Shown: one piece after another, positions 1 to 64,000 of the stretch
How the letters are laid out: each line of letters begins with the position of its first letter
How positions within the stretch are numbered: the first letter of the stretch is position 1
Source: Candidatus Komeilibacteria bacterium
GTDB taxonomy: Bacteria; Patescibacteriota; Patescibacteriia; UBA1558; 2-01-FULL-52-15
Assembly: GCA_043801745.1 (NCBI GenBank)
Contig: JAZDLR010000016.1
Location: 70,331 to 134,330, forward strand
Reading direction: 5' to 3'
DNA length: 64,000 bases
Position numbers and translations under genes: made by a program
Notes under the pieces: generated by a model
The model's input: only the letters and a program-made list of their open reading frames with translations
Told to the model about the DNA's origin: nothing
Databases searched by the model: none

Positions 1-602
1 ACTGTTGCCCTTAACAGGGCAGGGTACGACTAGTCGCCCATTGTGCGCCTCCTTTCGTGCGCTGAACAAGGTACATTTCCTACCCAGCAGTTCGGGGTGG
101 GGCAGCAGCCACGCCTGGCTACGGGTGACGTGGCCGCTGCGGCCCCCTGCTGGTTAGTCGTTCACGTTTCCCTCCTTTGGGAAGAAAACTGACTTTTGTG
201 GGACGTGGTTGATCCACGCCCCCAATCGGAATGACTAAAACAGTCTAGCAGAAGCCTATTTTTTTGTCAATATGGGCTGACAGTATTGTGGCTAATATAA
301 GCTAATATGGCTAATATTAGTGAAATATTGTCATAATTAAATCAATATTAAATTATGACAGTATAATTTATAGAAAAAATTGACATTGATTATTTAAGAA
401 AACTTGAATAAAACCATAAATTAAACTGGTAAAAGCGATAATTCTGTCAGTTAGACTTGACAGAATTTTTTATTTGCGCTATGCTCCGTCTTGCCATGCT
501 AGATCTTTAAAATAGAAATATAGATTTACTCGAATTTCTAGACCAATCAGCTGGTATTTTGGTCAACTTGCGGACCAGAAATTATACATCGGGCCGTTCA
601 AT

Positions 603-839
603 TTGCTGACTTATTGGCTGATTGTCTGGGAATTTGAGATAAACTCAACCCTAACCGCGGAGGTAACGGTGAAGAAGCTGCTTGAGGCGCTCAAGGGCTC
701 CCAGCTCATTGCCAAAGGCACCGAGGGTGACAAAGAAATTTGTCACTATCTCCTGCCGGACCGCAGTGGGGTGCTGGAGGTGGAGCTCCCGAAGGCTAAG
801 CCCAAGCAGCCGCCGACCGCGGGTGTTGCCTGGGCTTAG
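603..839 (+). CDS. hypothetical small protein (GC-rich block; start uncertain)
   Basis: 78-aa ORF from the track, downstream of a TTGACA-17-TATGCT promoter at ~456-484. No recognisable motif. An antisense ORF overlaps it. Confidence 0.25.
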   Translation: MLTYWLIVWEFEINSTLTAEVTVKKLLEALKGSQLIAKGTEGDKEICHYLLPDRSGVLEVELPKAKPKQPPTAGVAWA

Positions 840-1540
840 CCTGGAACTTTGATGGAGGTTTTCCGCTTTGGAGAGCGTGACAGCCTGGCAACAGGCGATA
901 CGTGGCACGCTTGGACGCGTGTGCTGCGGGGTGTCCTTCTACGGAAGGAGATCCAATTCTCCACCTAGGAGTTAGGGGTGAGCAGTCCTTACTCTGCGAG
1001 GTCCCCCGAAACGATTAGGCTTACGGCTGTTGGCGCAGCTGTAAGAGTCAGAGGATTTGGGTAGCCCGCCAAAGCTATCTGAATCTGAAAGTCGGTGTCT
1101 AGAGCAGACTGGCCGCAAGCTGGTTTGTCGCTAGACCCCCTGTTACCGACACTGCGTCCCACACTTTCGATAAATGTGTGAACGCAAAACAGGGGTAAGC
1201 CATGACCGTAGGACCATGCCGCAATCCCGTGCGATGCGCGGGTGAAAAGCGGAAGAGAGGAACTGCGTCCTCTCATGCGTGATGCGCCGGCCAGCGCGGA
1301 TCGCAATAAGGTCATGGCGGATAAGAGTGGCATCGTGCTCTCTCACGATGTGGTCAAAGTCGACTGCCGACGCACCGGCGGTTAAGCCCCGCTTAGCTGC
1401 GGGGTGAAAAGTCGACAAGAGTGTGGTTCTTTAGCCTAACACACTCACATTATTTAAAGCCCGATCACCACGATCGGGCCTCTACTCGAGGGCATCACGA
1501 TCGTGATGCATTCAGGGGGAGCATTTAACCAGGAGGTTCG

Positions 1541-1694
1541 AGTGACTCAGGAAAAGATGGTAACCGTGACGCTGCCTTGCGGCTGTCAGATTGTGCAGCG
1601 GCAGTGGGAATCCTTGCCCGCGGTGTGTCCGAAATGTGGTCGGGTATTTGTTCAGGTCAGAATCATCCCGCCGCCACCACGGATCAGGCTGTAG
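1541..1694 (+). CDS. small zinc-ribbon protein (2x CxxC)
   Basis: CGCQ...CPKCGRV motif pairs. A GTG start 6 nt after AGGAGG is more plausible than the ATG at 1503. Confidence 0.35.
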
Positions 1695-1718
1695 ACCACG
1701 ACCTTAAGGAGGTTGGAA

Positions 1719-2084
1719 ATGAGACCGACTCTGTTCGTGAGCATTGAGAGTCACCATAATCAAAGCCCAGTTGCCCGGGCGTTGAGGTTGGTGGGGGCGG
1801 CGTTCGGTGCCCAACCAGTTGATCAGCTGGTGTGCGAAGAGACAGAGGCGGCGATTGCCATTACTGACTCTGTTGCCACCGCGTTCAACCTGGTTGAGGA
1901 AACCGAGAAGACGGACATCCTGTTGGTGTATTTTGAGAAATGTTACCAACAAGAGGTTCGCGCAGTGGCCGAACGTTTTCCGCAGCGTGTGACAGCTGTA
2001 GTGTATATAGCTACGGCTGACAACGAGGTGGAGGTCGTTCCCTTTTTGCACCAACTTATCACCAATAAGATGAAGGAGGTGTAG
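1719..2084 (+). CDS. hypothetical protein
   Basis: ATG 7 nt after AAGGAGG. The listed 1713 start is a TTG 2 codons upstream. Translationally coupled to the next ORFs. Confidence 0.45.
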   Translation: MRPTLFVSIESHHNQSPVARALRLVGAAFGAQPVDQLVCEETEAAIAITDSVATAFNLVEETEKTDILLVYFEKCYQQEVRAVAERFPQRVTAVVYIATADNEVEVVPFLHQLITNKMKEV

Positions 2085-2085
2085 C

Positions 2086-2352
2086 GTGTCACGTTTGGAC
2101 TTCATGGTCTACGAGGACTCCAAGGTCTGCCTGGCTTTCGGGCAGTCGCTGTCAGAAGATCAGGCGGCAGAACTGGCGGCCGGCAGCGACGAGCGGATCT
2201 TTGATCACATTACAGTGGAGTTTCCTGATGACTCATCGGCGGGACTCTTTCTGGACGCACTGATAGCCATGCATAATCTGGACAACCGCAACGGTCTGGA
2301 GGAGTTTCTGACGGTGTTCTACTGGGAAGCAGTCAAAGGAGGAGCGAAATGA
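2086..2352 (+). CDS. hypothetical acidic protein
   Basis: GTG start after AAGGAGG. Its stop overlaps the rnhB start (ATGA-type coupling). Confidence 0.45.
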   Translation: MSRLDFMVYEDSKVCLAFGQSLSEDQAAELAAGSDERIFDHITVEFPDDSSAGLFLDALIAMHNLDNRNGLEEFLTVFYWEAVKGGAK

Positions 2353-3113
2353 CTATTCGGGGCCCTGACAGATTATTAATCTGCGGGGCTCTTTTTCTTT
2401 TTTGCTATACTAAAGTCATGAAATTGATTATTGGTTGTGATGAGGCCCCGCACCGCTCCGCCAGAGCCGGAGCTAAGCGGCGTAAACCGGTCGCAAAGCA
2501 AGACGGCTTTATTAAACAACGGATTTTGATTGGTGTAGACGAGGCGGGCCGTGGTGCCTGGGCCGGCCCACTGGTAGCGGCCGCGGTTTGTTTGAAAAAC
2601 GAAAAAAAATTTAAGCACCCTTTAATTAAAGATTCAAAAAAACTTTCACCACAACAAAGGCAGGAAGTTTTTATTTATTTACAACCAATATGTAAGATTG
2701 GAATTGGCGTTGTTGAGGTAGGGGAGATTAATGAGTGGGGATTGCAGAAGGCCAATGTCGTGGCAGTGGAAAGGGCATTAATAGAAGTAAGGAGAAAGAA
2801 GAAGGGAGTAGGGGAAATCTTAATTGATCATATTGGAGGATTTAAAAATTATACTACGCTGAAAGAAAATTATTCGTTACATAAATTCGGTGAAAGTAAA
2901 TATCAGGAAATTGCGGCGGCGTCTATAGTGGCTAAAGTTTCGCGGGATCAGATGATGTGTAAATTACATAAAAAATTTCCGCACTACGGATTTGCTGAAC
3001 ATAAGGGGTATGGAACCCAGCAACATTTAACAGCGCTAAAGAAATACGGAGTGACGCCACTACACCGTTTAAAATTTCAACCAATAATTCGACTGCGGGA
3101 ATTAGTTGAATAA
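2349..3113 (+). CDS. rnhB: ribonuclease HII
   Basis: ILIGVDEAGRGAWAGPLVAAAV active-site motif. The N-terminus is either at 2349 (RBS AAGGAGG) or at the internal MKLIIG (2418). A degenerate copy of the motif (LIIGCDEAP) precedes the canonical one. Confidence 0.85.
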   Translation: MTIRGPDRLLICGALFLFCYTKVMKLIIGCDEAPHRSARAGAKRRKPVAKQDGFIKQRILIGVDEAGRGAWAGPLVAAAVCLKNEKKFKHPLIKDSKKLSPQQRQEVFIYLQPICKIGIGVVEVGEINEWGLQKANVVAVERALIEVRRKKKGVGEILIDHIGGFKNYTTLKENYSLHKFGESKYQEIAAASIVAKVSRDQMMCKLHKKFPHYGFAEHKGYGTQQHLTALKKYGVTPLHRLKFQPIIRLRELVE

Positions 3114-3191
3114 ACAAATAACCCCGCCGATTCTGATGGGAGCTCCGACTAATCGGAGTATTCCCACCAGAACCGAACGGGGAAAAAGAGA

Positions 3192-4292
3192 TTATTTCTG
3201 GCAAGGCCGGCAGACCCGGGCCTTGGTTTCCTGGAACCGTACCCGCCATGTCCGCTTCTCGGTCGGGAGCGGAAGGAAGGACACGGTGTCACCAGCGGTG
3301 CGTGAGCAGAGAAGCAGCTTCTCGTCGAGAAAGCTGGGAGGCGCCGCCTCGGCTCTGGCCTCTTTTCTTTCCCAGCGCAGGTTGAGCAGCCAGGCGATCC
3401 CGACTATGAGGAGCAATACCGAGTAGAAAATAAGTGGGGTGATGAGAAGGTACAGCCACCAGTTCCCCGTAGGCAGTCCAATGGTGTCGGCGACAATGAC
3501 GACTATCATGAAAAGTGCCAGCCAGATCAGGGGCGTAATAGGAACAAGGAAAACGTTGCCCCGGGCAGGATAATCATCGTAGTCACTGGACCGCACATCG
3601 TCGGGGTTGTAATTCAAGGGGTTGATTACCGGTCTCCAATCGATCCCCTGTTTGTTAAGGAGAAGGAGTCGCCAGACGGCATAGATCAGGGCTAGCAGCG
3701 GCTTGAGCAAGAAAATCACGACCGGCTGAATGAAGATGGCCACCAGCAGCCGCCCGCGTTCTTCACACTCGTTGGCCGGTTCGGAACCGAACCAGCGACT
3801 GATCCAGTGTTTCCACCAGGTCGGCCGTATGGGCGCGAAGTTCTTGTCAGATACGATGACCTTGACGGAGTCAAGGGCGATGAACTTCAGCTCCAGCTCT
3901 CGTCCGATAGTGCGCTGCAGCTCGGCCAAATCATAGCCTTCATCGTTGTAATTGAAGAGCTGACAGCTGAAGCTTCTGAAGGGACGGTTCAGAAGCTTCC
4001 GCATTTTTTCGGCCCCCCCCTTTCCTCCCAGCATGGAGTAGAAGACCAGGCCGATCAGATCATTGGCTCCGCCGGCATTGAACTGGACGAACTGCTGGAG
4101 TTCGTCAGCCCGCACCAGCCAACGCTGCTCATATCCGCTTTTGGTGCGGGTAACAAGCAGAACATAGATTTCCCTGACCTTTTCCTTGAAGGCCAGGGCT
4201 TCCAGCTCAGCAGCGTCAAAGCACCACTGAACCGGTAGATTGTTGGCCGCTTGTTCCAAGGCGGCCGGGATCAGTTTGAACTTGATGAACAT
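3192..4292 (-). CDS. membrane protein with ~190-aa cytosolic N-terminal domain and 3-4 C-terminal TM helices; unknown function
   Basis: Start set at MFIKFK (ATG 4292) with GGAGGT RBS 6 nt upstream. GC-rich relative to neighbours. Hydrophobic segments IFLLKPLLALIYAVW, LIWLALFMIVVIV and LLITPLIFYSVLLLIVGIAWLL. Confidence 0.6.
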   Translation of the reverse strand: MFIKFKLIPAALEQAANNLPVQWCFDAAELEALAFKEKVREIYVLLVTRTKSGYEQRWLVRADELQQFVQFNAGGANDLIGLVFYSMLGGKGGAEKMRKLLNRPFRSFSCQLFNYNDEGYDLAELQRTIGRELELKFIALDSVKVIVSDKNFAPIRPTWWKHWISRWFGSEPANECEERGRLLVAIFIQPVVIFLLKPLLALIYAVWRLLLLNKQGIDWRPVINPLNYNPDDVRSSDYDDYPARGNVFLVPITPLIWLALFMIVVIVADTIGLPTGNWWLYLLITPLIFYSVLLLIVGIAWLLNLRWERKEARAEAAPPSFLDEKLLLCSRTAGDTVSFLPLPTEKRTWRVRFQETKARVCRPCQK

Positions 4293-4410
4293 GGTTACCT
4301 CCGGGTTTGGGGTATTGTTGGCGCCGAGAAATGTGCAGGAAAAAGAATGTAAAAGGACGGGATCATATTTGCCTGATTTTGTCAAGAGGACATTCAATTA
4401 AATAACAAAA

Positions 4411-4460
4411 GCCCCGTTCCGCTGACTGCTTTTGCTTTGCAATCTTTTTGCGGAACGGGG
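4411..4460. promoter_or_regulatory. 12-bp-stem hairpin GCCCCGTTCCGC...GCGGAACGGGG in a divergent intergenic region
   Basis: Perfect inverted repeat with 27-nt loop. On the minus strand it is followed by a T-rich stretch (cttttgttattt). Lies between the 3192-4292 (-) gene start and the 4706 (+) gene. Confidence 0.4.
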
Positions 4461-4705
4461 ACACATCAGAACTGCAGCGCTGAGCCGCTGGGCGGAAAAT
4501 AGCACCAGACCAAACTCATCACGAAAACCACTGCACAGCAAGCGAGGAAAATAACAAAGAGAGAGAATAACCAGCGCCTGACCCTTTCCCGATTAATTCT
4601 CACCTAGCGCCTCCTTGGCTGGGTACGAAAACTTAAACATCCTAGTTCTTTTTTGGGTCAGCGTCAATGCTAGTAATTTAACAGCATTTATTTTATACTG
4701 TACTT

Positions 4706-5269
4706 ATGCAACAAATTATTTCCGGTGGCAACGAACTACTGGATCCGAAGAAAATTTTGGGTGACAATTTACATCTCGAATCGGCCAAGGTAGTGGGCGA
4801 CTTGGGTTGTGGTGGCGCCGGTTATTTTACTATGGCTGCGGCCCGTCTAGTGGGCGACCAGGGTCAGGTTTATGCTGTTGATATTCTGAAGACGGTTTTA
4901 TCCAGCGTGGAAAGTAAGGCGCGTATGCAGAAACTTTATAATGTTAAGCCAATCTGGAGCAACCTGGAAGTTTATGGCGCTACGTCGATTCCCGAAGCTT
5001 CGCTGGATTACGCCTTACTAATCAACATTTTATTTCAATCACACCAGCATAAGGAAATCATGGCTGAGGCTGTGCGCCTGATGAAGCCGGGGGCGAAATT
5101 AGTGGTAATTGACTGGGATCGGGGACATAATGCTTTGGGCCCGTCTGAGGCTGATAAGGTGGATCAGGATAAGATCCGGCAATATGCTGGCGAATTAAAT
5201 TTGGCCGAGATTGACGATTTCAAAGCTGGACAATATCATTTCGGTATGATATTTATGAAAGCTAGTTAA
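4706..5269 (+). CDS. class I SAM-dependent methyltransferase
   Basis: VGDLGCGGAGYFT glycine-rich motif I, then acidic motif II (VYAVDI). Confidence 0.7.
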   Translation: MQQIISGGNELLDPKKILGDNLHLESAKVVGDLGCGGAGYFTMAAARLVGDQGQVYAVDILKTVLSSVESKARMQKLYNVKPIWSNLEVYGATSIPEASLDYALLINILFQSHQHKEIMAEAVRLMKPGAKLVVIDWDRGHNALGPSEADKVDQDKIRQYAGELNLAEIDDFKAGQYHFGMIFMKAS

Positions 5270-5270
5270 T

Positions 5271-5666
5271 ATGCCTATTTGGATCGACTATCTTTTTAAT
5301 CTGACTCCGGGAGCGCCGAACTTAATGTTCTGGCGCAGTTTATTTGTAATTATTGGTTTATTGTTGGCCGCAGGCATTGCCGGTATTATTTTGCAGCGCA
5401 GTGAAGACAAGTTCACCCATCGTTTGGGTGAGCGTTTGACTCTCTGGGGATTTACTACAGCCGTGGTCATGTTGCTGCTGGCCAGCTTTCGTTTTCAGAA
5501 TGTTTACTGGTTCAGTATGCGTTTTCTTTTGTATTTTTGGGCCGCCCTGATGGCTGTTTGGATAGTAATAATTTCTTGGTGGTGGTTTATGAAGGTCCCA
5601 CATTTACGCCTGAAGCGTCAGAAGAATCAGGAATATAATAAATACTTGCCCGGAATTAGGCATTAA
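5271..5666 (+). CDS. small integral membrane protein
   Basis: Three predicted TM segments. Coupled to the upstream methyltransferase (stop/start 1 nt apart). Confidence 0.5.
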   Translation: MPIWIDYLFNLTPGAPNLMFWRSLFVIIGLLLAAGIAGIILQRSEDKFTHRLGERLTLWGFTTAVVMLLLASFRFQNVYWFSMRFLLYFWAALMAVWIVIISWWWFMKVPHLRLKRQKNQEYNKYLPGIRH

Positions 5667-5747
5667 GCTTTGGGCGTTAACTGGTAGTTGATTAAAATCG
5701 AAACAAGCTTTCAAAATAGGGGAGCTTTATTTTTTTTGTGAACAAAC

Positions 5748-6113
5748 ATGTTTAACTATAAACAAAGATTGGGGAAACAAGGAGAAAGCGCCGTGGTGCG
5801 TTGGATCCGCCAGCAGGGAGGTACTGTAATAGCCCGCAATAAACACTATTCCGGAGGTGAGTTGGATATTGTTGCTTGGTGGCAAGACCGCCTGTGTTTT
5901 ATCGAGGTTAAAACCCGAAGATATAATGATGATAATTATGGCGGATTGGACGAGGCCATTACCGCTGTCAAGTTAAACAAATTAAACGTGGCCGCACAGG
6001 CCTTTCTTCAGGGGTTGGTCAGCGAGCTGCCGGCTAGATATTTGATAGCGCTGGTTATAATCAATAATAATAAACAATTTACCATCCGCCTTGTTGAAAT
6101 TGAGGAAATATAG
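5748..6113 (+). CDS. yraN: YraN-family (UPF0102) endonuclease-like protein
   Basis: GESAVVRWIRQQGGTVIARNKHYSGGELDIVAW...IEVKTR matches the YraN/UPF0102 pattern. Confidence 0.7.
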   Translation: MFNYKQRLGKQGESAVVRWIRQQGGTVIARNKHYSGGELDIVAWWQDRLCFIEVKTRRYNDDNYGGLDEAITAVKLNKLNVAAQAFLQGLVSELPARYLIALVIINNNKQFTIRLVEIEEI

Positions 6114-6199
6114 GTCCGGCTTTGATCAGAAACCACCGGTTGTGTGATAATGGGGTTGACGAATATTATTAATATGTTATTATCATCCAGCTATATTAG

Positions 6200-6420
6200 T
6201 GTAGCAAAAAGTACTTTTGTGAAATCGATATGAAGGGGGTCGCGGACACCGTTAGCTGATGGGAGCTATCACTACCCCGACAAGATTCGTCTTGTCGCTC
6301 CCGCGGCATACATCGCCAGGCTTAATTGTCTGGCACACTGCATCGTCCGCCCCCTTCGCCATTTGGACCTCGCCGCTTTCTGACAACTCAGATCCACACG
6401 CGGCGGGGTCTTTCTTTTTC
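6200..6420 (+). ncRNA. candidate small RNA (GC-rich, ~200 nt) ending in an intrinsic terminator
   Basis: Promoter-like TTGACG-17-ATTATC at ~6156-6190. GC-rich ORF-poor body. Hairpin CCGCCGC...GCGGCGG followed by GGTCTTTCTTTTT at ~6378-6420. The overlapping 60-aa ORF 6259-6441 is S/P/T-rich and not protein-like. Confidence 0.3.
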
Positions 6421-6446
6421 CCCTTAGAAACTTGGTTCTAACGGGG
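6420..6446. promoter_or_regulatory. palindrome CCCC-TTAGAA-ACTTGG-TTCTAACGGGG directly 5' of the nusA -35 box
   Basis: Inverted repeat seen directly. One arm lacks the G. Confidence 0.5.
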
Positions 6447-6448
6447 CT

Positions 6449-6477
6449 TTGACAAAAAAAGCCAGGTGTCCTATTCT
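6449..6477 (+). promoter_or_regulatory. sigma70-like promoter of nusA (TTGACA-17-TATTCT)
   Basis: Exact TTGACA and TATTCT separated by 17 bp, ~155 nt upstream of the nusA ATG. Immediately preceded by the CCCC-TTAGAA...TTCTAACGGGG palindrome. Confidence 0.5.
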
Positions 6478-6632
6478 ATGATCATAGGCTTAGTGTACAA
6501 CTATGCCTTTTTTTCTTCATTAAAATTATCATCCCGCTCTAGCGGGATGAAGATCTAATAGAGAAAAACCCGCCGAAGCTCCGAGCTAATCGAGGGGCGT
6601 AGGCGGGTTATTAACTCACTAGCAAGTAAAAC

Positions 6633-7886
6633 ATGTCTAACGAAATTTTGCAGGCCATTAAAGTAATTTGTGAGGAAAAAAATCTTTCCGTGGAATCAGT
6701 AATTGAAACCATCGAGGCTGCGATGGCCGCGGCTTACCGTAAAGATTTTGCCGAAAAGAATCAAAACATTAAGGTTGTTTTTGATGCCAAAACCGGCAAT
6801 TCCAAAGTGTATGATGTTAAGGTGGTAGTGCCAGACGCTGATCTTGAAGCTCAAGAAGCTGCCTGGGAAGAGCAGCATGCCCGCCGGGAAGCCGGCGAGG
6901 AGATCACCGCAGAGGATGAAGTCAAGCGTTTTAATCCCAAAACGGAAATAATGCTGGCTGATGCCAAAAAGATTAAGAAGGGTCTGGAAGTTGGCGAAGA
7001 AATAACCACCGAACTGAAAGTTCCGGCTGAATATGGACGCATGGCAGCGCAAACAGCTAAGCAGGTTATTATTCAACGTTTACGTGAAGCCGAACGGGAA
7101 AATGTTTTTGCTAATTATAAAGATAAGGTTGGTATTATTGTGACCGGTACGGTGCAACGTTTTGATGGGCGGGCCGTGGTAATTGATCTGGGTCAGGCGC
7201 AGGCTTTGATGACACCGGAAGAACAAATCCGTAATGAGCGTTATATGCCCGGTTCGCGTTTTAAGTTTTATATCGTAGCCGTAGAAATGAAGGCTAAGGG
7301 CCCGGAAATTATTGTTTCCCGCGCGCACGCTGAATTAGTACGTCAGTTATTTGCCCAAGAAGTTCCTGAAGTCAGCGCTGGGACTGTAATAATCAAAGAG
7401 GTGGCACGTGAAGCGGGCTCCCGCACTAAAGTGGCGGTCAGCACCGAAGACCCCAATATTGATCCGGTTGGTTCCTGTGTGGGCCAGCGCGGTACCCGCG
7501 TGCAAACAGTTATTGCTGAATTGGGCGGTGAGAAAATTGATATTATTGAATGGAGCGATGATACGGAATTATTTATTACTCAGGCTCTGTCGCCAGCCAA
7601 AGTTATTTCGGTGGAGTTACAGCCCGAGACGAAGGTCGCAGTAGTTAAGGTTCCGGAAGATCAGCTGTCCCTGGCTATTGGCCGGTCAGGTCAAAATGTG
7701 CGCTTAGCTTCCAAGCTAACAGGCTGGAAGATTGATATTGCTTCACCTGACGGAACCTTGCAGGGTATGGCTGAGCCCGGTGATGAAACCGCGTCCGTCA
7801 GTCCCGAAAACATTGTGGCAGAAGACGCCGCTAACCCCGCCGAAGAGGTTGCGGCTGCTCCTAAAGAGGAAGCAGAATCTAATTAA
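6633..7886 (+). CDS. nusA: transcription termination/antitermination factor NusA
   Basis: N-terminal MSNEILQAIKVICEEKNLSVESVIETIEAAMAAAYRK is typical of NusA. S1 and KH regions follow (GQRGTRVQTVIAELGGEKIDII). Confidence 0.9.
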   Translation: MSNEILQAIKVICEEKNLSVESVIETIEAAMAAAYRKDFAEKNQNIKVVFDAKTGNSKVYDVKVVVPDADLEAQEAAWEEQHARREAGEEITAEDEVKRFNPKTEIMLADAKKIKKGLEVGEEITTELKVPAEYGRMAAQTAKQVIIQRLREAERENVFANYKDKVGIIVTGTVQRFDGRAVVIDLGQAQALMTPEEQIRNERYMPGSRFKFYIVAVEMKAKGPEIIVSRAHAELVRQLFAQEVPEVSAGTVIIKEVAREAGSRTKVAVSTEDPNIDPVGSCVGQRGTRVQTVIAELGGEKIDIIEWSDDTELFITQALSPAKVISVELQPETKVAVVKVPEDQLSLAIGRSGQNVRLASKLTGWKIDIASPDGTLQGMAEPGDETASVSPENIVAEDAANPAEEVAAAPKEEAESN

Positions 7887-7907
7887 CGTTAATAATTTTT
7901 CAACCCT

Positions 7908-9929
7908 ATGGTAACTACCATTGTGTTTCCTTTGCTGGCAGCGGTACTGGCTATTGCTGCCGGTCTATTATTGGCCCGCCGTGTTATGAGCCAGTCGGCT
8001 GGTACGGATAAGATGAAAGAAATCGCCGGTGCTATTCAGCAAGGCGCCAAGGCTTTCCTTAACCGTCAATATAAGACCGTGGCTTTTATCGCACTGCCAT
8101 TATTTCTAATTATCGGTTTTATTCCAGCTTTGGGTTGGTCGACGGCCGTCAGCTTCATTATTGGCGCTACCCTATCAGCCGCTGCCGGAATTATCGGCAT
8201 GAATGTGGCGGTCCGGGCCAACGTCAGAACCGCGGCCGCTGCCAATAATGGGTTAGCTCCGGCTTTACGTACGGCGGTTTTTGGTGGAGCGGTAACCGGA
8301 TTTCTGGTAGTTGGTTTGGGACTTTTGGGAGTGGCCGGTTTGTACGGCCTGGGCATGAGCGTCAATCACTTGATTGGCCTAACTTTTGGTTCTAGTTTAA
8401 TATCTGTTTTCGCGCGTTTAGGCGGCGGTATTTTTACTAAAGCAGCTGATGTGGGCGCTGATTTGGTGGGCAAGGTGGAAGCCGGCATTCCGGAGGATGA
8501 TCCGCGCAACCCGGCTACCATTGCCGACAATGTTGGTGATAATGTGGGCGATTGCGCCGGTATGGCCGCTGATTTATTTGAAACTTATGCAGTGACCTCG
8601 GTGATCACCATGTTGGTTGGCAGTCTGACCTATGTTGGTAAAGAGGAGGCAATTCTTTACCCACTAATTATTGGTGGTGTTTCGGTGATCAGCTCTTTGA
8701 TTGGATTATTCTTTATCCGTTTAGGCAAGGGCAAAAATATTATGGGCGCTCTTTATAAGGGTCTGATCGCGGCCGGAGTTTTGTCGGCTATTATTCTTTA
8801 CCCTATCACCACGTCCATGATGAGTGACTTGGTTAGCGTTAAAGCCCTAAATATTTACTGGTCAGCTTTGATTGGTTTGGCGGTTACTGCTTTTATGGTG
8901 GTTATTACGGAGTATTATACTTCCACTAAATACCGCCCGGTCCAGAATGTGGCCAAAGCCTCAGTTACCGGACACGGTACCAATGTTATTGCCGGTCTGG
9001 CCCTGTCTATGCGCTCGACGATTTGGCCCGCCCTGGTTATTATTATCGCCATCTTGTCCAGTTTCTGGTTGGCCGGTATTTATGGTGTGGCCATTGCGGC
9101 CATGGCCATGCTGTCCTTAGCAGGTATGATAGTTACTATTGATGCTTATGGACCGATTGCTGATAATGCCGGCGGTATCGCCGAAATGAGCGGTATGGAT
9201 AAAAATATTCGCGATGACATTATTGATCCTTTGGATGCTGTTGGGAATACCACCAAGGCCGTGACCAAGGGTTATGCTATTGCTTCGGCCGGCCTGGCAG
9301 CTCTAGTACTATTCTATGCTTATGTAACAGAAATTCAGCGGGCCGGTGCCAGTATCATCTTTGAATTATCTAATCCTTATGTGGTGGCCGGTTTGTTACT
9401 GGGTGGCTTGCTGCCGTTCTGGTTCTCATCGCTGTCCATGGAAGCGGTGGGTAAAGCAGCTGGCGCGGTAGTGGAAGAGGTGCGCTCACAATTTAAGAAT
9501 GATCCCGGTATTATGGCCGGAACTTCTAAACCTAATTATGCCCGCGCTGTTGACATTGTGACGTTGTCGGCTTTACGTCAGATGATTGTGCCAGCTTTGA
9601 TTCCGGTTTTGGCTCCGATTATTTTGGCTGTGATATTTATCAGACACGGCGAGCTGGCCATTCTGACAATTGGCGGTATGCTGATCGGCAGCATTGTCAC
9701 CGGTCTGTTCTTGGCTATTTCTATGACCTCTGGCGGCGGCGCTTGGGATAATGCTAAAAAATATATTGAAAAAGGCAATTTTGGCGGCAAGGGCAGCGAT
9801 GCTCATAAGGCCGCGGTTACCGGTGATACGGTCGGCGATCCTTACAAAGATACTGCCGGCCCGGCGATTAATCCGATGATTAAGATTCTTAATATTGTGG
9901 CTCTACTTTTGGTTGCCTTATTACTCTAA
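7908..9929 (+). CDS. hppA: membrane-bound proton/sodium-translocating pyrophosphatase
   Basis: [39 protein letters not shown] and [13 protein letters not shown] signature motifs of H+/Na+-PPases. 673 aa and highly hydrophobic. Confidence 0.9.
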
Positions 9930-11215
9930 TGAATATTCAAGAAAAAAAGCTGGACCACGGTCAGCTGCAACTTACTATTGAGTTAGCAGTTGATGAGTTG
10001 GTGCCATATATTGAGCGGGCCGCCAGCAGGCTGGCTCAAACAACGGCCATCGCGGGATTCCGTCCGGGTAAGGCTCCTCTGGAATTAGTCAAGTCGCATT
10101 TAGGCGAGATGAAGATCTGGCAGGAGGCCGCTCAATTGGCTGTTCCCAAAACTCTGCATCAGGCGATTCAGGAAAAGCATCTAATTACTGTGGGTCAGCC
10201 GGATGTAACATTAGAAAAATTAGCTCCCAATAACCCCCTGGTTTTTACCGCCACCATGGCTTTGATGCCCGAAGTGACCCTGGGTAAATGGCAAGCACTG
10301 AAAATGCCTCTGGATGAAGTTACAGTCAGTAGTGAAGAGGTAGATAAAGTGGTCAATGATTTTGCTTCCTGGCAGGCGACAGAAACTATTGCTGACCGGC
10401 CAGCGCAGCTGAAGGATAAAGTTGAGGTTGATTTCGAAGTATTAGTTGACGGTGTAGTAATTGAGGGCGGCAAAGCTATAAAGTACCCGATGATTTTAGG
10501 TTCTAGCAGTATGATCCCGGGCATGGAAGAACAAATAATTGGGCTTAAGGCTGGTGAGGAAAAAGAATTTGATCTGACTTTTCCCCAAGAATATTTTCAG
10601 GCCTCCTTGGCCGGCAAACAAGCTCGCTTCCAAGTGAAAGTAGTTACTGTAATGCAGCGCAATCTACCTATCATCAATGATGACTGGGCGCAGAAATTAG
10701 TTCATAAAACATTATTGGAATGGCGGCAGGAATTGCGCGCCAGTATTATGGCTGATAAGCAAGCCGAGAAGGCGCGTGAGTGGGAAAACAGTATCATGGA
10801 ACAGATTATTGGCGTCAGTACTTTCGGCGAAATACCGAAGACACTGCTGGCTAATGAAATTTCTAAAATGTTGCACGAGCTGCAGCATAGTGTGGAGCAG
10901 CGCCGGATGAAGTGGGCTGATTATTTACAGGGTATGAAGAAAACTGAAGAGCAGTTGAAACAAGAGTTCGAACCTACAGCCACGAACCGCGTGAAAGCCG
11001 CTTTGATTATGCGGCAAATTGCCAAGGATTCGGCCATGACTATAACCCTAGAAGAGTTGGAGCAGGATCTGGCCGCCCAGGAACAGCAGTATCAGGGTAA
11101 TGAGCAGGCCTTAGAAGTGGTGCATAGTCCGGAATACAAAGAGTATATGGAAAACGTTTTGATTAACCGCAAGGTAATGCAGTTGATTCGAGAAACCATT
11201 AATACCGAGAAATAA
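9929..11215 (+). CDS. tig: trigger factor
   Basis: GFRPGKAPLELVK motif and 428-aa domain order typical of Tig. ATG overlaps the hppA stop. Confidence 0.85.
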   Translation: MNIQEKKLDHGQLQLTIELAVDELVPYIERAASRLAQTTAIAGFRPGKAPLELVKSHLGEMKIWQEAAQLAVPKTLHQAIQEKHLITVGQPDVTLEKLAPNNPLVFTATMALMPEVTLGKWQALKMPLDEVTVSSEEVDKVVNDFASWQATETIADRPAQLKDKVEVDFEVLVDGVVIEGGKAIKYPMILGSSSMIPGMEEQIIGLKAGEEKEFDLTFPQEYFQASLAGKQARFQVKVVTVMQRNLPIINDDWAQKLVHKTLLEWRQELRASIMADKQAEKAREWENSIMEQIIGVSTFGEIPKTLLANEISKMLHELQHSVEQRRMKWADYLQGMKKTEEQLKQEFEPTATNRVKAALIMRQIAKDSAMTITLEELEQDLAAQEQQYQGNEQALEVVHSPEYKEYMENVLINRKVMQLIRETINTEK

Positions 11216-11232
11216 TTATTTATTATAGTAGA

Positions 11233-11283
11233 AAACCCACCCCTCTCATTGACGCCAGGCGTCTTGATCGGGGTGGGTTTTAG
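11233..11283. terminator. bidirectional intrinsic terminator (AAACCCACCCC...GGGGTGGGTTTT)
   Basis: 11-bp GC-rich stem flanked by A-run and T-run, between convergent tig (+) and the 11319-11642 (-) gene. Confidence 0.6.
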
Positions 11284-11318
11284 TTCGGGGAACGAATGGT
11301 TGAGTCGAGGTAGTGGTC

Positions 11319-11642
11319 TTAATTCACCTTCTCGCCCTCTCCCGACAGTAGGTGTAGCGTATCGCGGTAGAACTCCGCGGCGTCCATAACCTGAATCGGA
11401 TCGAAACTCAGAGAGAGACCCCCCGAATCATCATCAAATTCCAGTTGCGGCGAAGAGGCCAACTGGAGATTCTTGCCATCGGTGCGTTTGATGGCCTGTT
11501 CTAACCATAGCCGCAGAAACACCAGGAAGTCATACTCCACTTCGTTAAGTGGCGAAAGTGATGGTGCCACTTCGGGCCGCTGCGGACTATCAATAGCCTT
11601 GGCTGTCATTGCGCTGAGAACAACTGTGCTTCTTTTGGCCAT
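11319..11642 (-). CDS. hypothetical protein (GC-rich islet)
   Basis: ATG at 11642 with GGAGGA RBS 5 nt upstream. The listed ORF starts at an upstream TTG. No recognisable motif. Confidence 0.5.
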   Translation of the reverse strand: MAKRSTVVLSAMTAKAIDSPQRPEVAPSLSPLNEVEYDFLVFLRLWLEQAIKRTDGKNLQLASSPQLEFDDDSGGLSLSFDPIQVMDAAEFYRDTLHLLSGEGEKVN

Positions 11643-11708
11643 TGATCCTCCGGGATTAAGGTACGTTACAATGGACAAAGCTTAAAGTATTGATGATTTA
11701 TTGGCAAG

Positions 11709-11737
11709 CCCCGTTAGAAAGAATGTTTCTAACGGGG
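11709..11737. promoter_or_regulatory. palindrome CCCCGTTAGAA-AGAATGT-TTCTAACGGGG upstream of nfo, plus a half-site TTCTAACAGGG at 11759-11769
   Basis: Perfect 11-bp arms seen directly. Confidence 0.55.
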
Positions 11738-11798
11738 CAAGTCCCGCTAAAATGAACCTTCTAACAGGGTAAGAGCGGGTGTGTTACAATATCCCTAT

Positions 11799-12656
11799 AT
11801 GTATTTCGGTTTTCACGCTTCAGCCGCCGGCGGAGTAGATAAGGCGCCGGCCCGGGCCGCTTCCGAAGGAGCGGAGGTTTTTCAGTTTTTCTCCCGCTCA
11901 CCGCGCGGAGGCAGCGCACCGGCATTGACCTTGGCCCTAATAAATAATTGGCAGGCTGAATTAAAAAAAAATAAAATCCGGGGCACTTATATTCACAGCC
12001 CATATTATATTAATTTTGCTTCAGATAATAATCGTATCCGTTATGGCTCAATCAGTGTGATTAGAGACGAATTGGAGCGGGGTAGTACCCTGGGAGTTAA
12101 GGGTTTAATGACGCATCTCGGCAGCGCGAAAAATGTGGGCGAGAAAAAGGGCACCCAGATGGTGATTGAGGGTCTGGTTAAAGTTTTAACCGGTTATAAG
12201 GGAACTACCAAATTTTTGTTAGAAAACAGCGCCGGCTCCGGCGCTATAATCGGTGATACTATTGATGAATTGGCCGTGATTATTAAACAAGTTGAAAAGA
12301 AATTAAAGAAAAAGAATACATTGGGTGTCTGTTGGGATACGCAACACGGCTTTGCTTCGGGTTATGATCTGCGCACGAAGAAAGCCACTGATTTCTGGCT
12401 AAAGGAATTTAATAAAAAAATTGGCCTGAAGCGTCTGATGTTAATTCACGCCAATGACTCTAAGCCGGAATTAGGCAGCCACGTGGACCGTCATGCGGAT
12501 ATTGGCCAGGGGAAGATTGGATTGGAGGCGTTTAAAATTTTAATTCATCAACCGAAACTTCGTATAGTTGATTTGATTTTAGAAACTCCGGCGGAAACTA
12601 AGACCTACGCTCAAACTATTAAACAATTTAAACAATTTCGTGATGACTCAAAATAA
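11799..12656 (+). CDS. nfo: endonuclease IV (AP endonuclease family 2)
   Basis: HASAAGG...IHSPYYINFAS...HLGS...HANDSK and TIM-barrel pattern of Nfo. ATG 11799 sits ~9 nt after a TACAAT -10 box (possibly leaderless). An alternative GTG lies at 11781. Confidence 0.8.
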   Translation: MYFGFHASAAGGVDKAPARAASEGAEVFQFFSRSPRGGSAPALTLALINNWQAELKKNKIRGTYIHSPYYINFASDNNRIRYGSISVIRDELERGSTLGVKGLMTHLGSAKNVGEKKGTQMVIEGLVKVLTGYKGTTKFLLENSAGSGAIIGDTIDELAVIIKQVEKKLKKKNTLGVCWDTQHGFASGYDLRTKKATDFWLKEFNKKIGLKRLMLIHANDSKPELGSHVDRHADIGQGKIGLEAFKILIHQPKLRIVDLILETPAETKTYAQTIKQFKQFRDDSK

Positions 12657-13425
12657 ATTTGTTGCAGTTGCTAAACGAGCAGTATTAGCTGGTGGCAAGG
12701 TTGCTTTGGCTGGTTTTCAAAAATTGGATCGTTCGCAAGTGGCCATAAAGAAACGGGATCAAGAATTAGTTACTAAATATGATATAGCGGCCGAACGGGT
12801 AATTCGGCGGGTGATTTTGCAATCATTCCCCGGCGCCTACATTTTAGGTGAGGAAAAGGGCAGAAGCGGCAAAAAGAGTCCCTATCAGTGGGCTATTGAT
12901 CCGATTGACGGCACGACTAATTTTACTATTCACAGCCCCGAATTCGGAGTTTCGGTTGGCGTTTTATATAATGGTCAGTCAATTGCTGGCGCGATTTATA
13001 TCCCCGTTACTAAGGAACTTTTTTGGGCCAGTAAGGGTCGGGGAGCATATTTAGGAGGCAGAAAGATTAAGGTATCCGGGGTTGATTCTTTTGACCGAGC
13101 GGTAATAGATTTTGAATTTAGTCATGAGAAAAATTATAGTGTGCAGATCCTTCCCTGGTTTGAAAAATTAACTGCCCGGGGAATAAAATTGCGGCACTTT
13201 GGTTGCGACACTTTAAGCCTGTCTTATTTGGCTTGCGGCCGGATAGACGCTACGATTATGTCAGCCGCTAAACCGTGGGATGTCGCTGCTGGGCAGTTAA
13301 TCGCGACCGAAGCCGGCGCCAAATTCACCGATATTAATGGGCGACCGGTGACGGATCTGTCTTGTCCTATGATTGCCGGTAACGTTAAAATCCATAAATT
13401 ATTGTTGGGCAGTTTAAAAAGATGA
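12640..13425 (+). CDS. suhB: inositol monophosphatase family protein (SuhB-like)
   Basis: WAIDPIDGTTNF and WDVAAG motifs of the IMPase/SuhB family. Confidence 0.8.
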   Translation: MMTQNKFVAVAKRAVLAGGKVALAGFQKLDRSQVAIKKRDQELVTKYDIAAERVIRRVILQSFPGAYILGEEKGRSGKKSPYQWAIDPIDGTTNFTIHSPEFGVSVGVLYNGQSIAGAIYIPVTKELFWASKGRGAYLGGRKIKVSGVDSFDRAVIDFEFSHEKNYSVQILPWFEKLTARGIKLRHFGCDTLSLSYLACGRIDATIMSAAKPWDVAAGQLIATEAGAKFTDINGRPVTDLSCPMIAGNVKIHKLLLGSLKR

Positions 13426-13664
13426 TTGTGGCTGTTAAAGTAATACCCCGAAGCAGACAGGCCGGTTGTGCCTGGCGGGAGAACACGTTAATTATTAAAG
13501 TCACTAAACCGGCCAGTGAAGGCCAGGCAACCGAAGCAGCCCGGCGCGCCCTAGCCAAGATCTTATCGTTGCCCGTGAATTCTGTTATACTAGTTTCGGG
13601 TGTAAAAAGCCGTAATAAATTATTTTCGCTACCTGATGATGTCGGGTGGCCACCACAATTATGA
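13422..13664 (+). CDS. yggU: DUF167/YggU-family protein
   Basis: 80 aa. VKVIPRS...IKVTKPASEGQATEAARRALAK...VSGVKSRNK matches the YggU (UPF0235) pattern. Start overlaps the suhB stop. Confidence 0.75.
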   Translation: MIVAVKVIPRSRQAGCAWRENTLIIKVTKPASEGQATEAARRALAKILSLPVNSVILVSGVKSRNKLFSLPDDVGWPPQL

Positions 13665-13798
13665 ATCTTTCCAGCCGCTTCCTTGTCATGCTCAACGTCC
13701 TGTTCTTTTTTGTTATTGTCGGCATTGTGATATATTTTCAAGCCAGAAGTTATGAAGATCATGTGAATATGGCGATTCAAACAATGCAGAATAGTTGA
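13661..13798 (+). CDS. possible 45-aa single-TM micro-protein
   Basis: ATGA overlap with the yggU stop. MNLSSRFLVMLNVLFFFVIVGIVIYFQ... Not in the ORF track (below 60 aa). Speculative. Confidence 0.3.
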   Translation: MNLSSRFLVMLNVLFFFVIVGIVIYFQARSYEDHVNMAIQTMQNS

Positions 13799-13932
13799 AG
13801 AATAGGAGGTAGAAGTTTGAAGTAAGAAGTTGGGAAAATAAAAAAAGACGATCAGAGGATCAGTTTTTTTGTTTTCTGGAACCCTTGATTTTTTTAGAAA
13901 TGATGTTATTATAGGCCTTGATCGATAATTCT

Positions 13933-13983
13933 GCGAGAGTAGTTTCGGCCAAAGGCCGATCCGCCTGTGGCGGACAGTGGTAG
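13933..13983 (+). pseudogene. tRNA-Gly 5' fragment (GCGAGAGTAGTT...CAGTGGTAG) interrupted by a 30-nt twin-hairpin insert
   Basis: Matches positions 1-12 and 14-22 of the intact tRNA-Gly 90 nt downstream. The twin-hairpin element is inserted in the D-loop. Confidence 0.5.
13943..13973 (+). repeat. twin-hairpin GC-rich repeat, copy A (TTTCGGCCAAAGGCCGATCCGCCTGTGGCGG)
   Basis: Two consecutive short palindromes. Related copies occur at 51697-51727 and 61389-61420. Confidence 0.6.
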
Positions 13984-14022
13984 GCCAGGTTGAATGGATG
14001 GTAGTAAAATATATTTTTTTAC

Positions 14023-14097
<75 letters not shown>

Positions 14098-14350
14098 CCC
14101 TACGTTCAGCGAAGCTGAACTTCGGGTGGCCTTTGGCCACACGAATCGCCGTAGGCGAAGTAGGGTAGTCGCGCGTAGCCTTGGCGTAGTGTGACAGTGT
14201 TAAATAATTACCTCATGGGAGGTCTTATTTGTATCTAGGCAATAATTGGATTTCAGACTACAATTATTCCGCGCCTCTTTTTTAAAGACGAAAAGGGCAT
14301 ACACAAATAAATATCTTGCTTTTGCGTCTACCATATGATAAGATTAAATT

Positions 14351-14824
14351 ATGCGCCAACGGACCTGGACCATCAATCAATTAAAAAAAGCTGTTAAAGT
14401 ATCTTTTAGTTATAGACAGGTTTTGAATAGGTTGGGGTTGCGTGAGGCTGGCGGCAACTATGACCAGTTGAAAAAATATATTGAAGAGTATAAGCTATCA
14501 ACGAAGCATTTTAAGGGCCGTGGGTGGAATAGAGGAATGCGGGGAATTGGTATAGTAAGGATCCCATTAAAAAAGATTTTAGTAAAAAATAGCACCTTTC
14601 AGAGTTATAAATTAAAAAAACGTTTATTTGCCGTTAAACTCAAACCGCAGTACTGTGAACTGTGCCATTGGGCCGAGAAAACCAAAGATGGATATTTACC
14701 ACTAGAATTGGACCATATTAATGGTGATCGTCATGATAATCGCTTGAAAAATTTAAGAATACTTTGCCCCAACTGTCATAGTCTACAACCAACACATCGA
14801 AGTAGAAAGAGACAACGAAGATAA
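14351..14824 (+). CDS. HNH endonuclease (homing-endonuclease-like)
   Basis: CELCHWAEK...LELDHINGDRHDNRLKNLRILCPNCHS is an HNH/His-Me finger with a zinc-binding Cys pair. The stop codon abuts the first base of tRNA-Leu(TAA). Confidence 0.8.
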   Translation: MRQRTWTINQLKKAVKVSFSYRQVLNRLGLREAGGNYDQLKKYIEEYKLSTKHFKGRGWNRGMRGIGIVRIPLKKILVKNSTFQSYKLKKRLFAVKLKPQYCELCHWAEKTKDGYLPLELDHINGDRHDNRLKNLRILCPNCHSLQPTHRSRKRQRR

Positions 14825-14909
14825 GCCGAGGTGGCGAAATTGGTATACGCACAGCACTTAAAATGCTGCGGAGCAATCCTTGCGGGTTCGAGTCCCGCCC
14901 TCGGCACCA
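14825..14909 (+). tRNA. tRNA-Leu (TAA)
   Basis: Anticodon loop CTTAAAA. Long variable arm. T-arm GCGGGTTCGAGTCCCGC. Encoded CCA. Confidence 0.9.
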
Positions 14910-14923
14910 CTGAATATAATAAT

Positions 14924-15445
14924 ATGAGCCTTATAACCCAGGACGATGAATTATTAGACCTTGTCGATGAAAACGACAAGGTTATTGGTTGCCAGAAACG
15001 TTCAGAGATATATGCGCAGGGTATTTCGAACTTTCGAGTAGTCAACGCTTTTTTGGTTAATTCAAATAATGAATTGTGGATACCGCGGCGTTCGGCTGAT
15101 AAAAGGATTTATCCGCTCTGTTTAGATATGAGCATGGGTGGTCACGTAGCCAGCGGAGAGACCTATGAACAAGCGTTCAAACGTGAAACCCAAGAAGAGC
15201 TAAATATTGATATCGAAAAAGCCGATGTGCGTTTACTTGGGCATCTGACGCCGGTGAAAGATGACGTGTCAGCGCATATGAATGTTTATGAAATAAAGAG
15301 TGATCAGGTACCTAATTATAATAATAATGATTTCACGGAATATTATTGGTTAACCTCAGACGCACTATTGCTTAAAATTACCGCCGGTGATAATGCAAAA
15401 AGTGATTTAGCTAAACTAGTTAAAATTTTTTACAATAACAAATAA
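14924..15445 (+). CDS. NUDIX hydrolase
   Basis: Nudix box GGHVASGETYEQAFKRETQEELNI (GX5EX7REUXEEXGU). The listed ORF start (14831) lies inside tRNA-Leu, so the internal ATG 14924 is used. Confidence 0.8.
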   Translation: MSLITQDDELLDLVDENDKVIGCQKRSEIYAQGISNFRVVNAFLVNSNNELWIPRRSADKRIYPLCLDMSMGGHVASGETYEQAFKRETQEELNIDIEKADVRLLGHLTPVKDDVSAHMNVYEIKSDQVPNYNNNDFTEYYWLTSDALLLKITAGDNAKSDLAKLVKIFYNNK

Positions 15446-15469
15446 TTATTTAGTAATATTGACGGCGGC

Positions 15470-15719
15470 ATTACTATTAAAGGAGCAGCTTGCGCTGTTT
15501 TTTATTATCCATTACACTGGTTTCATGCGCTGGGCTCCGGCAACATGTGGAGCTTATGCTACGCCGAGTTGTAGCGCGCATCTTTGCCTAGGGAAGAATA
15601 AGGCGGCCGCGTATCATGGATACACACAAACTGGTAACGGGCCGACCCCCGTAATTCTTTCCACAGCGGGATTCTTCCCAACCTCACGTTGTCTCGGCTC
15701 GCGTGAGGTTATTTTATTT
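15470..15719 (+). ncRNA. candidate ~250-nt RNA ending in an intrinsic terminator (CCTCACG...CGTGAGG + T-run at 15682-15719)
   Basis: No convincing ORF (the 93-aa ORF 15459 is low-complexity). Clear hairpin + TTATTTTATTT. Identity unknown. Confidence 0.3.
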
Positions 15720-15731
15720 CTAATGGGATTG

Positions 15732-15763
15732 ACCCTGTAAGATAATATGATATCTAACAGGGT
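15732..15763. promoter_or_regulatory. palindrome ACCCTGTAAGATA-N-TATCTAACAGGGT (variant of the CCCCGTTAGAA motif) immediately 5' of a TTGACA -35 box
   Basis: Inverted repeat seen directly. TTGACA at 15764-15769, upstream of the gam-like gene. Confidence 0.5.
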
Positions 15764-15847
15764 TGACAAATCATGGGTATCTTATTAAGGTGCCGATATT
15801 ACCTGTTCGTTTCGTTTTTTTAACAATCTAACCAAAGGAGCTGGACC

Positions 15848-16405
15848 GTGGCGAAAAAGAAAGTGGTCAAACAGCCGAAAGATCTGACCGAATTTCGTTT
15901 GGATATGGAAAGGATCGGTGAGTTGGAGCGCCAGATTGAAGGCGCGCAGTTGAATGCCGAGGATCAGATGGCGGCTATTCGCGCAAGCTTGCAACACAGA
16001 CTTGATCCTCGGGTAAAAGAACTGTCGGATCTGCTCGGCGGCTTGGTTGCCTTTGCGGAAGCTAACAAAGTCGCTCTGACTGATGCCGGCAAGTTGCGGA
16101 CCATTCAGCTCGGCGACGACAACTGGTTTGGTTGGCGCCTGTCTCCGCCCGGGGTGGAAATCCGCGGAGAAAAGGCGGTAATCAAGCGGCTTCAAGAAGC
16201 CGGGCTTGATCGTTTCATTCGTCAGACTCCGAAGATTGACCGCGAGGCCATGCTCAAGGATCGGGCAGCTGCCACGGCTGTTGTCGGAGTCAAGATCGTG
16301 CAGCGTGATGACTTGGTGATTCATCCGGCCAACCTGAATGCGGACGTGATTCCCGGACGTGGCAGTAGCTACCGCGTGGAGGGTCGGAAGAAACCGGCCA
16401 GCTGA
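15848..16405 (+). CDS. gam: bacteriophage Mu Gam-like protein (DNA-end-binding, host nuclease inhibitor family)
   Basis: ERIGELERQ...FAEANKVALTDAGKLRTIQLGDDNWFGWRLSPPGVEIRGEKAVIKRLQEAGLDRFIRQTPKIDREAML... aligns by eye with Mu Gam as recalled from memory (IGDLQRE...WCEANRDELTNGGKVKT...VSWRVRPPSVSIRG...LGLQRFIRTKQEINKEAIL). GTG start after AAAGGAG. GC-rich. Confidence 0.8.
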   Translation: MAKKKVVKQPKDLTEFRLDMERIGELERQIEGAQLNAEDQMAAIRASLQHRLDPRVKELSDLLGGLVAFAEANKVALTDAGKLRTIQLGDDNWFGWRLSPPGVEIRGEKAVIKRLQEAGLDRFIRQTPKIDREAMLKDRAAATAVVGVKIVQRDDLVIHPANLNADVIPGRGSSYRVEGRKKPAS

Positions 16406-16422
16406 ACCAAGGAGGTTGTCCG

Positions 16423-16608
16423 ATGATACTTAGGGGCATGGTGGTTCTCTTCGTTCTGGTCGTGGGTGCCTTGCTGGGCGCGATTGCTGACTCGGCCCTG
16501 CACATCAGCTGGGAGCATTGTTCTTTCAAGGCCCAGATGACACACAAGTTGATGTATACACTGTGGGGTGCGATCATTGTGCTGATCGCCGGCCTGGTTA
16601 AGGTATAG
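16423..16608 (+). CDS. small two-TM membrane protein (holin-like size)
   Basis: 61 aa with two hydrophobic helices. RBS AAGGAGG before the ATG. Followed by the terminator at 16628-16667. Confidence 0.45.
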   Translation: MILRGMVVLFVLVVGALLGAIADSALHISWEHCSFKAQMTHKLMYTLWGAIIVLIAGLVKV

Positions 16609-16627
16609 ATTGAGAGCATGATGTTTC

Positions 16628-16667
16628 CACCGCTCCGGCGACTCGTCGGGGCGGTGCTTTATTTTTT
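16628..16667 (+). terminator. intrinsic terminator (CACCGCTCCGGCG...CGGGGCGGTG + TTTATTTTTT)
   Basis: Hairpin and T-run seen directly. Confidence 0.6.
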
Positions 16668-16682
16668 GACTACAAAGTTGGG

Positions 16683-17435
16683 GTGCCGTACAATGGCAGT
16701 ATGTCAGTATCAAAGGGACGGATTATAGTTATTATCACAGCTCTGTTTATTTTGGCAGTAATTGTGGTTACCAGCCGGGCGTTATTTTCTACCGGACAGG
16801 TGGTGCCTAATTTTTTTATGGTGCCCAAAGTGTTAATTTCTTCCGCGATTAAACTGGATAAAATTTACAGCGACACCAGTAATAAGTTAACTTGGCGCTA
16901 TCCTAGTGATTGGCTGGTGCAAGATAGTAGTCAGGAAGCCAAGCCAACACCATTTAAAGCGCAACAACTGCTTAGCGTAGATCCTCGGTTACCATTTGTG
17001 GAAATCAGTCATGTGATGATCAGCAGTCAGAACTACCCCTTGGAATGTCAGAACACTGATCCGTCACTGGAAGCTTGCGCCGGCCGATCACTGATAACCG
17101 GGGGCTTTCTGGATTTACATGTGATGTATCACCGTGAAGTCACGATGGCAGATATTATGGCTACAGCGACAACAACTTGGGTCAGTAGTGGTGCCATTAG
17201 TGAGTCGCCAATTAAATTGGCTGGACGCGCCATTTATGAGTGGAACGGTTTAAATTGCGGTCCAAAATGTTATATTTTACGGGCCCTGATTATTCCCCTG
17301 GGAGAGCATACAACTATACAACTATTTGCCAATGTTTACGTTAATGAAAATCTTAATCAGCAAGATTTGGCCAATACTTTGCGGTCTTACCAAGAACAGC
17401 TGGACGCTATCATCGCCAGCCTGACAATACAATGA
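16683..17435 (+). CDS. hypothetical N-terminally anchored exported protein
   Basis: N-terminal TM (IIVIITALFILAVIVV). No known motif. Coupled (ATGA) to capA. Confidence 0.55.
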   Translation: MPYNGSMSVSKGRIIVIITALFILAVIVVTSRALFSTGQVVPNFFMVPKVLISSAIKLDKIYSDTSNKLTWRYPSDWLVQDSSQEAKPTPFKAQQLLSVDPRLPFVEISHVMISSQNYPLECQNTDPSLEACAGRSLITGGFLDLHVMYHREVTMADIMATATTTWVSSGAISESPIKLAGRAIYEWNGLNCGPKCYILRALIIPLGEHTTIQLFANVYVNENLNQQDLANTLRSYQEQLDAIIASLTIQ

Positions 17436-18550
17436 GTACGGCAAAACGCTGGATTATTTGTGGGGGGATATTGGTGGTGTTAATTATTATTAATGTTTTT
17501 TATTTACTTAATATACCGACCAGCCGGAAAGTCAAAGCTCCTGGCAGACAGTTTATGGTGCAGCAGGCTGAAGCGCCCCAGCAACTAGCACAGCCCAAAG
17601 ACGAAACCATTACTCTATTAGCAGTTGGCGATATTATGCTGTCGCGTAATGTGGCCGCGACTCTTAAAAAGGAAAATGATCTGCACTATCCTTTTTCATC
17701 TTTACAGCCGTTAATTTCGCGGGCCGATATTGCTTTTGGTAATTTAGAATCACCGATTACACCCGGTCCGGTGATTCAGACCGGATCCTTTACCTTTCAC
17801 GCTGACCCGGGCATTGAGCAGAGCCTGGCTTGGGCCGGATTTGATGTTTTGTCTTTAGCTAATAATCACTTTCCTAATTACGGTGCTAAAGGAATTGCTG
17901 ATACCAGAAATTTATTAGATCAGGCCGGAATTAGATATACCGGTGCCGGTGCTAATATTGAGCAGGCCTTAACACCGGCCATTAGGGAAGTTTGCGGTAA
18001 AAAGTTCGGCTTTCTGGCTTTTAATGACGGCGATGTAGTACCGACAGCTTATGGCGCAACTAAAAAAAACGCCGGAACAGCTTTAATGAATGTAGATACT
18101 CTGAAACAAGCCGTAACCAGTTTACGGCCGCAAGTTGATTATGTGATTGTGTCTATGCATTCAGGCACGGAATATTCGGCTGTTCCGAATCAGCGGCAAA
18201 TTGATTTTGCTCACGCGGCCATTGATAATGGCGCGGATTTAGTCATTGGCCATCATCCACATGTAGTTCAGAGTATAGAAAAATATCAGGGCAAGTACAT
18301 TTTATATAGTTTGGGTAATTTTATTTTTGATCAGATGTTTTCTACCGAGACACGCCAAGGATTAATGGCCGAAATCAGTTTTGATGATCAGGGTGTTAAT
18401 GATATTGTTCTTTTACCCACACAGATTGAAAATTATAGTCAGCCGCAAATTTTAGATTTAACTAAAGCCGGAGATATTCAAAGAAGATTAAAAATTTCAT
18501 TAGCCACTACGACGCTGGATAACTTTTCTGTTTGGAGAATTGACAAATAA
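17432..18550 (+). CDS. capA: CapA/PgsA-family metallophosphatase-like protein (poly-gamma-glutamate capsule synthesis family)
   Basis: LAVGDIMLSR, GNLES, ANNH, HSGTEY, GHHPHVVQ and YSLGNF motifs of the CapA (YwtB) family. Confidence 0.75.
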   Translation: MSTAKRWIICGGILVVLIIINVFYLLNIPTSRKVKAPGRQFMVQQAEAPQQLAQPKDETITLLAVGDIMLSRNVAATLKKENDLHYPFSSLQPLISRADIAFGNLESPITPGPVIQTGSFTFHADPGIEQSLAWAGFDVLSLANNHFPNYGAKGIADTRNLLDQAGIRYTGAGANIEQALTPAIREVCGKKFGFLAFNDGDVVPTAYGATKKNAGTALMNVDTLKQAVTSLRPQVDYVIVSMHSGTEYSAVPNQRQIDFAHAAIDNGADLVIGHHPHVVQSIEKYQGKYILYSLGNFIFDQMFSTETRQGLMAEISFDDQGVNDIVLLPTQIENYSQPQILDLTKAGDIQRRLKISLATTTLDNFSVWRIDK

Positions 18551-18603
18551 CTACCGTGAGATAAGATGGCGTGTGTGCAGTTCGTTTTTCAGGAGGGAGG
18601 CCT

Positions 18604-18891
18604 ATGAAAACTCGTTATTTTGTAGGGATAAGAAAGGATAGTACAGAACCAGAGGTTTTTCGGGCTACTACTGGAGAGAGCTTGACCGCCGGATATCCTG
18701 CTGAAGGAGAACAGATTGCCCCCAGTTACGCAGTGGGAAGGGTGAAGATACTGGCAATCTTGCCCAAAGAGACCCAGCTGCTCCTTCGCTTTGTAGAAGC
18801 AGTTGACGAGATCATGGGTAACCATGCGTTTAGGGATGGTCTACTTGTACTTCTTCGGGCTATTTCCAGTGCGAGTGCTGGCTCTCTCTAA
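18604..18891 (+). CDS. hypothetical protein (GC-rich islet)
   Basis: ATG after AGGAGGGAGG. Followed by the intrinsic terminator at 18914-18952. Confidence 0.45.
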   Translation: MKTRYFVGIRKDSTEPEVFRATTGESLTAGYPAEGEQIAPSYAVGRVKILAILPKETQLLLRFVEAVDEIMGNHAFRDGLLVLLRAISSASAGSL

Positions 18892-18913
18892 TAGCATCGG
18901 GAGGTCGGAGCGT

Positions 18914-18952
18914 GACCCCATCGAGCACTACTCGGTGGGGTCATTTTTTTTA
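18914..18952 (+). terminator. intrinsic terminator (GACCCCATCGAG...CTCGGTGGGGTC + T9)
   Basis: Hairpin and T-run seen directly. Confidence 0.65.
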
Positions 18953-19445
18953 TATTATTTAGAAAAAACGATCATATCAAAGATGTTAATGTGGAAATTT
19001 TTAATGCGGTTGAATTCATTAGAAATTGACCAAAATTTTCTACCGAATTTGACAAATAATTTGCGCGCGAAAAATCAGCTTGCTAAAATACAGTTGTAAA
19101 GCAGTATTTTTTTGCTGCTGAAGACGGCGCAAAATATTTAGCATCAGCAAGAAAATATTAATTTGCGGGAATTTTTTCCGTCAGACAGGAAAATAGACGG
19201 CGGAATAATTTCGGGATAACCCGCGTTCGGCTGGGTAAATAACCAAACACCCTATCCGAAGACGGGGTGTTTGGGAAAAGCGATTGTGAAGACTATCTTT
19301 TATGATAGCCCTCATTTGCATACTAAAATATTCGTTGTTCTTTGTCAAAGGACGGTTCTCCTCCCTCAATCGAGACCTGAGGGAGGAGAAATCCGGTCCT
19401 AATATTTACTAATTAAGCCCTTGCGGGCATTAACGAAAAGCGATT

Positions 19446-19847
19446 ATGGACTTAAATAAAGTCACTTTGATCGGCAATATGGTCAAAGATCCGGTGTTAC
19501 GTAAAACACCAAGCGGTCAATCACTGGTCAGCACCGGTTTGGCCACTAATTATGTTTGGAAAGATCTTCAATCCAAACAAACTAAGAAGTCAGTGGAGTT
19601 TCATAATGTCGTGGCCTGGGGCAAGTTGGCCGACATCATGAGCGAATATCTGAAAAAGGGCTCCAAGGTTTATATTGAGGGCCGTTTGCAGAGCCGTAAC
19701 TGGACGGATAAGACCGGCAAAAAAAGATATTCCACGGAAGTGGTGGCCGAAGATTTAATAATGCTGGGTCATCGAAATAAAGAAAGCAAAGAGAGCACAG
19801 CTAAGGCTTTAGCCAAAGAAGAACCGGCCGTCGAGGACTTGGAATAA
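19446..19847 (+). CDS. ssb: single-stranded DNA-binding protein
   Basis: OB-fold pattern VTLIGN...EFHNVVAWGKLAD...VYIEGRLQSRNW...EVVAEDL and acidic C-terminal tail (EDLE). Confidence 0.85.
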   Translation: MDLNKVTLIGNMVKDPVLRKTPSGQSLVSTGLATNYVWKDLQSKQTKKSVEFHNVVAWGKLADIMSEYLKKGSKVYIEGRLQSRNWTDKTGKKRYSTEVVAEDLIMLGHRNKESKESTAKALAKEEPAVEDLE

Positions 19848-19950
19848 TCAGCAACGTTGTTGTTTTGAGCTTGAGCCGGAAGTTTCGTCCCTGTTCTTCC
19901 GGTTTTTGCTCAAGACAGGCGTTAGGTTTAATAATTAGAAATAAAGAATT

Positions 19951-22320
19951 ATGAAAAAAATAATTATTATTTTCTGGCTGCTACTTTTTCCCTTTCTAGC
20001 TCAAGCCCAAATGATCTTTACTGAAATTATGTACGATCCGGCGGGGGCAGATGGCGGTAATGAATGGGTAGAGGTCTATAACAACGCCGCTGATCCGGTA
20101 ACTCTTGACTCTGGTTGGCGTTTTACAGATAGCAGCAACCATACTTTGAATTTAACTCAAGGCACGTCAACAATCGCCGTTGGTCAATTTGCTATAATCG
20201 CTGATAATGCCACGAATTTTTTAACCGCTAACCCGGTGTTTTCCGGTAATCTTTTTGATTCGGTTGTTAATATCAACAATAACTCCTCCACTATCGCCCT
20301 GAAAAATAATAACGAACCAATTGCCAGTCTAATCTTTGATTCTGGCTGGGGCGCGGCAGGCAATGGCATGACTCTAGAAAAAATTAACTTTGATGGTGGC
20401 GATGAACAAGGTAATTGGCAGGAATCGTTCGTTAATGGTGGCACTCCAGGGCGGGCTTCGTCGGTTAAGCCGGAATCATTAGCAACCACCACCATTGAAT
20501 ATTCAGGATTGAGGATCAACGAAATGTTGCCTGATCCGGTCGGTGATGATGCTGCCGGAGAATGGATCGAACTGGTAAATAATTCTGATCTGGACTTGCC
20601 CCTGGTTGGAGTAATAATTACAGACGGTTCAGGATCAAACTATATTTTTGCTTCCAGTACCATAGCAGCAAAAAATTATTGGCTCTTATCGCGGCCCATT
20701 TCTGACATTGCTTTAAATAATAGTAGCGACACTTTAACATTGAAAGATCCGCAGGGAGCCACAATTGATGCGGTTTCTTATACCGGCAGCGTGGAAGGTA
20801 AATCCTGGGCTTTGATTGATAATCGTTGGATCTGGTCGCGGCAGCCGACTCCAGGTGCTGCAAATATTTTACCTCTTAATCATAAACCAGAGATCGGCTA
20901 TTCCATTAGTTCTCTGACGGCCGAGCCTAAAAAAAGTATTTTGTTCGATGCTTCAACCTCGCGTGATCAGGATGGAGACGAACTGACTTATTATTGGGAT
21001 TTTGGCGACAATGATTTTAGTAACCGGAAAAGCATCAGTCATAAATATGCCGATGAAGGTGAATATCTTACTTTGTTACGAGTACAAGATTCGTCCGGAG
21101 CTTTAGCAGAACAAACTTTTAAAATCACAATTATGTCCGCTGTTTCGGCCGCCAAATCTATGGAGACCGCCCAGATAACCAGCCAAACCACCAGCGCCAC
21201 TACAACCGGCTCTTTGTCTGACACAGTCAAGATTAGCGAGTTTTTACCCGACCCTGTTGGCAACGATAATAGTGAGTGGATCGAACTATATAATAGCGGG
21301 GACGCGGACGTTATTTTGGATAATTGGAAGCTGGATGATATTGAGGGTGGCAGCCGGCCCTTTATTTTTCCTCAAGGAACAGTCATTAAACCGGGCGAAT
21401 ATCAAGTTTGGTCCAAAGCAGCAACCAAACTGGTATTGAATAATACGACCGATGGTGTCCGATTACTCTGGCCTGATGGACAGGTGAGTGATTCTATTGA
21501 CTATGATGCGACTAAGAAGGAGGGGCAATCATACGAAAAAAATTTTGCTGATGACGAGTGGCAGTGGCAAACAGTTCCTACGCCCGGACTACCTAGAATA
21601 GAAGTTTTAGGATTAGAAACTACCAGTCAGCCAGTGGCCACCTCATCGGATTTGATTTTGCCTGCCAACAGTATCATGGCGCGGGTTATTGTTCCGCCCG
21701 GAACCTGGGCTAAGCAGAAAATGTTTGTGCGTTTAGTTGGCGCTGACAGTTGGGCCGAGGTTTATCAATATAAAGGACAGTTCCCAGAAATTAAATCAGG
21801 CGACATAATTGTTGTCAGTGATGCGGTAATTGGCAGTGTTTCCGGAACACCCAGATTAAAAATAGCCGGAGCAGATCAGATTGCGGTCACCGGTCACGAC
21901 GACATTATTTGGGATGAACCGATTAATATTTCCAGCCTGTCTGATAATGATGTAGGTAGCACAATAACCTTGGCCGGCTTGATTGATACCAGCAACAAGT
22001 CATCTCTTACGTTGGTTGATGATGAAGGCGAAACTATTAAGGTTACTTTAGCGCCGAATAATACGGTCCCATTGACCAAGAATGTACGCGCGACTATCCA
22101 CGGTATCTTACAGAAAAATTCTACCGGCTTGTATCTGCGGTTGATTTCTAACAATGACGCCACTTTGGATGAACAGGTCGGGATCGTTCAGCAGACAACA
22201 ACATCAACAACCACGACCCTTCCGGCCCAAACCAAGGACTGGTCCGGTTGGATTGCCGGAATAGTAACCGCGTTTGGTGGATTGGCTTACGCCGGATATA
22301 AATGGTGGTTTGTTAAATAA
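19951..22320 (+). CDS. large secreted surface protein with three lamin-tail (LTD) domains, one PKD-like domain and a C-terminal TM anchor
   Basis: Signal peptide. LTD signatures FTEIMYDPAG...NEWVEVYN, RINEMLPDPVGDDAAGEWIELVN and KISEFLPDPVGNDNSEWIELYN. PKD motif YYWDFGDND. C-terminal WIAGIVTAFGGLAYAGYKWW. Confidence 0.75.
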   Translation: MKKIIIIFWLLLFPFLAQAQMIFTEIMYDPAGADGGNEWVEVYNNAADPVTLDSGWRFTDSSNHTLNLTQGTSTIAVGQFAIIADNATNFLTANPVFSGNLFDSVVNINNNSSTIALKNNNEPIASLIFDSGWGAAGNGMTLEKINFDGGDEQGNWQESFVNGGTPGRASSVKPESLATTTIEYSGLRINEMLPDPVGDDAAGEWIELVNNSDLDLPLVGVIITDGSGSNYIFASSTIAAKNYWLLSRPISDIALNNSSDTLTLKDPQGATIDAVSYTGSVEGKSWALIDNRWIWSRQPTPGAANILPLNHKPEIGYSISSLTAEPKKSILFDASTSRDQDGDELTYYWDFGDNDFSNRKSISHKYADEGEYLTLLRVQDSSGALAEQTFKITIMSAVSAAKSMETAQITSQTTSATTTGSLSDTVKISEFLPDPVGNDNSEWIELYNSGDADVILDNWKLDDIEGGSRPFIFPQGTVIKPGEYQVWSKAATKLVLNNTTDGVRLLWPDGQVSDSIDYDATKKEGQSYEKNFADDEWQWQTVPTPGLPRIEVLGLETTSQPVATSSDLILPANSIMARVIVPPGTWAKQKMFVRLVGADSWAEVYQYKGQFPEIKSGDIIVVSDAVIGSVSGTPRLKIAGADQIAVTGHDDIIWDEPINISSLSDNDVGSTITLAGLIDTSNKSSLTLVDDEGETIKVTLAPNNTVPLTKNVRATIHGILQKNSTGLYLRLISNNDATLDEQVGIVQQTTTSTTTTLPAQTKDWSGWIAGIVTAFGGLAYAGYKWWFVK

Positions 22321-22371
22321 GAAACGCCGCCGAGCAAAGCTCGACGGCGTAGGTGTTCTGGTCGACTCAGA

Positions 22372-22593
22372 TTAAATGAGCCCCATCCGCTGAAGTTCTT
22401 CCTTTGGTATGATCAGGGCGTTCAGTACCTCGGTGATGTCTGGTCGTGACATTCCTAGAGCCAAACCCCAAGGGGAAAGCTTCTCCTCAATGCGGACTAT
22501 GGTGCGACCGTGCACACCTTGACGGATCAGATCCGTCCGCCTTTTGGCGAGCAGATCTTGGAGGCACCGAATTTCAATAACAGCAAGCATCAT
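22372..22593 (-). CDS. hypothetical small protein (GC-rich islet; possibly DUF433-like)
   Basis: Weak resemblance of HGRTIVRIEEKL...GMSRPDITEVL to the DUF433 pattern. Start ambiguous. Overlapped by an antisense ORF. Confidence 0.3.
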   Translation of the reverse strand: MMLAVIEIRCLQDLLAKRRTDLIRQGVHGRTIVRIEEKLSPWGLALGMSRPDITEVLNALIIPKEELQRMGLI

Positions 22594-22908
22594 GATGATC
22601 GGGAACGCCAGGCCAAGGGCCTCCAGTTCATTTCCCGATCGCAGCCTCTCCAGAGCTAGTGGTCGAAGTCTGGTTTGCCAGTTGCTCGCTTCAGTGCCTG
22701 AACTAGGAACCGCAGATCTTCCACAACGGCACATCACTACCTCCTTGGGTCGTAGAATGGGGGTGGATGGCGAGTCATCGCAGTCAGGAAACTACCGGAT
22801 CATAGCCCGGGCGGTGGGCTCCCCGGTAACACCTCAAAGCTCTTCGCCGTCCACTTAATAGGAACGATCGAGTGTGCTGAATATACTTTTTGGAGGCCAG
22901 ACTGTCAA

Positions 22909-22944
22909 CCCCGTTAGAAGTTTAATTGAAATGTTCTAACGGGG
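22909..22944. promoter_or_regulatory. palindrome CCCCGTTAGAA-N14-TTCTAACGGGG upstream of murD promoter (TTGACC at ~22955)
   Basis: Perfect 11-bp inverted repeat arms. Confidence 0.55.
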
Positions 22945-22989
22945 TCAATAGCATTGACCAATGTTGGGTTTTTTTCTAAGCTAAGACCG

Positions 22990-24336
22990 ATGAAACTTAA
23001 TTATCAGGATAAAAACGTAGCTGTTCTAGGATTTGCCATTGAGGGCCAGGCAATGACCGATTTTTTATTAAACCGCAACTGTCATATTACAGTCTATGAT
23101 GATAAAGAATTAGACGAGGAAGTGCGGCGGAAGTATGAGGCTCGGGGAGTAATTTTTCATGCCGGACCATTTGGCGATCTTACCGGTTTTGACGTTATCA
23201 GCCGTACACCGGGTATGCGTTTAGACCGAGCAGAAATTCAACAAGCTAGTGCCGCCGGAGTACCGGTTATCTCTAATACTAAATTGTTTTTGGATGAAGC
23301 CAAGGGCAAAGTAATTGGTATTACGGGTACTAAAGGCAAGGGCACCACGGCGCAACTTTTGTATAACATTATTTCTTCAAGTAGGGACAATGTTTTTCTC
23401 GGCGGCAATATCGGACAATCGCCGCTACAGTTTCTGTCTCAATTGAATGATAAGTCGATTGCAATTTTAGAATTATCCAGCTTTCAGTTAGCTGATGTGA
23501 CGAAAAGTCCGCAAATAGCTATTGTTTTAATGGTGACCTCGGAACATTTGGATTATCATCCGACGTCTGAATCTTATATTGACGCCAAAGCCGGTATTGC
23601 CAAGTTTCAGCAAGCTGATGATGTTATAATTTTTAACTCTGATTATCCTAACTCAGTGACTATTGCCAAACAATCGTTAGGGAGGAAGTTAGCAGTAAGT
23701 AGAAAGAAGTTAGAAGGCGAGGGGTGTTTCGTAGATAATGGTTGGATTATGATGCGTCTCGGTCAAACGGAAGAAAAAATTATGCCGGTAGCAGATATTG
23801 CTTTGGTAGGCCAACACAATTGGGAAAACGTTTGCCCGGCGATTTTAGCCGCTAAGCTCATTGGTATTGATAATAAATTTATCATTGACGCGATTAAAAA
23901 GTTTCAGGGCTTGGAGCATCGTTTAGAATTCGTGGCCGAAAAGAGAGGCGTTAAATATTACAATGATTCTATCTCCACTACACCGGAATCAACTATCGCG
24001 GCCATTAAATCCTTTAGTCAGCCTAAAATATTAATTCTCGGTGGTTCAAGTAAGCAGAGTGATTTTTCTTTATTGGCACAGACGATAAAAGAAAATGACG
24101 TTAGGGCAATTATTGGTGTGGGGCAAGAATGGCCCCGGATCAAAGAAGTTTTGTGGAATACTACCAGTCATTTGATTGAAAATTTAACTACTATGGAGGA
24201 AATTGTTGAGGCGGCGAGAAAGGCAGCTAAACCCGGTTATGTGGTTCTGCTGTCACCGGCTTGCGCCAGCTTCGGTCTGTTTAAAGACTATAAAGACCGC
24301 GGTCGACAGTTCAAAGAAGCCGTGGATAAACTATAA
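22990..24336 (+). CDS. murD: UDP-N-acetylmuramoyl-L-alanine--D-glutamate ligase
   Basis: GITGTKGKGTT P-loop, VISRTPGM, HNWENV. Mur ligase length. Start taken at MKLNYQDK (ORF track starts 22954). Confidence 0.85.
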   Translation: MKLNYQDKNVAVLGFAIEGQAMTDFLLNRNCHITVYDDKELDEEVRRKYEARGVIFHAGPFGDLTGFDVISRTPGMRLDRAEIQQASAAGVPVISNTKLFLDEAKGKVIGITGTKGKGTTAQLLYNIISSSRDNVFLGGNIGQSPLQFLSQLNDKSIAILELSSFQLADVTKSPQIAIVLMVTSEHLDYHPTSESYIDAKAGIAKFQQADDVIIFNSDYPNSVTIAKQSLGRKLAVSRKKLEGEGCFVDNGWIMMRLGQTEEKIMPVADIALVGQHNWENVCPAILAAKLIGIDNKFIIDAIKKFQGLEHRLEFVAEKRGVKYYNDSISTTPESTIAAIKSFSQPKILILGGSSKQSDFSLLAQTIKENDVRAIIGVGQEWPRIKEVLWNTTSHLIENLTTMEEIVEAARKAAKPGYVVLLSPACASFGLFKDYKDRGRQFKEAVDKL

Positions 24337-24378
24337 AAATTATATCCCCGTCGAGCTGAGCCCGGCGGGGATATTTGG

Positions 24379-25104
24379 TCATCTACCGATTCTGGTGGAG
24401 ATAGGAAATGGAGGATCGTTCAGGATCCAACGGTGATGGCGTAGGTGTCCGAGTGATTCCCCCGGTTGTGGGTAGGCGCCACTACTAGCGGGTTTAGTGT
24501 AGATGCCGTAGGGGTCAATTTTTTGCCAGCTGGCACCCTTGCCTTTGTGCTCGAAAACCTCAATGTGAAGCTGGATGATACGCTTAGTACGCCCGGTATT
24601 TCCGGCTCGTCCGAGGTAGTCGCCGCAATCAATCTTGGCTTCCTTAAACTGCCAACGGTCAGCTTCATCAGCTGGCAGGTGAGGGATAGCTTTGTTGACC
24701 GTGGCGAGATGAGCATAGATAGTGCGGTAAACAGTAGTCTGACCGCGCCGCGGCTCGGATGTTACGGCTACGAAGCGGCCCCAGCTTGAGCTGGTCCCTT
24801 GGTAGGCTGTGCCGGCATGCATACCAAAAACTTCAAAACCTAAAGCCCGTAAGCCTTGGGTATTGAAGTGAGAGCCGGGCGCCAGCTGGACACCGTCAGC
24901 AAAAGAGAGTCCTTTGCCAACCGGCAGAACATAGTCAATGCCCCGGTGTATCTCCCCTGGCGGATCACCCAGAACACCATCGTAAACAGGAAATCCTTCC
25001 ACTAGCCGCACTCGTGGGTTAGAAAAGGGGTAACACTCCAGAAACTTTGGCATTATTGTAGTCTCCTGTTGAGAGAAAGGACGCATTTTCTTTGAGACTA
25101 TCAT
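24379..25104 (-). CDS. M23-family metallopeptidase
   Basis: H-x-x-x-D (HRGIDY), YAHL and LHIEV (HxH) motifs of the lysostaphin-type M23 family. Confidence 0.7.
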   Translation of the reverse strand: MIVSKKMRPFSQQETTIMPKFLECYPFSNPRVRLVEGFPVYDGVLGDPPGEIHRGIDYVLPVGKGLSFADGVQLAPGSHFNTQGLRALGFEVFGMHAGTAYQGTSSSWGRFVAVTSEPRRGQTTVYRTIYAHLATVNKAIPHLPADEADRWQFKEAKIDCGDYLGRAGNTGRTKRIIQLHIEVFEHKGKGASWQKIDPYGIYTKPASSGAYPQPGESLGHLRHHRWILNDPPFPISTRIGR

Positions 25105-25152
25105 AGAATAATCTTTTTCTGCAAAAGTTCAAGGGGCGAGCAGTTGAGACGA

Positions 25153-26154
25153 CTAAATTTTGTCCTTACTTTCAGAAAAATAGATATTGTCTTGAGGTAA
25201 TCCCAGTACCGTTAATTTATCAATCAGCCAGGATTTCATGGCAATTTCCGTATCGAAATTAATTGGCTGGCCGTCAACTATAGCTGTCCAACGGTTAACG
25301 CTGCGTAAGACATCCATTTTGTTGATGACTAGATGATTGACGGCGTTCAGCCGGATGCCTTTTTCCAGAAGATTCCAATCTAACCAATTACATTGGCGGG
25401 CACGGCCAGTAGTGGCGCCGTATTCTTCGCCGGCTTCACGGATTTTGACGAAAATAGAATCGTCCGGCTCAAATTTTTTGGCTCCCACATAGGTTTCATA
25501 AATTTTCACTACACCCCAGACATCTCTGATGGCAGTGTGAGGAAGGGCATTCATTAGCGCGCCAGCTACAGTGGCATGAGAAGAGGTGACATAGGGGTAA
25601 TCACCCCAGTCAATATCTAAGCCGAAACCTTGCGCGCCCTCACCTAAGACATAAACTTCTTTAGGATTATGATGCAGCTCCTGATACAAATCAAGCAAAT
25701 AAGGTTGTAATTCCGGCACTGCTTCGGCACGGATTCCGGTGCGGGCGTATTTATCACGGTAAGCCGGACCATTGCCGGTTTTCGTCGTGCCAATGGAACT
25801 GTCAGCGCTGTCTTCTTTTAAATGTTCCTCGGTAATAACGTGAGTGTTGTTAGCAATAAAAATTTTACCTTCAGTATTTATGCCGCCGCCCTGTAATTCT
25901 TTTAACTCAGACAGAAATTTTTTCGGGTTGACTACACAGCCAGGACCAATAATTGACTTGATACCGAAAAAAACACCAACTGGAATGTGGTGCGTGATAA
26001 ATTTTTTACCCTCGTGAAAAATAGTATGGCCGGCATTACCGCCGCCATTGTAGCGGAGGACGTGAGTATAACCGGCGGTTTTACAAAGATGATGAGCGAC
26101 CTTGCCTTTGGCGCAATCGCCGTATTGCAGGTCTACAATGATGTCAGCAATCAT
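25153..26154 (-). CDS. purA: adenylosuccinate synthetase
   Basis: DLQYGDCAKGK P-loop variant, NGGGNAGHTI and GTTKTGNGPAY motifs. Confidence 0.9.
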   Translation of the reverse strand: MIADIIVDLQYGDCAKGKVAHHLCKTAGYTHVLRYNGGGNAGHTIFHEGKKFITHHIPVGVFFGIKSIIGPGCVVNPKKFLSELKELQGGGINTEGKIFIANNTHVITEEHLKEDSADSSIGTTKTGNGPAYRDKYARTGIRAEAVPELQPYLLDLYQELHHNPKEVYVLGEGAQGFGLDIDWGDYPYVTSSHATVAGALMNALPHTAIRDVWGVVKIYETYVGAKKFEPDDSIFVKIREAGEEYGATTGRARQCNWLDWNLLEKGIRLNAVNHLVINKMDVLRSVNRWTAIVDGQPINFDTEIAMKSWLIDKLTVLGLPQDNIYFSESKDKI

Positions 26155-26163
26155 AATGTGGAA

Positions 26164-26820
26164 TTAGATATTGTTTAGTTCTTTATTTATCTTTCTATAA
26201 TGCCAGGCAAACCAAATCCCCCCGATTAAAGTGACCGCCGACAAGAAAATAAAAAGTGGATCGGTGGCCGACTTAACGCCGCTTCCAAGATAGGCCAGAG
26301 ATAGACTGCCACTGACGTGGCCAAGCGCCATTAGCGGTAAAAAGATTTTAGGTTTTATGGCCGACAGTCCGGCTAAATATGATATTTCATCATCAGGGAA
26401 CAACGGCAGAAAATAGGCAAGGAACAGTAGCAGTTTGCCCTTATCAAAATAATAGTCATACTTGGCTATTGTTTCCGGTTTGACTACGTGTTGAATAATT
26501 TTGCGACCAAAATATCTACCAAGATAGAACGCTATGGCTGTCCCCAGTACCCGCCCAATAAAGTTGTAAAGAAAACCCAGCCAGGTACCAAAGAGAAAAC
26601 CACCGGCCAATGAGACCGAATAATGACTGATCGGCGTAATGACGACCTGGGCGATTTGCAGAAGTATAAAAACCAGGGGAGAAAATATTCCAAAATGATT
26701 GACAAAATCTCTGATGGTCTCCTGGCTTCCGAAAAATTGCGAAGGGAAAATATAGCCAATAATCAATAGAGCAATTGGCGCCAAGGTAAAGAGATACCAG
26801 ATTAATCTAATTTTTTTCAT
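26164..26820 (-). CDS. TVP38/TMEM64 (DedA-like) family membrane protein
   Basis: Multi-TM protein with the YFLPLFPDDEISYLAG motif typical of the DedA/SNARE-associated family. Confidence 0.75.
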   Translation of the reverse strand: MKKIRLIWYLFTLAPIALLIIGYIFPSQFFGSQETIRDFVNHFGIFSPLVFILLQIAQVVITPISHYSVSLAGGFLFGTWLGFLYNFIGRVLGTAIAFYLGRYFGRKIIQHVVKPETIAKYDYYFDKGKLLLFLAYFLPLFPDDEISYLAGLSAIKPKIFLPLMALGHVSGSLSLAYLGSGVKSATDPLFIFLSAVTLIGGIWFAWHYRKINKELNNI

Positions 26821-26821
26821 A

Positions 26822-26850
26822 ATTGCAGGTCCACAATGATGTCAGCATGC
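26822..26850. repeat. direct repeat of the purA 5' end (second copy of ATTGCAGGTC[T/C]ACAATGATGTCAGCA; first copy at 26122-26149)
   Basis: 27 of 29 nt identical. The two copies bracket the dedA-like gene exactly. Confidence 0.7.
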
Positions 26851-27066
26851 GTAATTCGAGTATATTTTTTTATCCTTACCAAGTGTAACGGTAAAATAGT
26901 TCCAAGACAAGCTGATTTGGGGTTGTATCTTGACAAATTCAATTAGTTATGTTAATTTCTCATATTACTCTTGCATTGGCGCTTGCCTTTGCGAATGGTG
27001 TACATTTCCATATTTTCTATTCAATTTTTCCGTTTCTACCTCCCAACCTCATAAGGAGACTGGCCG

Positions 27067-28386
27067 ATGAATACAATGGCTCTACCGGGAATGTTTCCTC
27101 AGATCAAGCCTGGGGAAGTGTACGCTGATTGGACTGGGTCGGCTATTCCGCCGATCCATTTGATCGATCAGCATCATAAGTATTTGGGGGAGAACCTGAT
27201 CGGTAACCCGCACTCTCATCACCGACCGTCAGCTGAGGCGATGGAACGGGTTATGAGTACTCGGGCAGCGATCTTGCGTTATCTCCATGCTTCGCCCGAG
27301 GAGTACGAGGTGATTTTCGGTCCTGGTGCGACTGCTGCCATCCAGTTGGTGGGACAGCACTATAAGTGGGAGGGCGGCGAGTATCTGCTGACTGCCGACA
27401 ACCACAATTCCGTTAACGGAGTACGTGAAATGGCCAAACGCAATGGCGCAGTCGTCAGGTATGCTCCCATTACTGACGATCTGGTCATTGATGGCAACAT
27501 GCTAAGACGGATGCTGCGATTTCCGCGGTCTACTGGTAACAAGCTGTTTGCCTATCCGGCCAAGTCCAACTACTCCGGTGTGCTGCACAGTTTGGAGTGG
27601 GTCGGTCTGGCTCAGAGTCTGGGCTGGGAAGTGCTTCTGGATGCTGCGGCGTTTAACGCCAATAAGCGACTGGACCTTTCAGTCGTCAAGCCGGATTTTG
27701 TCCCGTTCTCTTTTTATAAGATGTTCGGGTTTCCGACCGGCCTTGGTTGTTTGGTCATCCGCAAGAGCGCTTTTGCCAAGCTGGCGCACAAGTGGTTCGC
27801 CGGTGGGTCTATTCTGTTGGTGGCTGTCATGCAGGACTTCTATGCTCCGGAATCTCTGGGGTATGCGAGGTTTGAACATGGTACCATCAACTTCGGTCAG
27901 ATTCCGGCTATTCAGACCGGTCTTCAGTTCATGGAGGACCTGGGGGATGGCGTTGGCGGGCATGCTGTTGATTTGGCTACCGCCCTCTACGATGAACTCG
28001 TGAACATGAAAGAGAATAGTTGTTCATTGCTGGTTCACAGCCCGCGTGGAACCGATACCGTTACCTTCAGTATGAAGAGCGGTGACCAGATCGTGGATGC
28101 TTGGGTATTTGAACAGGAAGCCAGTAAGCGCGGAGTGTTTGTTCGTTCGGGCTGCTTCTGTAACCCGGGTGTGAATGAAAAGGTGTTTGGGTACGGCATC
28201 GAGGCTTACGCTAATCTCTACAACGACGCCATCTTGCCGGAGGCCATCACCATTGAAAAGCTCCGGGAGTTTTCCGACGGAAAGCCAATCGGCGCTATCC
28301 GCGCGTCGTTCGGCTACGCCAACACAGTAGCTGATGTGGTGCGGTTTGCGTCTGTCACGCGGGATATCCTGCGCGCCGAAAAGTAA
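27067..28386 (+). CDS. class-V aminotransferase-fold PLP enzyme (MOCOS/NifS-like sulfurase family)
   Basis: GNPHSHHRPS...VIFGPGATAAIQLVG...LLDAAAF...SFYKMFGFPTGLGCLVIRK resembles the N-terminal domain of Mo-cofactor sulfurases and cysteine desulfurases. GC-rich. Confidence 0.65.
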   Translation: MNTMALPGMFPQIKPGEVYADWTGSAIPPIHLIDQHHKYLGENLIGNPHSHHRPSAEAMERVMSTRAAILRYLHASPEEYEVIFGPGATAAIQLVGQHYKWEGGEYLLTADNHNSVNGVREMAKRNGAVVRYAPITDDLVIDGNMLRRMLRFPRSTGNKLFAYPAKSNYSGVLHSLEWVGLAQSLGWEVLLDAAAFNANKRLDLSVVKPDFVPFSFYKMFGFPTGLGCLVIRKSAFAKLAHKWFAGGSILLVAVMQDFYAPESLGYARFEHGTINFGQIPAIQTGLQFMEDLGDGVGGHAVDLATALYDELVNMKENSCSLLVHSPRGTDTVTFSMKSGDQIVDAWVFEQEASKRGVFVRSGCFCNPGVNEKVFGYGIEAYANLYNDAILPEAITIEKLREFSDGKPIGAIRASFGYANTVADVVRFASVTRDILRAEK

Positions 28387-28557
28387 ACCGCTGTATTTAC
28401 CGGGGGGGATGGTCTTATCACCATCTCCCCCAACCTCTGTCGATTATTTCGGCACTGACGAGCCCAAAGGCACAAGCTAAAGGGTGAAAGGTTATAGGAT
28501 TGTTGGTCTAATAGACAGCAAACGTACGTTGATATTTCTCTAACCAAGGAGCACGCC

Positions 28558-29154
28558 ATGAAACCCGGTTTTTTTTCGGTAGGGAGTTTCATTGCTCAGC
28601 TGCCGACTCTGGTGGCTGGCCGCCGCTCGCTTTTTGCTTTGTTCAGCACTTACAATACGGTGGGCGGCCATCGGGATGGTCTGGTTGAGACGGGAATGGC
28701 CGATCTGTCGGTCATTGTTTCGGCTGGGGGGTATAAGATGAGTCTGGCATCGCTGATGGCAGCCACTACTGCCATGCAAGCCGGCAGCCGGGCCATCGCC
28801 CATGCGATCTTCGATGCCTCCCACGCTCAGGCTGCGGAAATTCAGCAGGAGGTGGGCCAGGAAGCGCAAACGGTCCTTGCAGAGGCGACTGACGATATCC
28901 TCGCCATCGTCTATGCGGGCTACAGTGCCTTCAATGCGGCGTTGGAGTTTGCCCAAAGGCTTCATTCCCAGCATCCGCGGGCGCAGGTGTATGTTCTGAC
29001 CTGCGATTGTGACCAGACCCGCAAGCAAGTCGAGTTGCGGTCCGCCATCGACGACGGTCTCATCACCGGCGCGATCGAGACCTGGAAATGCGGTGGGGTT
29101 TCGGACATGGGCGATCTTCTGGAAGCGCTGATCAGCGCCTGGAAGGCACGCTGA
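28558..29154 (+). CDS. hypothetical protein (GC-rich, paired with the MOCOS-like gene)
   Basis: AAGGAG RBS before the ATG. The antisense 213-aa ORF 28540-29181 is judged spurious (GC-rich antisense). Confidence 0.5.
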   Translation: MKPGFFSVGSFIAQLPTLVAGRRSLFALFSTYNTVGGHRDGLVETGMADLSVIVSAGGYKMSLASLMAATTAMQAGSRAIAHAIFDASHAQAAEIQQEVGQEAQTVLAEATDDILAIVYAGYSAFNAALEFAQRLHSQHPRAQVYVLTCDCDQTRKQVELRSAIDDGLITGAIETWKCGGVSDMGDLLEALISAWKAR

Positions 29155-29228
29155 TTGAAGAGGTGACAAGTAAGCGGCCACTCGGTTTACCGGGTGGCCG
29201 CTTTAAAATACAAAAAAAGTCAGGGACT

Positions 29229-29861
29229 CTATTTTTTTTCTTTTATTTGTCCATCTAATCCGCCGTAATTTATAGCGGGAAGAGCGATCTCGTTAAATCT
29301 AGGATCGGCTTGTTTAGGAATCGGCGCAGTTATGTCTTTCATTTTTGGGCTTCCGGGCTTTACTGGTTCCTGCCTGATTACTTGTATATGGATGTCTCCA
29401 CCGACAAAGCCAAGCGTAACGTGAAAATCTTTCGGGGGCAGTCCGTGTTCAGAGCGAAATTTTTGCAGCGCGGGTATTTCGAAGGAAACAAAAGTAGTCT
29501 TTTTCACCTTATCTACTTCTCGCATTTGCTGTTCGGTAGCAGCTCCGTCAATGAAACCAAGCCCCATTACTGTAATACCCTGGCCATTTTGTAGGTCGGT
29601 ATTAATTTGCTGAAGTTCAGCTAGTGCTTCATCATCTAACGTGCTCAAAATTTTGCTCTCGGTAGGACTAATAATTGTTAAATGATAACCATCGGCCCTG
29701 GGCTGAAGGTCAGCGCCAGTAATAGTCTTTACGGCTTCTAGCGCCGGCGTGAAATCTGCCTGTATTTCTATTTCTAGGGTTTGCATATCGGCCAGACGCT
29801 CGCGGGTTAATTCGGGCGCTTTCTTTAGCAGTTCATCCGTACTCCATTCATGATTTGTCAT
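29229..29861 (-). CDS. 2H phosphoesterase superfamily protein (LigT/2',5'-RNA-ligase-like)
   Basis: Two H-x-T-x motifs (GYHLTII and FHVTLGF) spaced ~90 aa apart, as in LigT-like cyclic phosphodiesterases. Confidence 0.5.
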   Translation of the reverse strand: MTNHEWSTDELLKKAPELTRERLADMQTLEIEIQADFTPALEAVKTITGADLQPRADGYHLTIISPTESKILSTLDDEALAELQQINTDLQNGQGITVMGLGFIDGAATEQQMREVDKVKKTTFVSFEIPALQKFRSEHGLPPKDFHVTLGFVGGDIHIQVIRQEPVKPGSPKMKDITAPIPKQADPRFNEIALPAINYGGLDGQIKEKK

Positions 29862-30052
29862 AATAAAATCTATTAATTTATTAAATCTGCGTCAATTGTA
29901 ACAGGTTGGTGTTGGAGCAGCAATATAGATAATTGACTTCTGTCGCAAAATACATTATAAAATAGTGGCTATTCATTGAAATCGGCCAGAGTTCCTCCGT
30001 CTGCCAACTGGCGGAGCGGGCAGGGGCGAAATTGACTTCGTACTTAGTTTGA

Positions 30053-30137
30053 GGGCGAATGGTGAAATTGGTATACACGCTAGCTTTAGGAGCTAGTGGC
30101 GCAAGCCGTGAGAGTTCGAGTCTCTCTTCGCCCACCA
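30053..30137 (+). tRNA. tRNA-Leu (TAG)
   Basis: Acceptor GGGCGAA/TTCGCCC. Anticodon loop TTTAGGA. Long variable arm. T-arm GAGAGTTCGAGTCTCTC. Encoded CCA. Confidence 0.85.
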
Positions 30138-30198
30138 TGTCTGTGCAGGACAGGAGAATTCGTCTTCCTAAGCAAGCTCTTTTGCACAATATTAGTTT

Positions 30199-30222
30199 GG
30201 GTTCGTAGCTCAGATGGTTAGA
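30199..30222 (+). pseudogene. tRNA-Val 5' half (GGGTTCGTAGCTCAGATGGTTAGA, positions 1-22) followed by GC-rich trailer CCCGCCCGCCATGCTTCGC
   Basis: Identical D-arm to the intact tRNA-Val 60 nt downstream. Ends between D-stem positions 22 and 23. Confidence 0.6.
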
Positions 30223-30281
30223 CCCGCCCGCCATGCTTCGCTGCTTAAAATAATAATTAATAAAATTAACCAACTGTCCAT

Positions 30282-30358
30282 GGGAATGTAGCTCAGATGG
30301 TTAGAGCGCTACATTGACATTGTAGAGGTCACAGGTTCGATTCCTGTCATTCCCACCA
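30282..30358 (+). tRNA. tRNA-Val (GAC)
   Basis: Acceptor GGGAATG/CATTCCC. Anticodon loop TTGACAT. T-loop GGTTCGATTCC. Encoded CCA. Confidence 0.9.
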
Positions 30359-30397
30359 TTGGTAGTCTGGCCCGCACAGCATGGCGAAGCGGGCGGG

Positions 30398-30452
30398 GCG
30401 CTACATTGACATTGTAGAGGTCATTCCGCCGCTGGCGGGACATCGCCCACCA
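30398..30452 (+). pseudogene. tRNA-Val 3' fragment (GCGCTACATTGACATTGTAGAGGTCA...CCCACCA) preceded by leader GCACAGCATGGCGAAGCGGGCGGG complementary to the trailer at 30223-30241
   Basis: Anticodon arm identical to tRNA-Val(GAC). T-arm degenerate. The 3' end resembles that of tRNA-Leu(TAG). Confidence 0.5.
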
Positions 30453-30521
30453 TTAGCCGATATATGTAATTTAACAACTCGACGGTATTGACATGGAAGC
30501 GGTCTATAGTACAATAGTCTT

Positions 30522-31214
30522 ATGAGACCTTATTCATACAACTCTTTGAAGGCGCCAGTTATGGCTTTACGACGAAGAGGGAAAACGTACGCCGAGATTT
30601 GTGCGCATTTACAGGTTCCGATTGCAAAAAGCACCATCTCCTATTGGTGTAAGGATGTGAAGCTCACCAAACAATCGAAGCAACAACTAAAGCATCGTGT
30701 AGAAACGCATCTAGCTAAGCAAAGGGTTTTGGCGTTAAAAGCTAATATTGCCAGGAGGAATAGGTATTTAAAAGAAGTTGATAAACGGGTTTCACATTTG
30801 GGTTCTCACCTAAAAAACAGAAGCGTGGGAAAAATAGTTTTGTCCATACTTTATTGGTGCGAAGGGAAGGGTTCGCAAAGCAGTTCCTTAACATTTGGTA
30901 ACTCAAACCCAGAAATTATTAAGCTATTCTTATCAGTTCTTAGAAAGAATTACGACATAGATGAAGCAAAGTTTCGTTGCACACTACAAGGAAGAGCTGA
31001 CCAAGGAATTAGGGAATTGGAAAAATATTGGTCAACGGTCACTGAAATACCATTGTCACAATTCTATAAGGCACGAATTGATCCGCGGTCAGCAGGCAAA
31101 ACTTCAAGAAAGAAAAACTATAAAGGCGTTTGTAGGATAGATTACTTTTCTGCAGATATCTTTCATGAATTAAAAGCAATACAAAAAAGTTTAATTAAAA
31201 ATATGGGCCTGTAG
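30522..31214 (+). CDS. LAGLIDADG-like homing endonuclease with N-terminal HTH
   Basis: KIVLSILYWCEGKGSQ followed by TFGNSNPEIIKLFLSVLRKNY resembles a degenerate LAGLIDADG block and its following helix. Basic HTH-like N-terminus. The 3' end overlaps tRNA-Ala by 10 nt. Confidence 0.5.
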   Translation: MRPYSYNSLKAPVMALRRRGKTYAEICAHLQVPIAKSTISYWCKDVKLTKQSKQQLKHRVETHLAKQRVLALKANIARRNRYLKEVDKRVSHLGSHLKNRSVGKIVLSILYWCEGKGSQSSSLTFGNSNPEIIKLFLSVLRKNYDIDEAKFRCTLQGRADQGIRELEKYWSTVTEIPLSQFYKARIDPRSAGKTSRKKNYKGVCRIDYFSADIFHELKAIQKSLIKNMGL

Positions 31215-31281
31215 CGCAGTTGGTTAGCGCGTTTGCATGGCATGCAAGAGGTCGAGGGTTCGAATCCCTCCAGGTCCACCA
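31205..31281 (+). tRNA. tRNA-Ala (GGC)
   Basis: G3:U70 pair in the acceptor stem. Anticodon loop ATGGCAT. T-loop GGTTCGAATCC. Encoded CCA. Confidence 0.85.
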
Positions 31282-31567
31282 AAGCATTAAGCAGGGTTAT
31301 TTGACGCTGTTTTTTGTTAATTTATGGCCTATATTACCTATATTAATATGCTACTTGACAGATAATATATTATATGCTATACTTAAGTATTACGGTAAAT
31401 ATTGGCTTTTTACGTTATCCTGGTTCTTTTATAAAACGGGAGAAAAATAAGCGGAATCCTTCTTATTTCCACCCATGTGGGTAGTGTTTTGGGCGCCTAC
31501 TCAGGTTCTCAGCGCACTACCCATTTCGGACGGAAAAAGACAACTCAAACCAACGGAGGATCAAACC

Positions 31568-32344
31568 ATGCGCATTCTCATCATCGACGACAGTAGCCTT
31601 TGGATCGAGCAGGGCAAGAAGCTCCTCGAGCCGGCCGGTCACGAAGTGGCCGGTGTGCTGGTCGGCGATCCCAACCTCTTCACAACGGAATCGTTGCTGC
31701 AGTCGGTTGGTGCTGCCTTTCAAGAGACCGACGTGCTGTTGGTCGACAAGGACTTCGGTGCTGGGATCACGTCCACGCGGCTGATCTGCGTGGTCAGGAG
31801 CTGGTTTCCCCAGCTGCCGATCATCCGCTGGACCGGTGGCTACGACCAGAAGCCTTACATGGGTTATCTGGGCGTGAGTCAGATGGAGAAGCCCACTCGG
31901 AAGAATGAGGTCAAGTTCATCGAGACCTTCAACGGGGCTCTCGAGGAGCAGCGGCTCATCTTGTCCGGACCCATGGGCATCTTTGCCGCTCTGGATGAGA
32001 CGGCCAAGCCCGACGAGTACGCGGCCGAGAGTCGGGCTCAGCGGCTGCGGCAGATTGCCGAAATCAGCCAGCTCGCCCGCAAGGATCGGGCGGAGTCGAA
32101 GGATTGGCGTTATCCCTGGATGATCACCGGGCAGGCCGGTGGTGCGACCAAGCACGAGCTCGGCCACGCCATCTGCGACGGCCATCTCACGGCCGAGGAC
32201 ATCCGTCCTCACCTGGCGGATCTGCAGTTGGTCATCGCCAAGTTCGAGGCCGCCGGCGAGATCGACGACCGGTTCCGGATCTGCGCCGAGTTCATCAAGG
32301 CTGGCAATCTGGACGAGCTTGAGCTGGTCCGGCACTGCTACTAG
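31568..32344 (+). CDS. orphan response-regulator receiver (REC) domain protein with C-terminal HExxH domain
   Basis: MRILIIDDS...VLLVDKDF receiver pattern. C-terminal KHELGHAICDGH (HExxH). ~63% GC by eye. GGAGGA RBS. The 272-aa antisense ORF is judged spurious. Confidence 0.65.
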   Translation: MRILIIDDSSLWIEQGKKLLEPAGHEVAGVLVGDPNLFTTESLLQSVGAAFQETDVLLVDKDFGAGITSTRLICVVRSWFPQLPIIRWTGGYDQKPYMGYLGVSQMEKPTRKNEVKFIETFNGALEEQRLILSGPMGIFAALDETAKPDEYAAESRAQRLRQIAEISQLARKDRAESKDWRYPWMITGQAGGATKHELGHAICDGHLTAEDIRPHLADLQLVIAKFEAAGEIDDRFRICAEFIKAGNLDELELVRHCY

Positions 32345-32371
32345 CAGAACCGGCCTCCCGTGTGAAACACG

Positions 32372-32407
32372 CCCCGTGGCAGAACATCGCCACGGGGTTT
32401 TCTTTTA
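32372..32407 (+). terminator. intrinsic terminator (CCCCGTGGC...GCCACGGGG + TTTTCTTTT)
   Basis: Seen directly. Confidence 0.65.
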
Positions 32408-32460
32408 TATATAAATTTTTCCCTGTTTACAGCACCTAAGATATTAGCTATTCTATTAGC

Positions 32461-33561
32461 ATGGATATTAAAGATGCCACATTTTTGACCACTAAAGACG
32501 AGGAGTTACTTTGGCCTCTTGTGAAGGAATTACCACCCGATTATCAACTGCCGGCTTTTGGCAGTAATGAAGTTATTGGTGGAGAAGATATTAAAATTGA
32601 ACATCCGGAGATTATCAGCGTTATACCAAGCGGTACGGTTTTGAAAGCTGAAACCCTAATCCAAGTTTCTTATGCTCCTCGGCGTTTGGAGACGATGAAT
32701 TTCGCGACTTACCTGCGTAATCTCGGATCTCACTATATTGAATACGAACGATTGACGGCTCAAGAACCGGACATGTCGTTCGGAGAAATGATGGTTAAGC
32801 TTCATAAAATTGGTATTAAAGAACGCCACGAAGCTTATAGGAGACTTGAGAGAAAGTTTGGCAAAGAAGGGTCAAAAGCTGAACAGAATCAAGCTGTGTC
32901 GCGTCACGAGCATTCACTGTTAGTGTGTAAAGCTATCAATGATCTAGGTATTCCTGGTATTCAGGCAGAGCAGGCGCCGAAAGAAGATTATCTCGATGAG
33001 ATTGATGAATATTTAATTCTGGACCCAATAGCGATGGAAACAAACGGTACGGAATCCGGGACCCCCATATATATTGGTATACAGCGCTCGTTTGAAAATA
33101 AGCTGGATGAAGTCAGGCGTAATCCGGTTAAATATATTGCTGAGAAAGCTGGACAAGGAGCGATTTTTCGTTTCTTTTTGCCTGACGAGGATGAGAATTA
33201 TCAGGATATCTATGAAAAATTGGTTAACCGACGGGATGCGCTTCTGGAGAAAGAGGCCAAACAGCAAGGAATGACCATAGTGGAGTATATTGAACAATCA
33301 GCCAGACGAAAAGGTTTATCAGAAAAGAAATTTATGCAGAGCAAGTTGCAGTCCATTCCCATTACCAAATATTTACCTCACGGAGAGCAGCAGCAAATTG
33401 CCTGGGCTAAGCAAATATTGGGTGAAGCAGAAGAGCAGTTTATCAAGCTTAAAGGTAATCAGACTGAAAGACGTTTACTGGATCGCTTAAATTCCTGTTT
33501 GCGCGTTGTGATGCAAGCCAAGAGTTTGGTGATTGATGAGCAGCTTGATTTAGCAGTATAA
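32461..33561 (+). CDS. hypothetical protein
   Basis: 366-aa ORF with host-like composition. No recognisable motif. Followed by a strong terminator. Confidence 0.6.
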   Translation: MDIKDATFLTTKDEELLWPLVKELPPDYQLPAFGSNEVIGGEDIKIEHPEIISVIPSGTVLKAETLIQVSYAPRRLETMNFATYLRNLGSHYIEYERLTAQEPDMSFGEMMVKLHKIGIKERHEAYRRLERKFGKEGSKAEQNQAVSRHEHSLLVCKAINDLGIPGIQAEQAPKEDYLDEIDEYLILDPIAMETNGTESGTPIYIGIQRSFENKLDEVRRNPVKYIAEKAGQGAIFRFFLPDEDENYQDIYEKLVNRRDALLEKEAKQQGMTIVEYIEQSARRKGLSEKKFMQSKLQSIPITKYLPHGEQQQIAWAKQILGEAEEQFIKLKGNQTERRLLDRLNSCLRVVMQAKSLVIDEQLDLAV

Positions 33562-33574
33562 TTTTTTAAATGTA

Positions 33575-33613
33575 ATCGCCGCGTCGATGTTCAACGACGC
33601 GGCGATTTTTTTC
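33575..33613. terminator. bidirectional intrinsic terminator (ATCGCCGCGTCG...CGACGCGGCGAT + T7)
   Basis: 12-bp perfect stem with flanking A/T runs between convergent genes. Confidence 0.7.
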
Positions 33614-33624
33614 TCAGGCAGTTT

Positions 33625-33927
33625 TTAGCCAATGGCATGGCGGGCCTCCGGAGGTATACTCTTGATGTCCCAGATCTCCTCCGGACTGAAAATCCTAGAA
33701 TGATTACTGCCACTGTGGTGATAGATAATCGTGACTCCCTGCACACTACCGGTGATTTCCACGACACTTTCAGTCATTCCTGCGCGGAAAAGAAAATTCA
33801 GACTGTCCCGTAGTTTCCAGGTTATGGTGCGGCTGTCATCACCCGACAGAACCTCACTGGCCCTGACTATTAATTGCAGTTCCCGAGCAGGAAAAGATTT
33901 GTCCTGATTCAGATCGTGTATCTTCAT
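33625..33927 (-). CDS. hypothetical protein
   Basis: 100-aa ORF. No recognisable motif. Confidence 0.4.
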   Translation of the reverse strand: MKIHDLNQDKSFPARELQLIVRASEVLSGDDSRTITWKLRDSLNFLFRAGMTESVVEITGSVQGVTIIYHHSGSNHSRIFSPEEIWDIKSIPPEARHAIG

Positions 33928-34595
33928 CGATGTCCTCCCTATCTGTTGCCGTCATGCCAGCGGGCTGGCTTTCGTAAAGTACTAATGTTGTGAATTTCAT
34001 ATTTAGCATAACGAAGTAGTATTGTCAACAAGCGGGGAGAAGATGTTGAAAAACTGTCCCTAACTTAGGGCCAATTAGCTATTTGACAATGCTAGTAATT
34101 CGCTCTATAATACCTTACGAACTTCAGAAAGTTCCCCAAGTTGATAAGAATTAGCTAATATTAGTCAAAAAAATGGCTTTATCAGTAACTAGCTTAACCA
34201 TGTAGTGGATTTTGGGGATATTTTTTGGCCTCGGAATCCGCGTCTGCCGCGGTTTTTGTTCCTCTGCAGCACCTTACAATCTAGAAATCTTCAGAAAAAT
34301 GTTGAGAATCCCAGATTCAAGCCACTTTTCTGGATGTTTCAGTCCTGCCGCTAACGTAATCGTTAACGCTGGGGCGAAGTGAACTTTGACAACTGAATAT
34401 TCATGAGCATCTTAATTCGCACCGTTTACTAACGGTGTCAATTGTAGAGAGACTCTCTCGTAAAAAATATATAAATATGCTTGCCCTATACCATGTAAGG
34501 TGTAGGGAGACGGTGATACGCCGCCGGGTACTTCAAGTCCGGTGGTATCTTCCTCCTTCGCTCTTCGAGCTAGGGAGGACAAAGAAGCTTCTAAA

Positions 34596-37815
<3,220 letters not shown>

Positions 37816-38202
37816 CTAAAGCTTTGCAAGCTTTATGTCCCCCATAGTTTTATACGAAGGGGGAAGATTGATTCACCATCTTTACCGATTGGGTATAGTC
37901 CGCTATACTAGTTCGGTAATTAGCATATTATATATAGAGAGTTATTGCTCATGAATATTCACAATCGAAACACTGGAGTTATTACCCTAGTTGTTGTATG
38001 TATTGGCCTGGTTGTTTTAGTGGGGGCAGTATTATTACTGACCCCGATTGATCCCAGCCTGCTGCATTAAATAATTATTTAAAGGGTGACCCCGCTATCG
38101 GCCGTAGGCCGAGCGGGGCAAGCAGTGTCCCCGCCTTCGCTCCTCGTTATACTCGGAGCTACGGCGGGCAAGTAGGTACTTTTTAAAAAATCGAGCATAG
38201 TG

Positions 38203-38322
38203 TTTCCGGTACTCTTCGCGGAGAGGCAACACCTGATCCCATCCCGAACTCAGCAGTTAAGCTCTCCAGCGCCGATGGTAGTTCCCTGCAACGCGGGGCG
38301 CAAGAGTAGGTCAGTGCCGGAT
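38203..38322 (+). rRNA. rrf: 5S ribosomal RNA
   Basis: CCTGATCCCATCCCGAACTCAGCAGTTAAGC...GCCGATGGTAGT...GAGTAGGTCAGTGCC conserved 5S blocks. Confidence 0.8.
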
Positions 38323-38443
38323 ACAGTGCGCTCGATTTTTTGTTAGAAAAGTATTTGCGCCGACCTGCCCACCGGAGTCCCGAGCTTGCCGAGGGACGAA
38401 GGAGGGTGGCTGAGTCCCCCGTAGCTTTAGCGAAGGGGGATAG

Positions 38444-38490
38444 TTCCCTGCAACGCGGGGCGCAAGAGTAGGTCAGTGCCTGGACATTGT
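38444..38490 (+). repeat. duplicated 3' fragment of 5S rRNA (GATAGTTCCCTGCAACGCGGGGCGCAAGAGTAGGTCAGTGCC)
   Basis: Near-identical to 5S positions ~38275-38318. Followed by a duplicated GGACATTGT[T/C]ACTCTTTTTT terminator-like unit (again at ~38578-38605). Confidence 0.7.
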
Positions 38491-38731
38491 TACTCTTTTT
38501 TAGTTTGTTTTAAGTCAGAAAGCTAGCCACCGCCAGCGGAACCATAATCAGCCACTGCTCGCCCTGCCTCTGGCGGGGGGACATTGTCACTCTTTTTTGT
38601 TTTGCTCTAATGCGCAAAACAACCCTGAGCGAGACTAGATTAGTGGATTTTTAATGTAGTATTTTAGCTAGTATTAGTCATTTTATTATGGTTTAGACGA
38701 ACATGTATAGAACAGGGAGTATACGTCCTTC

Positions 38732-39121
38732 GTGACTTGTGCTATACTACAAACTATGAAGAGTAATATATCCACAGAAAAGTTGATGGAGGCCATGAGA
38801 GATTATTCGAGGGATAGCCTTAGGGTTTTGCGTTATATGGTTTATCACTACCCTTCCAAGAAAGTCTTTTTTTCATCGGAGTTTGAGTCAGTATTAAAAA
38901 AGGAAGGTAAGTCACTGGGCGGAGTTATGGGTTCATTTTCTAAGCGTAAAAACATTCCTTTGGTTATTAAATTGGGTTACGTCATTACTAATTGGGAGGG
39001 CAAGGTTGTAAAAAAAAGAGCCGAGCCAGTATGGGCTATAAATCCTAAACTAGATCCCAGAGTCATTATGGACATAAGGAATATTTTAGTACATGATTTT
39101 TATCTAGATGAACCAATGTAA
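38732..39121 (+). CDS. hypothetical protein (AT-rich module, gene 1)
   Basis: 129-aa ORF (start possibly at MKSNIS, 38756). ~33% GC by eye, lower than the host background. Confidence 0.5.
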   Translation: MTCAILQTMKSNISTEKLMEAMRDYSRDSLRVLRYMVYHYPSKKVFFSSEFESVLKKEGKSLGGVMGSFSKRKNIPLVIKLGYVITNWEGKVVKKRAEPVWAINPKLDPRVIMDIRNILVHDFYLDEPM

Positions 39122-39123
39122 AT

Positions 39124-40041
39124 ATGACACCGGATTTTAAAAAGGATATGAATGCCGTACAAAATTTTTTTTGGGGCAAAATTCCAAAGAAAATTAGATT
39201 TTTTATTGGCGTCGTTATCCTCTGTGTTGGTATAGTGGTCGGCTACGTGAGATTTTTAATGCCTAACGAGGCGAATCAGTTATTTATTAGTGAAAAAAAT
39301 GGGCAGAAGGTCGAACTGACAAATTCAAATGTATCCGGTGGCATTACGCTGAATGGTGATGGTTCATCATCTAAAGATGATGCTACAATTCAGGTTCTTG
39401 GGGTTCAAAGTGATTGTGAGTTGCCTTTAGAAACAAATTTTAGTGACAATTCTAGGTGGATTGCTGAACAATGGTTTTTTATACCCGAAGAAACTGGCTC
39501 TCACACTTATTGCCCGCAACTCACAGAAAAGAATCCGGTAAGGGTCACCTATTTAGATTGTTCCCTGGGGCTACCTTACAGCGTAGAGTTAACCGCTGTT
39601 CCTCGGTCGTTAGAACATTCAAATATAATAATTCAGTATGAGAATATATTTAGGTGTATTATTGGAGATGGCAATTATCTCCATATTGCTTGTGAGGAAT
39701 GGTCACCACGTGAAAAAAATTATCACAGAATTCGTGAGGATAATAGCAAAATTGAGACTCCACGTCTTAATGGAGATATTGGGGTCGCACCACAAACGGC
39801 TATAACTACAATAGTAAGTGTAAAGGGTGTAAAGAATACCAATACATTAAACGTCGAGCTGGTCGTTTCCTATATACCTGCGGACTCTCCATCTTTAATT
39901 AAGAAAAAAAATTTTAAATATACCATTCATTTAGATCGAAATAGTGCCGACGTCTCTTCTCATATTGGTATTGGAATGATCGATAATGATTATAAAGGTG
40001 ATGTTTGTATCGAACCGCTGAATCTGAAGTTATTTGACTAA
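39124..40041 (+). CDS. hypothetical N-terminally anchored extracytoplasmic protein (AT-rich module, gene 2)
   Basis: N-terminal TM FFIGVVILCVGIVVGYV then a 260-aa Cys-containing domain. 3 nt after gene 1. Confidence 0.6.
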   Translation: MTPDFKKDMNAVQNFFWGKIPKKIRFFIGVVILCVGIVVGYVRFLMPNEANQLFISEKNGQKVELTNSNVSGGITLNGDGSSSKDDATIQVLGVQSDCELPLETNFSDNSRWIAEQWFFIPEETGSHTYCPQLTEKNPVRVTYLDCSLGLPYSVELTAVPRSLEHSNIIIQYENIFRCIIGDGNYLHIACEEWSPREKNYHRIREDNSKIETPRLNGDIGVAPQTAITTIVSVKGVKNTNTLNVELVVSYIPADSPSLIKKKNFKYTIHLDRNSADVSSHIGIGMIDNDYKGDVCIEPLNLKLFD

Positions 40042-40172
40042 CTTATGAAATTTGTTGCCGACCTTTACGAGCACTTTCGGTTTGGAAGATCCGGCCCGCA
40101 TTAGGTTGCTGTTCCAGTTATTTTATTGTAATCTGAATTTGCTCTTTGTTCCTCATTCAAAGGAGATATGTC

Positions 40173-40352
40173 ATGCCGAAGCATAGGGATACTCAGACAT
40201 CAAGAAGCGAGGTCATTGTTCGTCGGGTCAATCATAGACAGGTACAGCAATGGCTAACGCGGCACGCCGGACGTACCGATGAGGCCATCCGTCGTATCGA
40301 TCGTTTGGCCATTGAGTCACTAGTCAAGGCCAGCTCGCTGGTGGCGGGCTAG
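40173..40352 (+). CDS. hypothetical small basic protein (GC-rich islet)
   Basis: ATG after AAAGGAG. 59 aa. Followed by the intrinsic terminator at 40381-40412. Confidence 0.4.
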   Translation: MPKHRDTQTSRSEVIVRRVNHRQVQQWLTRHAGRTDEAIRRIDRLAIESLVKASSLVAG

Positions 40353-40380
40353 TCCTGACTAGTGACTCTGTATTCGGCAC

Positions 40381-40412
40381 AAAGTCGCCAGGTTACTGGC
40401 GACTTTTGCGTT
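40381..40412 (+). terminator. intrinsic terminator (AAAGTCGCCAG...CTGGCGACTTT + TGCGTT)
   Basis: Seen directly. Confidence 0.55.
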
Positions 40413-40473
40413 GCTGGATTTTGCCATTATTTTTTAATTTGCCAATTTATTATTAGTTAGGTAAGGTAACCCT

Positions 40474-42321
40474 ATGTGTGGCATAGTCGGTTACATTGGT
40501 AAAGAACCAACGGACCTCTTCAGGCTATTGAAGACTGGCTTAATTAATTTAGAATACCGCGGTTATGATAGTGCCGGTTTGGCCTGTTTAATTGGCGATA
40601 ATTTTATCGTTACTAAATGCATCGGTGGTCCGGGTAATTTAAGTATTGAGCGTAGTGACCTAAGTACTGTTGGTATCGGTCATACGCGGTGGGCAACACA
40701 TGGTGGCATTAGCGAGGCCAATGCTCATCCGCATTTGGACTGCTGCCAAAAAGTAGCCGTGGTCCATAATGGGACGATTGAAAATTATGGCGAACTTAAA
40801 ACGGCACTGATAACGCAAGGTCACATCTTCACCTCGGAAACCGATAGCGAAGTATTAGCGCATTTGATTGAGCAGGAATTAAAAAGCAATCAGGGTTTGC
40901 GTCCGGCCGTTGAAAGCGCCCTGGCACAAGTTGTCGGAGCCTATGGTCTGGCTGTGGTGTCAACTGAGGAGCCGAATTTGATTATTGCGGCCCGCCGCGG
41001 CAGTCCGCTACTTATTGGTTTAGGTAAAAGCTCTCTCATGGTAGCCAGCGATCAGAATGCACTGACAGAGTATTGTGACCGCGTGGTTTTTCTGGATGAC
41101 AATGAATTGGTAGAATTGCGGGCTGACGGTTATTATGTTTATGGTTTGGGACAGTCGCATCTGGTCGATAAGCGGGCGTATCAGCTTGAACGCCAAGATG
41201 GGGATAATGGTAAGGGCGATTATGACCATTTCATGATCGAAGAAATTATGGAACAGGCGCATACGCTGCGGGCTGCTTTTAGCGGGCGCTTGGATTTGGC
41301 CGAGGGGATACCTGTTTTGGGTGGTGTGCGCGATATTTTGCCACTATTGCAGGACGTGAAACAAGTAATATTAACTGGCTGCGGTACGGCTTATCACGCG
41401 GCTCTCTATGGTAAGTATTTATTGGAACAAATTTTAGATATTCCGGTGCGCGCGGAAATTGCCTCGGAATTATTAGTAGAAAAAGTTAACGAGGATCCCA
41501 AATCAACGCTGGTGGTTTTTGTCAGTCAATCCGGAGAAACAGCCGATACCAAGGAAGCTTTAATTGAGCTTAAGCGGCGCGGCTTCCTCTGTTTGGGATT
41601 GGTAAATGTGGCCGGCAGCAGTATAGCCCGCGCAGCCGGCGTTGGCATCTATATCCGCGCCGGCGTGGAACGAGCCGTGGCTTCTACCAAGGCTTTTACT
41701 TCACAGATTGCCGCTCTGTTGCTTCTGGGTATTACTATGGCCCGACAAAGATCTATGAGTAAAATTGAAGGCCAGAAACTAATGCGGGAGCTGGAAAAAA
41801 TTCCCAATGATATTGAGAAGCTATTAAAACAACTGCAGCCAATAATTAGTAATTTAGCTCGAGAGCTGCAATCAGCTAAAGCTTTGTATTTTCTCGGCAA
41901 GAAATATAGTTATCCGGTGGCGCTGGAAGGTTCTCTTAAAGTGAAAGAAATTACTTACCTGCCAACCGAAGCTTATCCTTCGGGCGAGATTAAGCACGGA
42001 CCCCTAGCCTTAGTAGATAAAAATTTTGTAGCCTTTGTTATTGCACCGGAAGGCAATTTATTAGATAAGGCCAGTAATACCGTTCATGAAATTAAGGCCC
42101 GCGGCGGTAAAGTTATATTAATTACCAATGAAACAGCGGCCAAAGAAACCATCGGTCAGGTGGCTGATCAAGTTATTACCGTGCCTTTTAAAAATTTTAA
42201 TTTTCTTTATCCTTTGTATACGGTTATTCCCCTACAACTTTTGAGTTATGAGTTAGCAAAATTGTTAGGACGCGAGATTGATAAACCGAGAAATTTAGCT
42301 AAATCAGTGACGGTTCAATAA
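40474..42321 (+). CDS. glmS: glutamine--fructose-6-phosphate aminotransferase
   Basis: N-terminal MCGIVGY (catalytic Cys2). SIS-domain SQSGETADT. 615 aa. Confidence 0.9.
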   Translation: MCGIVGYIGKEPTDLFRLLKTGLINLEYRGYDSAGLACLIGDNFIVTKCIGGPGNLSIERSDLSTVGIGHTRWATHGGISEANAHPHLDCCQKVAVVHNGTIENYGELKTALITQGHIFTSETDSEVLAHLIEQELKSNQGLRPAVESALAQVVGAYGLAVVSTEEPNLIIAARRGSPLLIGLGKSSLMVASDQNALTEYCDRVVFLDDNELVELRADGYYVYGLGQSHLVDKRAYQLERQDGDNGKGDYDHFMIEEIMEQAHTLRAAFSGRLDLAEGIPVLGGVRDILPLLQDVKQVILTGCGTAYHAALYGKYLLEQILDIPVRAEIASELLVEKVNEDPKSTLVVFVSQSGETADTKEALIELKRRGFLCLGLVNVAGSSIARAAGVGIYIRAGVERAVASTKAFTSQIAALLLLGITMARQRSMSKIEGQKLMRELEKIPNDIEKLLKQLQPIISNLARELQSAKALYFLGKKYSYPVALEGSLKVKEITYLPTEAYPSGEIKHGPLALVDKNFVAFVIAPEGNLLDKASNTVHEIKARGGKVILITNETAAKETIGQVADQVITVPFKNFNFLYPLYTVIPLQLLSYELAKLLGREIDKPRNLAKSVTVQ

Positions 42322-42338
42322 GTTCAGATAAAAAAATA

Positions 42339-42366
42339 GAGCCCCGGCAGGAAAAGCCCGGGGCTC
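42339..42366. terminator. bidirectional GC hairpin (GAGCCCCGG...CCGGGGCTC) after glmS
   Basis: 9-bp stem flanked by A-run. Lies between convergent genes. Confidence 0.5.
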
Positions 42367-42381
42367 GGAGGATCCAAGGGG

Positions 42382-42690
42382 TCATTCTGGATCGTTGTTC
42401 GAATGATGCTCACTGCTGCAGCAGAGATGGCGGAGCTTGAGGGCTTGCTCGCCCTCGAAGCTGGTGACGGCATAGTCGGGGGTTGCCAGGAAGGTCACGT
42501 ATGACCTTCGACCGAAATATCCCTCAGCAACCTGCCGGTCGTCCATCATCCACCAGACTTCGGCATCACCGAAGCTGCTGTCTGAAAGAGTGCCACGGTG
42601 AGCACCTGCTAGCAGGGCGGCTGCTTCCGCCAAGGTCAGGGTGCGGCTGGTCCACTCAACTACATTGTTTCCTCCGGCGGTGTGCGCCAT
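42382..42690 (-). CDS. hypothetical protein (GC-rich)
   Basis: 102-aa ORF. No recognisable motif. Confidence 0.45.
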   Translation of the reverse strand: MAHTAGGNNVVEWTSRTLTLAEAAALLAGAHRGTLSDSSFGDAEVWWMMDDRQVAEGYFGRRSYVTFLATPDYAVTSFEGEQALKLRHLCCSSEHHSNNDPE

Positions 42691-42900
42691 GATTCATTTC
42701 TCCCGCGTTGTGCAGGAGAACGAACCAAGACGATCTTGGCCTATAACTCCTGCAGATAGAAGGTGTTTAATATGTATCATATTTTGAATTATTTGTCAAG
42801 GGGTAGAAACAATAGACTTTTTGACAAACTAATCTTTTTGTATTATTATCACTTGATTTCTGTTCGTTGTAGTTGTTCCCACTGACCAAGGAGGTTTTCT

Positions 42901-43458
42901 GTGGCGGATGATTATACGGTCGTGTTTGAATACACCGATGCGGTTCCGGGGTTTACTGGTTGCCGTACCTCGACCAGCTTTGATGGCCCGGAGGATTTCC
43001 AGAAGTGGTATACTCCCGAAATTCAGAAGCGTGAGAAAGTGATCGAGGCTGGCGTGATGACGGAAGAGCATCGCTTGGCGCTAGTTCAGGCCACACCGTT
43101 CTCGGCCCACGTCAAAGCTTGCCTGCAGGAAGCGACGCTTAGTGGCGGTAAGGTCTCTGAGCCGATTTTCAGGATGCAGCTGGAGCAAACCCTGATGGCG
43201 TCGCCGTCGCCTTTCGGGAGCTTGGGCGAAATCAGGCGATGGTTGCTGTCCCAGATTTTGCGTCCCAGCGGACCGTTGCGCAAACCTGGGTTCAGGGGGT
43301 GGGTAGAGAGTCTGAAGGGCGGCAGTCAGAAGCCGCCATCGGTTTTGGTACGTGAAGCCATCGATCTGGCGACCGAAGACGATGGAACGATCAATCAGAT
43401 CATTCTGAGAGGTCTTGTTGCCATGGTTCTTGATACTCCTGATCCCTTCGCCTCGTAG
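42901..43458 (+). CDS. hypothetical protein (GC-rich)
   Basis: GTG start after AAGGAGG. TTGACA-17-TATTAT promoter at ~42822-42850. Confidence 0.5.
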   Translation: MADDYTVVFEYTDAVPGFTGCRTSTSFDGPEDFQKWYTPEIQKREKVIEAGVMTEEHRLALVQATPFSAHVKACLQEATLSGGKVSEPIFRMQLEQTLMASPSPFGSLGEIRRWLLSQILRPSGPLRKPGFRGWVESLKGGSQKPPSVLVREAIDLATEDDGTINQIILRGLVAMVLDTPDPFAS

Positions 43459-43533
43459 TTCGCGGTTAGAGCGACCCAAGTCCCCGACCAGTGCATCTGG
43501 TCGGGGACTTTATAAATATGCTAGGATAGTCCT

Positions 43534-44784
43534 ATGGAAATCATCGCCGACCTCCACGTTCACACGAAATACGCCCGAGCGACCTCTAAGAATTTAGATT
43601 TATTTGACTTGGCTAAATGGTCCAATATCAAAGGCGTCAATGTGGTTGCTTGTGGTGATTTTACTCACCCTAAACAATTTACAGATATTCAGGATAATCT
43701 GGTTGCCGACGGTACCGGACTTTTTGATTTGAGGGACGATAAATCGGGAGTTAAGTTTTTCTTATCAACCGAAGTGTCGTGTATTTATAGACACAAGGAT
43801 GCTACGCGGCGGTTACATTTATGTTTGTTCGCGCCTTCTATTGAAGCAGTAGCCAATTTTAATCAGGCGTTAATTGATAGGGGCTGTAAGTTAGCCAGCG
43901 ATGGTCGGCCGATCTTAGGTATGAGTTCGAAAGATGTGCTGCAAATAGCCTTGGATACTGATCCGAGAATGGTCATGGTGCCGGCGCACATCTGGACCCC
44001 ATGGTTTGCCTTGTTCGGTTCGAAGTCGGGTTACGATTCAGTGGGAGATTGCTTCGAAGATCTGACGCCGCATATTTTTGCTTTAGAAACCGGCCTGTCT
44101 TCTGATCCGGCCATGAACTGGGCTTGGTCGGCTCTGGATAAGTACACATTGATCTCTAATTCGGATGCTCATTCCGGGCCGAATATCGGACGCGAGGCCA
44201 ATGTTTTTGAATTAGATCAGTTAAGTTATGATAATATTATCAGCGCCATAAAAAACAAAAACCCCAAAGAATTTTTATACACCATAGAATTTTTTCCTGA
44301 AGAAGGCATGTATCATTATGACGGTCACCGTCTGTGTAATATTTCTCTTAGCCCCGAAGAGACGCGGAAATTAAAAAATATTTGTCCGGTATGTAAAAAG
44401 CCACTTACAGTCGGAGTCTTGCACCGTGTGGATAACTTAAAAGATCGTCAATTTGGACAGTTGTCAGCCGGCACAATCCCTTTTAAAAAAATAATCCCTC
44501 TATCACAAATTATTGCTAATTATTTCGGGCAAGGTAGGGGTAGTGGCAAAGTTGAGGCCATGTTTAATCTGATTATAAAGAAATTTGGTAACGAATTTGC
44601 TGTGCTATTGGATACTCCGCTAGAGGAATTAACAGCTCTAATACCCGAGGCTTTGGCCCGTGGAATTATCCGCGTGCGCGAGCAAAAAGTTGTTTTACAT
44701 CCGGGTTATGATGGCGTTTATGGCACGATAGAATTATTTTCCGCCGCGGAACAACGAGCTTCAAAACAGTCAAAATTGTTCTAA
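43534..44784 (+). CDS. PHP-domain protein of the endonuclease Q-like (TIGR00375-type) family with C-terminal zinc ribbon
   Basis: N-terminal IADLHVHTKYARATSK (PHP His cluster). Downstream SNSDAHS. CxxC...CPVCKK zinc finger. Confidence 0.55.
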   Translation: MEIIADLHVHTKYARATSKNLDLFDLAKWSNIKGVNVVACGDFTHPKQFTDIQDNLVADGTGLFDLRDDKSGVKFFLSTEVSCIYRHKDATRRLHLCLFAPSIEAVANFNQALIDRGCKLASDGRPILGMSSKDVLQIALDTDPRMVMVPAHIWTPWFALFGSKSGYDSVGDCFEDLTPHIFALETGLSSDPAMNWAWSALDKYTLISNSDAHSGPNIGREANVFELDQLSYDNIISAIKNKNPKEFLYTIEFFPEEGMYHYDGHRLCNISLSPEETRKLKNICPVCKKPLTVGVLHRVDNLKDRQFGQLSAGTIPFKKIIPLSQIIANYFGQGRGSGKVEAMFNLIIKKFGNEFAVLLDTPLEELTALIPEALARGIIRVREQKVVLHPGYDGVYGTIELFSAAEQRASKQSKLF

Positions 44785-44966
44785 GATTAGCCTTTTTTCT
44801 AAAAACAAATCATCCCTTGTGCTTAGCTCACTTCACAACCGAAGTGGGGCAAGTTACCGGGATGATTTTTCTGTTTGAGGGGACACCTACAGCTGTAGAT
44901 TTCTAACTCAAACTATTGCCGCGACTGACAAGAAAAAAACTTGTCTCGCAAAACGTTAACAGGTTA

Positions 44967-45041
44967 TTACCTGCGGCGTTTAGCGGTCTTTCTCTTAGCG
45001 GTCTTTTTGGTCTTTTTAGCTGCCTTTCTCTTTTTGGCCAT
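44967..45041 (-). CDS. 24-aa lysine/arginine-rich micro-ORF (MAKKRKAAKKTKKTAKRKTAKRRR)
   Basis: Strong SD (AAAGGAGGTGA) 6 nt upstream of the ATG. Not in the ORF track (too short). Speculative. Confidence 0.3.
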   Translation of the reverse strand: MAKKRKAAKKTKKTAKRKTAKRRR

Positions 45042-45218
45042 ATCGTCACCTCCTTTTGTTGTCAGATTATTTTTTGTTTGTGTTGGAGAAAATAATTTCT
45101 TACAAAATTATTTTCATCAACTACCTATATTATACAACGAATTTTTTTTTCTAACAATGTTTTTTAGTAACAAAAAACGCTGAGCTCCCGTTCACCTCCA
45201 GCGTTAGCTCAGCGTCAA

Positions 45219-46256
45219 TTATTGGTCGTTAACCTTTTTCTTGTCAGGCGCATTACTATTGACTGATGGATCCTCCGGATTGTTTTTTTCTGCTACGAAA
45301 CGCCTTCGGTCTTTAGCCGATACTATAGCCTGATCGCTTAAACGTTGTGCTTCTTGAAGCCGCAGATACCCGGTGGTAAATTTATCAGACTTTCCGGCTT
45401 CTTGGCCCTCCCGATAGCTTTGCTCGCTTTGCTTTAATAACGTTGAAATGTTCTTTTGATTATCCAGACTCAGCTTGTTGGCGGATTTATTTAGTATGTC
45501 CTTGGCTTTCTGCAGACCCTTCTTCACTTGCCCAAGTTTTTGTTCGAATTGTCGCTCTTTAATTGTTTCGGCAGTAGAGCTGGCCAGATGATTTTCCATC
45601 TGTTGGCGCAAAACGGCACTAGAGGTGGCTTGCTCGTTGAGAGTATTGGTCAAAATCGAAGGCTGGCTGCCTTTCTTTTGTAGATCGTGAAATAGTTGTT
45701 TGCGCGAATCCAGATCAGCCTGTGCCCGCGAACTAACGTCGTCGGCAGTAAGGAGTTTACCGGATTTTTCTAAATCCTTAAGTTGCTGATTAAGTTTTGC
45801 CGTATTAGTAGTCACTTGATTGCTAAGATTGTTTTCGATTTCAGGACTTAGTTTTTGTTGGGAAGCTAGGGTGACTGCCTCGTCCAGACGGCGCGTAATT
45901 TGTTCGGCGGTCCAACGGGTTTTGGCTTCAGGAGTTATGGCCAAACCGGATCTAATTTCCTCATTGACGGAAATTTTAATAGGATAAAGTATGTCTCCCG
46001 GAAGACTATTTTCGGCCGCGTAAGAGACGCTGGCGCTAACGGCAACTAACAGAATTAAGATTCCCGAAGAAAAATAAGCCCAACGTAAGCGCGGCCAAGA
46101 CCAAGTTGTAATTCTAGGAGATCCAATAATTGCTTGGCCGGTTAGGGGGTGTTGTTGAATATAGGAAAGCAGTTGTTCTTTGCCAAATTGTTTCTCTTGG
46201 GCCGTTAACTGCTGCTGAGCTAAGGCCGAAAAAATGGAGTTGTAGATTTTATTCAT
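45219..46256 (-). CDS. putative anti-sigma factor (single-pass membrane protein cotranscribed with ECF sigma)
   Basis: Start overlaps the sigma-factor stop. One TM helix (ILILLVAVSASVSYAA). Q/K-rich extracytoplasmic coiled-coil region. Confidence 0.5.
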   Translation of the reverse strand: MNKIYNSIFSALAQQQLTAQEKQFGKEQLLSYIQQHPLTGQAIIGSPRITTWSWPRLRWAYFSSGILILLVAVSASVSYAAENSLPGDILYPIKISVNEEIRSGLAITPEAKTRWTAEQITRRLDEAVTLASQQKLSPEIENNLSNQVTTNTAKLNQQLKDLEKSGKLLTADDVSSRAQADLDSRKQLFHDLQKKGSQPSILTNTLNEQATSSAVLRQQMENHLASSTAETIKERQFEQKLGQVKKGLQKAKDILNKSANKLSLDNQKNISTLLKQSEQSYREGQEAGKSDKFTTGYLRLQEAQRLSDQAIVSAKDRRRFVAEKNNPEDPSVNSNAPDKKKVNDQ

Positions 46257-46743
46257 ATAATAATTGCCTTAGTTGTTTCAGGGCGCGGTTTAGACGGACA
46301 GAAATGACGTTTTCGGATTCTCCGGTCAGTTGCGCTATATCCTTGGGTCGTAAATCTTCCACATAACGCCAGATAATCACCTGCCTATGACCGGCCTCGA
46401 GTTTATCGAGAATGACGAGTATTGCCTTGGCATCTATAGAGCTGGTTAATTTCTCATAGTGATTGCTCATCGGCTGAAAACCTTGATCCATTAGTTGATC
46501 TAGTGAACTTTCCTGATGTTTGCGGCTGCGGTCAATGATGAGGTTGGTGGCCACACGGTAGAGCCAGGCCCGTAAGTTATCAATTGATTTACCGCCAGCC
46601 AGATAGTCCCAGGTTCGGGTAAAGGTTTCCTGCATTAAATCAAAAGCTTCGCCCCGGTCGCCAACACGAAAATAACAATGCCGGAAAATGGCATCTGAGT
46701 AGGCTTCGTAACCAGCAATGAACTGCTTCTCGAGGTCACTCAT
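46249..46743 (-). CDS. ECF-type RNA polymerase sigma factor
   Basis: Region 2 (LMQETFTRTWDYL...RAWLYRVATNLIIDRSR) and region 4 (RPKDIAQLTGESENVISVRLNRALKQLRQ) of sigma-70 family group 4. Confidence 0.8.
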   Translation of the reverse strand: MSDLEKQFIAGYEAYSDAIFRHCYFRVGDRGEAFDLMQETFTRTWDYLAGGKSIDNLRAWLYRVATNLIIDRSRKHQESSLDQLMDQGFQPMSNHYEKLTSSIDAKAILVILDKLEAGHRQVIIWRYVEDLRPKDIAQLTGESENVISVRLNRALKQLRQLLYE

Positions 46744-46940
46744 TGTAATATAGGACGAATTAATCTCTTAGAACTTACAGCTGCTAATGTACCTATTTTA
46801 GGGTTGTTTTGGCAAGTAAATAAAAAAAGGCCCGAGTGAGCCAAATGATACTTTGGTGGACCCTGCCGGGCTCTCCGCCATCAGGCGGACCCGCCAACAT
46901 TAGATGCAATTATTCGTGGCGGGGAACCGGGAAGGCCATA

Positions 46941-47016
46941 TTTTTTTAAATGGTGGACCGTGCCAGATTCGAACTGGCGACCCCTACATTGCAAATGTAG
47001 TGCTCTACCAACTGAG
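46941..47016 (-). tRNA. tRNA-Ala (TGC)
   Basis: Acceptor GGGCCGT with G3:U70. Anticodon loop TTTGCAA. T-loop AGTTCGAATCT. Encoded CCA. Confidence 0.85.
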
Positions 47017-47031
47017 CTAACGGCCCCCAGC

Positions 47032-47301
47032 CTAGTTTGTCGTTCCTAGGGAAAAGGCAGGAATAAATGTCCGGATCAATGAGGCGCCAATAGGTTCCAG
47101 AAGACCGGTGAGATAAAGGGCACCAATGACAATGATAAGAATGCCAATTAACTTGTACATCAAGCGGCTGCCGCCCTCAGTGCTTAGGTATTTTTCCGCG
47201 CTCTCAATACCACCGACATTTCTGAGAAACCAATCAGATTTCCAAACCATGATATAACCGGCAACTAACATAATGGCGCTAATGAGAATTCTAGTAAGCA
47301 T
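47032..47301 (-). CDS. small membrane protein
   Basis: 89 aa with two to three hydrophobic helices. Confidence 0.5.
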   Translation of the reverse strand: MLTRILISAIMLVAGYIMVWKSDWFLRNVGGIESAEKYLSTEGGSRLMYKLIGILIIVIGALYLTGLLEPIGASLIRTFIPAFSLGTTN

Positions 47302-47313
47302 ATTTGTATTGAT

Positions 47314-47559
47314 TTAGTTTATCAACCTTTTGTTTCTAAAAGCAATCCCAGAGGACGTTTTTAAATATTTTTCGAACTCTAAGGCCTTCTTCTTGTCTTC
47401 GAAAGCGCAATAGTAAACCATCTTCCACGGCTTGAATTTATTGGTATGTACAGACCTTCCTTCATTGTGGTCCTTAAGTCTCGTATCAATATTTTCTGAA
47501 AAGCCAGCGTATATTCGTTTGGGGAAGTTGATACTTCGTATTATATAGACGTAATACAT
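47314..47559 (-). CDS. GIY-YIG nuclease-domain protein
   Basis: YYVYIIRS...RIYAGFSENIDTRLKDHN...KFKPW matches the GIY-YIG core (GIY, YIG, R, H/N). Start taken at MYYVYII. The nuclease domain only. Confidence 0.7.
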   Translation of the reverse strand: MYYVYIIRSINFPKRIYAGFSENIDTRLKDHNEGRSVHTNKFKPWKMVYYCAFEDKKKALEFEKYLKTSSGIAFRNKRLIN

Positions 47560-47680
47560 TAGGAATATTTTGGGCTGTGCCATTCGTAGCGCAGCCGCAG
47601 AAGTTTTATATAGTTATTTAAGTATAATGTCCATGCTTCGCCCACTGGGCTTCGCAGGACATTCTTCGCTGCGCGAAGAA

Positions 47681-47757
47681 TGGTGGGCAGTATATGATTC
47701 GAACATATGACCTCCTCGGTGTAAACGAGGCGCTCTAACCAGCTGAGCTAACTGCCC
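47681..47757 (-). tRNA. tRNA-Val (TAC)
   Basis: Acceptor GGGCAGT/ACTGCCC. Anticodon loop TTTACAC. T-loop TGTTCGAATCA. Encoded CCA. Confidence 0.85.
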
Positions 47758-47762
47758 AAGTG

Positions 47763-47849
47763 TGGTGCCGGGGAGGAGACTCGAACTCCTAAGGCCTTTC
47801 GGCCACAGCCACCTCAAGGCTGCGTGTCTACCAATTTCACCACCTCGGC
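47763..47849 (-). tRNA. tRNA-Leu (GAG)
   Basis: Anticodon loop TTGAGGT. Long variable arm. T-arm AGGAGTTCGAGTCTCCT. Encoded CCA. One A:C mismatch in the acceptor stem. Confidence 0.8.
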
Positions 47850-47965
47850 TCGTCGTGGCCAATGCGTTTTGTTGGAAGTACGATATACCAACCCTGTACC
47901 ACCCGGGGTACAGAGCCCTGAACTCCACGTAGTTCAGGGTTTCATCGCCTCGGCAAAAGAGCCGC

Positions 47966-48286
47966 TTAGGCGGCTCGTTCTTTGAGACGTTTCTTGAAGG
48001 TCCGTAAGTAGCCTAGATTGGCACGGCGAACCTTGGCAATCTTTACCACTTCAATTTTATCTATCACCGGTGCCTTAAGCGGAAAGATTTTTTCAACACC
48101 GATGCCTTCAGAGATCTTGCGTACCGTAATAGTTCCGCCGGCCTCTGCTCCGTGGCGTTTCTTTAGGATGATACCTTCAAAAATCTGAATGCGTTCTTTT
48201 TCCTCACCTTTGGCGTTCTTTTCTTTGATTTTTTGGTGAACCCGCACGGTCATTCCCGGTCGTAGTTCTGGTAGTTGATTGGGCAT
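47966..48286 (-). CDS. rplS: 50S ribosomal protein L19
   Basis: [14 protein letters not shown]...[10 protein letters not shown]...RKIS.GIGVEK.FP...P.I.KIEV pattern of bL19. Confidence 0.9.
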
Positions 48287-48330
48287 ATATTATTATCTGG
48301 CTAAAAAATAAGGCTAAAGAAGGTAATATC

Positions 48331-48945
48331 TTAAGCTAGGGGATAATACCGTCTTTTGGCCTTTTTGTCAATTATAGCTGCGGTTTTTTGCGTTTTTAGG
48401 TAGTTTTTTATAAGGTTTTGGATTTGACTGACTGTTTGGTTGACTTTGCCTTCATGGTTGATCACTTGATAATCATAAATATGCGCCCCTTTCATGGCCG
48501 CTACAGCCTCGCCATAACGGCGTCGGAATTGACTTGGTGTCAGCCCTCTAGCCAGTAACCTCTGCCTAATCTGCTTCATTGATTCCGGACGAATAAAAAT
48601 CAGACAGGCACGAGTAAAGCGTCTTTTAATAAATCTAGTACCTCGCACGTCAAGATTGAGTAGCAGGGGTTTGCCCTTGGTAGCAGTTAAACTTTTACTG
48701 GCCGTTCCGTAACAGTCGCCATTATACCGAGTCCATTCAAGTATTGTGCCGCCTTTTACTTTAGCTGCAAAGTCTTTTTCCGAAATGGAGACTAATTTTT
48801 TATCTTCTTTTTGGCCCGGCCGTAGCGCGCGCGTTGTATAGGTCGTTGCAGTTTGCAAAATCAGCATTCGCTGCAATAGTCGGTTAATGACTGACGTCTT
48901 GCCCACTGCTGTCGGCCCATTAATGACAATAATAGGGGGAATCAT
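48331..48945 (-). CDS. gmk: guanylate kinase
   Basis: GPTAVGKTS P-loop. TTRALRPGQKEDKK...EW..YNGDCYGT matches the guanylate kinase substrate-binding region. Confidence 0.8.
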   Translation of the reverse strand: MIPPIIVINGPTAVGKTSVINRLLQRMLILQTATTYTTRALRPGQKEDKKLVSISEKDFAAKVKGGTILEWTRYNGDCYGTASKSLTATKGKPLLLNLDVRGTRFIKRRFTRACLIFIRPESMKQIRQRLLARGLTPSQFRRRYGEAVAAMKGAHIYDYQVINHEGKVNQTVSQIQNLIKNYLKTQKTAAIIDKKAKRRYYPLA

Positions 48946-49853
48946 TTAAGTGTTGCCAGAAGATTATTAAGTTCTGATGGCAACTCGCTGTGACAATCAA
49001 TCATTTCGCCAGTAATTGATTGGAAAGAAAGTGATGAGGCGTGCAGAAAGGGGCGGGGCAAGGATGGCAATTTTTTATTTTTTAAATCTCTGGTGCCATA
49101 TAGCGAGTCGCCGACCAAACTGTGACCGATTGAGTGTAGATGAGCGCGAATCTGATGAGTCCGCCCGGTTACCAACTTTATATCCAGTAAGGTAAAATTG
49201 TGAAACCGTTTAATAACTTCATAATGAGTGATAGCTTCGTGCGCCTGGTCTTGTTTAAGCAGCACAGATTGGGCCTTGGTTTTTCCGGTTTTTTTATCCC
49301 GCTCCAGCGGAGTGCTGATTGTACCTTCATCATTAGAAATTACACCGTAGACTAGACCGGTGTAGTGCTTATCAATGGTGCGGTCACGGAATTGTTCTTT
49401 GAGATGAAAATAACTAGGTTCATCTAAAGCAATAGCGATTAGACCAGAAACATCGCGGTCTAGACGGTGTACTAGTCCTGGCCGCAAGGGGTCACCGAAT
49501 TCTGTTACGCGCGGGAAGTGCTCCACCAGCCAGCTAATGACCGTGTGTTCCTCGCCCCGCTCAGTAGGATGTACCAGTAAACCGGCCGGCTTATCCAGAA
49601 CCAGATAATGGTCATCTTGGTAGACAATGGTCGGCACCAATGAACGGTCAACTCGGGATTCTTTGACAGCAACGGTATATTCTATTACGTCACCGGGTTT
49701 AAGCCAGTGATGTACGGTTGTTTTTTTGTCATTAACCAAAACCCCGCCCTGTTTAATGGCTTTTTGAATTTGTGACCGCGTGCTGGTATCCAGGTTTTCC
49801 GCTAAGTAGGTATCTAGCCTTTTTTTGCCCTGCTGCGAATAGATGAATTTCAT
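48942..49853 (-). CDS. rluD: RluA-family 23S rRNA pseudouridine synthase (RluD-like) with N-terminal S4 domain
   Basis: HRLDRDVSGLIAIA catalytic motif. N-terminal S4-like region. Start overlaps the gmk stop. Confidence 0.8.
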   Translation of the reverse strand: MKFIYSQQGKKRLDTYLAENLDTSTRSQIQKAIKQGGVLVNDKKTTVHHWLKPGDVIEYTVAVKESRVDRSLVPTIVYQDDHYLVLDKPAGLLVHPTERGEEHTVISWLVEHFPRVTEFGDPLRPGLVHRLDRDVSGLIAIALDEPSYFHLKEQFRDRTIDKHYTGLVYGVISNDEGTISTPLERDKKTGKTKAQSVLLKQDQAHEAITHYEVIKRFHNFTLLDIKLVTGRTHQIRAHLHSIGHSLVGDSLYGTRDLKNKKLPSLPRPFLHASSLSFQSITGEMIDCHSELPSELNNLLATLK

Positions 49854-50231
49854 AGATGAGGCTATTATAGCACAGCTTAATCGTAATGTGACTTTAGAAC
49901 GGGTCAGTAGAAAAGCTCATTATTAACGTTGATACTTTTCCCAAATTTCCAGCCTGTATTTATTGTGAGTATATTTCTGACCAATGACCGATAGCGCCAG
50001 CAGCAAGCTGCCCCAGACGAGCAGCAACAGTCCGAGCCAGAAATTGAAGCCGATAGTCGATAAAAGGCCCAGCAAAAAAAATAACACACCCCAGAATGAT
50101 TTATGAATGTGATAGCCGCCAACGACTAGCCAATATTTTTCCGGGGTATTTAGTAGAAATTCTTTAATTCGGCTGGAAATAATTTTCGTTTATTTAGCAA
50201 AGGCCGCGTCTACCGTAGTTAAAATATATTA

Positions 50232-51536
50232 CTAAGCGGTGGTCTCAATTTTTGCCAAAACATCTTGATAAAAATCTTTGGCAATTGATCCTTGGCCGGT
50301 TTCTACCAGTCCACCGCCTTCAGTTTTAGCATAGCAAGGCTGCGTTAAAGACATGGTTCCGTCCTCGGCCAGTTTCTTTCTTTTCTTATAGCCCAGACTG
50401 CGTGTCCAAACGTCTTTCATATCAGCTGTTCTAATATCGTCACAGTATCTGAAGAGAAAACTTTCATTACCGGGGCAGGCTTGAACCCGGCCATCCTTAC
50501 GGATAAACATGCCGCTAATGAATTGATTACAGGCATAGCCGGCATAAGGAGAAACGCCCTCTTTTTTAATATCATCCAGGGTCATGATTTTATTAGCTAT
50601 CAGCCACTGGTAAACTGCGGCATATAAATCAACCAATTGTCTTTCTTTAAAATCCGGATCAGTTACTTCGGGCATTTCTAGTCCTTTGCCGCTGACCATA
50701 GTCGGGGCTAGAATAACAGGAATGTTTCGTTTGGCTCCCCAGATATATATTTTTAACGCCTCAGCAATATTGTCGCGCATGACAGGAGCACAAATTAGAG
50801 CCAGTTTCTGCAAATTGATATCTTTATTGATGCCGGCAGCCATAATATTCTCCAGCCCGGCGTTTCTTTTTTGACTGAAATTTTCAATTTTTGATCCGAT
50901 GCGTGCGTGTTCAGTTTCGGGATCGGCTGAGGTAAAACCCACGAGTAAGCGCACGTTATTATAAGTAGTAATTTTATTACATAATTCTTTAGCAGTCAGG
51001 CCGAAGTTTTTTTGCGCTAATTCATCATCTCCTAAAATAATGCCCTTGGTAAAGATGCAGATTTTTACATTTTCCTGCTCGAAAAAGTCCAGTATCTCGA
51101 ATAGTTGCGGATTGTGCATGAGCTCTCCTGGCCCTAAGAATTTGACGCTCTCTAGTCCCAATTCCTTAGCCTTGTTCACGACATCCTTTACCTCTTCAAA
51201 GGTCATAAGCGGATTATTAGTATCGGTGCGGCATTCAAAACAATGTTTACAGCCAATATCACATTTATATTCTGTTTCAGCCCGTTCACTGATTGTATTT
51301 AGCGGGCCCTCATTAACCTTTTCTACATATTCAGCATCGCTAATGCTTAAATCCAGTGTCAGTAGTTTATAGGTACCGTCGTTAGTTTTTTCTTTCATTT
51401 TGTCAACAGAAAAAGACCAGCCAACTACCCAGGGCCGGTAACCTGGGGGAAAGGATTCCGGAAAGGCCTCGGGAATATTGGGGAAAATAGCTTTTTTCTC
51501 TTCTTGGTGAGATTGAGCCAATTCAATGTTGTCCAT
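50232..51536 (-). CDS. radical SAM enzyme with C-terminal Cys-rich (SPASM/twitch-like) extension
   Basis: CDIGCKHC = CX3CX2C. C-terminal cysteines in GYACNQ, VQACPG, YCDD and QPCYAK. 434 aa. Confidence 0.75.
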   Translation of the reverse strand: MDNIELAQSHQEEKKAIFPNIPEAFPESFPPGYRPWVVGWSFSVDKMKEKTNDGTYKLLTLDLSISDAEYVEKVNEGPLNTISERAETEYKCDIGCKHCFECRTDTNNPLMTFEEVKDVVNKAKELGLESVKFLGPGELMHNPQLFEILDFFEQENVKICIFTKGIILGDDELAQKNFGLTAKELCNKITTYNNVRLLVGFTSADPETEHARIGSKIENFSQKRNAGLENIMAAGINKDINLQKLALICAPVMRDNIAEALKIYIWGAKRNIPVILAPTMVSGKGLEMPEVTDPDFKERQLVDLYAAVYQWLIANKIMTLDDIKKEGVSPYAGYACNQFISGMFIRKDGRVQACPGNESFLFRYCDDIRTADMKDVWTRSLGYKKRKKLAEDGTMSLTQPCYAKTEGGGLVETGQGSIAKDFYQDVLAKIETTA

Positions 51537-51696
51537 ATGGAGAGAATTTTATCATATTTTTGAGCAAATGAATAAACGTTATCAGAAATGAACTTGATTT
51601 GGAGATTTTTTTGCTTAGTGTTAAGTAGTGTTTTTCTCTTGATAATACGTAATTCTTGTGTTATAGTCGTAGCGCGTTTATCACAAATTCGCGCCC

Positions 51697-51727
51697 TTTC
51701 GCCCATAGGGCGATCCGCCTTTGGCGG
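51697..51727 (+). repeat. twin-hairpin GC-rich repeat, copy B (TTTCGCCCATAGGGCGATCCGCCTTTGGCGG)
   Basis: See copy A at 13943-13973. Lies upstream of tRNA-Arg. Confidence 0.6.
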
Positions 51728-51782
51728 AAGCGACTTTCGCAGATGGGCCAATAGAAAATGGAGATTATTGTCATCCTATCAT

Positions 51783-51859
51783 GCGCCCTTAGCTCAGCGG
51801 ATTAGAGCGCTTGGCTTCGGACCAAGAGGTCGGGGGTTCGAGTCCCTCAGGGCGCGCCA
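51783..51859 (+). tRNA. tRNA-Arg (TCG)
   Basis: Acceptor GCGCCCT/AGGGCGC. Anticodon loop CTTCGGA. T-loop GGTTCGAGTCC. Encoded CCA. Confidence 0.85.
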
Positions 51860-51898
51860 TCAGCCAAAGGCTGGCCAAAGGCTGATAATTTATCGCAT

Positions 51899-51921
51899 GG
51901 GTCGTTAGCTCAGCTGGTAGA
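51899..51921 (+). pseudogene. tRNA-Lys 5' half (GGGTCGTTAGCTCAGCTGGTAGA, positions 1-22) followed by trailer CCTGCCCGCCGCTCGCC
   Basis: Ends at the same D-stem position (22|23) as the Val-locus half. Confidence 0.6.
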
Positions 51922-51973
51922 CCTGCCCGCCGCTCGCCAATTGTTATTTAAAAAACTTGTTTTTATTAAATAT

Positions 51974-52050
51974 GGGTCCATAGCTCAGCCTGGTAGAGCA
52001 GTTGCCTCTTAAGCAAACGGTCGTAGGTTCGAATCCTACTGGACCCACCA
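51974..52050 (+). tRNA. tRNA-Lys (CTT)
   Basis: Acceptor GGGTCCA/TGGACCC. Anticodon loop CTCTTAA. T-loop GGTTCGAATCC. Encoded CCA. Confidence 0.9.
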
Positions 52051-52095
52051 TTATCACTAGTTGTCATGCGTCTCAAGCGAGCTATGGCAGGCGGG

Positions 52096-52148
52096 GCAGT
52101 TGCCTCTTAAGCAAACGGTCGCAGGTTCGAATCCTGCACGACCCACCA
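52096..52148 (+). pseudogene. tRNA-Lys 3' half (GCAGTTGCCTCTTAAGCAAACGGTCGCAGGTTCGAATCCTGCACGACCCACCA), intact, preceded by leader GCGAGCTATGGCAGGCGGG
   Basis: Acceptor 3' strand ACGACCC pairs perfectly with GGGTCGT of the 5' half at 51899. Anticodon arm identical to tRNA-Lys(CTT). Confidence 0.6.
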
Positions 52149-52175
52149 AAAAAATCCCTCTCGGGACTTTTTTAA

Positions 52176-53132
52176 TTAGGAGCGGAAAGGGTCAATATAG
52201 GGCCGCTTCAATTGTTGCTTATTACGTTCCCATTCTTCTTGTTTTAATTCTTCTAAGACGGGCCCAATCTGTTCGCTGATAGCCTGCAATAAAATTTGAT
52301 TGTTAAGAGAAAAATGATGGCCATTATCTTTTTCCGCAATTAGCAAACAACCGGTTATTTCTAGTTGATGTTTGATAGGACAGAGAAGCATGTCTTGGCT
52401 GGCGTATTTGGCAGTAGAAAATTTCTTTTCCCAATTTTGGGGCGTGATAATTGCCGGTTTACCGGTATTGTAAACTAAACTCATAACAGTATCACTCATT
52501 AGGCTGCTAAATTCAGGAGTCAGGGAATTGCGGTAGCCTAAAGTTTTTTCAATTCGGATACGTTTCGTCAACGGTTCGAAAGAAGCCAGTAAAACTTTTT
52601 TAACACGGAAGAGTTTTTTTAGATCAGCCAGCAGAGCCTCAATCAGGGCTGGACGGTTATGATAACTGGAAGCCAGCTTACTGAGAGCGAAAAGCGTTAG
52701 AAGTTTATGATTGGTCCGGCTTAAGCGCTCATTGAGCATGCGAATGAAATAGAGCTGGGCTGCTTGAGCAGCCGCTGGGTGATCTTGAAAGACCTTAAGC
52801 AGTTGATAAAGTGACAATTCTATAACAGTAGTATTGGGGTAGAGCGCCCGGGCAGTGTGAGTATGATTAGTACCGGGAGCATAAATGCTGGTCTCACCGA
52901 CGACATCATAGGGCTGGAAAACTGCCAGCGGCTCTGCCTGGCCTAAAATATTTTGTTCGATCAGAACTGCCCCGGTATTAACCAGATAGACTTTATCCCG
53001 TTTGGACCCCTCCCGGAACAATATCTCGTTTTCATTAAGGGTCAGTGTTTTGACAAAACTAGCCAGCTGTTTACTGGCAGTTTTACTAAAAGACCGGAAA
53101 AAGGGAATTTTTTGTAGCTCCGATACGAGCAT
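52176..53132 (-). CDS. cNMP-binding domain plus GAF-like domain regulatory protein
   Basis: N-terminal FREGSKRDKVYLVNTGAV...GETSIY (CAP/cNMP-binding fold pattern). C-terminal ~150 aa GAF-like. Stop 3 nt after pilT (coupled). Confidence 0.55.
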   Translation of the reverse strand: MLVSELQKIPFFRSFSKTASKQLASFVKTLTLNENEILFREGSKRDKVYLVNTGAVLIEQNILGQAEPLAVFQPYDVVGETSIYAPGTNHTHTARALYPNTTVIELSLYQLLKVFQDHPAAAQAAQLYFIRMLNERLSRTNHKLLTLFALSKLASSYHNRPALIEALLADLKKLFRVKKVLLASFEPLTKRIRIEKTLGYRNSLTPEFSSLMSDTVMSLVYNTGKPAIITPQNWEKKFSTAKYASQDMLLCPIKHQLEITGCLLIAEKDNGHHFSLNNQILLQAISEQIGPVLEELKQEEWERNKQQLKRPYIDPFRS

Positions 53133-53134
53133 AA

Positions 53135-54175
53135 TTATTCGGTGGAATAGGCCATGGCAGTCGGTTCATCAATGAGGCCCTGCTCTAAAAGCATGCGTAA
53201 ATGTTGATCCATGGTTATCATGCCCAGGTCAGCTGAAGTCTGAATAATAGTTCTAATTTGAGGAATTTTGTTTTCCCGGATTAAGTTAGCAATAGCAGCG
53301 TTATTAACCAGAATTTCTCTGGTAGCTACACGACCGCCACCTTTACGAGGTAACAACTTTTGCGAAATAATACCTGATAAAGATACTGATAATTGTAGGC
53401 GGACTTGGGCTTGTTGGTGTGGTGGAAAGACGTCAATAATACGGTCAATAGTTTGAGCAGCATTATGAGTGTGTAAAGTTGCCAGCACCAAGTGTCCGGT
53501 TTCAGCTAGGGTAATGGTTGCGGCAATGGTTTCTAGGTCGCGCATTTCTCCGACCATAATAACGTTGGGATCCTGACGCAGAACGTGTTTTAAGGCGCTG
53601 CCAAAGCTAATCATGTCGGTGCCCAGCTGTCGTTGTTTGATGATACTTTTGATCGGTGCGTGAATAAATTCAATCGGATCTTCTAAGGTAATAATGTTGG
53701 CAAAACGAGTATCATTGATGCGTTGAATCATAGCTGCCAAGGTAGTAGATTTGCCGCAGCCGGTAGGTCCGGTAACCAGAATTAAACCTTGTGGTTTACT
53801 AATCATATCCAGGGCCACCGGCGGCATCTCCAGCTCTTCCATGGAAGGAATAACATTGGAAATAACACGGGCGACCATGCCCATATTATCTTTTTCAAAA
53901 TGCAAATTGATGCGGTAGCGGGAGTAGCCCCCTAATTCATAGGAAACGTCTAGTTCCCGTTCTTTGAGAAATTTTTCTTTTTGGGTATCGGTGATGATGC
54001 TTAGTAATAAGGACTCCATGTCGGCCTTTTTGATAACCGGCATGTCAGAAATAATTTTTAATTCACCATCGACACGGAGAATTGGTGGCTTGCCAACTAT
54101 CAGATGCAGATCAGAGGCTTTTCTTTCGCTGGCAATCTTAAATAGCTCATTGATGTTCATGAGCATATTATACAA
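53135..54175 (-). CDS. pilT: type IV pilus retraction ATPase PilT
   Basis: LILVTGPTGCGKSTTLAAMI Walker A. GEMRD. 346 aa matches PilT length. Confidence 0.85.
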   Translation of the reverse strand: MYNMLMNINELFKIASERKASDLHLIVGKPPILRVDGELKIISDMPVIKKADMESLLLSIITDTQKEKFLKERELDVSYELGGYSRYRINLHFEKDNMGMVARVISNVIPSMEELEMPPVALDMISKPQGLILVTGPTGCGKSTTLAAMIQRINDTRFANIITLEDPIEFIHAPIKSIIKQRQLGTDMISFGSALKHVLRQDPNVIMVGEMRDLETIAATITLAETGHLVLATLHTHNAAQTIDRIIDVFPPHQQAQVRLQLSVSLSGIISQKLLPRKGGGRVATREILVNNAAIANLIRENKIPQIRTIIQTSADLGMITMDQHLRMLLEQGLIDEPTAMAYSTE

Positions 54176-54481
54176 TAGGTTGTGGGTTGTTGGAAGTGGG
54201 TTGTTGGAAGAAAAATCAAGACGGGAGATAAAAAAATCGACCCGAGGTCTCTTACGAGAACACCCGGGTCGGGGCAGGGCGAGAGCCGGTTTCGGTTTAG
54301 CGCCTGAAGCAAGCTCAATGCAGTATCCAGTAGAAGAACAAGAATATCAGACCGAACAGAATCACGATTGGGATTGGTCCGTGATTCCACAGTAGGCGAT
54401 TGAAACGGTCGATCACCCAACTCATTGGCTCTATCATTGTCCTTCTCCTTTGTTTTGAGGGGAACGAAAAACAACTACACT

Positions 54482-55024
54482 TTAGTCCTGACTAGGCAAT
54501 TTGTCTAGCAGCTGATTTTTCGTAGAGGAAGGCTGATAATAACGCGCGAATTCAAAAGAAGCGGCCAAAATTAGAACATAGAACAGATCTCCGGCCAGAG
54601 TCCAGCGGAAAAATGGTATGGCCATTAAGTAACAGTGCCAAAAACCCGACCAATTAGGCGGATAGAGAGAACTAAATAGCCAGACGGAAAAATTAGTAAC
54701 AATGAAGAATATTATGGATGAGCTCAGTGCCAAGGTCAGCCAACTATTAATCTGTGGTTTGACGCGGTAAGAAATTAGATAAATCAAGCCATAGCTGCTG
54801 TAAACAATCAGCATGATTTGCCAGGCATAAAACCCTAAGAGTAAATCGGAAATAATTAGACCGGTCAAAGGTATTAAATAGCGAAAACGGCCGGTAAAAT
54901 ATAAACCGGTAATAATCATGGCAGCGCTGACCGGCGCGAAATTGGCCGGATGCGGACCTAAACGGCAGGCAATAATTAAGCTAATCAGTCCCAGTCCCGC
55001 CAGTATTTGCGGAAATTTATTCAT
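54482..55024 (-). CDS. integral membrane protein (possible ECF-type substrate-capture component)
   Basis: Five to six TM helices. Start ambiguous (55060 or 55024). Overlaps/precedes a DUF4430 gene, as in ECF modules. Confidence 0.45.
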   Translation of the reverse strand: MNKFPQILAGLGLISLIIACRLGPHPANFAPVSAAMIITGLYFTGRFRYLIPLTGLIISDLLLGFYAWQIMLIVYSSYGLIYLISYRVKPQINSWLTLALSSSIIFFIVTNFSVWLFSSLYPPNWSGFWHCYLMAIPFFRWTLAGDLFYVLILAASFEFARYYQPSSTKNQLLDKLPSQD

Positions 55025-55028
55025 TAGA

Positions 55029-55463
55029 TTAAAACTGCGAAGTTGAAAAGCGCCATTCAATCACATCATTAGGCCGTAAAATATAAGCATTGGCCGCGGT
55101 TTGCACTTGCTGTTTATTAATCCAATATTGCCAATATTTATTTTGGTCGCCGTTTTTCTTATCCCCGATTTGAGTCACCAGTACACCCATTGAACCATAA
55201 TCTTTAGTCACCCAGTTGAGATTATTTTTTGCAGCCAATTGCTGGGTGACCGTCATTAAATTCTGACCAGCAGTAAAATCCAGGGGTGAAAAAATAACTT
55301 TGCCGGGTTCGGTCTCAATACTAAGAAAGACTTGGGTATCTTTAACGGCAGGAACAGTAGCTAAGTTTGATTGTTGAACAGTTTGCGGTTGGAAACTCTG
55401 GCCAGCCAGAAAACCGGCTAAAAAGATGACGACAACGATCAAGGTATAACGCAGCGTTGGCAT
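55029..55463 (-). CDS. DUF4430-domain exported protein
   Basis: N-terminal signal/TM. KYWQYWINK...NDVIEWRF matches the DUF4430 pattern. Confidence 0.55.
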   Translation of the reverse strand: MPTLRYTLIVVVIFLAGFLAGQSFQPQTVQQSNLATVPAVKDTQVFLSIETEPGKVIFSPLDFTAGQNLMTVTQQLAAKNNLNWVTKDYGSMGVLVTQIGDKKNGDQNKYWQYWINKQQVQTAANAYILRPNDVIEWRFSTSQF

Positions 55464-55499
55464 AAAGATTTATGATTTGATAAATTTATTAGATCAATG

Positions 55500-56993
55500 T
55501 TATTGCCGCTCTTTGTAACCGGAGCTTTTAAGGACAATGGAGTTATCGGTATAGATTAAAGCTAGGAGTTGCTTGAAATAACTAACCTGAAGATATCTAT
55601 ACTCTGGTAGGGCCTGGCCGGTTGAATCAAAAAAATAATTGAGATATTCTTTGTTAATTATCATATAGGCGGGTCCGGGTATCTGAACATCACGATCCTT
55701 TTGAAAAGTAACAAACGTGGGTTTTGTTTGGCTATAATAGCGTATAGACTCATGAATTGGCCACTCTATAACATAGAGTGGAATGCCGGTTGTTCCTACT
55801 TTATCCCGATATTTAAGCGAGACCTCTTTTTGTTCATAATGATAAGGCAGGAGCGCGAACTGATAGTAGTGATTAGTATAAATAAGTGTTCCGATTAGTA
55901 AAAACATGACAGAAAAATGTAGCCAGCGCCAACGACTCGTAAATTCGGCACCGATAATCGCTACGGCTATAGCCACGAAAGGAAATATCGGTAAGAGATA
56001 AGTGATGATCTGAGTTTTGGCCAGCGTAAAAATTACTAGAAAAAAGACGATGGTGATTAAACAAGAAATTATTAAGGGGTTGTAATATTTTCTTTTAAAA
56101 ATTAATAGAATGATATAACCGCTAGCCGCAACCAAAAAAATAACCCAGATCGGCTGAGCAAAGTCCCAGAGATATTGAACATAGCCCCAATGATTGTTGG
56201 TAGCTTTTTCAATACCTATGCCCAAGCCTTTAACGGCCCGGTCAAAAACATGATATCCTAGATAATCATTCCAAAAGGCGGTGCCATATTTTAAATGCTG
56301 CACAATGTGCCAAGGGGCGGCGATGACTAAGGCCGGTATGGTTCCGAGCCAGAAATATTTTGACTTCAGCCAACACCATTTTCTATATATCAGGGAAAAA
56401 ATTAAAGTTACGGGAATAATCAGCAAAGCTATGACATCCTTAAATAAGAAACCAATGGCAATCGCCGGCCAAAAACCGAGTAAACTCTTTTTTCTTTCCC
56501 AGCCTTTAATTAGAAAGCAGAGGGCTGCCATCATTGACATCAAGACGCCAGTATCCACACGAATTTCCCTTGAATAATAAAAATACATGGCCGAAAAGAG
56601 TAAAATAAACGCAGCAAAAATAGCATTCTTTAAATTTGATAAGCGCGCAACGATCAGTGCGGTAAATAGCAGAGTTAGAAGGCTAAAAATAGCTGCCGGT
56701 AGACGCATAGCTATCTCATTTTCTCCCAGGGCTGACACGGCCAGGATGGCAGACCAGAAATATAGTGGGGGCTTCTCGAACCAGGGTTGTCCGAAATATT
56801 TTAGCGTACTTATGTCGCCGCTGGTCATAGTATCATGGATGACGCGGGCATAGGTGCCTTCGTCATAGTCTACTAAGGGGAAGCGGTCCAAATTTGTTAG
56901 CAGAAAACAACCGGCTAAAATTAATATAATGCCTAGTGTGACACCCAGTTGATGCTTTTTTAGAAAAGTTCGATAGGAAGACTCAGAATTCAT
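55500..56993 (-). CDS. ArnT/PMT-family (GT39/GT83-like) glycosyltransferase
   Basis: N-terminal LVDYDEGTYARV (DE motif) and FEKPPLYFW, then ~11 TM helices. Confidence 0.75.
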   Translation of the reverse strand: MNSESSYRTFLKKHQLGVTLGIILILAGCFLLTNLDRFPLVDYDEGTYARVIHDTMTSGDISTLKYFGQPWFEKPPLYFWSAILAVSALGENEIAMRLPAAIFSLLTLLFTALIVARLSNLKNAIFAAFILLFSAMYFYYSREIRVDTGVLMSMMAALCFLIKGWERKKSLLGFWPAIAIGFLFKDVIALLIIPVTLIFSLIYRKWCWLKSKYFWLGTIPALVIAAPWHIVQHLKYGTAFWNDYLGYHVFDRAVKGLGIGIEKATNNHWGYVQYLWDFAQPIWVIFLVAASGYIILLIFKRKYYNPLIISCLITIVFFLVIFTLAKTQIITYLLPIFPFVAIAVAIIGAEFTSRWRWLHFSVMFLLIGTLIYTNHYYQFALLPYHYEQKEVSLKYRDKVGTTGIPLYVIEWPIHESIRYYSQTKPTFVTFQKDRDVQIPGPAYMIINKEYLNYFFDSTGQALPEYRYLQVSYFKQLLALIYTDNSIVLKSSGYKERQ

Positions 56994-57027
56994 AGTTTTG
57001 TTAAATTGTTTTTATGATTATAGCTTA

Positions 57028-57585
57028 TTAGTATTCAATACCCTGGCGCGCCGGCACGCCTTGATAGAAGTAGTGTTTTAGTTCCTTTATTTCGGTAATT
57101 AGATCAGCTTGAGCCAGGATTTCCTTGGGAGCGTTACGGCCGGTCAGAACCAGCTCAATTTTAACCGGTTTATTTTTTAATAAAGTAACTACCTGATGGG
57201 TGGAGACCAGGCCCAGACCGGCCGCCACATTGATTTCGTCTAGTATTATCAGATCGTAGTTCTTTTTAAAGAGTTCACGAGCCAGATCCAGACCTTTCTG
57301 TCCCTCAATTTTATCTCCAAGGCTGACACCGAAACGAAAAGGCTTACCCGGCCGGAAGCGTTTTAGTCCGGTAACAAAGAAATTTAGTTTAGGTGCCAGT
57401 TGAAGTAAGCTTTTTCTTTCACCATAATTAGCTCCACCCTTGTCAAAGAAAATAATTGCCACCTTTTTCCCGCCGCCTACTGCCCGCAAAGCCAGGCCTA
57501 AAGCGGCGGTGGTTTTGCCTTTACCATTACCAGTGTAGACGTGGATTTGACCACGATTTTTTTTATTTTTGTTGGATTGATTCAT
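57028..57585 (-). CDS. cobO: cob(I)yrinic acid a,c-diamide / cob(I)alamin adenosyltransferase (CobO/BtuR family)
   Basis: IHVYTGNGKGKTTAALGLALRAVGGGKKV P-loop pattern of CobA/CobO/BtuR. Confidence 0.75.
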   Translation of the reverse strand: MNQSNKNKKNRGQIHVYTGNGKGKTTAALGLALRAVGGGKKVAIIFFDKGGANYGERKSLLQLAPKLNFFVTGLKRFRPGKPFRFGVSLGDKIEGQKGLDLARELFKKNYDLIILDEINVAAGLGLVSTHQVVTLLKNKPVKIELVLTGRNAPKEILAQADLITEIKELKHYFYQGVPARQGIEY

Positions 57586-57645
57586 ATGATTTTGGTAGCG
57601 ACACACAATTGTGTGTCGCTACAGATTACCCGGCGACGGCAAGGG

Positions 57646-60600
57646 CTAGCTACAGCCGGTGGTTTCGCCGCAATCAGCGCACAGCAGACAAGAGCCGTTA
57701 CGCTTCATTTTCATACTACCACAGGAACCGCATTGATCGCCGGTAAAGCCCTGTTGTCGGGCCGCATCTTTAACATCCAGGTCGGCCACTTTCTTATGTT
57801 CGCTATGTCCATTAGTTTGGAGGGTTACTGTCGTATGGCTTAAATCCATAGGCAGAGTTGGCTGCGGATCCTCGGGTTTATTTTGTACTAGATCAATCCG
57901 GTTGAGATACTCGAAGCCCAGAAGCCGGAAAACATAATCCATGATGGAAGTGGCCATTTTGATGTTAGGGTGACCTTGAATAACGCCGGCCGGTTCAAAC
58001 TTAGTATAGGTAAAGGTATCAACGTATTCTTCCAGCGGAATACCATATTGCAGTCCCTTGGAGATGGAAATGGCAAACATATTAACCAAGCTGCGGTAGG
58101 CGGCGCCCTCTTTATACATATCAATGAAAATTTCACCTAAGCGTCCGTCAGGATATTCACCAGTACGGACATAAACTTTATGTCCCCCAACTATTGCTTC
58201 TTGAACAAAGCCCTGGCGTTGATGCGGCAGCTTTTCTTGAACGCCGCGGCCGGCAGCCATTTGCTGAAATTCTTTGGGTCCCACAGTTTCGTCCACATCA
58301 TCGGCCATGGCGAGCTGAAGTAAGGAGCTTTCATCAGTAGTGGAGTTTAGGGGTTGGGAAAGTTTACTGCCGTCGCGGTAAAGAGCCACTGCTTTCAACA
58401 TATGGGTCCAGCTTTTTTCATGCACTGAAGCCACTTCAGCAATCGTAGCTTCATGAGGCATATTAATGGTCTTAGAAATGGCGCCGGACAAGAATGGTTG
58501 GGTAGCGGCCATCATCATAATGTGGGCATCATAAGGAATATAACGGGTACCGCCGGAGCCGCATCTATTGGCGCAGTCAAAAACCAGATAATTTTCCGGT
58601 CGCAGATGAGGCGCGCCTTCTAAAGTCATAGTACCAAAGATATATTCATTGGCTTGCTGAATTTGCTCGGGACTAAAACCTAAATGCTGCAAAACATTAA
58701 GTTTGGGATCAGTAATTTCTGCCGGAGTGAAGCCTAAGCGCAGTAGTGTTTGTTCGCCCAGGATACTGGCATTAAAAACAAAAGATAAATTCATGGCTGA
58801 AGCTAGAGCGGTCTCGATGTTAGCCAGATCTTTGTCGCTAAAGCCTAAATTGTTCAGGGATTCATTATTGATGTGAGGACTATTTTTTAGACTATTATGT
58901 CCTAAAGCATAAGTTTCAATTTCTTTGATCTGTTCCGGATTATAATTAAGACGCTTTAAGCCCTTGTGTACGCTACGGTTGATAATTTTCAGGTATCCGC
59001 CGCCGGCCAGTTTTTTATATTTAACAATGGCAAAGTCAGGCTCAATGCCGGTGGTATCGCAATCCATCACCAATCCGATGGTACCGGTGGGAGCGATTAG
59101 AGTTGTTTGAGCATTACGATAACCGTGGACTTCGCCCAAAGCTATAGCGCGGTCCCAACACTCCCGGGCCGCAGCAATCAGATCTCCGGGCGTATATTTT
59201 GGATCCAAGCCCAGCGGTTTGACCGTGAGATTTTCGTATTCTTGCGGCGTGGCATTGTAAGCGGCCCGGCGGTGGTTGCGCAAAACTTGTAACATGGTTT
59301 CGCGGTTAGCCGGGAAGCGCTCGAAGGGTCCGAGAACCGCGGCCATTTCCGCTGAAGTCGCGTAGGCTTCGCCGCTCATGATGGCAGTTATTGCCCCGGC
59401 AATATTACGAGCTGGCGAACTGTCATAAGGAATGCCCAGGGTCATTAAAATAGTACCTAAGTTGGCATAGCCTAAGCCGAGAGTGCGGTAGAGGTAGCTG
59501 TTCCAGGCCATTTGTTTGGACGGAAACTGAGCCATAAGAACGGAAATTTCTAAGGTGATAGTCCAGAGACGGACAGCATGCTGAAATTTTTCAATTTGAA
59601 ATTGTCCGCTGTCTTCATCCAGAAAATGCGCCAAATTGATGGAAGCTAAATTGCAGGCCGTATCGTCTAGAAACATGTATTCCGAGCAGGGATTAGAAGC
59701 GGTGATGGGTCCATCGTTGCTGCAAGTATGCCATTCATTGGCGGTGTCGTGAAATTGTAGGCCAGGATCAGCACAGGACCAAGCAGAATAATTTATTTTA
59801 TCCCACAATTGTTGGGCCGGTATAGTTTTGGCTACTTGTCCATCAGTGCGCCTAATTAATTTCCAATCTTTACCTTGGGCCACGGCTTGCATAAATTCGT
59901 TGGTCAACCGCACCGAATTGTTGGAATTTTGTCCGGCTACGGAAGAATAAGCCTCACCTTCAAAGTGAGTATCCTGTATGGGGTAAGAAAGAGAGGAATA
60001 ACCCTGATCGATTAGTCGTAGAACCCGTTCAATATAATTAAGTGGTGCGCCGGCAATGATAGCAGCGTGGATGGCCCGTTTAACTTTGGTACTTTTAGTC
60101 CAATCAGTAGTTTTCTCGGCAATGGCTGTAGTCATAATGTCATTGAGCTGGCGAGAATTAATTTGACTACCGGTTACTAAAGAGGCGACTTTCTGTTCCT
60201 CCTTCATTTTCCACTCAATAAATTCTTCTATATCGGGGTGGTCAATATCGACAACCACCATTTTAGCCGCGCGTCTGGTCGTGCCGCCGCTTTTGACAGC
60301 GCCGGCTGCCCGGTCAAAGATTCGCAAGAAGGACATTAGGCCCGAGGAGCGGCCACCGCCGGAAAGTTTTTCTTGAGCACCACGTAAGCTGGAAAAATTT
60401 GAGCCTGTACCTGAGCCATATTTAAAAAGTCTGGCTTCGCGCAAAACCAGATCGAAGATGCCGCCTTCATTAACCAGGTCATCGTTTAAAGATTGAATAA
60501 AACAGGCGTGCGGTTGGGGATGAGTATAAGCGTCGGCTGATTGGTTCAGATCGCGGGTTAGAGGATCAACAAAATAATGACCTTGTGGTGTGCCGGTTAT

Positions 60601-61365
60601 GCCGTAAGCATAGTGTAGACCGGTATTGAACCACTGGGGTGAATTGGGCGCACCCAATTGATGTACGAGCATATAGCTCATTTCATCCTCGTAAGCCTGG
60701 GCATCTTCCGGAGTAGCAAAATAATCATATTTTTCACCCCAGAAACGCCAGCAACCAGCCAGACGATGGACTATCTGCCTCACACTATGTTCAGGGCCCA
60801 GCACTGGTTTGCCTTGGGCATCGGTTAGGTAGTTACCTTGGTCATCGGTTTGCGGCACCCCGGCCTTGCGGATGTATTTTTGGGCCAAAATATCAGAGGC
60901 GACCTGTGACCAGGATTGCGGTACTTCAATATCCTTCATTTCGGCAACGACCGTGCCATCAGCATTACGGATAATAGAGGTGCGCAGCTCATAATCGATT
61001 TCCGCCAAAGGATCAACGCCCTGTTTGGTAAATAACCGGTTGATCTTCAGGCCCAGTCCCGCCCGTTGTATTGGCTCCAAGGGTAGTTTTTTGTCTTTAT
61101 GTAAAGAGTAAAAACGGGCTACTTCGGGTAATTCATTTTGCAGCAAAACCCAAGCCACCGCATTACGGACGTCTTCGGTAGTAATGTTGGCTATTTTTTC
61201 CGCCTCTTTTTCTAGTTTGGAAATAACCTCACAAGCGAATTGTTGCGGTAAGGGCTGTTCGAGAAGACCTTGAGCCGCCAGGATAAACTCCAGGCTGCGG
61301 GCTAATTTAAGGGCATCAAACTGCTCGAGCTGACCGCTGCGTTTTTTGATTGAGGAGAGAGGCAT
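57646..61365 (-). CDS. nrdJ: class II (adenosylcobalamin-dependent) ribonucleotide reductase, long monomeric form with C-terminal zinc ribbon
   Basis: ATP-cone N-terminus. [21 protein letters not shown] active-site region. C-terminal CGSCGS...[13 protein letters not shown]. 1239 aa. Confidence 0.9.
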   Translation of the reverse strand: [1239 protein letters not shown]

Positions 61366-61388
61366 GGGCGGGGTTATTTAATAGTTAA

Positions 61389-61420
61389 TTTCGCCCATAG
61401 GGCGACCGCCCTGTGGGCGG
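61389..61420 (+). repeat. twin-hairpin GC-rich repeat, copy C (TTTCGCCCATAGGGCGACCGCCCTGTGGGCGG + TTTT)
   Basis: Second stem changed from CCGCC/GGCGG to CGCCC/GGGCG (compensatory). Lies in the nrdJ/cca divergent region. Confidence 0.6.
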
Positions 61421-61712
61421 TTTTGGCGAAAAAAAGTCACCCTCGACCATAAAACGGCCGTTGGTGAGTGGTCAAAAATAGAGAATCAGGGACGCATTGG
61501 CTTGTGGACAACAACACAAGATATTGTGTCTAAAACGAGTATAGCACACTACATCTTGTGGTTCAAACAAACTGGCAAAAATGGCAGATTTTATCAAGAA
61601 AACGGCCGTGAGCGCTTTTTGGGGGCTGAATCGGCCCGGCGATAGGTCCGGTTAAAGTGCATTTTTCCGGGTTATTCTGGTGAGGTTAATGTAATTTTGT
61701 TACACTAGGCCT

Positions 61713-63260
61713 ATGGATAATAGGTTTGATCTTCATAATCGGCCGGAGAATGCGGCTAAGCAGCGTGAATTTTCAGCCAAAACAGGACCAGAGCGCGATC
61801 AGCTGGTGGCTGCCGCCTATGGCGAGGCAGAATTGCTGCACGCCGACACACTAGATACTTTGGCCGGCCGAGCCGAAGGCCAGGACCGGGAACAGCTAGA
61901 TTTAGCTCTAACACTAGCTCAGCGGATCAAGGCCGAAGGTGGTATGGCTTTGGTGGTTGGCGGTTATGTCCGTGATTTGGCTCTGTCAAAGTTTGGCTAT
62001 CAAATTAAACCAAAGGATTTGGACCTGGAGATTTATGGTCTGGAGTTTGACCGGTTGATGACTATACTCCAAGACTATGGCGAGCCCAATATTGTTGGTG
62101 CTTCTTTTGTTGGTATTAAGTTAAATGGTTTGGATATTACCCTGCCGCGACGAGACTCTAAGACCGGGGTGGGACACCGGGGCTTTACCGTCGAGGGCGA
62201 TCCCCAGATGTCAGTTAAGGAAGCTGGTCGGCGGCGGGATTTCACCATCAATGCCCTAGCTCTGGATCCTTTTACCGGACAAATAATAGATCATTACGGA
62301 GGTTTGGAGGATATTAAGCGGAAAATGGTGCGGGCGATTGATGCCCGTTCATTTTCCGAAGATTCTATACGTGTTTTGCGCGCGGCGCAATTTGCCGGCC
62401 GCTTCAATTTTACTGTCGAGGAGCAGACCGCTGAACTGTGCCGTAGCCTACCCTTAGATGATTTACCCAAAGAGCGCATTGGTGAGGAGTGGTTGAAATT
62501 ACTAATGAAATCTCCGCGGCCCAGTATTGGTTTAGAGCAGGCTAGGGATTTAAAGATTATTGAAAAGTTACACCCTGAGCTACAGGCATTAATCGGATTG
62601 CCGCAAAATCCCGAGTGGCATCCTGAAGGCGACGTCTGGACGCATACTTTGATGACAGTAGATGAGGCAGCCCAGATTGTTCAGCGGGAAAATTTAGATG
62701 AGGATGACGCGCAAATATTATTATTGGCCGGTCTGTGTCATGATACGGGTAAAGCCACCACAACGGCAGTTGATGAGCGGGGGCGAGTTATTTCCCATAG
62801 CCATACCGAAGAAGGCGTACAGCCGACTGTTAATTTTCTGCGCAGTCTGAATATTAAGGAAAAGAATATTGCCAAAATTGTGCCTTTGGTGCGGGAGCAT
62901 ATGTTTCCTCAGGTTCAGAGTAATTTCACTAACCGAGCCCTGGGACGGTTATCGCGCCGCTTGGGAGAAACTTCAATCCAGATGTTAGTGTGGTTGGCAG
63001 AAGCAGATATGCACGGGCGGGCCCTGCCCTGGAAAGGTTTTTCTTCTGGCGATGAGCTTCTGGCTCAAGCTAAAGCCTTAAATATTAATGAGGCCAAGCC
63101 CATTCGTTTGATAACAGGCAAGGATCTGATTAATCAAGGTGTGCCGGGAAATCCGGAAATGGGGCGGATATTGGAAGAATTAGAAGGGGCGCAGTTGGAG
63201 GGCAAGTTTACTACCAAAGAAGAGGGTTTGGAATATTATTGGCAGCATCTGGCCAAGTGA
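61713..63260 (+). CDS. cca: CCA-adding enzyme / tRNA nucleotidyltransferase with HD domain
   Basis: Pol-beta NTase GGYVRDL...DLDLEIYG. HD motif CHDTGK. 515 aa. Confidence 0.8.
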   Translation: MDNRFDLHNRPENAAKQREFSAKTGPERDQLVAAAYGEAELLHADTLDTLAGRAEGQDREQLDLALTLAQRIKAEGGMALVVGGYVRDLALSKFGYQIKPKDLDLEIYGLEFDRLMTILQDYGEPNIVGASFVGIKLNGLDITLPRRDSKTGVGHRGFTVEGDPQMSVKEAGRRRDFTINALALDPFTGQIIDHYGGLEDIKRKMVRAIDARSFSEDSIRVLRAAQFAGRFNFTVEEQTAELCRSLPLDDLPKERIGEEWLKLLMKSPRPSIGLEQARDLKIIEKLHPELQALIGLPQNPEWHPEGDVWTHTLMTVDEAAQIVQRENLDEDDAQILLLAGLCHDTGKATTTAVDERGRVISHSHTEEGVQPTVNFLRSLNIKEKNIAKIVPLVREHMFPQVQSNFTNRALGRLSRRLGETSIQMLVWLAEADMHGRALPWKGFSSGDELLAQAKALNINEAKPIRLITGKDLINQGVPGNPEMGRILEELEGAQLEGKFTTKEEGLEYYWQHLAK

Positions 63261-63338
63261 TTTTTTTTAAGTCAGGTGCTGACCATTATGATAATTGATA
63301 CCGCCCCGTGATCCAGAGGACCACGGGGCGGTGAGGGT

Positions 63339-63956
63339 TTATTTGACGGAAGGGGGGTTGGCGTACCAACGCCAGCCTTCCATGAAGGAGAGGAAGGTCA
63401 AGAGCGTAACGGCCGAGTCATATTCTTTCCTACGGATTGTTTCCCCGAATCCTCCGTAGAGAATCGGCGCACAACCGGCTCGCATAGCCACAATGTCGAG
63501 ATCCATTAGGTCGGTATCAACCATGACAAACCGGTTATTATCGCCCTGAGCATCTTTCATGGCTGGGAGTCTGGACCAGTGCGGATACTGCAAGTGGGGA
63601 ACGTTTACATCCTTTGCCAGCAGAGGTATGGCGTCAAGGGCTCCGGCCTTAGCCAGTATTTCTGGTATACCATGAAGAATGGCAGCCTCATACACCGGCT
63701 CTTTCAACGGCCGCGATGTACTTTTCGCAAGTACTGTGGACAGAAAGCGGGTAATTTGTCTGAGTTGTTGCTGGTTGGGAGTAAACCTGCTGCGTTGGGT
63801 GAAGAACCTGACCAAGGCTTCGGTGGCGCGGAAATGAGCACTGTTTTCACCCCCCAAGGTGGAGGCGAATTTTTCAGCCGCGCGGCACAGGTGAACTTCA
63901 CAGTAGTCCAAGTTGGTTGAGTCCCTAAGGTCGAAGTGTAGCAGAAGTAGACCCAT
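63339..63956 (-). CDS. hypothetical protein (may extend beyond the window)
   Basis: 205-aa ORF. Hairpin CCGCCCCGTG...CACGGGGCGG at 63300-63335 separates it from cca. Confidence 0.4.
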   Translation of the reverse strand: MGLLLLHFDLRDSTNLDYCEVHLCRAAEKFASTLGGENSAHFRATEALVRFFTQRSRFTPNQQQLRQITRFLSTVLAKSTSRPLKEPVYEAAILHGIPEILAKAGALDAIPLLAKDVNVPHLQYPHWSRLPAMKDAQGDNNRFVMVDTDLMDLDIVAMRAGCAPILYGGFGETIRRKEYDSAVTLLTFLSFMEGWRWYANPPSVK

Positions 63957-64000
63957 AACCGCGGCTGACCGCTGTGCCTCATCTTCATTGTTGTAGAATT

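Follow-up and report, generated by a model that had tools for sequence, protein, structure and literature searches.

Three small free-standing genes of nuclease type lie at tRNA genes in a 64-kb window (the whole stretch of DNA analyzed) from the genome of a member of Candidatus Komeilibacteria (Patescibacteria), an ultra-small bacterium, and we lean towards reading them as unrelated cassettes for which tRNA genes provide a site of insertion or homing and also a platform for expression in Patescibacteria. An earlier reading of the window from its sequence alone (hereafter the sequence-only reading) had tied these genes to tRNA genes, and the link proves real and strong, with the same pairings found in other genomes. 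Such pairings occur repeatedly, in hundreds of related genomes, a pattern indicative of selfish gene cassettes with tRNA genes as landing sites. Homing appears well supported for the HNH gene from sequence comparisons, and may also apply to the 230-aa and GIY-YIG genes.

The HNH gene upstream of tRNA-Leu(TAA)

The 157-aa open reading frame at 14351–14824 (+ strand) encodes a true HNH endonuclease, one of the hegA/F-Tfl type seen in phage T5. A Pfam HMM search confirms the domain proposed earlier (HNH_3, 25.7 bits with a cut-off of 24.8), and the product matches PHROG 10822 over its full length (E=3e-42) as well as the PADLOC model 'HEase' (E=2.9e-17). It contains the HNH motif residues C102-x2-C105, D121-H122, N130/N134, and C139-x2-C142-H143, the domain also resembles ZorE defence nucleases (E=1e-11), and more than 4100 homologs with 70–81% identity were found. 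The gene lies, as first described, between tRNA-Gly(GCC) (14023–14097, +; Rfam tRNA 70 bits) and tRNA-Leu(TAA) (14825–14909, +), both called by ARAGORN and Rfam, and its stop codon (TAA, 14822–14824) ends at base -1 of tRNA-Leu. The tRNA-Gly is followed by a GC-rich hairpin trailer (14094–14199, +) that weakly matches the P1-P2 trailer model R1 (21 bits, E about 0.003). A promoter-like element read from the sequence at 14316–14344 (+; TTGCTT, 17 nt, TGaTAAGAT) ends 6 nt 5' of the ATG, a distance that suggests a leaderless mRNA. This putative promoter of the cassette received no call from a consensus promoter scanner, and 55 of 81 relatives have an equivalent motif (..TTGATATAAT followed by 6–9 nt and the ATG).

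Among relatives, the HNH gene ends at or inside tRNA-Leu(TAA) in 78 of the 79 evaluable non-redundant loci, and it is followed by this tRNA in 78/80 species-representative genomes (gap -54 to +47 nt). The 5' neighbor varies (Cys, Gly, Lys, Ser, Gln, or Trp), with Cys(GCA) in 42 of the 53 loci that have an upstream tRNA and Gly(GCC) in 4. At five of five independent Patescibacteria loci, tRNA-Leu(TAA) is found without the HNH gene, and in four of these tRNA-Cys lies only 6–13 nt 5' of it; the gene is therefore a presence/absence polymorphism at the tRNA-Cys/tRNA-Leu pair, and does not show the universal conservation at a fixed position that the sequence-only reading had named as incompatible with mobility. 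The HNH cassette consists of the promoter-like element and the 157-aa gene, placed in a spacer of a few nucleotides 5' of tRNA-Leu(TAA) that normally separates tRNA-Cys from tRNA-Leu. In some copies (L026, L033, and L054), the region 5' of the gene contains partial duplicates of either tRNA-Cys 3' ends or the tRNA-Leu 5' end, in agreement with the earlier claim of disrupted tRNA loci beside the cassettes. Premature stops occur in 0/80 HNH copies, a count made with peptide-pattern searches, which favor intact copies.

The median identity of HNH proteins is 65.8%, versus 41.9% for flanking proteins in the same genome pairs, and the HNH value is the higher one in 624 of 638 comparisons (Spearman rho only 0.28). 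HNH identity stays close to 65% regardless of host divergence, and among close relatives it is sometimes below that of the flanking proteins. The history of the gene thus appears, at the sequence level, to be decoupled from that of its host. In the mechanism proposed here, the HNH enzyme would nick or cut alleles that lack the cassette, in or close to the tRNA-Cys/tRNA-Leu junction, and repair from a cassette-bearing copy would then bring the gene in, with near-universal tRNA sequences acting as both target and homology arms, which would explain the spread of the gene across classes. For both the HNH gene and the 230-aa gene described below, a leaderless mRNA and the tRNA may arise from one transcript, in which case RNase P, by cutting at the tRNA 5' end, would set the 3' end of the mRNA and, where gene and tRNA overlap, would strip the stop codon from it.

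The 230-aa gene upstream of tRNA-Ala(GGC)

The second gene (30522–31214, +) encodes a 230-aa member of an uncharacterized Patescibacteria family. Its 3' end overlaps tRNA-Ala(GGC) (31205–31281, +; ARAGORN and Rfam) by the 10 nt originally reported, such that the 5' end of the tRNA also supplies the final codons (G-L-stop). The family label initially given to it, 'LAGLIDADG-like', found no significant match in family or structure searches: Pfam, NCBIfam, and PDB gave no match to LAGLIDADG, no LAGLIDADG structure was retrieved with Foldseek, and the hints were all sub-threshold. The protein has an N-terminal homeodomain-like HTH (~6–42), a long helix (50–98), and a C-terminal alpha/beta domain (100–228), and residues E114, G115, K117, R158, D160, Q161, D187, R189, Y200, and G202 are invariant or conserved in at least 90% of the family. 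AlphaFold models (pLDDT 90.7 and 90.2) have a confidently modeled C-terminal domain, for which Pfam, PDB, and Foldseek returned no significant match; its lack of detectable similarity to any nuclease counts against homing. As a candidate DNA-acting protein it is probably a nuclease, either LAGLIDADG-like but extremely divergent or of a new type.

Regardless of the data set, the pairing is conserved, with the 230-aa gene followed by tRNA-Ala(GGC) in 60/61 non-redundant relatives and in 76/80 loci from metagenomes, where overlaps of 10 nt (29 loci) and 15 nt (14 loci) are the most common. The 5' neighbors vary (Arg-CCT, Ile-TAT, Glu-TTC, Val-GAC, Lys-TTT), and paralogs precede other tRNA genes, namely tRNA-Gly(GCC) in five independent loci and Arg(TCT) and Arg(CCT) in one each. 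Empty sites, with tRNA-Ala(GGC) and no 230-aa gene, come from just two genomes (L009 and L176), which limits the case for mobility. Median identity within the family is 65%, versus 52% for flanking proteins (rho 0.47), and one of about 83 copies, found by searches that favor intact copies, contains an in-frame TAG. No relatives were found in IMG/VR or in INPHARED phage genomes. A sigma-70-type promoter (30488–30515, +; TTGACA, 16 nt, TACAAT; 11/12 positions in the scanner) ends 6 nt 5' of the ATG, which again suggests a leaderless mRNA, and 49 of 63 relatives carry a homologous motif (TTGCAC-17-TACGAT/TACAAT). With its own promoter and its place 5' of tRNA-Ala(GGC), the cassette is equivalent in position to that of the HNH gene, and its product may be a site-specific DNA-acting protein that works in the same manner.

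In the window, the 230-aa gene is adjoined by tRNA-Val relics. The nested tRNA-Val locus (30197–30460, +) comprises a 5' tRNA fragment, CCCGCCCGCC.., a complete tRNA-Val(GAC) (30282–30358, +, read from the sequence), and ..GCGGGCGGGG followed by a relic corresponding to the 3' two-thirds of a tRNA-Val; the same architecture is found at L009:730–972, there with tRNA-Val(CAC). The Val-trailer motif CCATGCTTCGC (30231–30241) does recur beside the GIY-YIG gene, at 47631–47641, the position first noted there (47628–47640) being shifted, and a third copy is located at 27285–27295.

The GIY-YIG gene and its leader

The third gene, on the minus strand (47314–47559, 81 aa; the plus strand of this interval has stops), belongs to the GIY-YIG family as predicted (Pfam GIY-YIG, 65.2 bits). 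It does lie between tRNA-Ala(TGC) (46951–47026, -), 290 nt 3' of the gene, and the tRNA-Val(TAC)/tRNA-Leu(GAG) pair (47681–47849, ARAGORN), and the direct abutment also claimed for it is not found, as the gene starts 121 nt past tRNA-Val(TAC) (47681–47757, -; both single tRNAs called by ARAGORN and Rfam). An in-frame ATG at 47583 would make the product 89 aa, an extension that is not kept as an open reading frame in relatives. The ORF list also includes a hydrophobic, membrane-like ORF of 89 aa (47032–47301, -) between the gene and tRNA-Ala(TGC), with no significant Pfam match. The 506 GIY-YIG homologs (60–81% identity) are mostly 80 aa long, and no relatives were found in IMG/VR. The product is a bare stand-alone catalytic domain of about 80 aa in the UPF0213/SLX1 branch, the nearest solved relatives being UPF0213 (1zg2) and SLX1; these are structure-specific nucleases or proteins of unassigned function and not homing enzymes, an observation that speaks against homing of this gene. 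Known GIY-YIG homing endonucleases carry a DNA-binding domain, whereas the protein in the window is without one.

In eight of eight independent contexts, the GIY-YIG gene is downstream of a same-strand tRNA (spacing 27–189 nt), and the tRNA varies between genomes, with eight different tRNA genes preceding the gene. Six close relatives (72–100% identical) share a structured leader, which in the window spans 47560–47684 (-; alignments A4–A6, RNAalifold, and model R1). It begins with two hairpins, P1, which takes in the tRNA CCA end, and P2, which has an internal loop (P1-P2, 47626–47684); after these come a variable region and then the motif CGAATGGCACAGCC (47573–47586). Of the 25 pairs predicted by RNAalifold, 5 show compensatory changes, and model R1 scores 66.6 bits; no Rfam family matches the leader. 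Since P1-P2 also follows tRNAs without a GIY-YIG gene, this part of the leader could simply be a tRNA trailer of the usual kind. A 17-nt repeat of a tRNA-Gly 3' end flanks the gene in one relative (L082), and the cassette, comprising the leader from the tRNA CCA end and the 80-aa domain, may be mobile.

Alternative explanations and known systems

It is possible, if rather unlikely, that these are domesticated, host-serving genes, long resident and vertically inherited in Patescibacteria tRNA transcription units, acting as regulators of the adjacent tRNA, repair or maintenance factors of tRNA loci, or defence nucleases, with adjacency resulting from co-transcription instead of homing. The resemblance of the HNH domain to ZorE would be consistent with a defence role, and the 230-aa protein, with an HTH and a C-terminal domain lacking a nuclease signature, might be a transcription factor that regulates the promoter beside its gene. 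This explanation is also favored by the conservation of promoters and promoter spacer sequences, the moderate dependence of the 230-aa family on host divergence, and the co-regulation of an HNH gene with the cyanobacterial tRNA array beside it (PMC8421152). Nearly all copies are intact and the proteins are very conserved, which weakens the case for homing, being as compatible with a gene that benefits the host as with an active selfish element. However, the HNH gene is missing from the same tRNA pair in all five independently sampled genomes, its identity stays flat whatever the host divergence, its phage homologs are classed as homing endonucleases, and partial tRNA duplications mark cassette borders. 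Additionally, the 230-aa paralogs differ in the tRNA gene to which each is linked in cis, as expected of target-linked selfish genes and hard to explain for a trans-acting factor.

A quite improbable alternative is that gene and downstream tRNA move jointly, the nuclease spreading an accessory isoacceptor, a model previously proposed for T4 SegB and for HNH genes beside tRNA arrays that were transferred horizontally. The constancy of the downstream tRNA and variability of the upstream neighbor (HNH and 230-aa genes) and the physical overlap of ORF and tRNA agree with this, as do the co-transfer of flanking tRNA genes by SegB (PMC2330249) and the HNH gene upstream of L-arrays (PMC8421152). However, tRNA-Leu(TAA) and tRNA-Ala(GGC) are also found at comparable positions without the genes and are thus independent of the cassettes, and empty sites with the same tRNA-Cys/tRNA-Leu pair indicate that only the ORF was inserted. 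tRNA-Leu(TAA), which reads UUA/UUG, is probably indispensable, a further argument against tRNAs as cargo. Chance adjacency or an ORF-calling artifact, as might be suspected with 10 tRNA genes (ARAGORN) in 64 kb of a compact genome and an HNH Pfam score barely over threshold, has a negligible probability and is regarded as already refuted by the recurrence of all three pairings (78/79, 60/61, and 8/8); thousands of conserved homologs also speak against it.

The favored reading of cassettes that target tRNA genes has its closest parallel in phages. The analogy to free-standing phage homing endonucleases made in the sequence-only reading is direct for the HNH gene, whose phage relatives are likewise located within tRNA arrays. 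In a Gordonia phage the gene has a tRNA on each side and extends 10 nt into the downstream one, and T5 hegA and an Enterococcus phage gene (annotated F-TflIV) also lie within groups of tRNAs. The hegA gene and the Patescibacteria HNH gene are of the same family and are both positioned among tRNA genes. Homing endonucleases of phage tRNA arrays are already known, and the Patescibacteria cassettes would represent a variant of these, together with one uncharacterized protein family.

The HNH gene at tRNA-Leu(TAA)

Ten tRNA genes are present in the window (ARAGORN and Rfam concordant), and the HNH reading frame (14351-14824) lies downstream of tRNA-Gly(GCC) with its TAA stop codon immediately 5' of tRNA-Leu(TAA) (14825-14909; ARAGORN and Rfam). 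The sequence-only reading had placed the gene between tRNA-Gly and tRNA-Leu with its stop codon at base -1 of tRNA-Leu(TAA), a position that both the tRNA predictions and the reading frame bear out. Its family assignment was confirmed by profile searches: the 157-aa protein passes Pfam HNH_3 (PF13392) marginally (25.7 bits, threshold 24.8), falls short of PF01844 (19.5 bits against 21.4), and matches PHROG 10822 across all 157 residues (E=3e-42) and the PADLOC homing-endonuclease model "HEase" (E=2.9e-17). The D-H...N...N/H catalytic motif is present with two flanking CxxC zinc-binding pairs, and in the translation the pattern CxxC...DH...N...N...CxxCH is intact (C102-E-L-C105, D121-H122, N124/N130/N134, and C139-P-N-C142-H143). 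The protein is an HNH endonuclease.

Scanning a single genome for each species returned 352 relatives, the best 80 of which were evaluated for linkage. A tRNA-Leu(TAA) gene follows on the same strand in 78 of these 80, spaced by -54 to +47 nt; of the two exceptions, one had no downstream sequence, and removal of near-identical copies leaves 78 of 79. The tRNA upstream is Cys(GCA) at 42 of 53 loci. Sites lacking the cassette were sampled from loci of other genomes and metagenome contigs (numbered with L) that had been fetched via the 230-aa gene, a sample unbiased as to HNH. In these loci tRNA-Leu(TAA) occurs at five independent places, with tRNA-Cys located 6-13 nt upstream in four of them, and HNH is absent from all five, so that the gene shows a presence/absence polymorphism at an otherwise conserved locus, and not the fixed, universal position that had been named as counting against mobility. 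Since the tRNA-Cys/tRNA-Leu pair exists without HNH, the cassette represents an insertion of ~530-600 nt in what is otherwise a very short spacer between tRNAs. Some HNH cassettes bear scars on their 5' side, where part of a tRNA is duplicated: the 3' end of tRNA-Cys (L026 and L033) or the initial 29 nt of tRNA-Leu (L054).

The histories of cassette and host can be compared across the same genome pairs, for which HNH identity has a median of 65.8% versus 41.9% for flanking proteins and is the higher of the two in 624 of 638 comparisons. HNH identity remains at ~65% whatever the flank identity (25% to 70%; rho 0.28), a pattern that is suggestive of a history decoupled from the host but to which strong purifying selection could contribute, and in close relatives it can fall below the identity of the flanks. 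The same comparison is milder for the 230-aa family (65% versus 52%, rho 0.47).

Other features of these loci concern the reading frame, a possible relic in the window, and contig labels. In ~35 of the 78 genomes (L013-L092) the HNH frame has no stop ahead of the tRNA and enters tRNA-Leu(TAA) by 1-54 nt, with several frames ending 36-37 nt inside, near the anticodon loop. A segment ~73 nt before the HNH start in the window (14255-14277, ..gactacaattattccgcgcctc) resembles the tRNA-Cys 3' end (..GGCCTC) and may be a decayed tRNA-Cys, although the alignment is too weak for a relic to be claimed. Many contigs with the Patescibacteria-type HNH/tRNA-Leu cassette are titled (uncultured or MAG) Gammaproteobacteria, Bdellovibrionales, Omnitrophica, or Nevskiaceae (e.g., L013, L015, L016, L019, L063, L065, L070, L074, and others). 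Either these contigs are CPR DNA that was mislabelled or mis-binned, or the cassette truly occurs outside the Patescibacteria.

The 230-aa family at tRNA-Ala(GGC)

The 230-aa reading frame (30522-31214) extends 10 nt into tRNA-Ala(GGC) (31205-31281), an overlap that had been read from the sequence and that holds, and its final residues (Gly-Leu-stop) are encoded by the 5' end of the tRNA gene. A metagenome scan found 349 relatives; among the best 80 evaluated, 76 are followed by tRNA-Ala(GGC), three of the remaining four having no downstream sequence, and the linkage without near-identical copies is 60/61. The tRNA is most often overlapped by 10 nt (29 loci) or 15 nt (14 loci), and the start of the gene often lies ~36 nt past the upstream tRNA. 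A tRNA-Ala(GGC) without the 230-aa gene was seen in only two genomes (L009 and L176).

Running the family HMM on the fetched loci revealed diverged paralogues, each of which ends -10 to +17 nt from another tRNA gene: Gly(GCC) at five independent loci, Arg(TCT) at one, and Arg(CCT) at one. These paralogues (family HMM/tblastn) are found at L098:3930-4589, L134:901-1557, L162:2435-3079, and L081:201-884 (listed without a strand sign) and on the minus strand at L048:4072-4752, L077:4489-5367, and L038:550-1245. Where tblastn detects them, their identity to the 230-aa family is 26-32%; the others are visible solely to the family HMM. L098 carries two family members within one tRNA cluster. An exhaustive profile search yielded 4105 clusters at E<=1e-3 and just 250 at E<=1e-30, which fits a large superfamily with many sub-families.

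The earlier "LAGLIDADG-like" label found no significant match: Pfam and NCBIfam do not match the window protein, phmmer and two profile searches of PDB sequences gave nothing significant, and Foldseek searches with two AlphaFold models (pLDDT ~90), which display a C-terminal alpha/beta domain, left that domain unplaced in the PDB, with no LAGLIDADG entry among the matches. Below threshold, Pfam LAGLIDADG_2 appears in 3/32 homologues (best E=0.012) and LAGLIDADG_3 in one of 10 distant homologues (E=0.012, 16.2 bits versus a cut-off of 22.5), amounting to 4/42 relatives at E~0.01, and no LAGLIDADG match was obtained by Pfam on three paralogues. A near-invariant L-Y-[LW]-x-E-G-x-K motif closes the helix at residues 100-114 (LYWAEGDS in paralogues), and hhalign places LYxxEGxK on the second LAGLIDADG motif of an approximate I-SceI query with E=0.055 and a probability of 1%; an equally approximate I-CreI query gave nothing. 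The alpha-beta-beta-alpha-beta-beta-alpha core fold of LAGLIDADG proteins is not found in the 230-aa protein, and Foldseek against BFVD returned non-significant matches that include a homing endonuclease and kinds of protein that often bear inteins. With all searches below significance, LAGLIDADG membership is rejected as a claim and retained as a lead, and the family should carry no LAGLIDADG annotation.

The N-terminus is a homeodomain-like helix-turn-helix (HTH), with HTH_SB in 22/32 homologues, HTH_23 above threshold in one paralogue, and a match to the Sleeping Beauty PAI subdomain (E=0.002). The gene has no match in INPHARED, nor in IMG/VR by pattern scan, and a phage origin was therefore rejected. 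The protein family is uncharacterised, and genomic context alone points to its function.

Upstream of the 230-aa gene in the window, a tRNA-Val is nested within relics of another tRNA-Val (30197-30460) in the order 5' tRNA fragment, CCCGCCCGCC..GCTTCG, complete tRNA-Val, ..AAGCGGGCGGG, and a tRNA-Val relic comprising the 3' two-thirds. The identical architecture recurs on an unrelated Patescibacteria contig (L009:730-972), and in each genome the anticodon arm of the relic is that of the inner complete tRNA-Val (GAC in the window, CAC in L009). Because the outer acceptor halves are unpaired, the outer tRNA-Val looks like a relic and not a split tRNA.

The HNH and 230-aa cassettes each carry a conserved promoter-like element ending 6-9 nt before the start codon, which suggests that their mRNAs are leaderless. 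For the 230-aa gene this element is TTGACA-16-TACAAT in the window (11/12 positions) and TTGCAC-17-TACGAT in relatives, and for HNH it is TTGCTT-17-TGaTAAGAT in the window and ..TTGATATAAT in relatives; the motif was counted in 49/63 relatives of the 230-aa gene and 55/81 relatives of HNH. Each reading frame occupies the whole space between two tRNAs. The transcript would run on into the downstream tRNA, and, from the established function of RNase P, cleavage at the tRNA 5' end would then define the 3' end of the mRNA and, where frame and tRNA overlap, remove the stop codon of the reading frame.

The GIY-YIG gene, its tRNAs, and its leader

The GIY-YIG gene lies on the minus strand (47559-47314; a start at 47583, which would lengthen it, is possible), the plus strand of the same coordinates being interrupted by stops. 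It does sit between tRNA-Ala(TGC) and tRNA-Val(TAC), but does not directly abut a tRNA gene, since it starts 121 nt downstream of tRNA-Val(TAC). The family is confirmed by Pfam GIY-YIG (PF01541), which scores 65.2 bits (threshold 22.6) and is matched over positions 1-71 of its 78. The protein (81 aa; homologues mostly 80 aa) consists of the catalytic domain only, and the separate DNA-binding domain that accompanies the catalytic domain in I-TevI/Seg-type enzymes is not found. Its nearest solved relatives are UPF0213 (1zg2; E=2e-4) and SLX1 (E=0.008) and not I-TevI-type enzymes. UPF0213/YhbQ-type proteins share the single-domain minimal architecture, but they are only distantly related to the Patescibacteria GIY-YIG clade, within which identity is 60-81%. 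We know of no tRNA linkage or conserved leader for UPF0213 proteins. The 80-aa proteins sometimes carry the wrong label "excinuclease ABC subunit C". A pattern scan of IMG/VR found no relative, and a phage origin was rejected. The PHROG match is negligible (E=0.004). Between the gene and tRNA-Ala(TGC) lies a hydrophobic reading frame of 89 aa (47032-47301, minus strand) with two predicted hydrophobic stretches and a sub-threshold LiaI-LiaF-like TM match.

In all eight independent contexts having upstream sequence, a tRNA on the same strand is located 27-189 nt upstream of the GIY-YIG gene, and this partner differs between genomes (Val-TAC, Ala-GGC twice, Leu-CAG, Leu-CAA, Ile-TAT, Gly-TCC, and Ser-CGA). 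A scar is also seen at one distant GIY-YIG gene (L082), which has a 17-nt repeat of the tRNA-Gly 3' end at its flanks. From the tRNA 3' end, the cassette consists of a first hairpin (P1), a second hairpin (P2) with an internal loop, a variable stretch, CGRATGGCACRGCC, and the reading frame. P1 is predicted to pair with the encoded CCA of the upstream tRNA, and compensatory changes occur in 5/25 predicted leader pairs (six sequences). Rfam contains no family for this leader or for trailers of the P1-P2 type. A recurrence noted earlier, that of an 11-mer near the GIY-YIG gene and at the Val locus, stands at 47631 and 30231, but the 11-mer also occurs a third time, at 27285.

The P1-P2 covariance model also matches trailers of tRNAs without GIY-YIG (L008 twice, L013, and L009:978), the window tRNA-Gly trailer weakly, and rRNA flanks; therefore the whole leader is not claimed as a cassette-specific RNA, and P1-P2 may be a general RNA-gene trailer. 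The only GIY-YIG-specific part is the CGRATGGCACRGCC motif, which adjoins the gene in all occurrences but one. The exception is a solo leader at L009:978-1088, composed of P1-P2 and CGAATGGCACGGTC, which lies 3' of the tRNA-Val relic, lacks a GIY-YIG reading frame, and ends in an intrinsic-terminator-like hairpin; it is either left over from a cassette that was lost or a small RNA in its own right. An in-frame ATG within CGRATGGCACRGCC was rejected as a conserved start, as frame and stops vary among loci.

Several tRNAs have, from their encoded CCA onward, a GC-rich trailer of two hairpins of the P1-P2 type, and weaker copies flank the 23S and 5S rRNA genes (window 14094-14199, 34546-34627, and 38371-38445; L008:2401-2489 and 2575-2659; L013:2748-2852). 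They may be a structure that serves generally in the processing or termination of stable RNAs in these bacteria. The 23S rRNA gene (34601-37819), followed by 5S rRNA (38205-38322), spans 3219 nt against a model of 2925 positions and probably carries ~300 nt of insertions, judging from its length. No 16S rRNA gene was found in the 64-kb window. This picture is typical of CPR.

Proposed selfish cassettes at tRNA genes and their relation to known systems

The best-supported reading of these data is that the three genes are independent selfish cassettes exploiting tRNA genes. For HNH this interpretation is well supported. For the 230-aa family it is plausible by analogy, given the same position, an own promoter, the HTH, tRNA-dedicated sub-families, and empty sites. 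The weakest case is GIY-YIG, for which the variable tRNA partner and conserved leader would argue in favor of a selfish cassette and the missing DNA-binding domain against it.

The chief alternative is that the genes have been domesticated or serve the host inside tRNA operons. It would account for the high conservation and intactness of the copies, nearly all of which are intact in searches whose pattern-based design favors intact genes; one 230-aa copy (L125:2950-3700), otherwise intact, reads TAG in frame where a Ser codon is conserved, and this copy may have become a pseudogene recently or may contain an error of sequencing. A host role is, however, at odds with the patchy presence of the genes, with homing relatives in phages, and with paralogues each dedicated in cis to one tRNA. 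A third reading, in which the tRNA is cargo of the cassette, conflicts with empty sites that keep the tRNA. A defence role was dropped because PADLOC gives just generic HNH matches (ZorE, HEase) for the HNH protein and none for the 230-aa or GIY-YIG protein, and defence-system partner genes are absent.

A further-reaching reading is tentative and rather doubtful. The 230-aa protein would found an unrecognised superfamily of tRNA-gene-specific homing nucleases, either with a new fold or derived from LAGLIDADG beyond recognition. Every sub-family would be specialised on the 5' flank of a single tRNA gene (Ala-GGC, Gly-GCC, Arg-TCT, Arg-CCT, and probably others within the ~4100 clusters). The 230-aa gene and the HNH and GIY-YIG cassettes would all yield leaderless co-transcripts of mRNA and tRNA with 3' ends made by RNase P, and tRNA genes would constitute the main highway of selfish-gene exchange across the Patescibacteria.

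Cassettes of the three kinds would offer compact, naturally diverse site-specific nucleases (one family being without known fold relatives) with targets guessable from genomic position, a marker of horizontal exchange among mostly uncultured organisms, and a testable case of protein-coding mRNAs with ends set by tRNA processing.

The phage relatives of HNH are free-standing HNH genes within phage tRNA arrays, and HNH genes are annotated in the tRNA region of T5. T5 hegA belongs to the same family, with 39% identity to the window HNH over residues 66-156, and lies 24 nt after tRNA-Ile2, the window gene likewise lying between tRNA genes. An Enterococcus phage homologue annotated as F-TflIV is similarly placed between tRNA-Asn and tRNA-Ser, and gp149 of Gordonia phage GodonK starts 4 nt after tRNA-Leu and overlaps the downstream tRNA-Glu by 10 nt. 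In 2004 Akulenko et al. reportedly described the F-Tfl enzymes as site-specific nickases. In contrast to the T5 and F-Tfl genes, which reside in phages, the window gene is chromosomal in a bacterium; the Patescibacteria HNH is bound to the single tRNA-Leu(TAA) in the genomes counted for linkage (78/79), whereas the phage genes are scattered through arrays; and the window protein, at 157 aa, falls well short of the 227-aa hegA and is missing its extra HTH domains.

Homing endonucleases in tRNA clusters are established in T4, where SegB, a free-standing GIY-YIG homing endonuclease, cuts near or within tRNA genes of phages without SegB, resulting in preferential inheritance of the region (PMC2330249). 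SegB resembles the window genes in being a free-standing nuclease gene in a tRNA gene cluster, but it is full-length with a DNA-binding part, whereas the window GIY-YIG is an 80-aa bare catalytic domain nearest to UPF0213/SLX1. In cyanobacteria and other bacteria, long tRNA arrays (L-arrays) that were acquired horizontally have a conserved HNH gene upstream, which is proposed to promote the horizontal spread of tRNA genes (PMC8421152). This gene (all8564) is likened to the window HNH by genomic setting and not by sequence, both being bacterial genes of homing-endonuclease type linked to tRNA genes; it flanks up to 43 tRNA genes, however, and cassettes of the window type are single, one-tRNA-specific, and wedged between two ordinary chromosomal tRNAs.

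In CPR bacteria, homing endonucleases have so far been described only in rRNA insertions, where they belong to the LAGLIDADG and GIY-YIG types (PMC11270868, PMC8172020); the word "tRNA" is absent from the text of one of these two papers. Those nucleases come from the same organism group and likewise exploit highly conserved RNA genes, but they sit inside rRNA genes, often in group I/II introns, whereas the window genes are free-standing and outside intact tRNA, and the 230-aa family, unlike the CPR LAGLIDADG enzymes, falls below every LAGLIDADG threshold. In the literature searched, with subscription journals outside the search, no tRNA-linked nuclease genes are described in Patescibacteria, including the strict linkages of HNH to tRNA-Leu(TAA), of the 230-aa gene to tRNA-Ala(GGC), and of GIY-YIG to tRNA 3' ends. 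It is in phages that tRNA clusters carry free-standing homing endonucleases, as exemplified by T4 SegB and the T5 HNH enzymes; if the selfish-cassette reading is true, the same phage strategy would operate extensively in bacterial chromosomes throughout an entire phylum, strictly with one gene per tRNA.

Follow-up and report, generated by a model that had tools for sequence, protein, structure and literature searches.

A tRNA-Val gene on an insert with paired GC-rich ends lies inside an older, decayed tRNA-Val gene in a Komeilibacteria genome, one of several cognate tRNA nests in Patescibacteria

We analysed a 64,000-nt stretch of a Candidatus Komeilibacteria contig (hereafter the window); the parts of the two nests described below and the genes beside the Val nest lie on its forward strand. 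At 30199-30452 a working tRNA-Val gene is carried by a 175-nt insert with matching GC-rich ends, which lies inside an older tRNA-Val gene; this outer copy is present as a 24-nt 5' piece and a 55-nt 3' piece. Each component named in the original prediction, from tRNA-Leu(TAG) to the 3' piece, was found in its place, and the insert is exactly 175 nt long (30223-30397). The intact tRNA-Leu(TAG) gene is the upstream neighbour (30053-30137; ARAGORN; Rfam tRNA score of 58.7 bits). It is followed by the displaced tRNA-Val 5' piece at 30199-30222 (GGGTTCGTAGCTCAGATGGTTAGA; nt 1-23 in standard numbering, acceptor strand GGGTTCG), 21 of whose 24 nt match the start of the intact inner tRNA-Val. The insert opens with a left arm at 30223-30244 (CCCGCCCGCCATGCTTCGCTGC), continues with a spacer that reads directly as AT-rich (30245-30281), and carries at 30282-30358 the intact inner tRNA-Val(GAC) with acceptor stem GGGAATG/CATTCCC and encoded CCA (ARAGORN cloverleaf; Rfam tRNA score of 75.7 bits). 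A right spacer and right arm occupy 30359-30397, the arm itself (GCACAGCATGGCGAAGCGGGCGGG) spanning 30374-30397. The displaced 3' piece (30398-30452) is made up of an anticodon arm, a GC hairpin and an acceptor 3' strand. Its anticodon arm (30398-30423) is identical at 26 of 26 positions to 30306-30331 of the inner gene, the GC hairpin at 30424-30440 takes the place of the T-arm, and ATCGCCC plus ACCA stand at 30442-30452. The 3' fragment had been described as resuming at position 23 after a break at D-arm position 22/23. It does resume exactly where the 5' piece ends, but that piece is 24 nt long, so the break falls at standard position 23/24, two bases inside the 3' strand of the D-stem, and the fragment resumes at 24.

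Both junctions are marked by a perfect 9-nt inverted repeat, formed by the first 9 nt of the left arm (CCCGCCCGC, 30223-30231) and the last 9 nt of the right arm (GCGGGCGGG, 30389-30397). A second 9-nt block in the arms (30229-30237 / 30378-30386) pairs in a shifted register, and the arms co-fold at approximately -37 kcal/mol. The insert ends are complementary, as proposed; the proposed continuous helix of ~19 bp is in fact 9 bp plus interrupted shorter blocks. A generic repeat in the window was rejected as the source of the ends, since each terminal 9-mer occurs once in the 64 kb and the related motif is found solely at a second nest (tRNA-Lys, see below) and in a relic upstream of tRNA-Leu. 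This relic at 30009-30042 is a decayed older copy of the right arm plus the start of the Val anticodon arm and also belongs to repeat family D6. Its local alignment to 30382-30416 scores 34, compared with 14.5 ± 2.3 for shuffled sequences (0 of 2000 reached 34).

The outer Val copy cannot make a tRNA; the inner one, by contrast, is a normal gene. ARAGORN recognised no tRNA in the joined Val pieces, and their acceptor strands (GGGTTCG and ATCGCCC) form only three Watson-Crick pairs and one G-U pair out of seven. The outer copy is thus a relic as suggested, with its T-arm replaced by a GC hairpin, and its two parts are not the halves of one tRNA-Val. The end of the 3' piece and the spacer downstream are orthologous to a normal tRNA-Val(GAC) that precedes the same ORF in a relative (L003), and the acceptor strand ATCGCCC matches the acceptor stem of another (L052, GGGCGAT/ATCGCCC). 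Because the two flanking pieces are not of one gene, the locus has a history that goes beyond a single simple insertion.

Immediately downstream, a promoter-like TTGACA-16-TACAAT (30488-30515) precedes ORF230 (30522-31214), which carries an HTH and a single LAGLIDADG-fold domain, in agreement with the LAGLIDADG-like gene reported ~70 bp downstream of the 3' fragment. The end of ORF230 is overlapped by tRNA-Ala(GGC) (31205-31281; ARAGORN), a linkage kept in ~78 of 83 loci. ORF230 is not part of the insert, and its conservation resembles that of a housekeeping gene. No transposase was found among the scanned neighbouring ORFs, and the fold of ORF230 is LAGLIDADG, not HUH. A single uninterrupted tRNA-Val(GAC) was found before the same ORF in more distant relatives (L013, L051, L052 and L074). 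Among close relatives, no unoccupied tRNA-Val(GAC) or tRNA-Lys(CTT) allele was found: L003 stops inside the tRNA and synteny is lost elsewhere. The metagenome scan yielded no match above 53% identity, the contigs with the closest ORF230 are short and end inside or before the Val gene, and synteny with the upstream 2H-phosphoesterase gene is not kept in relatives.

A second nest is located in the same window at 51899-52148. The outer tRNA-Lys(CTT) is split at the same D-stem position as the outer Val, into a 5' half at 51899-51921 (GGGTCGTTAGCTCAGCTGGTAGA) and a 3' half at 52096-52148. The 174-nt insert between them (51922-52095, arms CCTGCCCGCCGCTCGCC and GCGAGCTATGGCAGGCGGG) carries an intact tRNA-Lys(CTT) at 51974-52050. 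When the outer halves were joined, ARAGORN reported a perfect 76-nt tRNA-Lys(CTT). Inner and outer Lys genes differ by six substitutions, which make up three compensatory pairs, and by a 1-nt indel in the D-loop. The left arm of the Lys insert (CCTGCCCGCC) is homologous to that of the Val insert, and the terminal inverted repeats of both inserts (CCTGCCCGCC/GGCAGGCGGG for Lys, CCCGCCCGC/GCGGGCGGG for Val) are found in Arg units as well. The outer Lys 3' half is probably transcribed, because a terminator-like hairpin and a T-run follow it. The consensus scan detected no promoter inside the Val or Lys insert; a weak TTGTTA-17-TATTAA before the inner Lys gene was read by eye. No resemblance was seen between the insert flanks and those of the outer gene, and a local duplication of the gene together with its flanks was rejected for this reason.

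Only one relative of the Lys flank gene was found, in the close relative L208 (flank protein 82% identical), and the tRNA cluster beside it is a different one. In L208 a GIY-YIG nuclease ORF separates an intact tRNA-Val(TAC) from a perfect 61-nt copy of the 3' part of that gene, the copy beginning at nt 18; the window represents the unoccupied state.

Nested tRNA genes are not confined to the window. Among 303 tRNA genes at other Patescibacteria loci, no fewer than 12 are nested, always cognate in cognate, and 8 of the 303 are bracketed by a matching outer acceptor pair and T-arm (1.25 in permutations). In five loci (the Lys locus, L045, L051, L059 and L069) the joined outer pieces form a tRNA with the anticodon of the inner gene. 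An Arg(CCT) unit of exactly 109 nt recurs in four lineages (L004, L043, L045 and L069), with a diverged fifth copy in L060, and nests of Ser(CGA), Ser(TGA) and Leu(CAA) carry different arms. The insertion points fall at 21/22, 23/24, 35/36 or 37/38 of the cloverleaf, that is, in loops or at loop edges. At Val, Lys, L045 and L030 the 5' and 3' pieces add up to an uninterrupted tRNA sequence with no repeated base. All inner copies that were located by way of their arms are intact. The outer copies are mostly decayed and range from perfect (those of Lys, L045, L051 and L059 are flawless) to heavily decayed, as in L060 by G-to-A and C-to-T changes. The nested tRNA-in-tRNA layout is apparently new to the literature.

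Recurrence also bears on a possible mis-join of two tRNA-Val alleles or strains during metagenome assembly. The source is a metagenome-assembled genome, and the short contigs of relatives break inside or beside these tRNAs. Such an artefact is extremely improbable, however, since the same architecture, arms and unit length are seen in unrelated projects and lineages and twice in the window, and unique GC-rich inverted repeats exactly at both junctions would not arise from a mis-join.

The arms form a predicted duplex in every copy (-26 to -37 kcal/mol). In the arm alignment, 87.8% of cells are paired and three changes are double-sided, and pairing of the helix is kept even where the outer pieces have decayed. 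That the helix is kept suggests that the arms serve in RNA or in hairpin DNA and are not just scars. Spacers part the arms from the outer pieces in L030, L035 and L051; what is constant is the helix around the inner tRNA, and not a helix at the outer junction. The arms also occur free-standing as multi-copy hairpin repeats, and it is only such cargo-less hairpins that are dispersed. The insert ends had been weighed against a generic GC-rich repeat unrelated to tRNA loci; a common repeat they are, but one tied to tRNA loci. In viral contigs, the right-arm 16-mer is accompanied by a paired arm solely at four loci (L118, L127, L134 and L156; 7 hits), and its other matches there are mostly chance occurrences in GC-rich DNA. 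The CCGCC-N-GGCGG hairpin was also considered as a mobile unit; this is unproven, one copy being the tip of a native 23S helix.

In addition to the arms, a 20-nt palindrome (CCTGCCTGCCGGCAGGCAGG) was found precisely inserted in relics and in loops of tRNAs, with no duplication. It is present in one and absent from the other of the orthologous Leu relics of L208 and the window. It also interrupts the variable loop of a tRNA-Met that is complete in other respects (L197), and it occurs at 21/22 of a tRNA-Lys-like gene with an additional, intron-like GIY-YIG insert (L204). Arms and palindrome are identical across contigs of very different GC content, which would imply a sequence-specific factor acting on tRNA genes. 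ORF230 as the enzyme of the palindrome is not supported, since the palindrome is also carried by GC-rich contigs from well outside the phylum to which ORF230 was traced.

Fragments of tRNA genes and GC hairpins abound in the window and in related loci; besides the relic at 30009-30042 they include an Ala(TGC) 3' relic (46854-46895), a Leu(GAG) 5' relic (47916-47954) and strings of relics in L076 and L056. The nests could therefore be recombination debris with no dedicated element, left by duplication, unequal crossing-over, conversion and hairpin rearrangement, the GC hairpins being ordinary structural or terminator-like repeats at breakpoints. Unequal crossing-over predicts a tandem duplicate of the right arm plus 3' half such as that in L069. 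The outer 3' piece copies the inner gene nearly exactly in L030 and L043, and the mismatched flanking pieces at Val would fit as well. We nevertheless consider this origin quite unlikely: both break points coincide to the base, a complete cognate tRNA is rebuilt in five independent loci, the insert flanks were not copied from those of the outer gene, and distant lineages share the arm sequences and the unit length of 109 nt. Moreover, the intact inner and outer pairs differ in the acceptor stem (some also in the T stem) with both cloverleaves fully paired. At Lys every difference is compensatory. A recent local copy left to decay neutrally would not produce such patterns.

The flawless outer copies and the compensatory Lys changes are also expected from continued selection on an outer tRNA that is still used. 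The insert could then be an intervening sequence of the outer tRNA. With the entire unit transcribed and the arms folded into a helix, the inner tRNA would be released by RNase P and 3' processing; the outer halves, kept in contact by that helix and by acceptor and D stems of their own, would be trimmed and then joined or used as a two-piece tRNA, in parallel to archaeal split tRNAs or to the rRNA intervening sequences cut out by RNase III. The minimum free energy fold of the L045 unit is a nested double cloverleaf with the arm helix rising from the outer D-loop (z -3.9; 0 of 200 shuffles). Arm pairing in every copy with its double-sided changes, insertion at loops or loop edges, the five outer copies that are perfect after exact excision, the hairpin and T-run after the outer Lys 3' half, and the palindromes in tRNA-Met (L197) and the Lys-like gene (L204) are all consistent with events in RNA. 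From this RNA-level viewpoint the Val locus would be a copy whose outer tRNA was later lost. Processing of this kind is unlikely in our judgement. No bulge-helix-bulge motif is found, the joined Val product is not a tRNA, and spacers part the arms from the outer pieces in three loci. With most outer copies decayed and the inner copies intact, the outer tRNA is at best dispensable. We also know of no bacterial enzyme that cuts exactly at the base of the helix on both sides and rejoins the ends.

Archaeal split and intron-bearing tRNA genes include the split tRNAs of Nanoarchaeum, the tri-split tRNAs of Caldivirga and the non-canonical introns of the Thermoproteales, which transpose from one tRNA gene to another. 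The nests resemble them in non-canonical interruption sites (among them the D-arm and 37/38), in complementary GC-rich sequences beside the halves, in related inserts at different positions of different tRNAs, and in the tRNA restored by excision at Lys, L045, L051, L059 and L069. They differ in the bacterial host, in the complete cognate tRNA held by the insert, in halves that are adjacent and not dispersed, and in an interrupted copy that is usually decayed and in no case found to be the sole gene for its anticodon. A functional split tRNA-Val was rejected, since no tRNA results from joining the halves and their acceptor strands do not pair. A bulge-helix-bulge intron was rejected by the geometry of the junctions. 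Two 3-nt bulges, 4 bp apart, are absent at the Val junctions, where the arm helix abuts both exon ends, and the predicted folds give a bulge-free three-way junction. The archaeal-like split or permuted precursor put forward as one reading of the Val locus is contradicted by this geometry, by the mismatched halves and by the intact cognate gene inside the insert.

Intervening sequences of bacterial 23S rRNA form stems and are removed by RNase III without re-ligation. As in the nests, a stable-RNA gene of bacteria sporadically holds a short insert, the two ends of which form a long stem (-26 to -37 kcal/mol here), with no target duplication. In the nests, by contrast, the host is a tRNA gene and the insert carries a full tRNA, and the Val host RNA cannot fold as a tRNA. 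Among mobile repeats, MITEs, REP/REPIN sequences with their RAYT transposases, and the Rickettsia palindromic elements, which insert in RNA and protein genes, are likewise GC-rich hairpin repeats that occur free-standing in multiple copies, are present or absent in relatives and are tolerated in structured RNA genes. Shared terminal inverted repeats, a MITE feature, are present in the nests. A target-site duplication is absent at Val, Lys, L045 and L030, and classical DDE-type transposition thus does not fit. Unlike these elements, the nests carry a complete tRNA as cargo, and the cargo-bearing units were found solely in cognate tRNA genes, with no dispersal to unrelated sites.

Homing-endonuclease cassettes in tRNA clusters (such as SegB in the tRNA region of phage T4) and integrative elements that restore the interrupted tRNA gene share with the nests a setting in nuclease-rich tRNA clusters, exact insertion, an incoming tRNA that keeps a working gene, and a displaced fragment, as beside the GIY-YIG ORF of L208. 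Occupied and unoccupied alleles were observed for tRNA-Val(TAC) (L208 vs. the window) and for the palindrome of the Leu relic. The Val and Lys inserts differ in having no nuclease or integrase and in their size (109-175 nt among the nests). Since an entire tRNA was brought in, there is a displaced fragment on each side, one 5' and one 3'. An integrase with a direct repeat of only the 3' part was not found at Val, where the 175-nt insert has no ORF. Group I introns have been described in tRNA genes of Patescibacteria as self-splicing ribozymes in the anticodon loop, at 35/36 and nearby (Nakagawa et al., 2026, PMC13011429). The phylum is the same, and in both cases interrupted tRNA genes are missed by standard finders; the Val and Lys nests differ in showing no ribozyme fold, in the mostly D-arm site and in the tRNA inside. 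Rfam detected no group I intron or other RNA family in the insert, only the two tRNAs (gathering threshold across the window; E ≤ 1 for 29850-30550), and the Val insert minus its 77-nt tRNA leaves 98 nt.

The reading that we favour, with a probability of roughly 0.55, is that an exact cassette bounded by inverted repeats brings in a replacement tRNA, after which the resident gene decays. We lean slightly toward regarding the Val locus as an old, decayed member of this recurrent Patescibacteria design. The tiny tRNA-bearing mobile element with terminal inverted repeats, the other reading of the original prediction, fits better than the archaeal-like one and is strongly supported by the Lys nest, the copies in other Patescibacteria and the free-standing hairpins; with no target-site duplication and all cargo copies in cognate tRNA genes, it is not a standard MITE.

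In the proposed course of events, a small cassette with a complete tRNA gene would enter the resident cognate gene without loss or duplication of a single base, the entry point being either the anticodon loop or a site at or close to the 3' edge of the D-loop. Spread would most likely be by homing-type double-strand-break repair in nuclease-rich tRNA clusters, or by other tRNA-gene-directed insertion. Against this, the cassette is too small to encode an insertion enzyme, and ORF230 lies outside it. Given one gene per anticodon, survivors would be limited to insertions that bring the cognate tRNA. In the transcript, pairing of the arms may expose the inner tRNA to the usual processing of its 5' and 3' ends. 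At Val, the inner tRNA-Val(GAC) presumably does the decoding, and the resident gene, once interrupted, would have become redundant; in its 3' end it is orthologous to the Val gene that relatives carry before the same ORF. This resident copy would then have decayed, with the T-arm replaced by a hairpin and the 5' piece probably derived from a different copy or round of insertion. Gene conversion and unequal crossing-over between inner and outer segments may be what holds the D-arm and anticodon-arm stretches at identity, and may also be the source of the other relics.

Should the cassette reading be correct, a tiny, (semi-)selfish unit destroys an essential single-copy tRNA gene, supplies the replacement and so becomes indispensable. 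The cargo tRNA itself may possibly direct the cassette to its cognate gene, which would make it a tRNA-guided, self-compensating mobile element. It is also conceivable, if doubtful, that a transcribed tRNA-in-tRNA precursor yields two tRNAs, the inner one being released and the outer halves, clamped by the arm helix, being trimmed and ligated or working as two pieces. If true, this would be the first protein-dependent tRNA splitting or splicing system in bacteria that does not use a bulge-helix-bulge. Whether split tRNA genes are ancestral or derived is a long-standing debate, on which intact outer copies, if expressed, would bear as a bacterial counterpart of the archaeal split tRNAs. Annotation is affected too: tRNA finders do not see the outer copies, and relics may be mistaken for missing or extra tRNAs. 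The cassette reading would explain tRNA-gene turnover and xenologous replacement in the most reduced bacterial genomes.

The Val nest lies between tRNA-Leu(TAG) (30053-30137) and the 230-aa ORF230 (30522-31214, plus strand). Direct reading of the sequence confirmed the order of pieces given in the original prediction: tRNA-Leu, a 24-nt tRNA-Val 5' piece (30199-30222; 21 of 24 positions match the inner gene), a 175-nt insert (30223-30397) containing an intact inner tRNA-Val(GAC) (30282-30358; Rfam 75.7 bits), and a tRNA-Val 3' piece (30398-30452) whose first 26 nt match the inner gene at 26/26 positions. The 3' piece resumes at the exact base where the 5' piece ends. The break had been placed at D-arm position 22/23; it actually falls within the D-stem, between standard positions 23 and 24. 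The insert starts and ends with 9-nt stretches (CCCGCCCGC / GCGGGCGGG) that are perfectly complementary and each single-copy in the 64 kb; the chance probability of 9-nt complementarity at two predetermined insert positions is ~4e-6. The arms, as we call the GC-rich insert ends, co-fold at ~-37 kcal/mol, with a 9-bp helix that gives way to interrupted blocks, so that the predicted arm complementarity stood and the continuous ~19-bp helix did not. The 11-mer GCGAAGCATGG was found three times in the window (~0.03 expected), in the left arm of the Val insert (30231-30241), downstream of tRNA-Val(TAC) and inside an aminotransferase ORF (other sites 27285-27295 and 47631-47641, minus strand). Neighbouring proteins are 99-100% identical to NCBI entries of the Komeilibacteria (Patescibacteria) MAG from which the window comes, and bacterial 23S and 5S rRNA are present in the window.

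A working split tRNA-Val was rejected. ARAGORN recognized no tRNA in the joined halves, the T-arm of the 3' piece is replaced by a hairpin (TTCCGCCGCTGGCGGGA), and the acceptor strands GGGTTCG (5') and ATCGCCC (3') are mispaired, with only three Watson-Crick positions and one G-U. The bulge-helix-bulge (BHB) motif of archaeal split tRNAs is absent at the nest junctions because the arm helix directly abuts both of them, and the archaeal-like split precursor, one of the two readings first offered, fails here. Even at E ≤ 1, Rfam gave nothing in the nest region beyond the tRNAs. At locus L003 (ORF 77% identical) a tRNA-Val with a normal T-arm ends in the same ...ATCGCCCACCA and is followed by the same spacer, and at L052 the Val(GAC) gene preceding the ORF has the acceptor GGGCGAT/ATCGCCC. 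These matches identify the 3' piece as what is left of the resident, syntenic Val(GAC) gene. It is not partnered by the 5' piece (GGGTTCG), so either there were at least two events or copies underwent conversion. A third copy, in a worse state of decay and consisting of the right arm and the start of the anticodon arm, is located upstream of tRNA-Leu at 30009-30042 (score 34 vs. 14.5 ± 2.3 for shuffles, 0/2000).

Listing the flanks of all ten window tRNAs revealed a second nest of the same design after tRNA-Arg(TCG). The outer (interrupted) tRNA-Lys(CTT) consists of a 5' half at 51899-51921 (GGGTCGTTAGCTCAGCTGGTAGA) and a 3' half at 52096-52148, separated by a 174-nt insert (51922-52095; ends CCTGCCCGCC... 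and ...GGCAGGCGGG) that carries an intact tRNA-Lys(CTT) at 51974-52050. The split is at the same D-stem point as in the Val nest (between GA and GC), and the insert ends of the two nests align. The joined Lys halves form a perfect 76-nt tRNA-Lys(CTT), which differs from the inner copy by six substitutions making up three compensatory base pairs (6:67, 7:66, 50:64), plus one D-loop base. No unoccupied allele of the Val(GAC) or Lys(CTT) nest was found in the loci of relatives examined.

We collected ~590 kb of loci via the ORF230 family and then searched them for nests; because the sample was drawn around a single gene family located in tRNA-rich regions, the nest frequencies are not genome-wide. 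Four loci (L004, L043, L045, and L069) contain tRNA-Arg(CCT) inside a split tRNA-Arg(CCT), and in 4/4 the unit measures exactly 109 nt, with the 72-nt tRNA between left and right arms of 19 and 18 nt (CCTGCCCGCCATGGCC... / ...GGCGATGGCAGGCGGG). L060 is a diverged copy of this nest. The split is at 21/22 in L045, L043, and L060 and at 37/38 in L069; in L004 the 5' piece stops at nt 21 and the 3' piece begins at nt 38. Nests with different arm sequences were found for Ser(CGA) (L028, L030, L035, and probably L049 and L066), Ser(TGA) (L051, split 35/36), and Leu(CAA) (L059, split 21/22). In a blind scan, 8 of 303 tRNAs were bracketed by a mutually matching outer acceptor pair and T-arm; random pairing of upstream and downstream flanks yielded 1.25 on average and 3 at most. 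With decayed cases included, at least 12 of the 303 tRNA genes are nested, all of them cognate in cognate. Recombination debris and an assembly artefact both fit the data poorly; we consider the former improbable and the latter hardly credible. Degenerate 5' tRNA pieces with GC hairpin interruptions were also seen upstream of intact Arg(TCG)/Arg(CCT) (L056/L086 2785-2870, L088, and L076 1460-1640). The string of several 5' relics in L076 suggests repeated rounds of replacement.

All inner copies detected via the arms are intact. The outer copies range from whole to dead. Joined outer halves are recognized as cognate tRNAs with the inner anticodon in the Lys nest, L045, L051, L059, and L069 (where the anticodon stem retains only 3/5 pairs); in L035 and L028 the acceptor strands still pair and the middle is missing or decayed; the outer copy is dead in the Val nest, L043, L004, L030 (middle missing), and L060 (G-to-A and C-to-T decay). 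Long stretches of the D-arm and anticodon arm are identical between the inner and outer copies of a genome, which differ mainly in acceptor pairs 4-7:66-69 and the T-stem. Across genomes the inner tRNAs differ and the arms are ~91% identical. Gene conversion has probably occurred between the closely spaced inner and outer copies, and unequal crossing-over would account for the tandem "right arm + 3' half" of L069 and for the 5'-relic-only loci L056 and L076.

Local duplication does not fit: the insert flanks are unrelated to those of the outer gene, and intact inner/outer pairs differ at stem positions with both cloverleaves fully paired (in Lys, 6/6 substitutions are compensatory). A randomly inserting element would be expected mostly outside tRNA genes, where no cargo-bearing unit was found. 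Based on the cognate-in-cognate rule and the failure of local duplication, we favour an exact insertion cassette, bounded by inverted repeats and carrying a replacement tRNA, at a probability of roughly 0.55. Such a cassette could spread by homing-type break repair with the outer pieces as homology, or by tRNA-gene-directed insertion in which only insertions into cognate genes survive, each anticodon having a single gene in these genomes. Once the cassette is in, the resident copy would become redundant and decay, the Val nest being an old and the Lys nest a young example. The main rival holds that cells still use the intact outer copies, with the insert as an intervening sequence. This would give a coherent structure and has the striking intact outer copies in its favour, but most outer copies are dead and we know of no bacterial activity that would cut such an insert out exactly; we regard it as unlikely.

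For each of the known systems likened to the nest that could be tested, at least one defining feature is lacking. The nest somewhat resembles archaeal intron-containing or split tRNAs but has no BHB; palindromic MITE or REPIN elements, but without target duplication; and target-restoring integrative or homing cassettes, but its insert carries no integrase or nuclease gene. It also bears some likeness to rRNA intervening sequences. In Patescibacteria, group I introns interrupt tRNAs at the anticodon loop (PMC13011429), whereas the nest insert has no ribozyme. The literature covered, which was incomplete, contained only these introns and work on archaeal split tRNAs, and no match to the nest architecture or sequences.

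In the compact Arg units the ~17-bp arm helix has one end at the outer junction and the other at the acceptor stem of the inner tRNA, to which a single base links it on the 5' side; the helix picks up directly after the discriminator. Five copies taken together have 87.8% of their cells paired, and three of the pairs show changes on both sides (2/500 shuffles reach three double changes; slid registers give 0-1). Covariation in these five sequences lends modest support to an RNA helix or to co-evolving inverted repeats. Folded as RNA, the whole L045 unit has a nested double cloverleaf as its minimum free energy structure (z -3.9).

Several copies on contigs L118, L127, L134, and L156 have both arms directly joined with no tRNA between them. 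The perfect 20-nt palindrome formed from the two terminal arm 10-mers, CCTGCCTGCCGGCAGGCAGG, is present in many Patescibacteria loci (including L005, L006, L013, L020, L030, L043, L045, and L060) and in 35 viral-collection loci (L173-L207), and is identical across contigs of 38% to 68% GC. Short direct heptamer-like repeats often flank it, and several contigs have 2-4 copies. That unrelated genomes share the palindrome unchanged suggests a very mobile element or a sequence-specific factor. In the L030 and L043 relics, for which the sequence before insertion is known, it went in exactly and without duplication. In L197 (2239-2330) the palindrome forms an extra arm in the variable loop of a complete tRNA-Met that ARAGORN still calls; in L204 (497-801) it sits exactly at 21/22 of a tRNA-Lys(TTT)-like gene, and a GIY-YIG ORF begins in the anticodon-loop region. 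Both the window (47916-47954, minus strand) and L208 (about 3300-3350) have a tRNA-Leu(GAG) 5' relic upstream of the intact gene; the palindrome variant CCTGCCTGCCGACAGGCAGG follows nt 8 of the L208 relic and is absent from the orthologous window relic.

Other small GC hairpins were noted in the window. At 46854-46895 (minus strand), some 55 nt beyond the 3' end of tRNA-Ala(TGC), a hairpin TCCGCCTGATGGCGGA is followed by CCGGCAGGGTCCACCA; the sequence resembles the Ala(TGC) 3' end, with the "hairpin + acceptor strand + ACCA" look of the Val relic. CCGCC-N3-6-GGCGG hairpins occur seven times (13961, 30426, 35485, 36031, 46875, 51715, and 61406), three of them identical (CCGCCTTTGGCGG); one is the T-arm replacement of the Val relic, one is in a 53-nt 23S rRNA insertion, and one is a native 23S helix tip. 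The 23S rRNA gene (34601-37819) has no adjacent 16S and measures 3219 nt vs. a 2925-position model; part of the extra sequence is that 53-nt insertion, at ~35457-35509.

ORF230 belongs to a large family, restricted to Patescibacteria among named records and ~50% identical across them (L001-L109). Its members combine an HTH with one LAGLIDADG-fold domain and match no Pfam family. In ~78 of 83 loci, a tRNA-Ala(GGC) follows the homologue on the same strand within ~100 nt, often overlapping it (window 30522-31281). L208, from a relative whose flank protein is 82% identical to that of the window, carries at 2398-2840 (minus strand) an intact tRNA-Val(TAC), a GIY-YIG ORF (Pfam 3e-14), GC hairpins, and a duplicate tRNA segment, a 61-nt perfect copy of tRNA-Val(TAC) that starts at nt 18 and runs through its 3' end. 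Another GIY-YIG ORF in L208 abuts tRNA-Ala(TGC). The window Val(TAC) locus (47681-47757) has the same distal flank and no cassette, and thus represents the unoccupied state. This comparison shows that tRNA genes of this lineage receive nuclease-gene cassettes at the D-loop, and that the cassettes bring replacement tRNA sequence with them.

Follow-up and report, generated by a model that had tools for sequence, protein, structure and literature searches.

A receiver-domain protein with an uncharacterized helical output domain in Candidatus Komeilibacteria and related Patescibacteria

The gene, its surroundings and its expression signals

The 64 kb stretch of Candidatus Komeilibacteria DNA that was analyzed (termed the window, always at its full length) harbors a gene for a protein of 258 amino acids, which is located between a tRNA-Ala and a 23S rRNA gene (Table 1). 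On its upstream side tRNA-Leu, tRNA-Val, a 230 aa ORF and tRNA-Ala are found, while a 366 aa ORF without homologs, followed by the 23S and 5S rRNA genes, lies downstream. A "hypothetical protein" from a Candidatus Komeilibacteria MAG has exactly the same sequence (100% identity). The start at ATG 31568 (MRILIIDD) is common to all homologs. An upstream ATG at 31475 was rejected as start codon, as the 31 extra residues that it would bring are not conserved. The opposite strand contains an ORF of 272 aa, which was rejected as a gene: it is interrupted at four homologous loci (L003, L004, L007 and L009), and its frame is conserved less (43-50%) than the sense frame (64-70%). This antisense frame is open because the sense gene is devoid of TTA, CTA and TCA codons.

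Table 1. Coordinates of the features at the locus (positions in the window).
Feature	Position	Strand	Description
tRNA-Ala(GGC)	31205..31281	+	ARAGORN and Rfam; the gene unit begins ~75 nt downstream
Sigma-70-like promoter	31355..31383	+	TTGACA, 17-nt spacer, TG-extended TATACT; 11/12 consensus matches
Leader, ~180 nt	31390..31567	+	Inferred from promoter position; homologous to the L001 leader
Leader hairpin (predicted)	31477..31520	+	Basal stem GGGTAGTG...CACTACCC, plus inner stems
Antisense 272-aa ORF	31517..32335	-	Artefact, not a gene
Shine-Dalgarno GGAGGA	31555..31560	+	Read from the sequence; 8 nt 5' of ATG
CDS	31568..32344	+	258 aa plus stop codon (32342-32344); ORF and homolog starts
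REC (CheY-like receiver) domain	31568..31906	+	Residues 1-113; AF2/DSSP, Foldseek, signature residues
D60 codon (GAC)	31745..31747	+	Predicted phospho-acceptor, first Asp of LLVDKDF; end of strand 56-60
C74 codon	31787-31789	+	Candidate ligand, in the receiver
C-terminal all-helical acidic region	31907..32341	+	Residues 114-258; model, library searches
Motif H196-E-L-G-H200-A-I-C203-D204-G205	32153..32182	+	Helix 188-203; putative metal-binding face
C239 codon	32282..32284	+	49/53 core; candidate ligand
C257 codon	32336-32338	+	Candidate ligand
Intrinsic terminator	32371..32408	+	10-bp stem 32371-32398, 8 G-C pairs, then T-run TTTCTTTTAT

The original prediction had been made from the sequence of the window and had assigned a Shine-Dalgarno sequence and a terminator of its own to the gene. 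Both were found, and a promoter was additionally detected. Both promoter hexamers are kept at L001, a homologous locus of Taylorbacteria, where they read TTGACG and TACACT. When the window was compared with L001 by blastn, similarity reached 143 nt 5' of the ATG, and a pairwise alignment of the two upstream regions, promoter included, gave 78% identity. L001 further contains an analogous hairpin and T-run 3' of its stop codon.

No family was matched when the leader was compared with Rfam. Its predicted minimum free energy fold has -53.2 kcal/mol (z=-2.8), and the L001 leader takes the same fold shape (GAGTAGCG...CGCTACTC) with two compensatory pairs. Because this comparison comprises just two sequences, those of the window and of L001, support for the leader hairpin is weak. 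Conservation of the 5' leader throughout the family was rejected, as the leader is common only to the window and L001, perhaps also to L003.

The receiver and the C-terminal helical domain

An N-terminal receiver (REC) domain with its phospho-acceptor Asp in the sequence LLVDKDF had been proposed for this protein. In a Pfam search at E<=1 no match was obtained for the window protein, PF00072 included, and the assignment therefore needed independent verification. Weak matches to PF00072 were present in 31 of 39 family members, the best one with 4e-5. An AlphaFold2 model of the protein was built from 39 homologs and reached a mean pLDDT of 93 at full length; in its N-terminal part five strands alternate with helices according to DSSP. 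In this model D7/D8, D60, T89 and K108-P109 are located at the C-terminal ends of beta1, beta3, beta4 and beta5, respectively. Foldseek searches with the full model matched many solved receivers with TM scores of 0.70-0.76, rmsd values of 2.9-3.8 A and E-values of about 1e-5, among them CheY4 (4h60), NtrX (4d6y), PhoP (2pl1), FleR and CpxR; the REC part alone accounted for the matches of the full model.

Conservation was counted in a core family of 53 members and in 68 members overall. The REC signature is almost complete throughout the core, with D8, D60, K108 and P109 each present in 53/53 members, D7 in 52/53 and T or S at position 89 in 51/53; across all members K108 is kept in 68/68 and D60 in 61/68. 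Searches of PDB sequences with phmmer and the family profile yielded one marginal match, 8pdc_A (143 residues, deposited as 'histidine kinase'), which covers positions 2-126 with E=0.004 by the family profile and thus falls into the receiver region, the C-terminal domain being unmatched. With hhalign, just the first 28 columns of the family could be aligned to E. coli CheY, and D7/D8 paired there with CheY D12/D13. Taken together, the predicted fold and the five signature residues indicate that the N-terminal domain is almost certainly a genuine receiver, with D60 at the predicted position. Judged by its residues, it has everything needed for Asp phosphorylation and is probably competent.

The receiver is followed by an alpha5 extension, a long helix of residues 114-132, which runs into six helices and one small, two-residue hairpin. 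The minimal conserved unit spans approximately residues 150-258, and two short members (P0056 and P0061) consist of just that part. When the C-terminal part was modeled alone, a pLDDT of 89.6 was obtained. The original prediction had called this domain uncharacterized, and that description was upheld in every library searched. Foldseek comparison of the C-terminal model with PDB folds gave no significant match (best E=0.68, TM<=0.34), and neither did comparison with the viral models of BFVD (best E=0.12). No match of the protein was found in Pfam, NCBIfam, PADLOC or PHROGs, and no Pfam family was matched by the C-terminal domain in any of the 39 members. The C-terminal domain is an output domain that is absent from the libraries searched and has no recognizable fold relative. 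Its combination with a receiver is missing from Pfam and NCBIfam, in line with the novel response-regulator architecture that had been suggested, and a search of the literature on REC-HExxH fusions or orphan regulators of Patescibacteria revealed nothing relevant. The C-terminal region has a pI of 5.1, with 26 D/E against 18 K/R, and due to this acidity direct binding of DNA is unlikely.

The HELGH sequence (residues 196-200, from position 32153) forms part of a longer motif, which is highly conserved in the core family: H196 (52/53), G199, H200 and C203 (53/53 each), D204 and G205 (52/53 each). An HExxH sequence is expected by chance only ~0.007 times in a protein of this size. Along one helix, H196, H200 and C203 follow each other at i, i+4 and i+7. 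All four cysteines of the protein (74, 203, 239 and 257) are at family-conserved positions; C74 and C257 occur in 53/53 core members, C239 is replaced by Thr in 4/53, and a further Cys at position 201 gives a CxC in 42/53 members. Q128, Q220, D233, R235, E250 and Y258 are additional invariant polar residues, which together with H196, H200 and D204 would likewise suit the active site of an enzyme or a pocket for a ligand. Within the motif E197 is conserved least, being found in 48/53 core and 52/68 of all members. Its replacements in the core are Q (three times), A and T, with all other motif residues intact in these proteins; over the aligned set M, C, V, K and I are added to these, the more distant members having M, T, C, A, V or K, and two short members have D or S. 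At position 196, 8/68 members carry Q, D, A or K in place of His. As read from the sequences, the conserved H-x3-H-x2-C-D-G arrangement together with C239, C257 and C74 suggests a site for a metal, which may be Zn, Fe or an Fe-S cluster.

Family distribution, neighboring genes and base composition

The protein is an orphan response regulator, and its family is small and has been encountered in Patescibacteria alone. The family comprises 55 proteins. When 1.84 billion cluster representatives were searched exhaustively with an HMM, 31 clusters were returned, two of which (P0079 and P0080) were rejected as spurious repeat proteins; the remaining ones are either 256-322 aa long with the same layout of REC and C-terminal domain, or short pieces. 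A GTDB match from Actinomycetes (L013) was likewise discarded, being a spurious frame within a giant coiled-coil gene. Every member with a taxonomic label belongs to the Patescibacteria, and the distribution is patchy across MAGs of Komeilibacteria, Taylorbacteria, Portnoybacteria, Minisyncoccia and Saccharibacteria.

No histidine kinase domain (HisKA/HATPase) was detected in any ORF between positions 19951 and 44784, i.e. ~12 kb in each direction, nor in the gene tables of the homolog loci that were inspected, which agrees with the earlier statement that no histidine kinase is encoded nearby. The adjacent cognate kinase by which classical two-component systems are recognized is thus absent from this gene. 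Altogether 16 distinct contexts were inspected (the window, L001, L003-L007, L009-L011, L016, L020, L021 and L024-L026), and the flanking genes differ almost everywhere among them. The sole recurrent neighbor, present in 7/16 contexts, is an orthologous winged-helix regulator of ~250 aa from the TrmB family (PF01978, scores of 44-64 bits at a cutoff of 25.6 bits). This regulator is encoded divergently and directly upstream in L003, L006, L011 and L016; in L024 it is upstream at a distance of 1 kb, and in L005 the distance is 3 kb. In L026, which belongs to a distant subfamily, its gene follows closely downstream in opposite orientation, and another wHTH protein is encoded divergently upstream. 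Since the linkage covers members that are 28% to 70% identical to the window protein, it is probably ancestral and functional. No TrmB homolog is encoded within the window itself. The linkage suggests that the TrmB-type regulator is a partner or controller of the REC protein; the adjacency could also reflect only regulation of the gene by TrmB.

The gene has a GC content of 0.618 and a GC3 of 0.82, compared to ~0.42 in the 2 kb flanks, and only 6/258 of its codons end in A. It had been singled out as the strongest GC deviation of the window. Indeed, it is the most GC-rich stretch of 777 nt in the window (0.629, z=3.7; runner-up 0.582), and by GC3 it deviates most strongly among 40 ORFs of the window, for which values of 0.36-0.50 are typical.

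Horizontal acquisition had been proposed as well, and several observations support it. The window and L001 share promoter, leader and gene, and their homology ends at the stop codon. Between the copies at L001 and L016 identity amounts to 89%, with 79% at 4-fold sites; despite this likeness, their upstream neighbors differ, an IS66 transposase gene being found at L001 and the TrmB gene at L016. tRNA genes are located up to 2.4 kb upstream in five contexts (the window, L009, L004, L001 and L003), and transposase genes lie near the L001 and L024 copies. With contexts varying and close copies standing beside different genes, the gene most likely arrived by horizontal transfer. A scan of viral contigs found no relative, so that an origin from phages is without support.

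The base composition follows a pattern of its own. Every copy of the core family is richer in GC3 than its surroundings (0.47-0.80, flanks 0.375-0.525), and the excess holds even beside TrmB genes with a host-like GC3 of 0.26-0.48; the L026 copy, from the distant subfamily, is not rich in GC. None of the copies examined was found in a GC-rich context. At 4-fold sites the window copy is approximately saturated against all sampled homologs, with an observed identity of 0.26-0.48 and an expected one of 0.25-0.37. Not all of these data can be explained if the gene simply came in recently from a GC-rich donor. Either an unsampled reservoir or a constraint on synonymous sites may be behind the GC3 enrichment and the saturation, and the two features together bear on how genes move among these episymbiotic bacteria or are maintained in them.

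Proposed mode of action and comparison with known systems

Our tentative reading, to which we would give somewhat less than an even chance as a whole, is that of a phosphorylation-controlled, metal-containing helical module that acts by protein interaction, possibly with TrmB-type regulators. D60 would receive its phosphoryl group from an unlinked kinase or from a small donor molecule, e.g. acetyl phosphate, and the signal would be transmitted via the alpha4-beta5-alpha5 face into the helical domain. There Zn, Fe or an Fe-S cluster may be bound by the group of His, Cys and Asp residues, and the output would be an altered protein-protein interaction, not hydrolysis of a peptide bond or binding of DNA. 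The best candidate for a partner or controller would be the TrmB-family winged-helix regulator, which is adjacent in many relatives and absent from the window. In this genome the gene may represent a self-contained unit of promoter, leader, Shine-Dalgarno sequence, coding sequence and terminator. A more far-reaching version appears doubtful at best: a CPR-specific module in which the receiver controls an unseen metal or Fe-S helical fold and works with an archaeal-type TrmB protein, with a single self-expressing cassette traveling between distant Patescibacteria and the extreme GC3 being selected on DNA or RNA instead of being left over from a recent donor.

The original prediction had seen in HELGH a possible metal-dependent hydrolase output. 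Such an enzyme would be a zincin-like metallohydrolase or protease, in which the motif binds zinc, Glu197 serves as catalytic base and phosphorylation of the receiver works as a switch. The sequence is a literal HELGH on a helix, both histidines and, to a lesser extent, E197 are conserved far beyond chance in the core, and a small beta-hairpin lies before the motif helix. However, an invariant Glu is missing: it is replaced in core members in which the rest of the motif is intact as well as in distant and short members, and because one would not expect a motif to dispense most readily with its catalytic base, we do not read HELGH as a zincin site. Furthermore, no peptidase family was matched in Pfam by any of the 39 members at E<=1, a zincin fold was not among the structural matches, the domain being all-helical apart from its hairpin where zincins have a mixed sheet, and a third-ligand motif as in gluzincins, metzincins or aspzincins was not recognized. 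HELGH is thus very probably not a zincin motif, a zincin-like enzyme is highly improbable, and the proposed hydrolase output, read in this way, is not supported. With E197 kept in 48/53 core members, the residue may nevertheless be catalytic within the core subfamily. Two observations had been named in advance that would speak against it; the lack of conservation in homologs was found for the Glu, whereas the match to a known non-catalytic fold was not, as no fold matched. A metal-dependent enzyme outside the zincins, with a new fold (e.g. a phosphohydrolase or an enzyme of nucleotide second messengers), would place H196, H200, C203 and D204 in the metal centre and use D233, R235, Q220, E250 and Y258 for binding of the substrate. 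Enzymatic output domains are common among response regulators. This reading would explain why more polar residues are invariant than a minimal structural metal site needs, and it fits an acidic domain that is unlikely to bind nucleic acids. On the other hand, the domain resembles no enzyme family or fold, is small with about 110-125 aa of helices, and has no conserved neighbor genes related to a substrate, its only conserved neighbor being a transcription factor; we therefore consider such an enzyme unlikely.

The conserved histidines could also belong to a phosphotransfer module of the HPt- or DHp/Spo0B-like type, in which the phosphoryl group would move from D60 to one of the conserved histidines (H196 or H200) and from there to a further regulator. 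In the model the conserved His residues are placed on an exposed helix within a helical bundle; the H-E-L tripeptide resembles what we take to be the H-box of HisKA, and fusion to a REC domain presumably occurs likewise in phosphorelays. The HPt protein 1wn0 was present in the Foldseek list, at a non-significant E=7.1 and a TM of 0.28. Against this stand the absence of Hpt or HisKA matches in Pfam in the 39 members at E<=1, the replacement of H196 in several members, and the co-conservation of C203, D204, C239 and C257, which are not features of phosphotransfer proteins and point to metal binding; this function is very unlikely. The conserved Cys/His cluster could instead sense oxygen or the redox state as an Fe-S or thiol switch; the helical domain would then be a second input and not an output, and the protein would integrate phosphorylation with the redox state. 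In favor of such a switch, the family conserves four Cys and two His, the protein is cytosolic and its patescibacterial hosts presumably live anaerobically by fermentation; the CxC formed with C201 would fit as well. But this is inference throughout, neither a known motif nor a known fold of Fe-S proteins was matched and C239 is not invariant in the core, and a switch of this kind is in our view rather improbable. The protein-interaction module with a metal site remains our preferred, if tentative, reading.

The regulatory repertoires of Patescibacteria are strongly reduced, and almost none of their lineage-specific proteins is understood. A new output domain that is modeled with confidence, a sharply delimited set of candidate ligands and TrmB as a recurrent neighbor together provide a testable entry into the signaling of these bacteria. 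Uncharacterized output domains on receiver proteins are common; what is new here is an output domain on a familiar signaling protein, not a new kind of system, and nothing is overturned by it.

The spacing of the putative ligands, H196-x3-H200-x2-C203, is presumably similar to that of other helical Zn sites and of the zinc-binding anti-sigma (ZAS) proteins with their HxxxCxxC motif, which we take to be small helical domains; more Cys lie elsewhere in the present protein. In contrast to ZAS proteins, the motif is HxxxHxxC, neither zf-HC2 (PF13490) nor a ZAS fold was matched, and no sigma factor gene is linked. The receiver shares with CheY-like REC domains (PF00072) the same (beta-alpha)5 fold and the positions of the acidic pair, the acceptor Asp, the Thr and the Lys-Pro. 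It differs from them in being too divergent in the window protein for any Pfam score, in the invariant residues W12, C74 and R87-W88 that are the family's own, in lacking the aromatic switch residue at the position of CheY-Y106 and, compared to the receivers of two-component systems, in having no linked cognate kinase. The top Foldseek match at full length was PorX, though the alignment is poor (rmsd ~12 A) and reflects only the REC domain and helices, and the output domain matches neither the phosphatase-like domain of PorX nor the sigma-like domain of PhyR. What PorX, PhyR and the CheY-type regulators likewise have is the order in which a receiver leads through a long alpha5 or helical linker to a non-HTH output or to action on a partner, and by this likeness the present protein may follow the same logic of a REC-controlled protein interaction.

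Extent of the GC-rich segment and further GC3-rich ORFs

In two loci carrying homologues of the REC gene, L004 and L005, the GC-rich segment was found to reach upstream into another small ORF with elevated GC at third codon positions (GC3). These two ORFs have no Pfam match and no similarity to each other. As the GC-rich segment in both loci thus includes dissimilar extra ORFs, the imported segment is sometimes larger than a single gene. Four further ORFs of the window are GC3-raised, all of them without a Pfam match, and look like additional islands in the same genome, either foreign or lineage-specific. In the distant subfamily locus L026, the gene encoding the homologue P0070 (28% identity) is not GC-rich and has a different winged-helix regulator on each side, one a double-HTH_24/AsnC-type protein and the other a TrmB orthologue.

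Features of the window and of homologue loci (typical GC3 of the window ~0.42)
Sequence	Position	Strand	Feature	Detail
L004	5351-6013		Small ORF upstream of homologue	GC3 0.67
L005	5163-5492		Small ORF upstream of homologue	GC3 0.79
Window	3192-4292	-	GC3-raised ORF	GC3 0.71
Window	15785-16324	-	GC3-raised ORF	GC3 0.62
Window	24379-25104	-	GC3-raised ORF	GC3 0.52
Window	28558-29154	+	GC3-raised ORF	GC3 0.67
Window	9929-11215	+	428-aa protein	HExxH at residue 316
Window	29229-29861	-	210-aa protein	'Swiss Army Knife' 2H phosphoesterase domain (PF22547, E=1e-15)
Window	30522-31214	+	230-aa ORF	Between tRNA-Val and tRNA-Ala
Window	31477-31520		Long leader hairpin	Shared with L001
L001	about 5905-5950		Long leader hairpin	Shared with window
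Window	34601-37819		23S rRNA match	3219 nt (model 2925 nt)
L026	1693-2514		Winged-helix regulator	Flanks P0070 gene
L026	3773-4603		Winged-helix regulator	Flanks P0070 gene

Genomic surroundings

The length of the 23S rRNA match implies insertions totalling about 290 nt. Upstream of it there is no 16S gene, its place being taken by tRNAs and three protein genes, including the REC gene. The 2H phosphoesterase-domain protein adjoins the tRNA cluster, and the 230-aa ORF wedged into it, which is low in GC (0.38) and has a weak IS3-like N-terminal HTH (HTH_28/HTH_23, E about 0.005-0.1), may be a mobile-element remnant or a homing-endonuclease-like gene. Of the window's 40 long ORFs, the only other one with an HExxH motif encodes the 428-aa protein, which may be a genuine metalloprotease.

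Leader hairpin

The hairpin in the leader of the REC gene, common to the Komeilibacteria window and the Taylorbacteria locus L001, matched no Rfam family, and its basal stem carries two compensatory base-pair changes (GGGTAGTG/CACTACCC versus GAGTAGCG/CGCTACTC, window and L001 compared). A GGTAGC/GCTACC stem in L003, another homologue locus, may be a relative of this hairpin.

Follow-up and report, generated by a model that had tools for sequence, protein, structure and literature searches.

A tRNA-Lys gene nested within a tRNA-Lys gene, and a family of small DNA cassettes that most likely replace tRNA genes in Patescibacteria

A tRNA-Lys(CTT) gene in the window (the whole stretch of DNA analysed, 64,000 nucleotides) is interrupted by an insert that itself carries an intact tRNA-Lys(CTT). 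The recurrence of this nested design in at least 120 metagenome stretches suggests that the insert is most likely a mobile DNA cassette that swaps out tRNA genes, and not part of a split or spliced tRNA. No description of nested tRNA genes was found in the searchable full-text literature, with the arm sequences included in the search, and the cassette is apparently undescribed. The best explanation, to which we assign a probability of about 0.65, is a DNA-level and probably nuclease-driven replacement cassette whose inner tRNA works and whose outer halves are a young relic. It draws on the anatomy of the nest, the family of related nests, the matching identities of cargo and target, the decay of outer copies, nests within nests and the replacement of alleles.

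Anatomy of the tRNA-Lys nest

The nest consists of the following features, all on the forward strand:

51899..51921 (+): outer ("shell") tRNA-Lys(CTT), 5′ piece, tRNA positions 1-23; sequence GGGTCGTTAGCTCAGCTGGTAGA, 23 nt
51922..52095 (+): insert (cassette) of 174 bp, made up of left arm, spacer, inner tRNA, spacer and right arm
51922..51937 (+): left arm, CCTGCCCGCC + GCTCGC, pairing with 52077-52095
51974..52050 (+): inner intact tRNA-Lys(CTT), CCA encoded, presumed working gene (ARAGORN; Rfam tRNA, 70.2 bits)
52077..52095 (+): right arm, GCGAGC-TAT-GGCAGGCGGG
52096..52148 (+): outer tRNA-Lys(CTT), 3′ piece, ending in CCA (positions 24-76); matches the inner copy at 49/53

Joining 51899-51921 to 52096-52148 yields 76 nt that ARAGORN calls as tRNA-Lys(CTT) with every stem Watson-Crick, as expected from the sequence-only reading, which held that removal of the 174 bp restores a second complete tRNA-Lys(CTT). 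Alone, the outer 3′ piece gives a sub-threshold Rfam tRNA match (24.8 bits). The Lys sequence and arms described in that reading were confirmed exactly on re-reading, and its placement of the break at 22|23 is corrected here to tRNA position 23|24, within the 3′ strand of the D stem, with a 5′ piece of 23 nt and not 22. The joined flanks give the exact tRNA with no bases repeated or lost, so that a target-site duplication is absent.

Inner and outer copies are identical at 70 of 77 positions and differ at acceptor pairs 6:67 and 7:66 and one T-stem pair, all compensated, and at one D-loop base; the acceptor stem reads GGGTCGT/ACGACCC in the outer copy versus GGGTCCA/TGGACCC in the inner. Complementarity of the arms resides in CCTGCC/GGCAGG and GCTCGC/GCGAGC, and in the minimum-free-energy fold of 51899-52148 the outer acceptor strands pair with each other, as do the two arms and the strands of the inner acceptor stem. 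The cassette is ORF-less, as is its counterpart at the tRNA-Val locus described below, and no Rfam intron, ribozyme or other family was found in the inserts (51650-52250 and 29950-30550; gathering threshold or E ≤ 5).

Surroundings of the Lys locus

The interrupted gene is the second of a tRNA-Arg/tRNA-Lys unit with these neighbouring features:

51639..51667 (+): promoter-like site ahead of the unit, TTGATA-17-TATAGT with TG (match to the consensus only)
51699..51728 (+): two GC-rich hairpins of 15 nt in the leader, TCGCCCataGGGCGA and TCCGCCtttGGCGGA
51783..51859 (+): tRNA-Arg(TCG), first gene of the unit (ARAGORN, Rfam)
52155..52173 (+): terminator-like hairpin TCCCtctcGGGA with a T run behind it, immediately 3′ of the outer tRNA-Lys (read from the sequence)

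The promoter-like site is the sole sigma-70-like match in 51500-52300, and the promoter scan called no promoter within the left spacer of the Lys cassette. Hairpins of the leader type also adjoin other stable-RNA genes of the window, and the terminator motif AAAAAAATCCCnnnnGGGACTTTTTT is likewise found 3′ of tRNA-Ala beside the orthologous Crp gene in L124, a relative of the window (Crp protein 82% identical). Synteny and homologue searches via the radical SAM neighbour found no empty-site orthologue of the Lys locus: the contig scan gave one Buchananbacteria contig, which is non-syntenic, and radical SAM homologues from the protein search (69-78% identity) lie in unrelated contexts in four contigs with no Arg-Lys orthologue. 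Exact-protein look-ups of window proteins returned no record.

A sister tRNA-Val locus and other relics in the window

A second nest lies upstream in the window:

30199..30452 (+): tRNA-Val(GAC) nest, sister locus
30199-30222: outer 5′ piece
30223-30397: insert
30282-30358: inner tRNA-Val(GAC)
30398-30452: decayed outer 3′ part

The Val locus shares the architecture of Lys, as had been proposed, with the same left junction and an insert of 175 versus 174 bp; its second helix is GCTTCGC/GCGAAGC versus GCTCGC/GCGAGC at Lys. The outer 3′ part of Val is non-canonical, carrying the hairpin TTCCGCCgctGGCGGGA in place of the T arm, its 3′ end mismatches the 5′ acceptor strand, and the joined Val sequence is not recognised as a tRNA.

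Relics of Val, Gly and Ala in the window have already decayed. A 22-nt relic behind the tRNA-Ala (46852-46873) matches the intact L124 tRNA-Ala at its 3′ end in 22/22 positions, and the working tRNA-Ala of the window is only ~79% identical to that of L124; judged from these sequences, the comparison counts as a tRNA replacement within the lineage of the window. The rearrangement breakpoint between the window and L124 falls exactly at tRNA 3′ ends, and the window's tRNA-Ala and 5S rRNA are each followed by 3′ relics that resemble attR-type repeats. Partial self-duplications also occur in several geometries (5′ only, 3′ only and both).

A cassette family in metagenomes

Related loci were sought with the pattern TAGCTCAG..AGA|CCYGCCCGCC, comprising the outer D-arm motif, the junction and the left arm. 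Matches were found in at least 120 metagenome stretches from at least 70 data sets, belonging to Patescibacteria-type (tiny-genome) bacteria, and the nests cover at least ten amino-acid tRNA identities. The fetched loci hold 123 arm copies after the D-arm motif, an enrichment imposed by the search pattern. The right arm GGCAGGCGGG, which is not in the pattern, is exact in at least 58 cases, with GC following in 80 of 96 among the matches listed. Both arms occur at the same position, with a base-precise junction, around different tRNA cargos in ~90 cases among the matches listed. In the 64-kb window, exact CCYGCCCGCC is confined to the Lys and Val tRNA junctions, and this, with the motif and arm shared by the metagenome stretches, speaks against chance.

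Position 3 of the left arm and position 4 of the right arm covary (T/A 87, C/G 6, T/G 3 and C/A 0 among the matches listed), and the compensatory arm change noticed between Lys and Val is thus real and general. A tight size class of 101-118 nt stands out among the cassettes. Most cassettes have spacers of 5-11 nt that leave no room for a promoter, and compact cassettes retain a 3x3 internal loop at the ends of the inner tRNA. Outer and inner tRNA share the same anticodon in 28 of the 28 nests with a readable outer anticodon among the matches listed. Inner copies are 64-96% identical to their own outer copy with stem changes compensated, and this sequence comparison marks the inner copy as foreign. 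As a general origin, self-duplication of the outer gene was rejected because the copies differ by compensated stem changes; near-identical inner/outer pairs are present at L111 and L063. A duplex-energy measure of spacer complementarity was discarded as confounded, the inner acceptor ends having been included.

The anticodon loop is a second hot spot, with breaks at ~32-36. Insertion sites share their position (23|24 or anticodon loop) and no common sequence, a combination unusual for a transposase. Nests are two or three deep at L052, L068, L050 and L082, and L015 carries two separate inserts, both precise. Finders of tRNA genes overlook these outer genes or report them wrongly as odd tRNAs of 90-95 nt. 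Exact arms occur in the window at the two tRNA junctions only, and related 20-nt palindromes occur elsewhere. Free-standing 20-nt palindromes of this kind (CCTGCCTGCCGGCAGGCAGG) are seen at non-tRNA sites. Viral contigs gave only 2 chance-type matches, in a GC-rich coding region, and so no evidence of phage carriage.

Evidence of mobility comes from L014 and L032, orthologous loci with an ftsE flank ~85% identical and the only clean pair with one cassette in different outer alleles. Their cassettes show 4 differences per 108 positions, and their outer tRNA-Thr alleles show 18-20 differences, with stems compensated, starting 3 nt from the junction. The presence of a near-identical cassette in two clearly different outer alleles is, at the level of sequence comparison, evidence that the cassette moves.

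Decay of outer copies and hairpin-only inserts

Among the matches listed, the joined outer copy is still a tRNA in only ~30 of 123, and about two thirds of outer copies are decayed; the remaining copies have extra hairpins, a replaced T arm or truncations. Inserts consisting of a hairpin only (28-60 nt) were found in 24 distinct cases, all in outer copies with a further break in the anticodon loop. In 20/20 of those 24 with enough contig, the insert is followed by an intact tRNA of the same amino-acid identity, and among the matches listed a hairpin-only insert is the sole gene copy in 0/20. Anticodons also agree in these cases with the exception of L007, in which a Val TAC shell accompanies a Val CAC inner tRNA. 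At L111 the hairpin is found in the outer copy only, though outer and inner copies are (near-)identical. Every interrupted gene among the matches listed has an uninterrupted copy of the same identity inside or beside it.

Nuclease genes near tRNA genes

Two candidate nuclease genes lie within the window:

47314-47583: GIY-YIG ORF, sole domain GIY-YIG (Pfam PF01541, 65 bits)
14351-14824: HNH ORF, abutting tRNA-Leu

GC hairpins flank the GIY-YIG ORF on both sides, and the nearest solved proteins are UPF0213 BH0048 (E = 1.4e-4) and SLX1. In the fetched loci, 15 of ~23 GIY-YIG ORFs end -38 to +30 nt from a same-strand tRNA, with relics of the neighbouring tRNA upstream and/or downstream. Single-domain GIY-YIG genes are fused upstream of the inner tRNA in related nests; a nuclease ORF lies inside the nests of L111, L057, L094, L090 and L124, and a decayed ORF remnant in L047. 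The GIY-YIG nests lack arms, and the armed Lys cassette lacks an ORF; the link between nucleases and cassettes is one of gene neighbourhood only, with no enzyme tied to the armed cassettes.

Proposed mechanism and alternative explanations

Under the replacement-cassette explanation, an old tRNA-Lys(CTT), the last gene of the tRNA-Arg/tRNA-Lys unit, would have been interrupted in its D stem, at 23|24, when the 174-bp ORF-less DNA cassette inserted precisely. Cassettes of this family would enter tRNA genes at 23|24 or in the anticodon loop, bringing an intact copy of the same tRNA, so that the essential function outlives the disruption. The inner tRNA would then be the working gene, the only copy expressed, transcribed from the promoter of the old gene into a precursor with the outer 5′ piece in its leader and the outer 3′ piece in its trailer; the placement of the terminator-like hairpin 3′ of the outer piece is counted in favour of such co-transcription. 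The arms may close this precursor into a stem, from which ordinary 5′ and 3′ tRNA processing would free the inner tRNA. The outer Lys halves, still undamaged, would be expected to decay like the Val, Gly and Ala relics of the window. Movement is probably nuclease-driven: a single-domain GIY-YIG or HNH enzyme would cut the tRNA gene, and either homing-like repair or hairpin-guided single-strand insertion would follow. One of the three options in the sequence-only reading was a family of inverted-repeat elements aimed at the D arm, with a replacement tRNA as cargo, and this option is favoured by the large family, the conserved arms and the matching anticodons, with further evidence from the decay of outer copies, the repeated nesting and the cassette shared between unlike outer alleles.

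The lack of an enzyme tied to the armed cassettes, insertion sites alike in position and not in sequence, the single clean pair L014/L032 and the failure to find an empty-site orthologue of the Lys locus all count against the cassette explanation. Against the relic interpretation, the outer tRNA-Lys is flawless and its sequence gives no sign of a dead gene, and the conservation of the arms, their covarying pairing and the 3x3 internal loop would also fit a role at the RNA level. In such a scheme, the arm helix would be cut from the precursor, the inner tRNA freed and the outer pieces ligated or used as a two-piece tRNA, so that one locus gave two tRNA-Lys species, a bacterial counterpart of the intron-containing or split tRNAs of archaea. 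The outer tRNA-Lys that becomes perfect once exactly 174 nt are removed, the predicted fold uniting its two pieces through the arms, the covariation, the ~30 outer copies on other contigs, among the matches listed, that are still intact tRNAs and the two precise inserts of L015 all speak for it. We nevertheless regard it as distinctly unlikely: cargo identity equals that of the interrupted gene in 28/28, a match needed only if the interrupted gene is lost, hairpin-only inserts are never the sole copy, most outer copies are decayed, bulge-helix-bulge geometry is absent with the 5′ junction flush with the helix, Rfam gave no intron or ribozyme match, and the L014/L032 cassette is far more conserved than its outer tRNA. 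The option of an intron or split tRNA with a ligase, also raised from sequence, is thus unsupported as a general explanation, given the ever-present intact copy and the outer decay, and keeps a small probability for the still perfect outer tRNA-Lys of this locus. Less probable again is the more specific proposal that the arms are what an undescribed bacterial pathway of tRNA excision and ligation, or of two-piece tRNAs, recognises, so as to yield inner and outer tRNA-Lys from one transcript; if true, Patescibacteria would be the first bacteria with a protein-dependent, archaeal-style tRNA gene interruption.

It is also conceivable, although improbable, that there is no dedicated mobile element and that the nests are by-products of error-prone repair or recombination at tRNA genes, whether through nuclease breaks repaired from imported homologous tRNA DNA or through template switching at palindromes, with the arms a separate hairpin-repeat family merely accumulating at tRNA genes. 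The partial self-duplications, the window-L124 breakpoint and the free-standing palindromes are consistent with this, but it fits poorly with identical, base-precisely placed arms around different cargos, with the tight size class and with a near-identical cassette in different outer alleles. Classic integration sites, tRNA genes receive a replacement tRNA segment from integrating elements, and the attR-like relics of tRNA-Ala and 5S rRNA recall such events; scars of phage or plasmid integration with attL/attR remnants are, even so, a very remote explanation. The Lys and Val copies are nested and not in the tandem tRNA-recombinase-repeat layout, both breaks, 5′ and 3′, fall at the D-stem position 23|24 and do not run from the anticodon or T loop to the 3′ end, the insert measures 174 bp in all and has neither an integrase or recombinase gene nor any other element gene nearby, and the junctions share no core repeat; the integration scars suggested earlier therefore do not fit.

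Comparison with known systems

Homing-endonuclease genes may carry a replacement copy of the gene part that they invade, as in Allomyces mitochondria, where a GIY-YIG ORF sits at the 3′ end of atp6, and T4 SegB is free-standing in a phage tRNA gene cluster; fungal mitochondrial gene-fragment duplications are also among the closest known cases. As in homing cassettes, insertion into an essential gene is tolerated through an insert that makes good the sequence it displaces, what was displaced survives as a relic (that of Ala, matching the L124 gene at 22/22), and in related nests a GIY-YIG ORF separates the relic from the new tRNA. Unlike in those systems, a whole tRNA gene is nested in its predecessor, conserved pairing arms bound the insert, the hosts are Patescibacteria chromosomes, and the Lys cassette is ORF-less; a nuclease ORF inside the insertion is absent at Lys and Val and present in related nests.

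The cassettes resemble MITEs, REP/BIME and Rickettsia palindromic elements in being small, ORF-less and present in many copies with GC-rich terminal inverted repeats (CCTGCCCGCC/GGCAGGCGGG, CCTGCC with GGCAGG), and in having hairpin-only versions of 28-60 nt. They differ in their structure-defined insertion positions, in a functional tRNA cargo of the target's identity, in the lack of a target-site duplication at Lys and in the lack of dispersal to unrelated sites, exact arms being found in the window at two tRNA junctions only. Base-precise insertion with no duplication is shared with hairpin-guided single-strand transposition of the IS200/IS605 type. The Ssn family comprises single-domain GIY-YIG nucleases with hairpin repeats that are reported to restrict transforming DNA (PMC11893778). 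Here, GIY-YIG-only proteins of ~80-90 aa are likewise encoded among GC-rich hairpin repeats, a likeness of domain content and hairpins only, the nearest solved relatives being UPF0213 BH0048 and SLX1; the reported Ssn role is restriction and not cassette movement (PMC11893778). With both Ssn and IS200/IS605 the cassettes share complementarity that is kept while the sequence varies, but no conserved target tetranucleotide was seen.

Archaeal tRNA genes may be interrupted by bulge-helix-bulge introns or split into the half genes of Nanoarchaeum (PMC4033280, PMC4390854). A non-canonical break position and GC-rich complementary sequences that unite the halves are common to these and the nests, but the bulge-helix-bulge (two 3-nt bulges, 4 bp apart) is absent at Lys, where the 5′ junction runs into the arm helix and 4 unpaired nt (CGGG) are possible on the 3′ side alone, and this interpretation was rejected on geometry. 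Pairing of the first exon-2 bases with the intron start is specific to Lys and absent from other nests. In contrast to the archaeal cases, the interrupted tRNA always has an intact counterpart here, outer copies decay and the host is bacterial. Group I introns in Patescibacteria tRNA genes lie in the anticodon loop at 35/36 with associated HNH nuclease genes, and D-stem 23|24 is not among the intron sites surveyed (PMC13011429). The phylum, the anticodon loop as second hot spot and the HNH link are shared with the nests, but no group I model match was obtained here and the insert holds a tRNA, not a ribozyme.

Implications for tRNA genes in Patescibacteria

The reduced genomes of Patescibacteria hold few tRNA genes. 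If the replacement-cassette explanation is correct, these genes are turned over by small cassettes that destroy and replace the resident gene in one step, which would explain the half-tRNAs, the tRNA and 5S relics and the GC hairpins near stable-RNA genes of these genomes. Reassembly of an interrupted tRNA in a bacterium is now directly testable, the outer tRNA-Lys being intact and its acceptor stem distinctive. The widespread and poorly understood single-domain GIY-YIG nucleases would gain a defined target in tRNA genes, and the cassettes would provide a concrete route for the horizontal movement of tRNA alleles between lineages.

The tRNA-Lys Locus

The sequence-only reading of 51899-52148, in which an intact tRNA-Lys(CTT) lies nested in a split outer tRNA-Lys(CTT), matched on re-reading. 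ARAGORN and Rfam place one intact tRNA-Lys(CTT), the inner copy, at 51974-52050, and ARAGORN joins the outer pieces 51899-51921 (23 nt) and 52096-52148 (53 nt) into a 76-nt tRNA-Lys(CTT) with all stems paired. The break, formerly placed at 22|23, is actually at 23|24 in standard tRNA numbering, in the 3′ strand of the D stem. The insert of 174 bp starts with CCTGCCCGCC-GCTCGC and ends with GCGAGC-TAT-GGCAGGCGGG, and the pairings in the predicted fold of the whole stretch are those of the outer acceptor strands, the GC-rich insert ends (arms) and the inner acceptor stem. Between the inner and the outer tRNA three base pairs differ, each with full compensation, as does a single base of the D loop; they are thus two functional alleles that evolved separately and not a fresh self-copy.

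Two features bound the Arg-Lys unit:
51639-51667: promoter-like site, upstream of tRNA-Arg
Directly 3′ of the outer tRNA-Lys 3′ end: terminator-like hairpin, read from the sequence

Their placement indicates that the outer gene was the original last gene of the unit, and the insert, or cassette, therefore sits within that gene. Both flanking proteins match NCBI entries named Candidatus Komeilibacteria at 100% identity, and a 64%-identical homologue occurs in a Buchananbacteria genome (Patescibacteria/Parcubacteria group). The unit adjoins a radical SAM gene (50232-51536, − strand) with homologues 69-78% identical, the neighbourhoods of which are very unlike, some archaeal-looking with TrmB regulators and some beside restriction enzymes, which suggests that this gene has itself been patchily transferred.

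The tRNA-Val locus (30199-30452) shares its left junction with Lys and has a 175-bp insert; its outer 3′ part has decayed, with a GC hairpin in place of the T arm and a mismatched 3′ end.

A Family of Armed Inserts in Metagenomes

Metagenome contigs were scanned with the junction pattern TAGCTCAG-N4-8-AGA|CCYGCCCGCC, and at least 120 stretches drawn from over 70 data sets match it; in viral contigs the same pattern gave two chance matches only, in a GC-rich coding region. The right arm, absent from the search pattern, is exactly GGCAGGCGGG in 58 cases and is followed by GC in 80 of 96, both among the matches listed. Inserts fall into size classes of 28-60 nt (a hairpin only), 101-118 nt (a tRNA set between the arms by spacers of 5-11 nt) and 147-199 nt, the last including both inserts of the window. 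The base at left-arm position 3 varies together with that at right-arm position 4 (T/A 87, C/G 6, T/G 3, C/A 0), a sequence pattern that supports CCTGCC:GGCAGG pairing, although relatedness among copies could inflate the count. The window has no exact arms other than those at its two tRNA junctions. An arm-related perfect 20-nt palindrome, CCTGCCTGCCGGCAGGCAGG, occurs at intergenic non-tRNA sites in metagenome loci L004, L017, L031, L038, L045 and L069, and within the T stems of tRNA relics in L044 and L052.

Cargo Matching and Decay of the Outer Copies

The inner anticodon equals the outer one in all 28 nests where both are readable, with cargo identities of Thr, Val, Arg, Ala, Lys, Ile, Met, Phe, His and Asp. 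Of 123 outer copies, only about 30 can still be joined into a tRNA, several of them with junction defects; in the remainder the anticodon loop holds GC hairpins, a hairpin has taken the place of the T arm, or the copy is truncated. Hairpin-only inserts lie, in 24 of 24 distinct cases, in outer copies re-broken in the anticodon loop (around positions 32-36), and wherever the contig continues (20/20) an intact tRNA of the same amino-acid identity lies downstream. Arm order is sometimes swapped at the anticodon-loop site. The outer and inner tRNA-Lys(TTT) of locus L111 are identical in sequence, with a hairpin in the outer copy only, and four loci (L052, L068, L050 and L082) hold two- and three-deep nests. 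Since a promoter would not fit into most spacers, the inner tRNA must be cut from a transcript begun in the outer gene. In the light of the cargo matching, decay, hairpin-only cases, nesting and short spacers, insertion behaves as an inactivating event and the cargo as its rescue.

Signs of Movement and Allele Replacement

The orthologous loci L014 and L032 (ftsE flank ~85% identical) have cassettes that differ at 4 of 108 positions. Between the outer tRNA-Thr(CGT) genes there are 18-20 differences, the first of them 3 nt away from the junction, and each of the four variable acceptor pairs is compensated. Equally constrained tRNA-Thr genes would not diverge so unequally, so the cassette must have arrived recently in at least one of the two lineages, and with no co-conversion of the flank.

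The relative contig L124 (Crp protein 82% identical) has an intact tRNA-Ala(TGC), with counterparts in the window as follows:
46951-47026, − strand: working tRNA-Ala(TGC)
46852-46889, − strand: hairpin TCCGCCtgatGGCGGA, then a tRNA-Ala 3′ relic, downstream of tRNA-Ala(TGC)

The relic at 46852-46873 is identical (22/22) to the last 22 nt of the L124 gene, to which the working gene is only ~79% identical; the window tRNA-Ala is thus a replacement allele beside which the end of the old allele survives. The L19-to-tRNA-Ala block is inverted relative to the PilT-Crp block between window and L124, with the breakpoint exactly at a tRNA 3′ end (...CCACCA and a common terminator); this terminator follows tRNA-Ala in L124 (1540-1570) and the outer tRNA-Lys in the window (52149-52175).

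Nucleases beside tRNA Genes

Clustering of ORFs from the fetched loci gave one dominant family, GIY-YIG-only proteins of ~80 aa (Pfam PF01541), with UPF0213 and SLX1 as best solved relatives. In 15 of ~23, the ORF ends within −38 to +30 nt of a same-strand tRNA 5′ end, and many are preceded by a 5′ relic of that tRNA, extending to about position 35, or have a 3′ relic beyond the tRNA, or both; in L047 the ORF tail alone remains. In L124 the order is tRNA-Val, GIY-YIG ORF, hairpins and an identical 3′ copy of tRNA-Val, and a second such ORF, lacking in the window, directly precedes tRNA-Ala, so that the GIY-YIG ORFs of this region differ in presence between these close relatives. The window encodes two nucleases of interest:
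47314-47583, − strand: GIY-YIG-only ORF, 89 aa, between tRNA-Val(TAC) and tRNA-Ala(TGC), with GC hairpins on both sides
14351-14824, + strand: HNH endonuclease ORF, 157 aa, its stop codon abutting the tRNA-Leu(TAA) 5′ end at 14825

The HNH-tRNA-Leu layout is that of the GIY-YIG-tRNA units in metagenome loci; the stretch upstream of the HNH ORF yielded no Leu relic. Ssn-family single-domain GIY-YIG proteins cut single-strand DNA at specific sites and are associated with hairpin repeats (PMC11893778), and group I introns at 35/36 of Patescibacteria tRNA-Asn contain HNH genes (PMC13011429). What connects these nucleases with the ORF-less cassettes that carry arms is circumstantial.

Other Relics and Hairpins in the Window

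An exact 12-nt copy of the tRNA-Gly(GCC) 5′ end, GCGAGAGTAGTT, lies ~90 nt upstream of the gene (13933-13974 and 14023-14097) and is directly followed by two 15-nt GC hairpins, giving a third break site at about 12|13. At 38205-38322, 38441-38480 and 38482-38625, the 5S rRNA gene has behind it a GC-rich spacer of 122 nt and then 40 nt that exactly repeat the 3′ part of the gene, its terminator-like flank being duplicated too; the relic phenomenon thus reaches beyond tRNAs. The 23S rRNA (34601-37819) has no adjacent 16S gene and measures 3219 nt against a 2925-position model, ~300 nt extra, with TCCGCCtttGGCGGA-type hairpins inside it at 35484-35498 and 36029-36045.

GC-rich hairpins of ~15 nt form a family with a 6-bp stem and a 3-4-nt loop, frequently closed by T...A and frequently arranged as tandem pairs:
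13945-13974, 51699-51728, 61391-61420, 38098-38112, 46874-46889 and 30426-30438: ~15-nt GC-rich hairpins

They are concentrated beside stable-RNA genes, and stand in place of the T arms of tRNA relics in the window and in metagenome loci L024, L050 and L061.

Proposed Mechanism and Alternatives

We favour, at a probability of roughly 0.65, a replacement cassette acting at the DNA level, with the outer tRNA-Lys a young relic and the inner copy the working gene. The inner tRNA would be transcribed from the Arg-Lys promoter and freed by normal tRNA end processing. The arms and the variable second helix would close the insert into a stem needed for one of two purposes: insertion, as a single-strand DNA substrate, or processing of the precursor, as a stalk. 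Insertion was probably begun by a small nuclease cutting tRNA genes at structure-defined positions, a step held with much less confidence than the cassette itself.

Excision and ligation at the RNA level, or a tRNA made in two pieces, would explain why the outer gene is perfect and why the arms covary; however, the cargo is matched to the gene it interrupts, outer copies have decayed, no interrupted gene is the sole copy, bulge-helix-bulge geometry is absent and no intron or ribozyme matches, and we consider this unlikely. Scarcely more probable are by-products of repair or recombination with no dedicated element, which would suit partial duplications of varied kinds and a rearrangement that breaks at tRNA 3′ ends but not inserts that are base-precise, arm-bounded and constrained in size. 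Integrase scars do not fit the nested geometry and are very improbable.

Homing-endonuclease genes of organelles and phages are mobile inserts that bring a replacement for the sequence they disrupt, and the cassette would have this principle in common with them. Neither nesting of one tRNA in another nor these arms were found described in full-text literature of incomplete coverage, searched also with the arm sequences, and a 2026 survey of Patescibacteria tRNA introns (PMC13011429) mentions neither nested tRNA genes nor arms. New to us are the nesting of whole tRNAs, pairing arms that are conserved, a site in the D stem and a phenomenon on this scale in a bacterial phylum.
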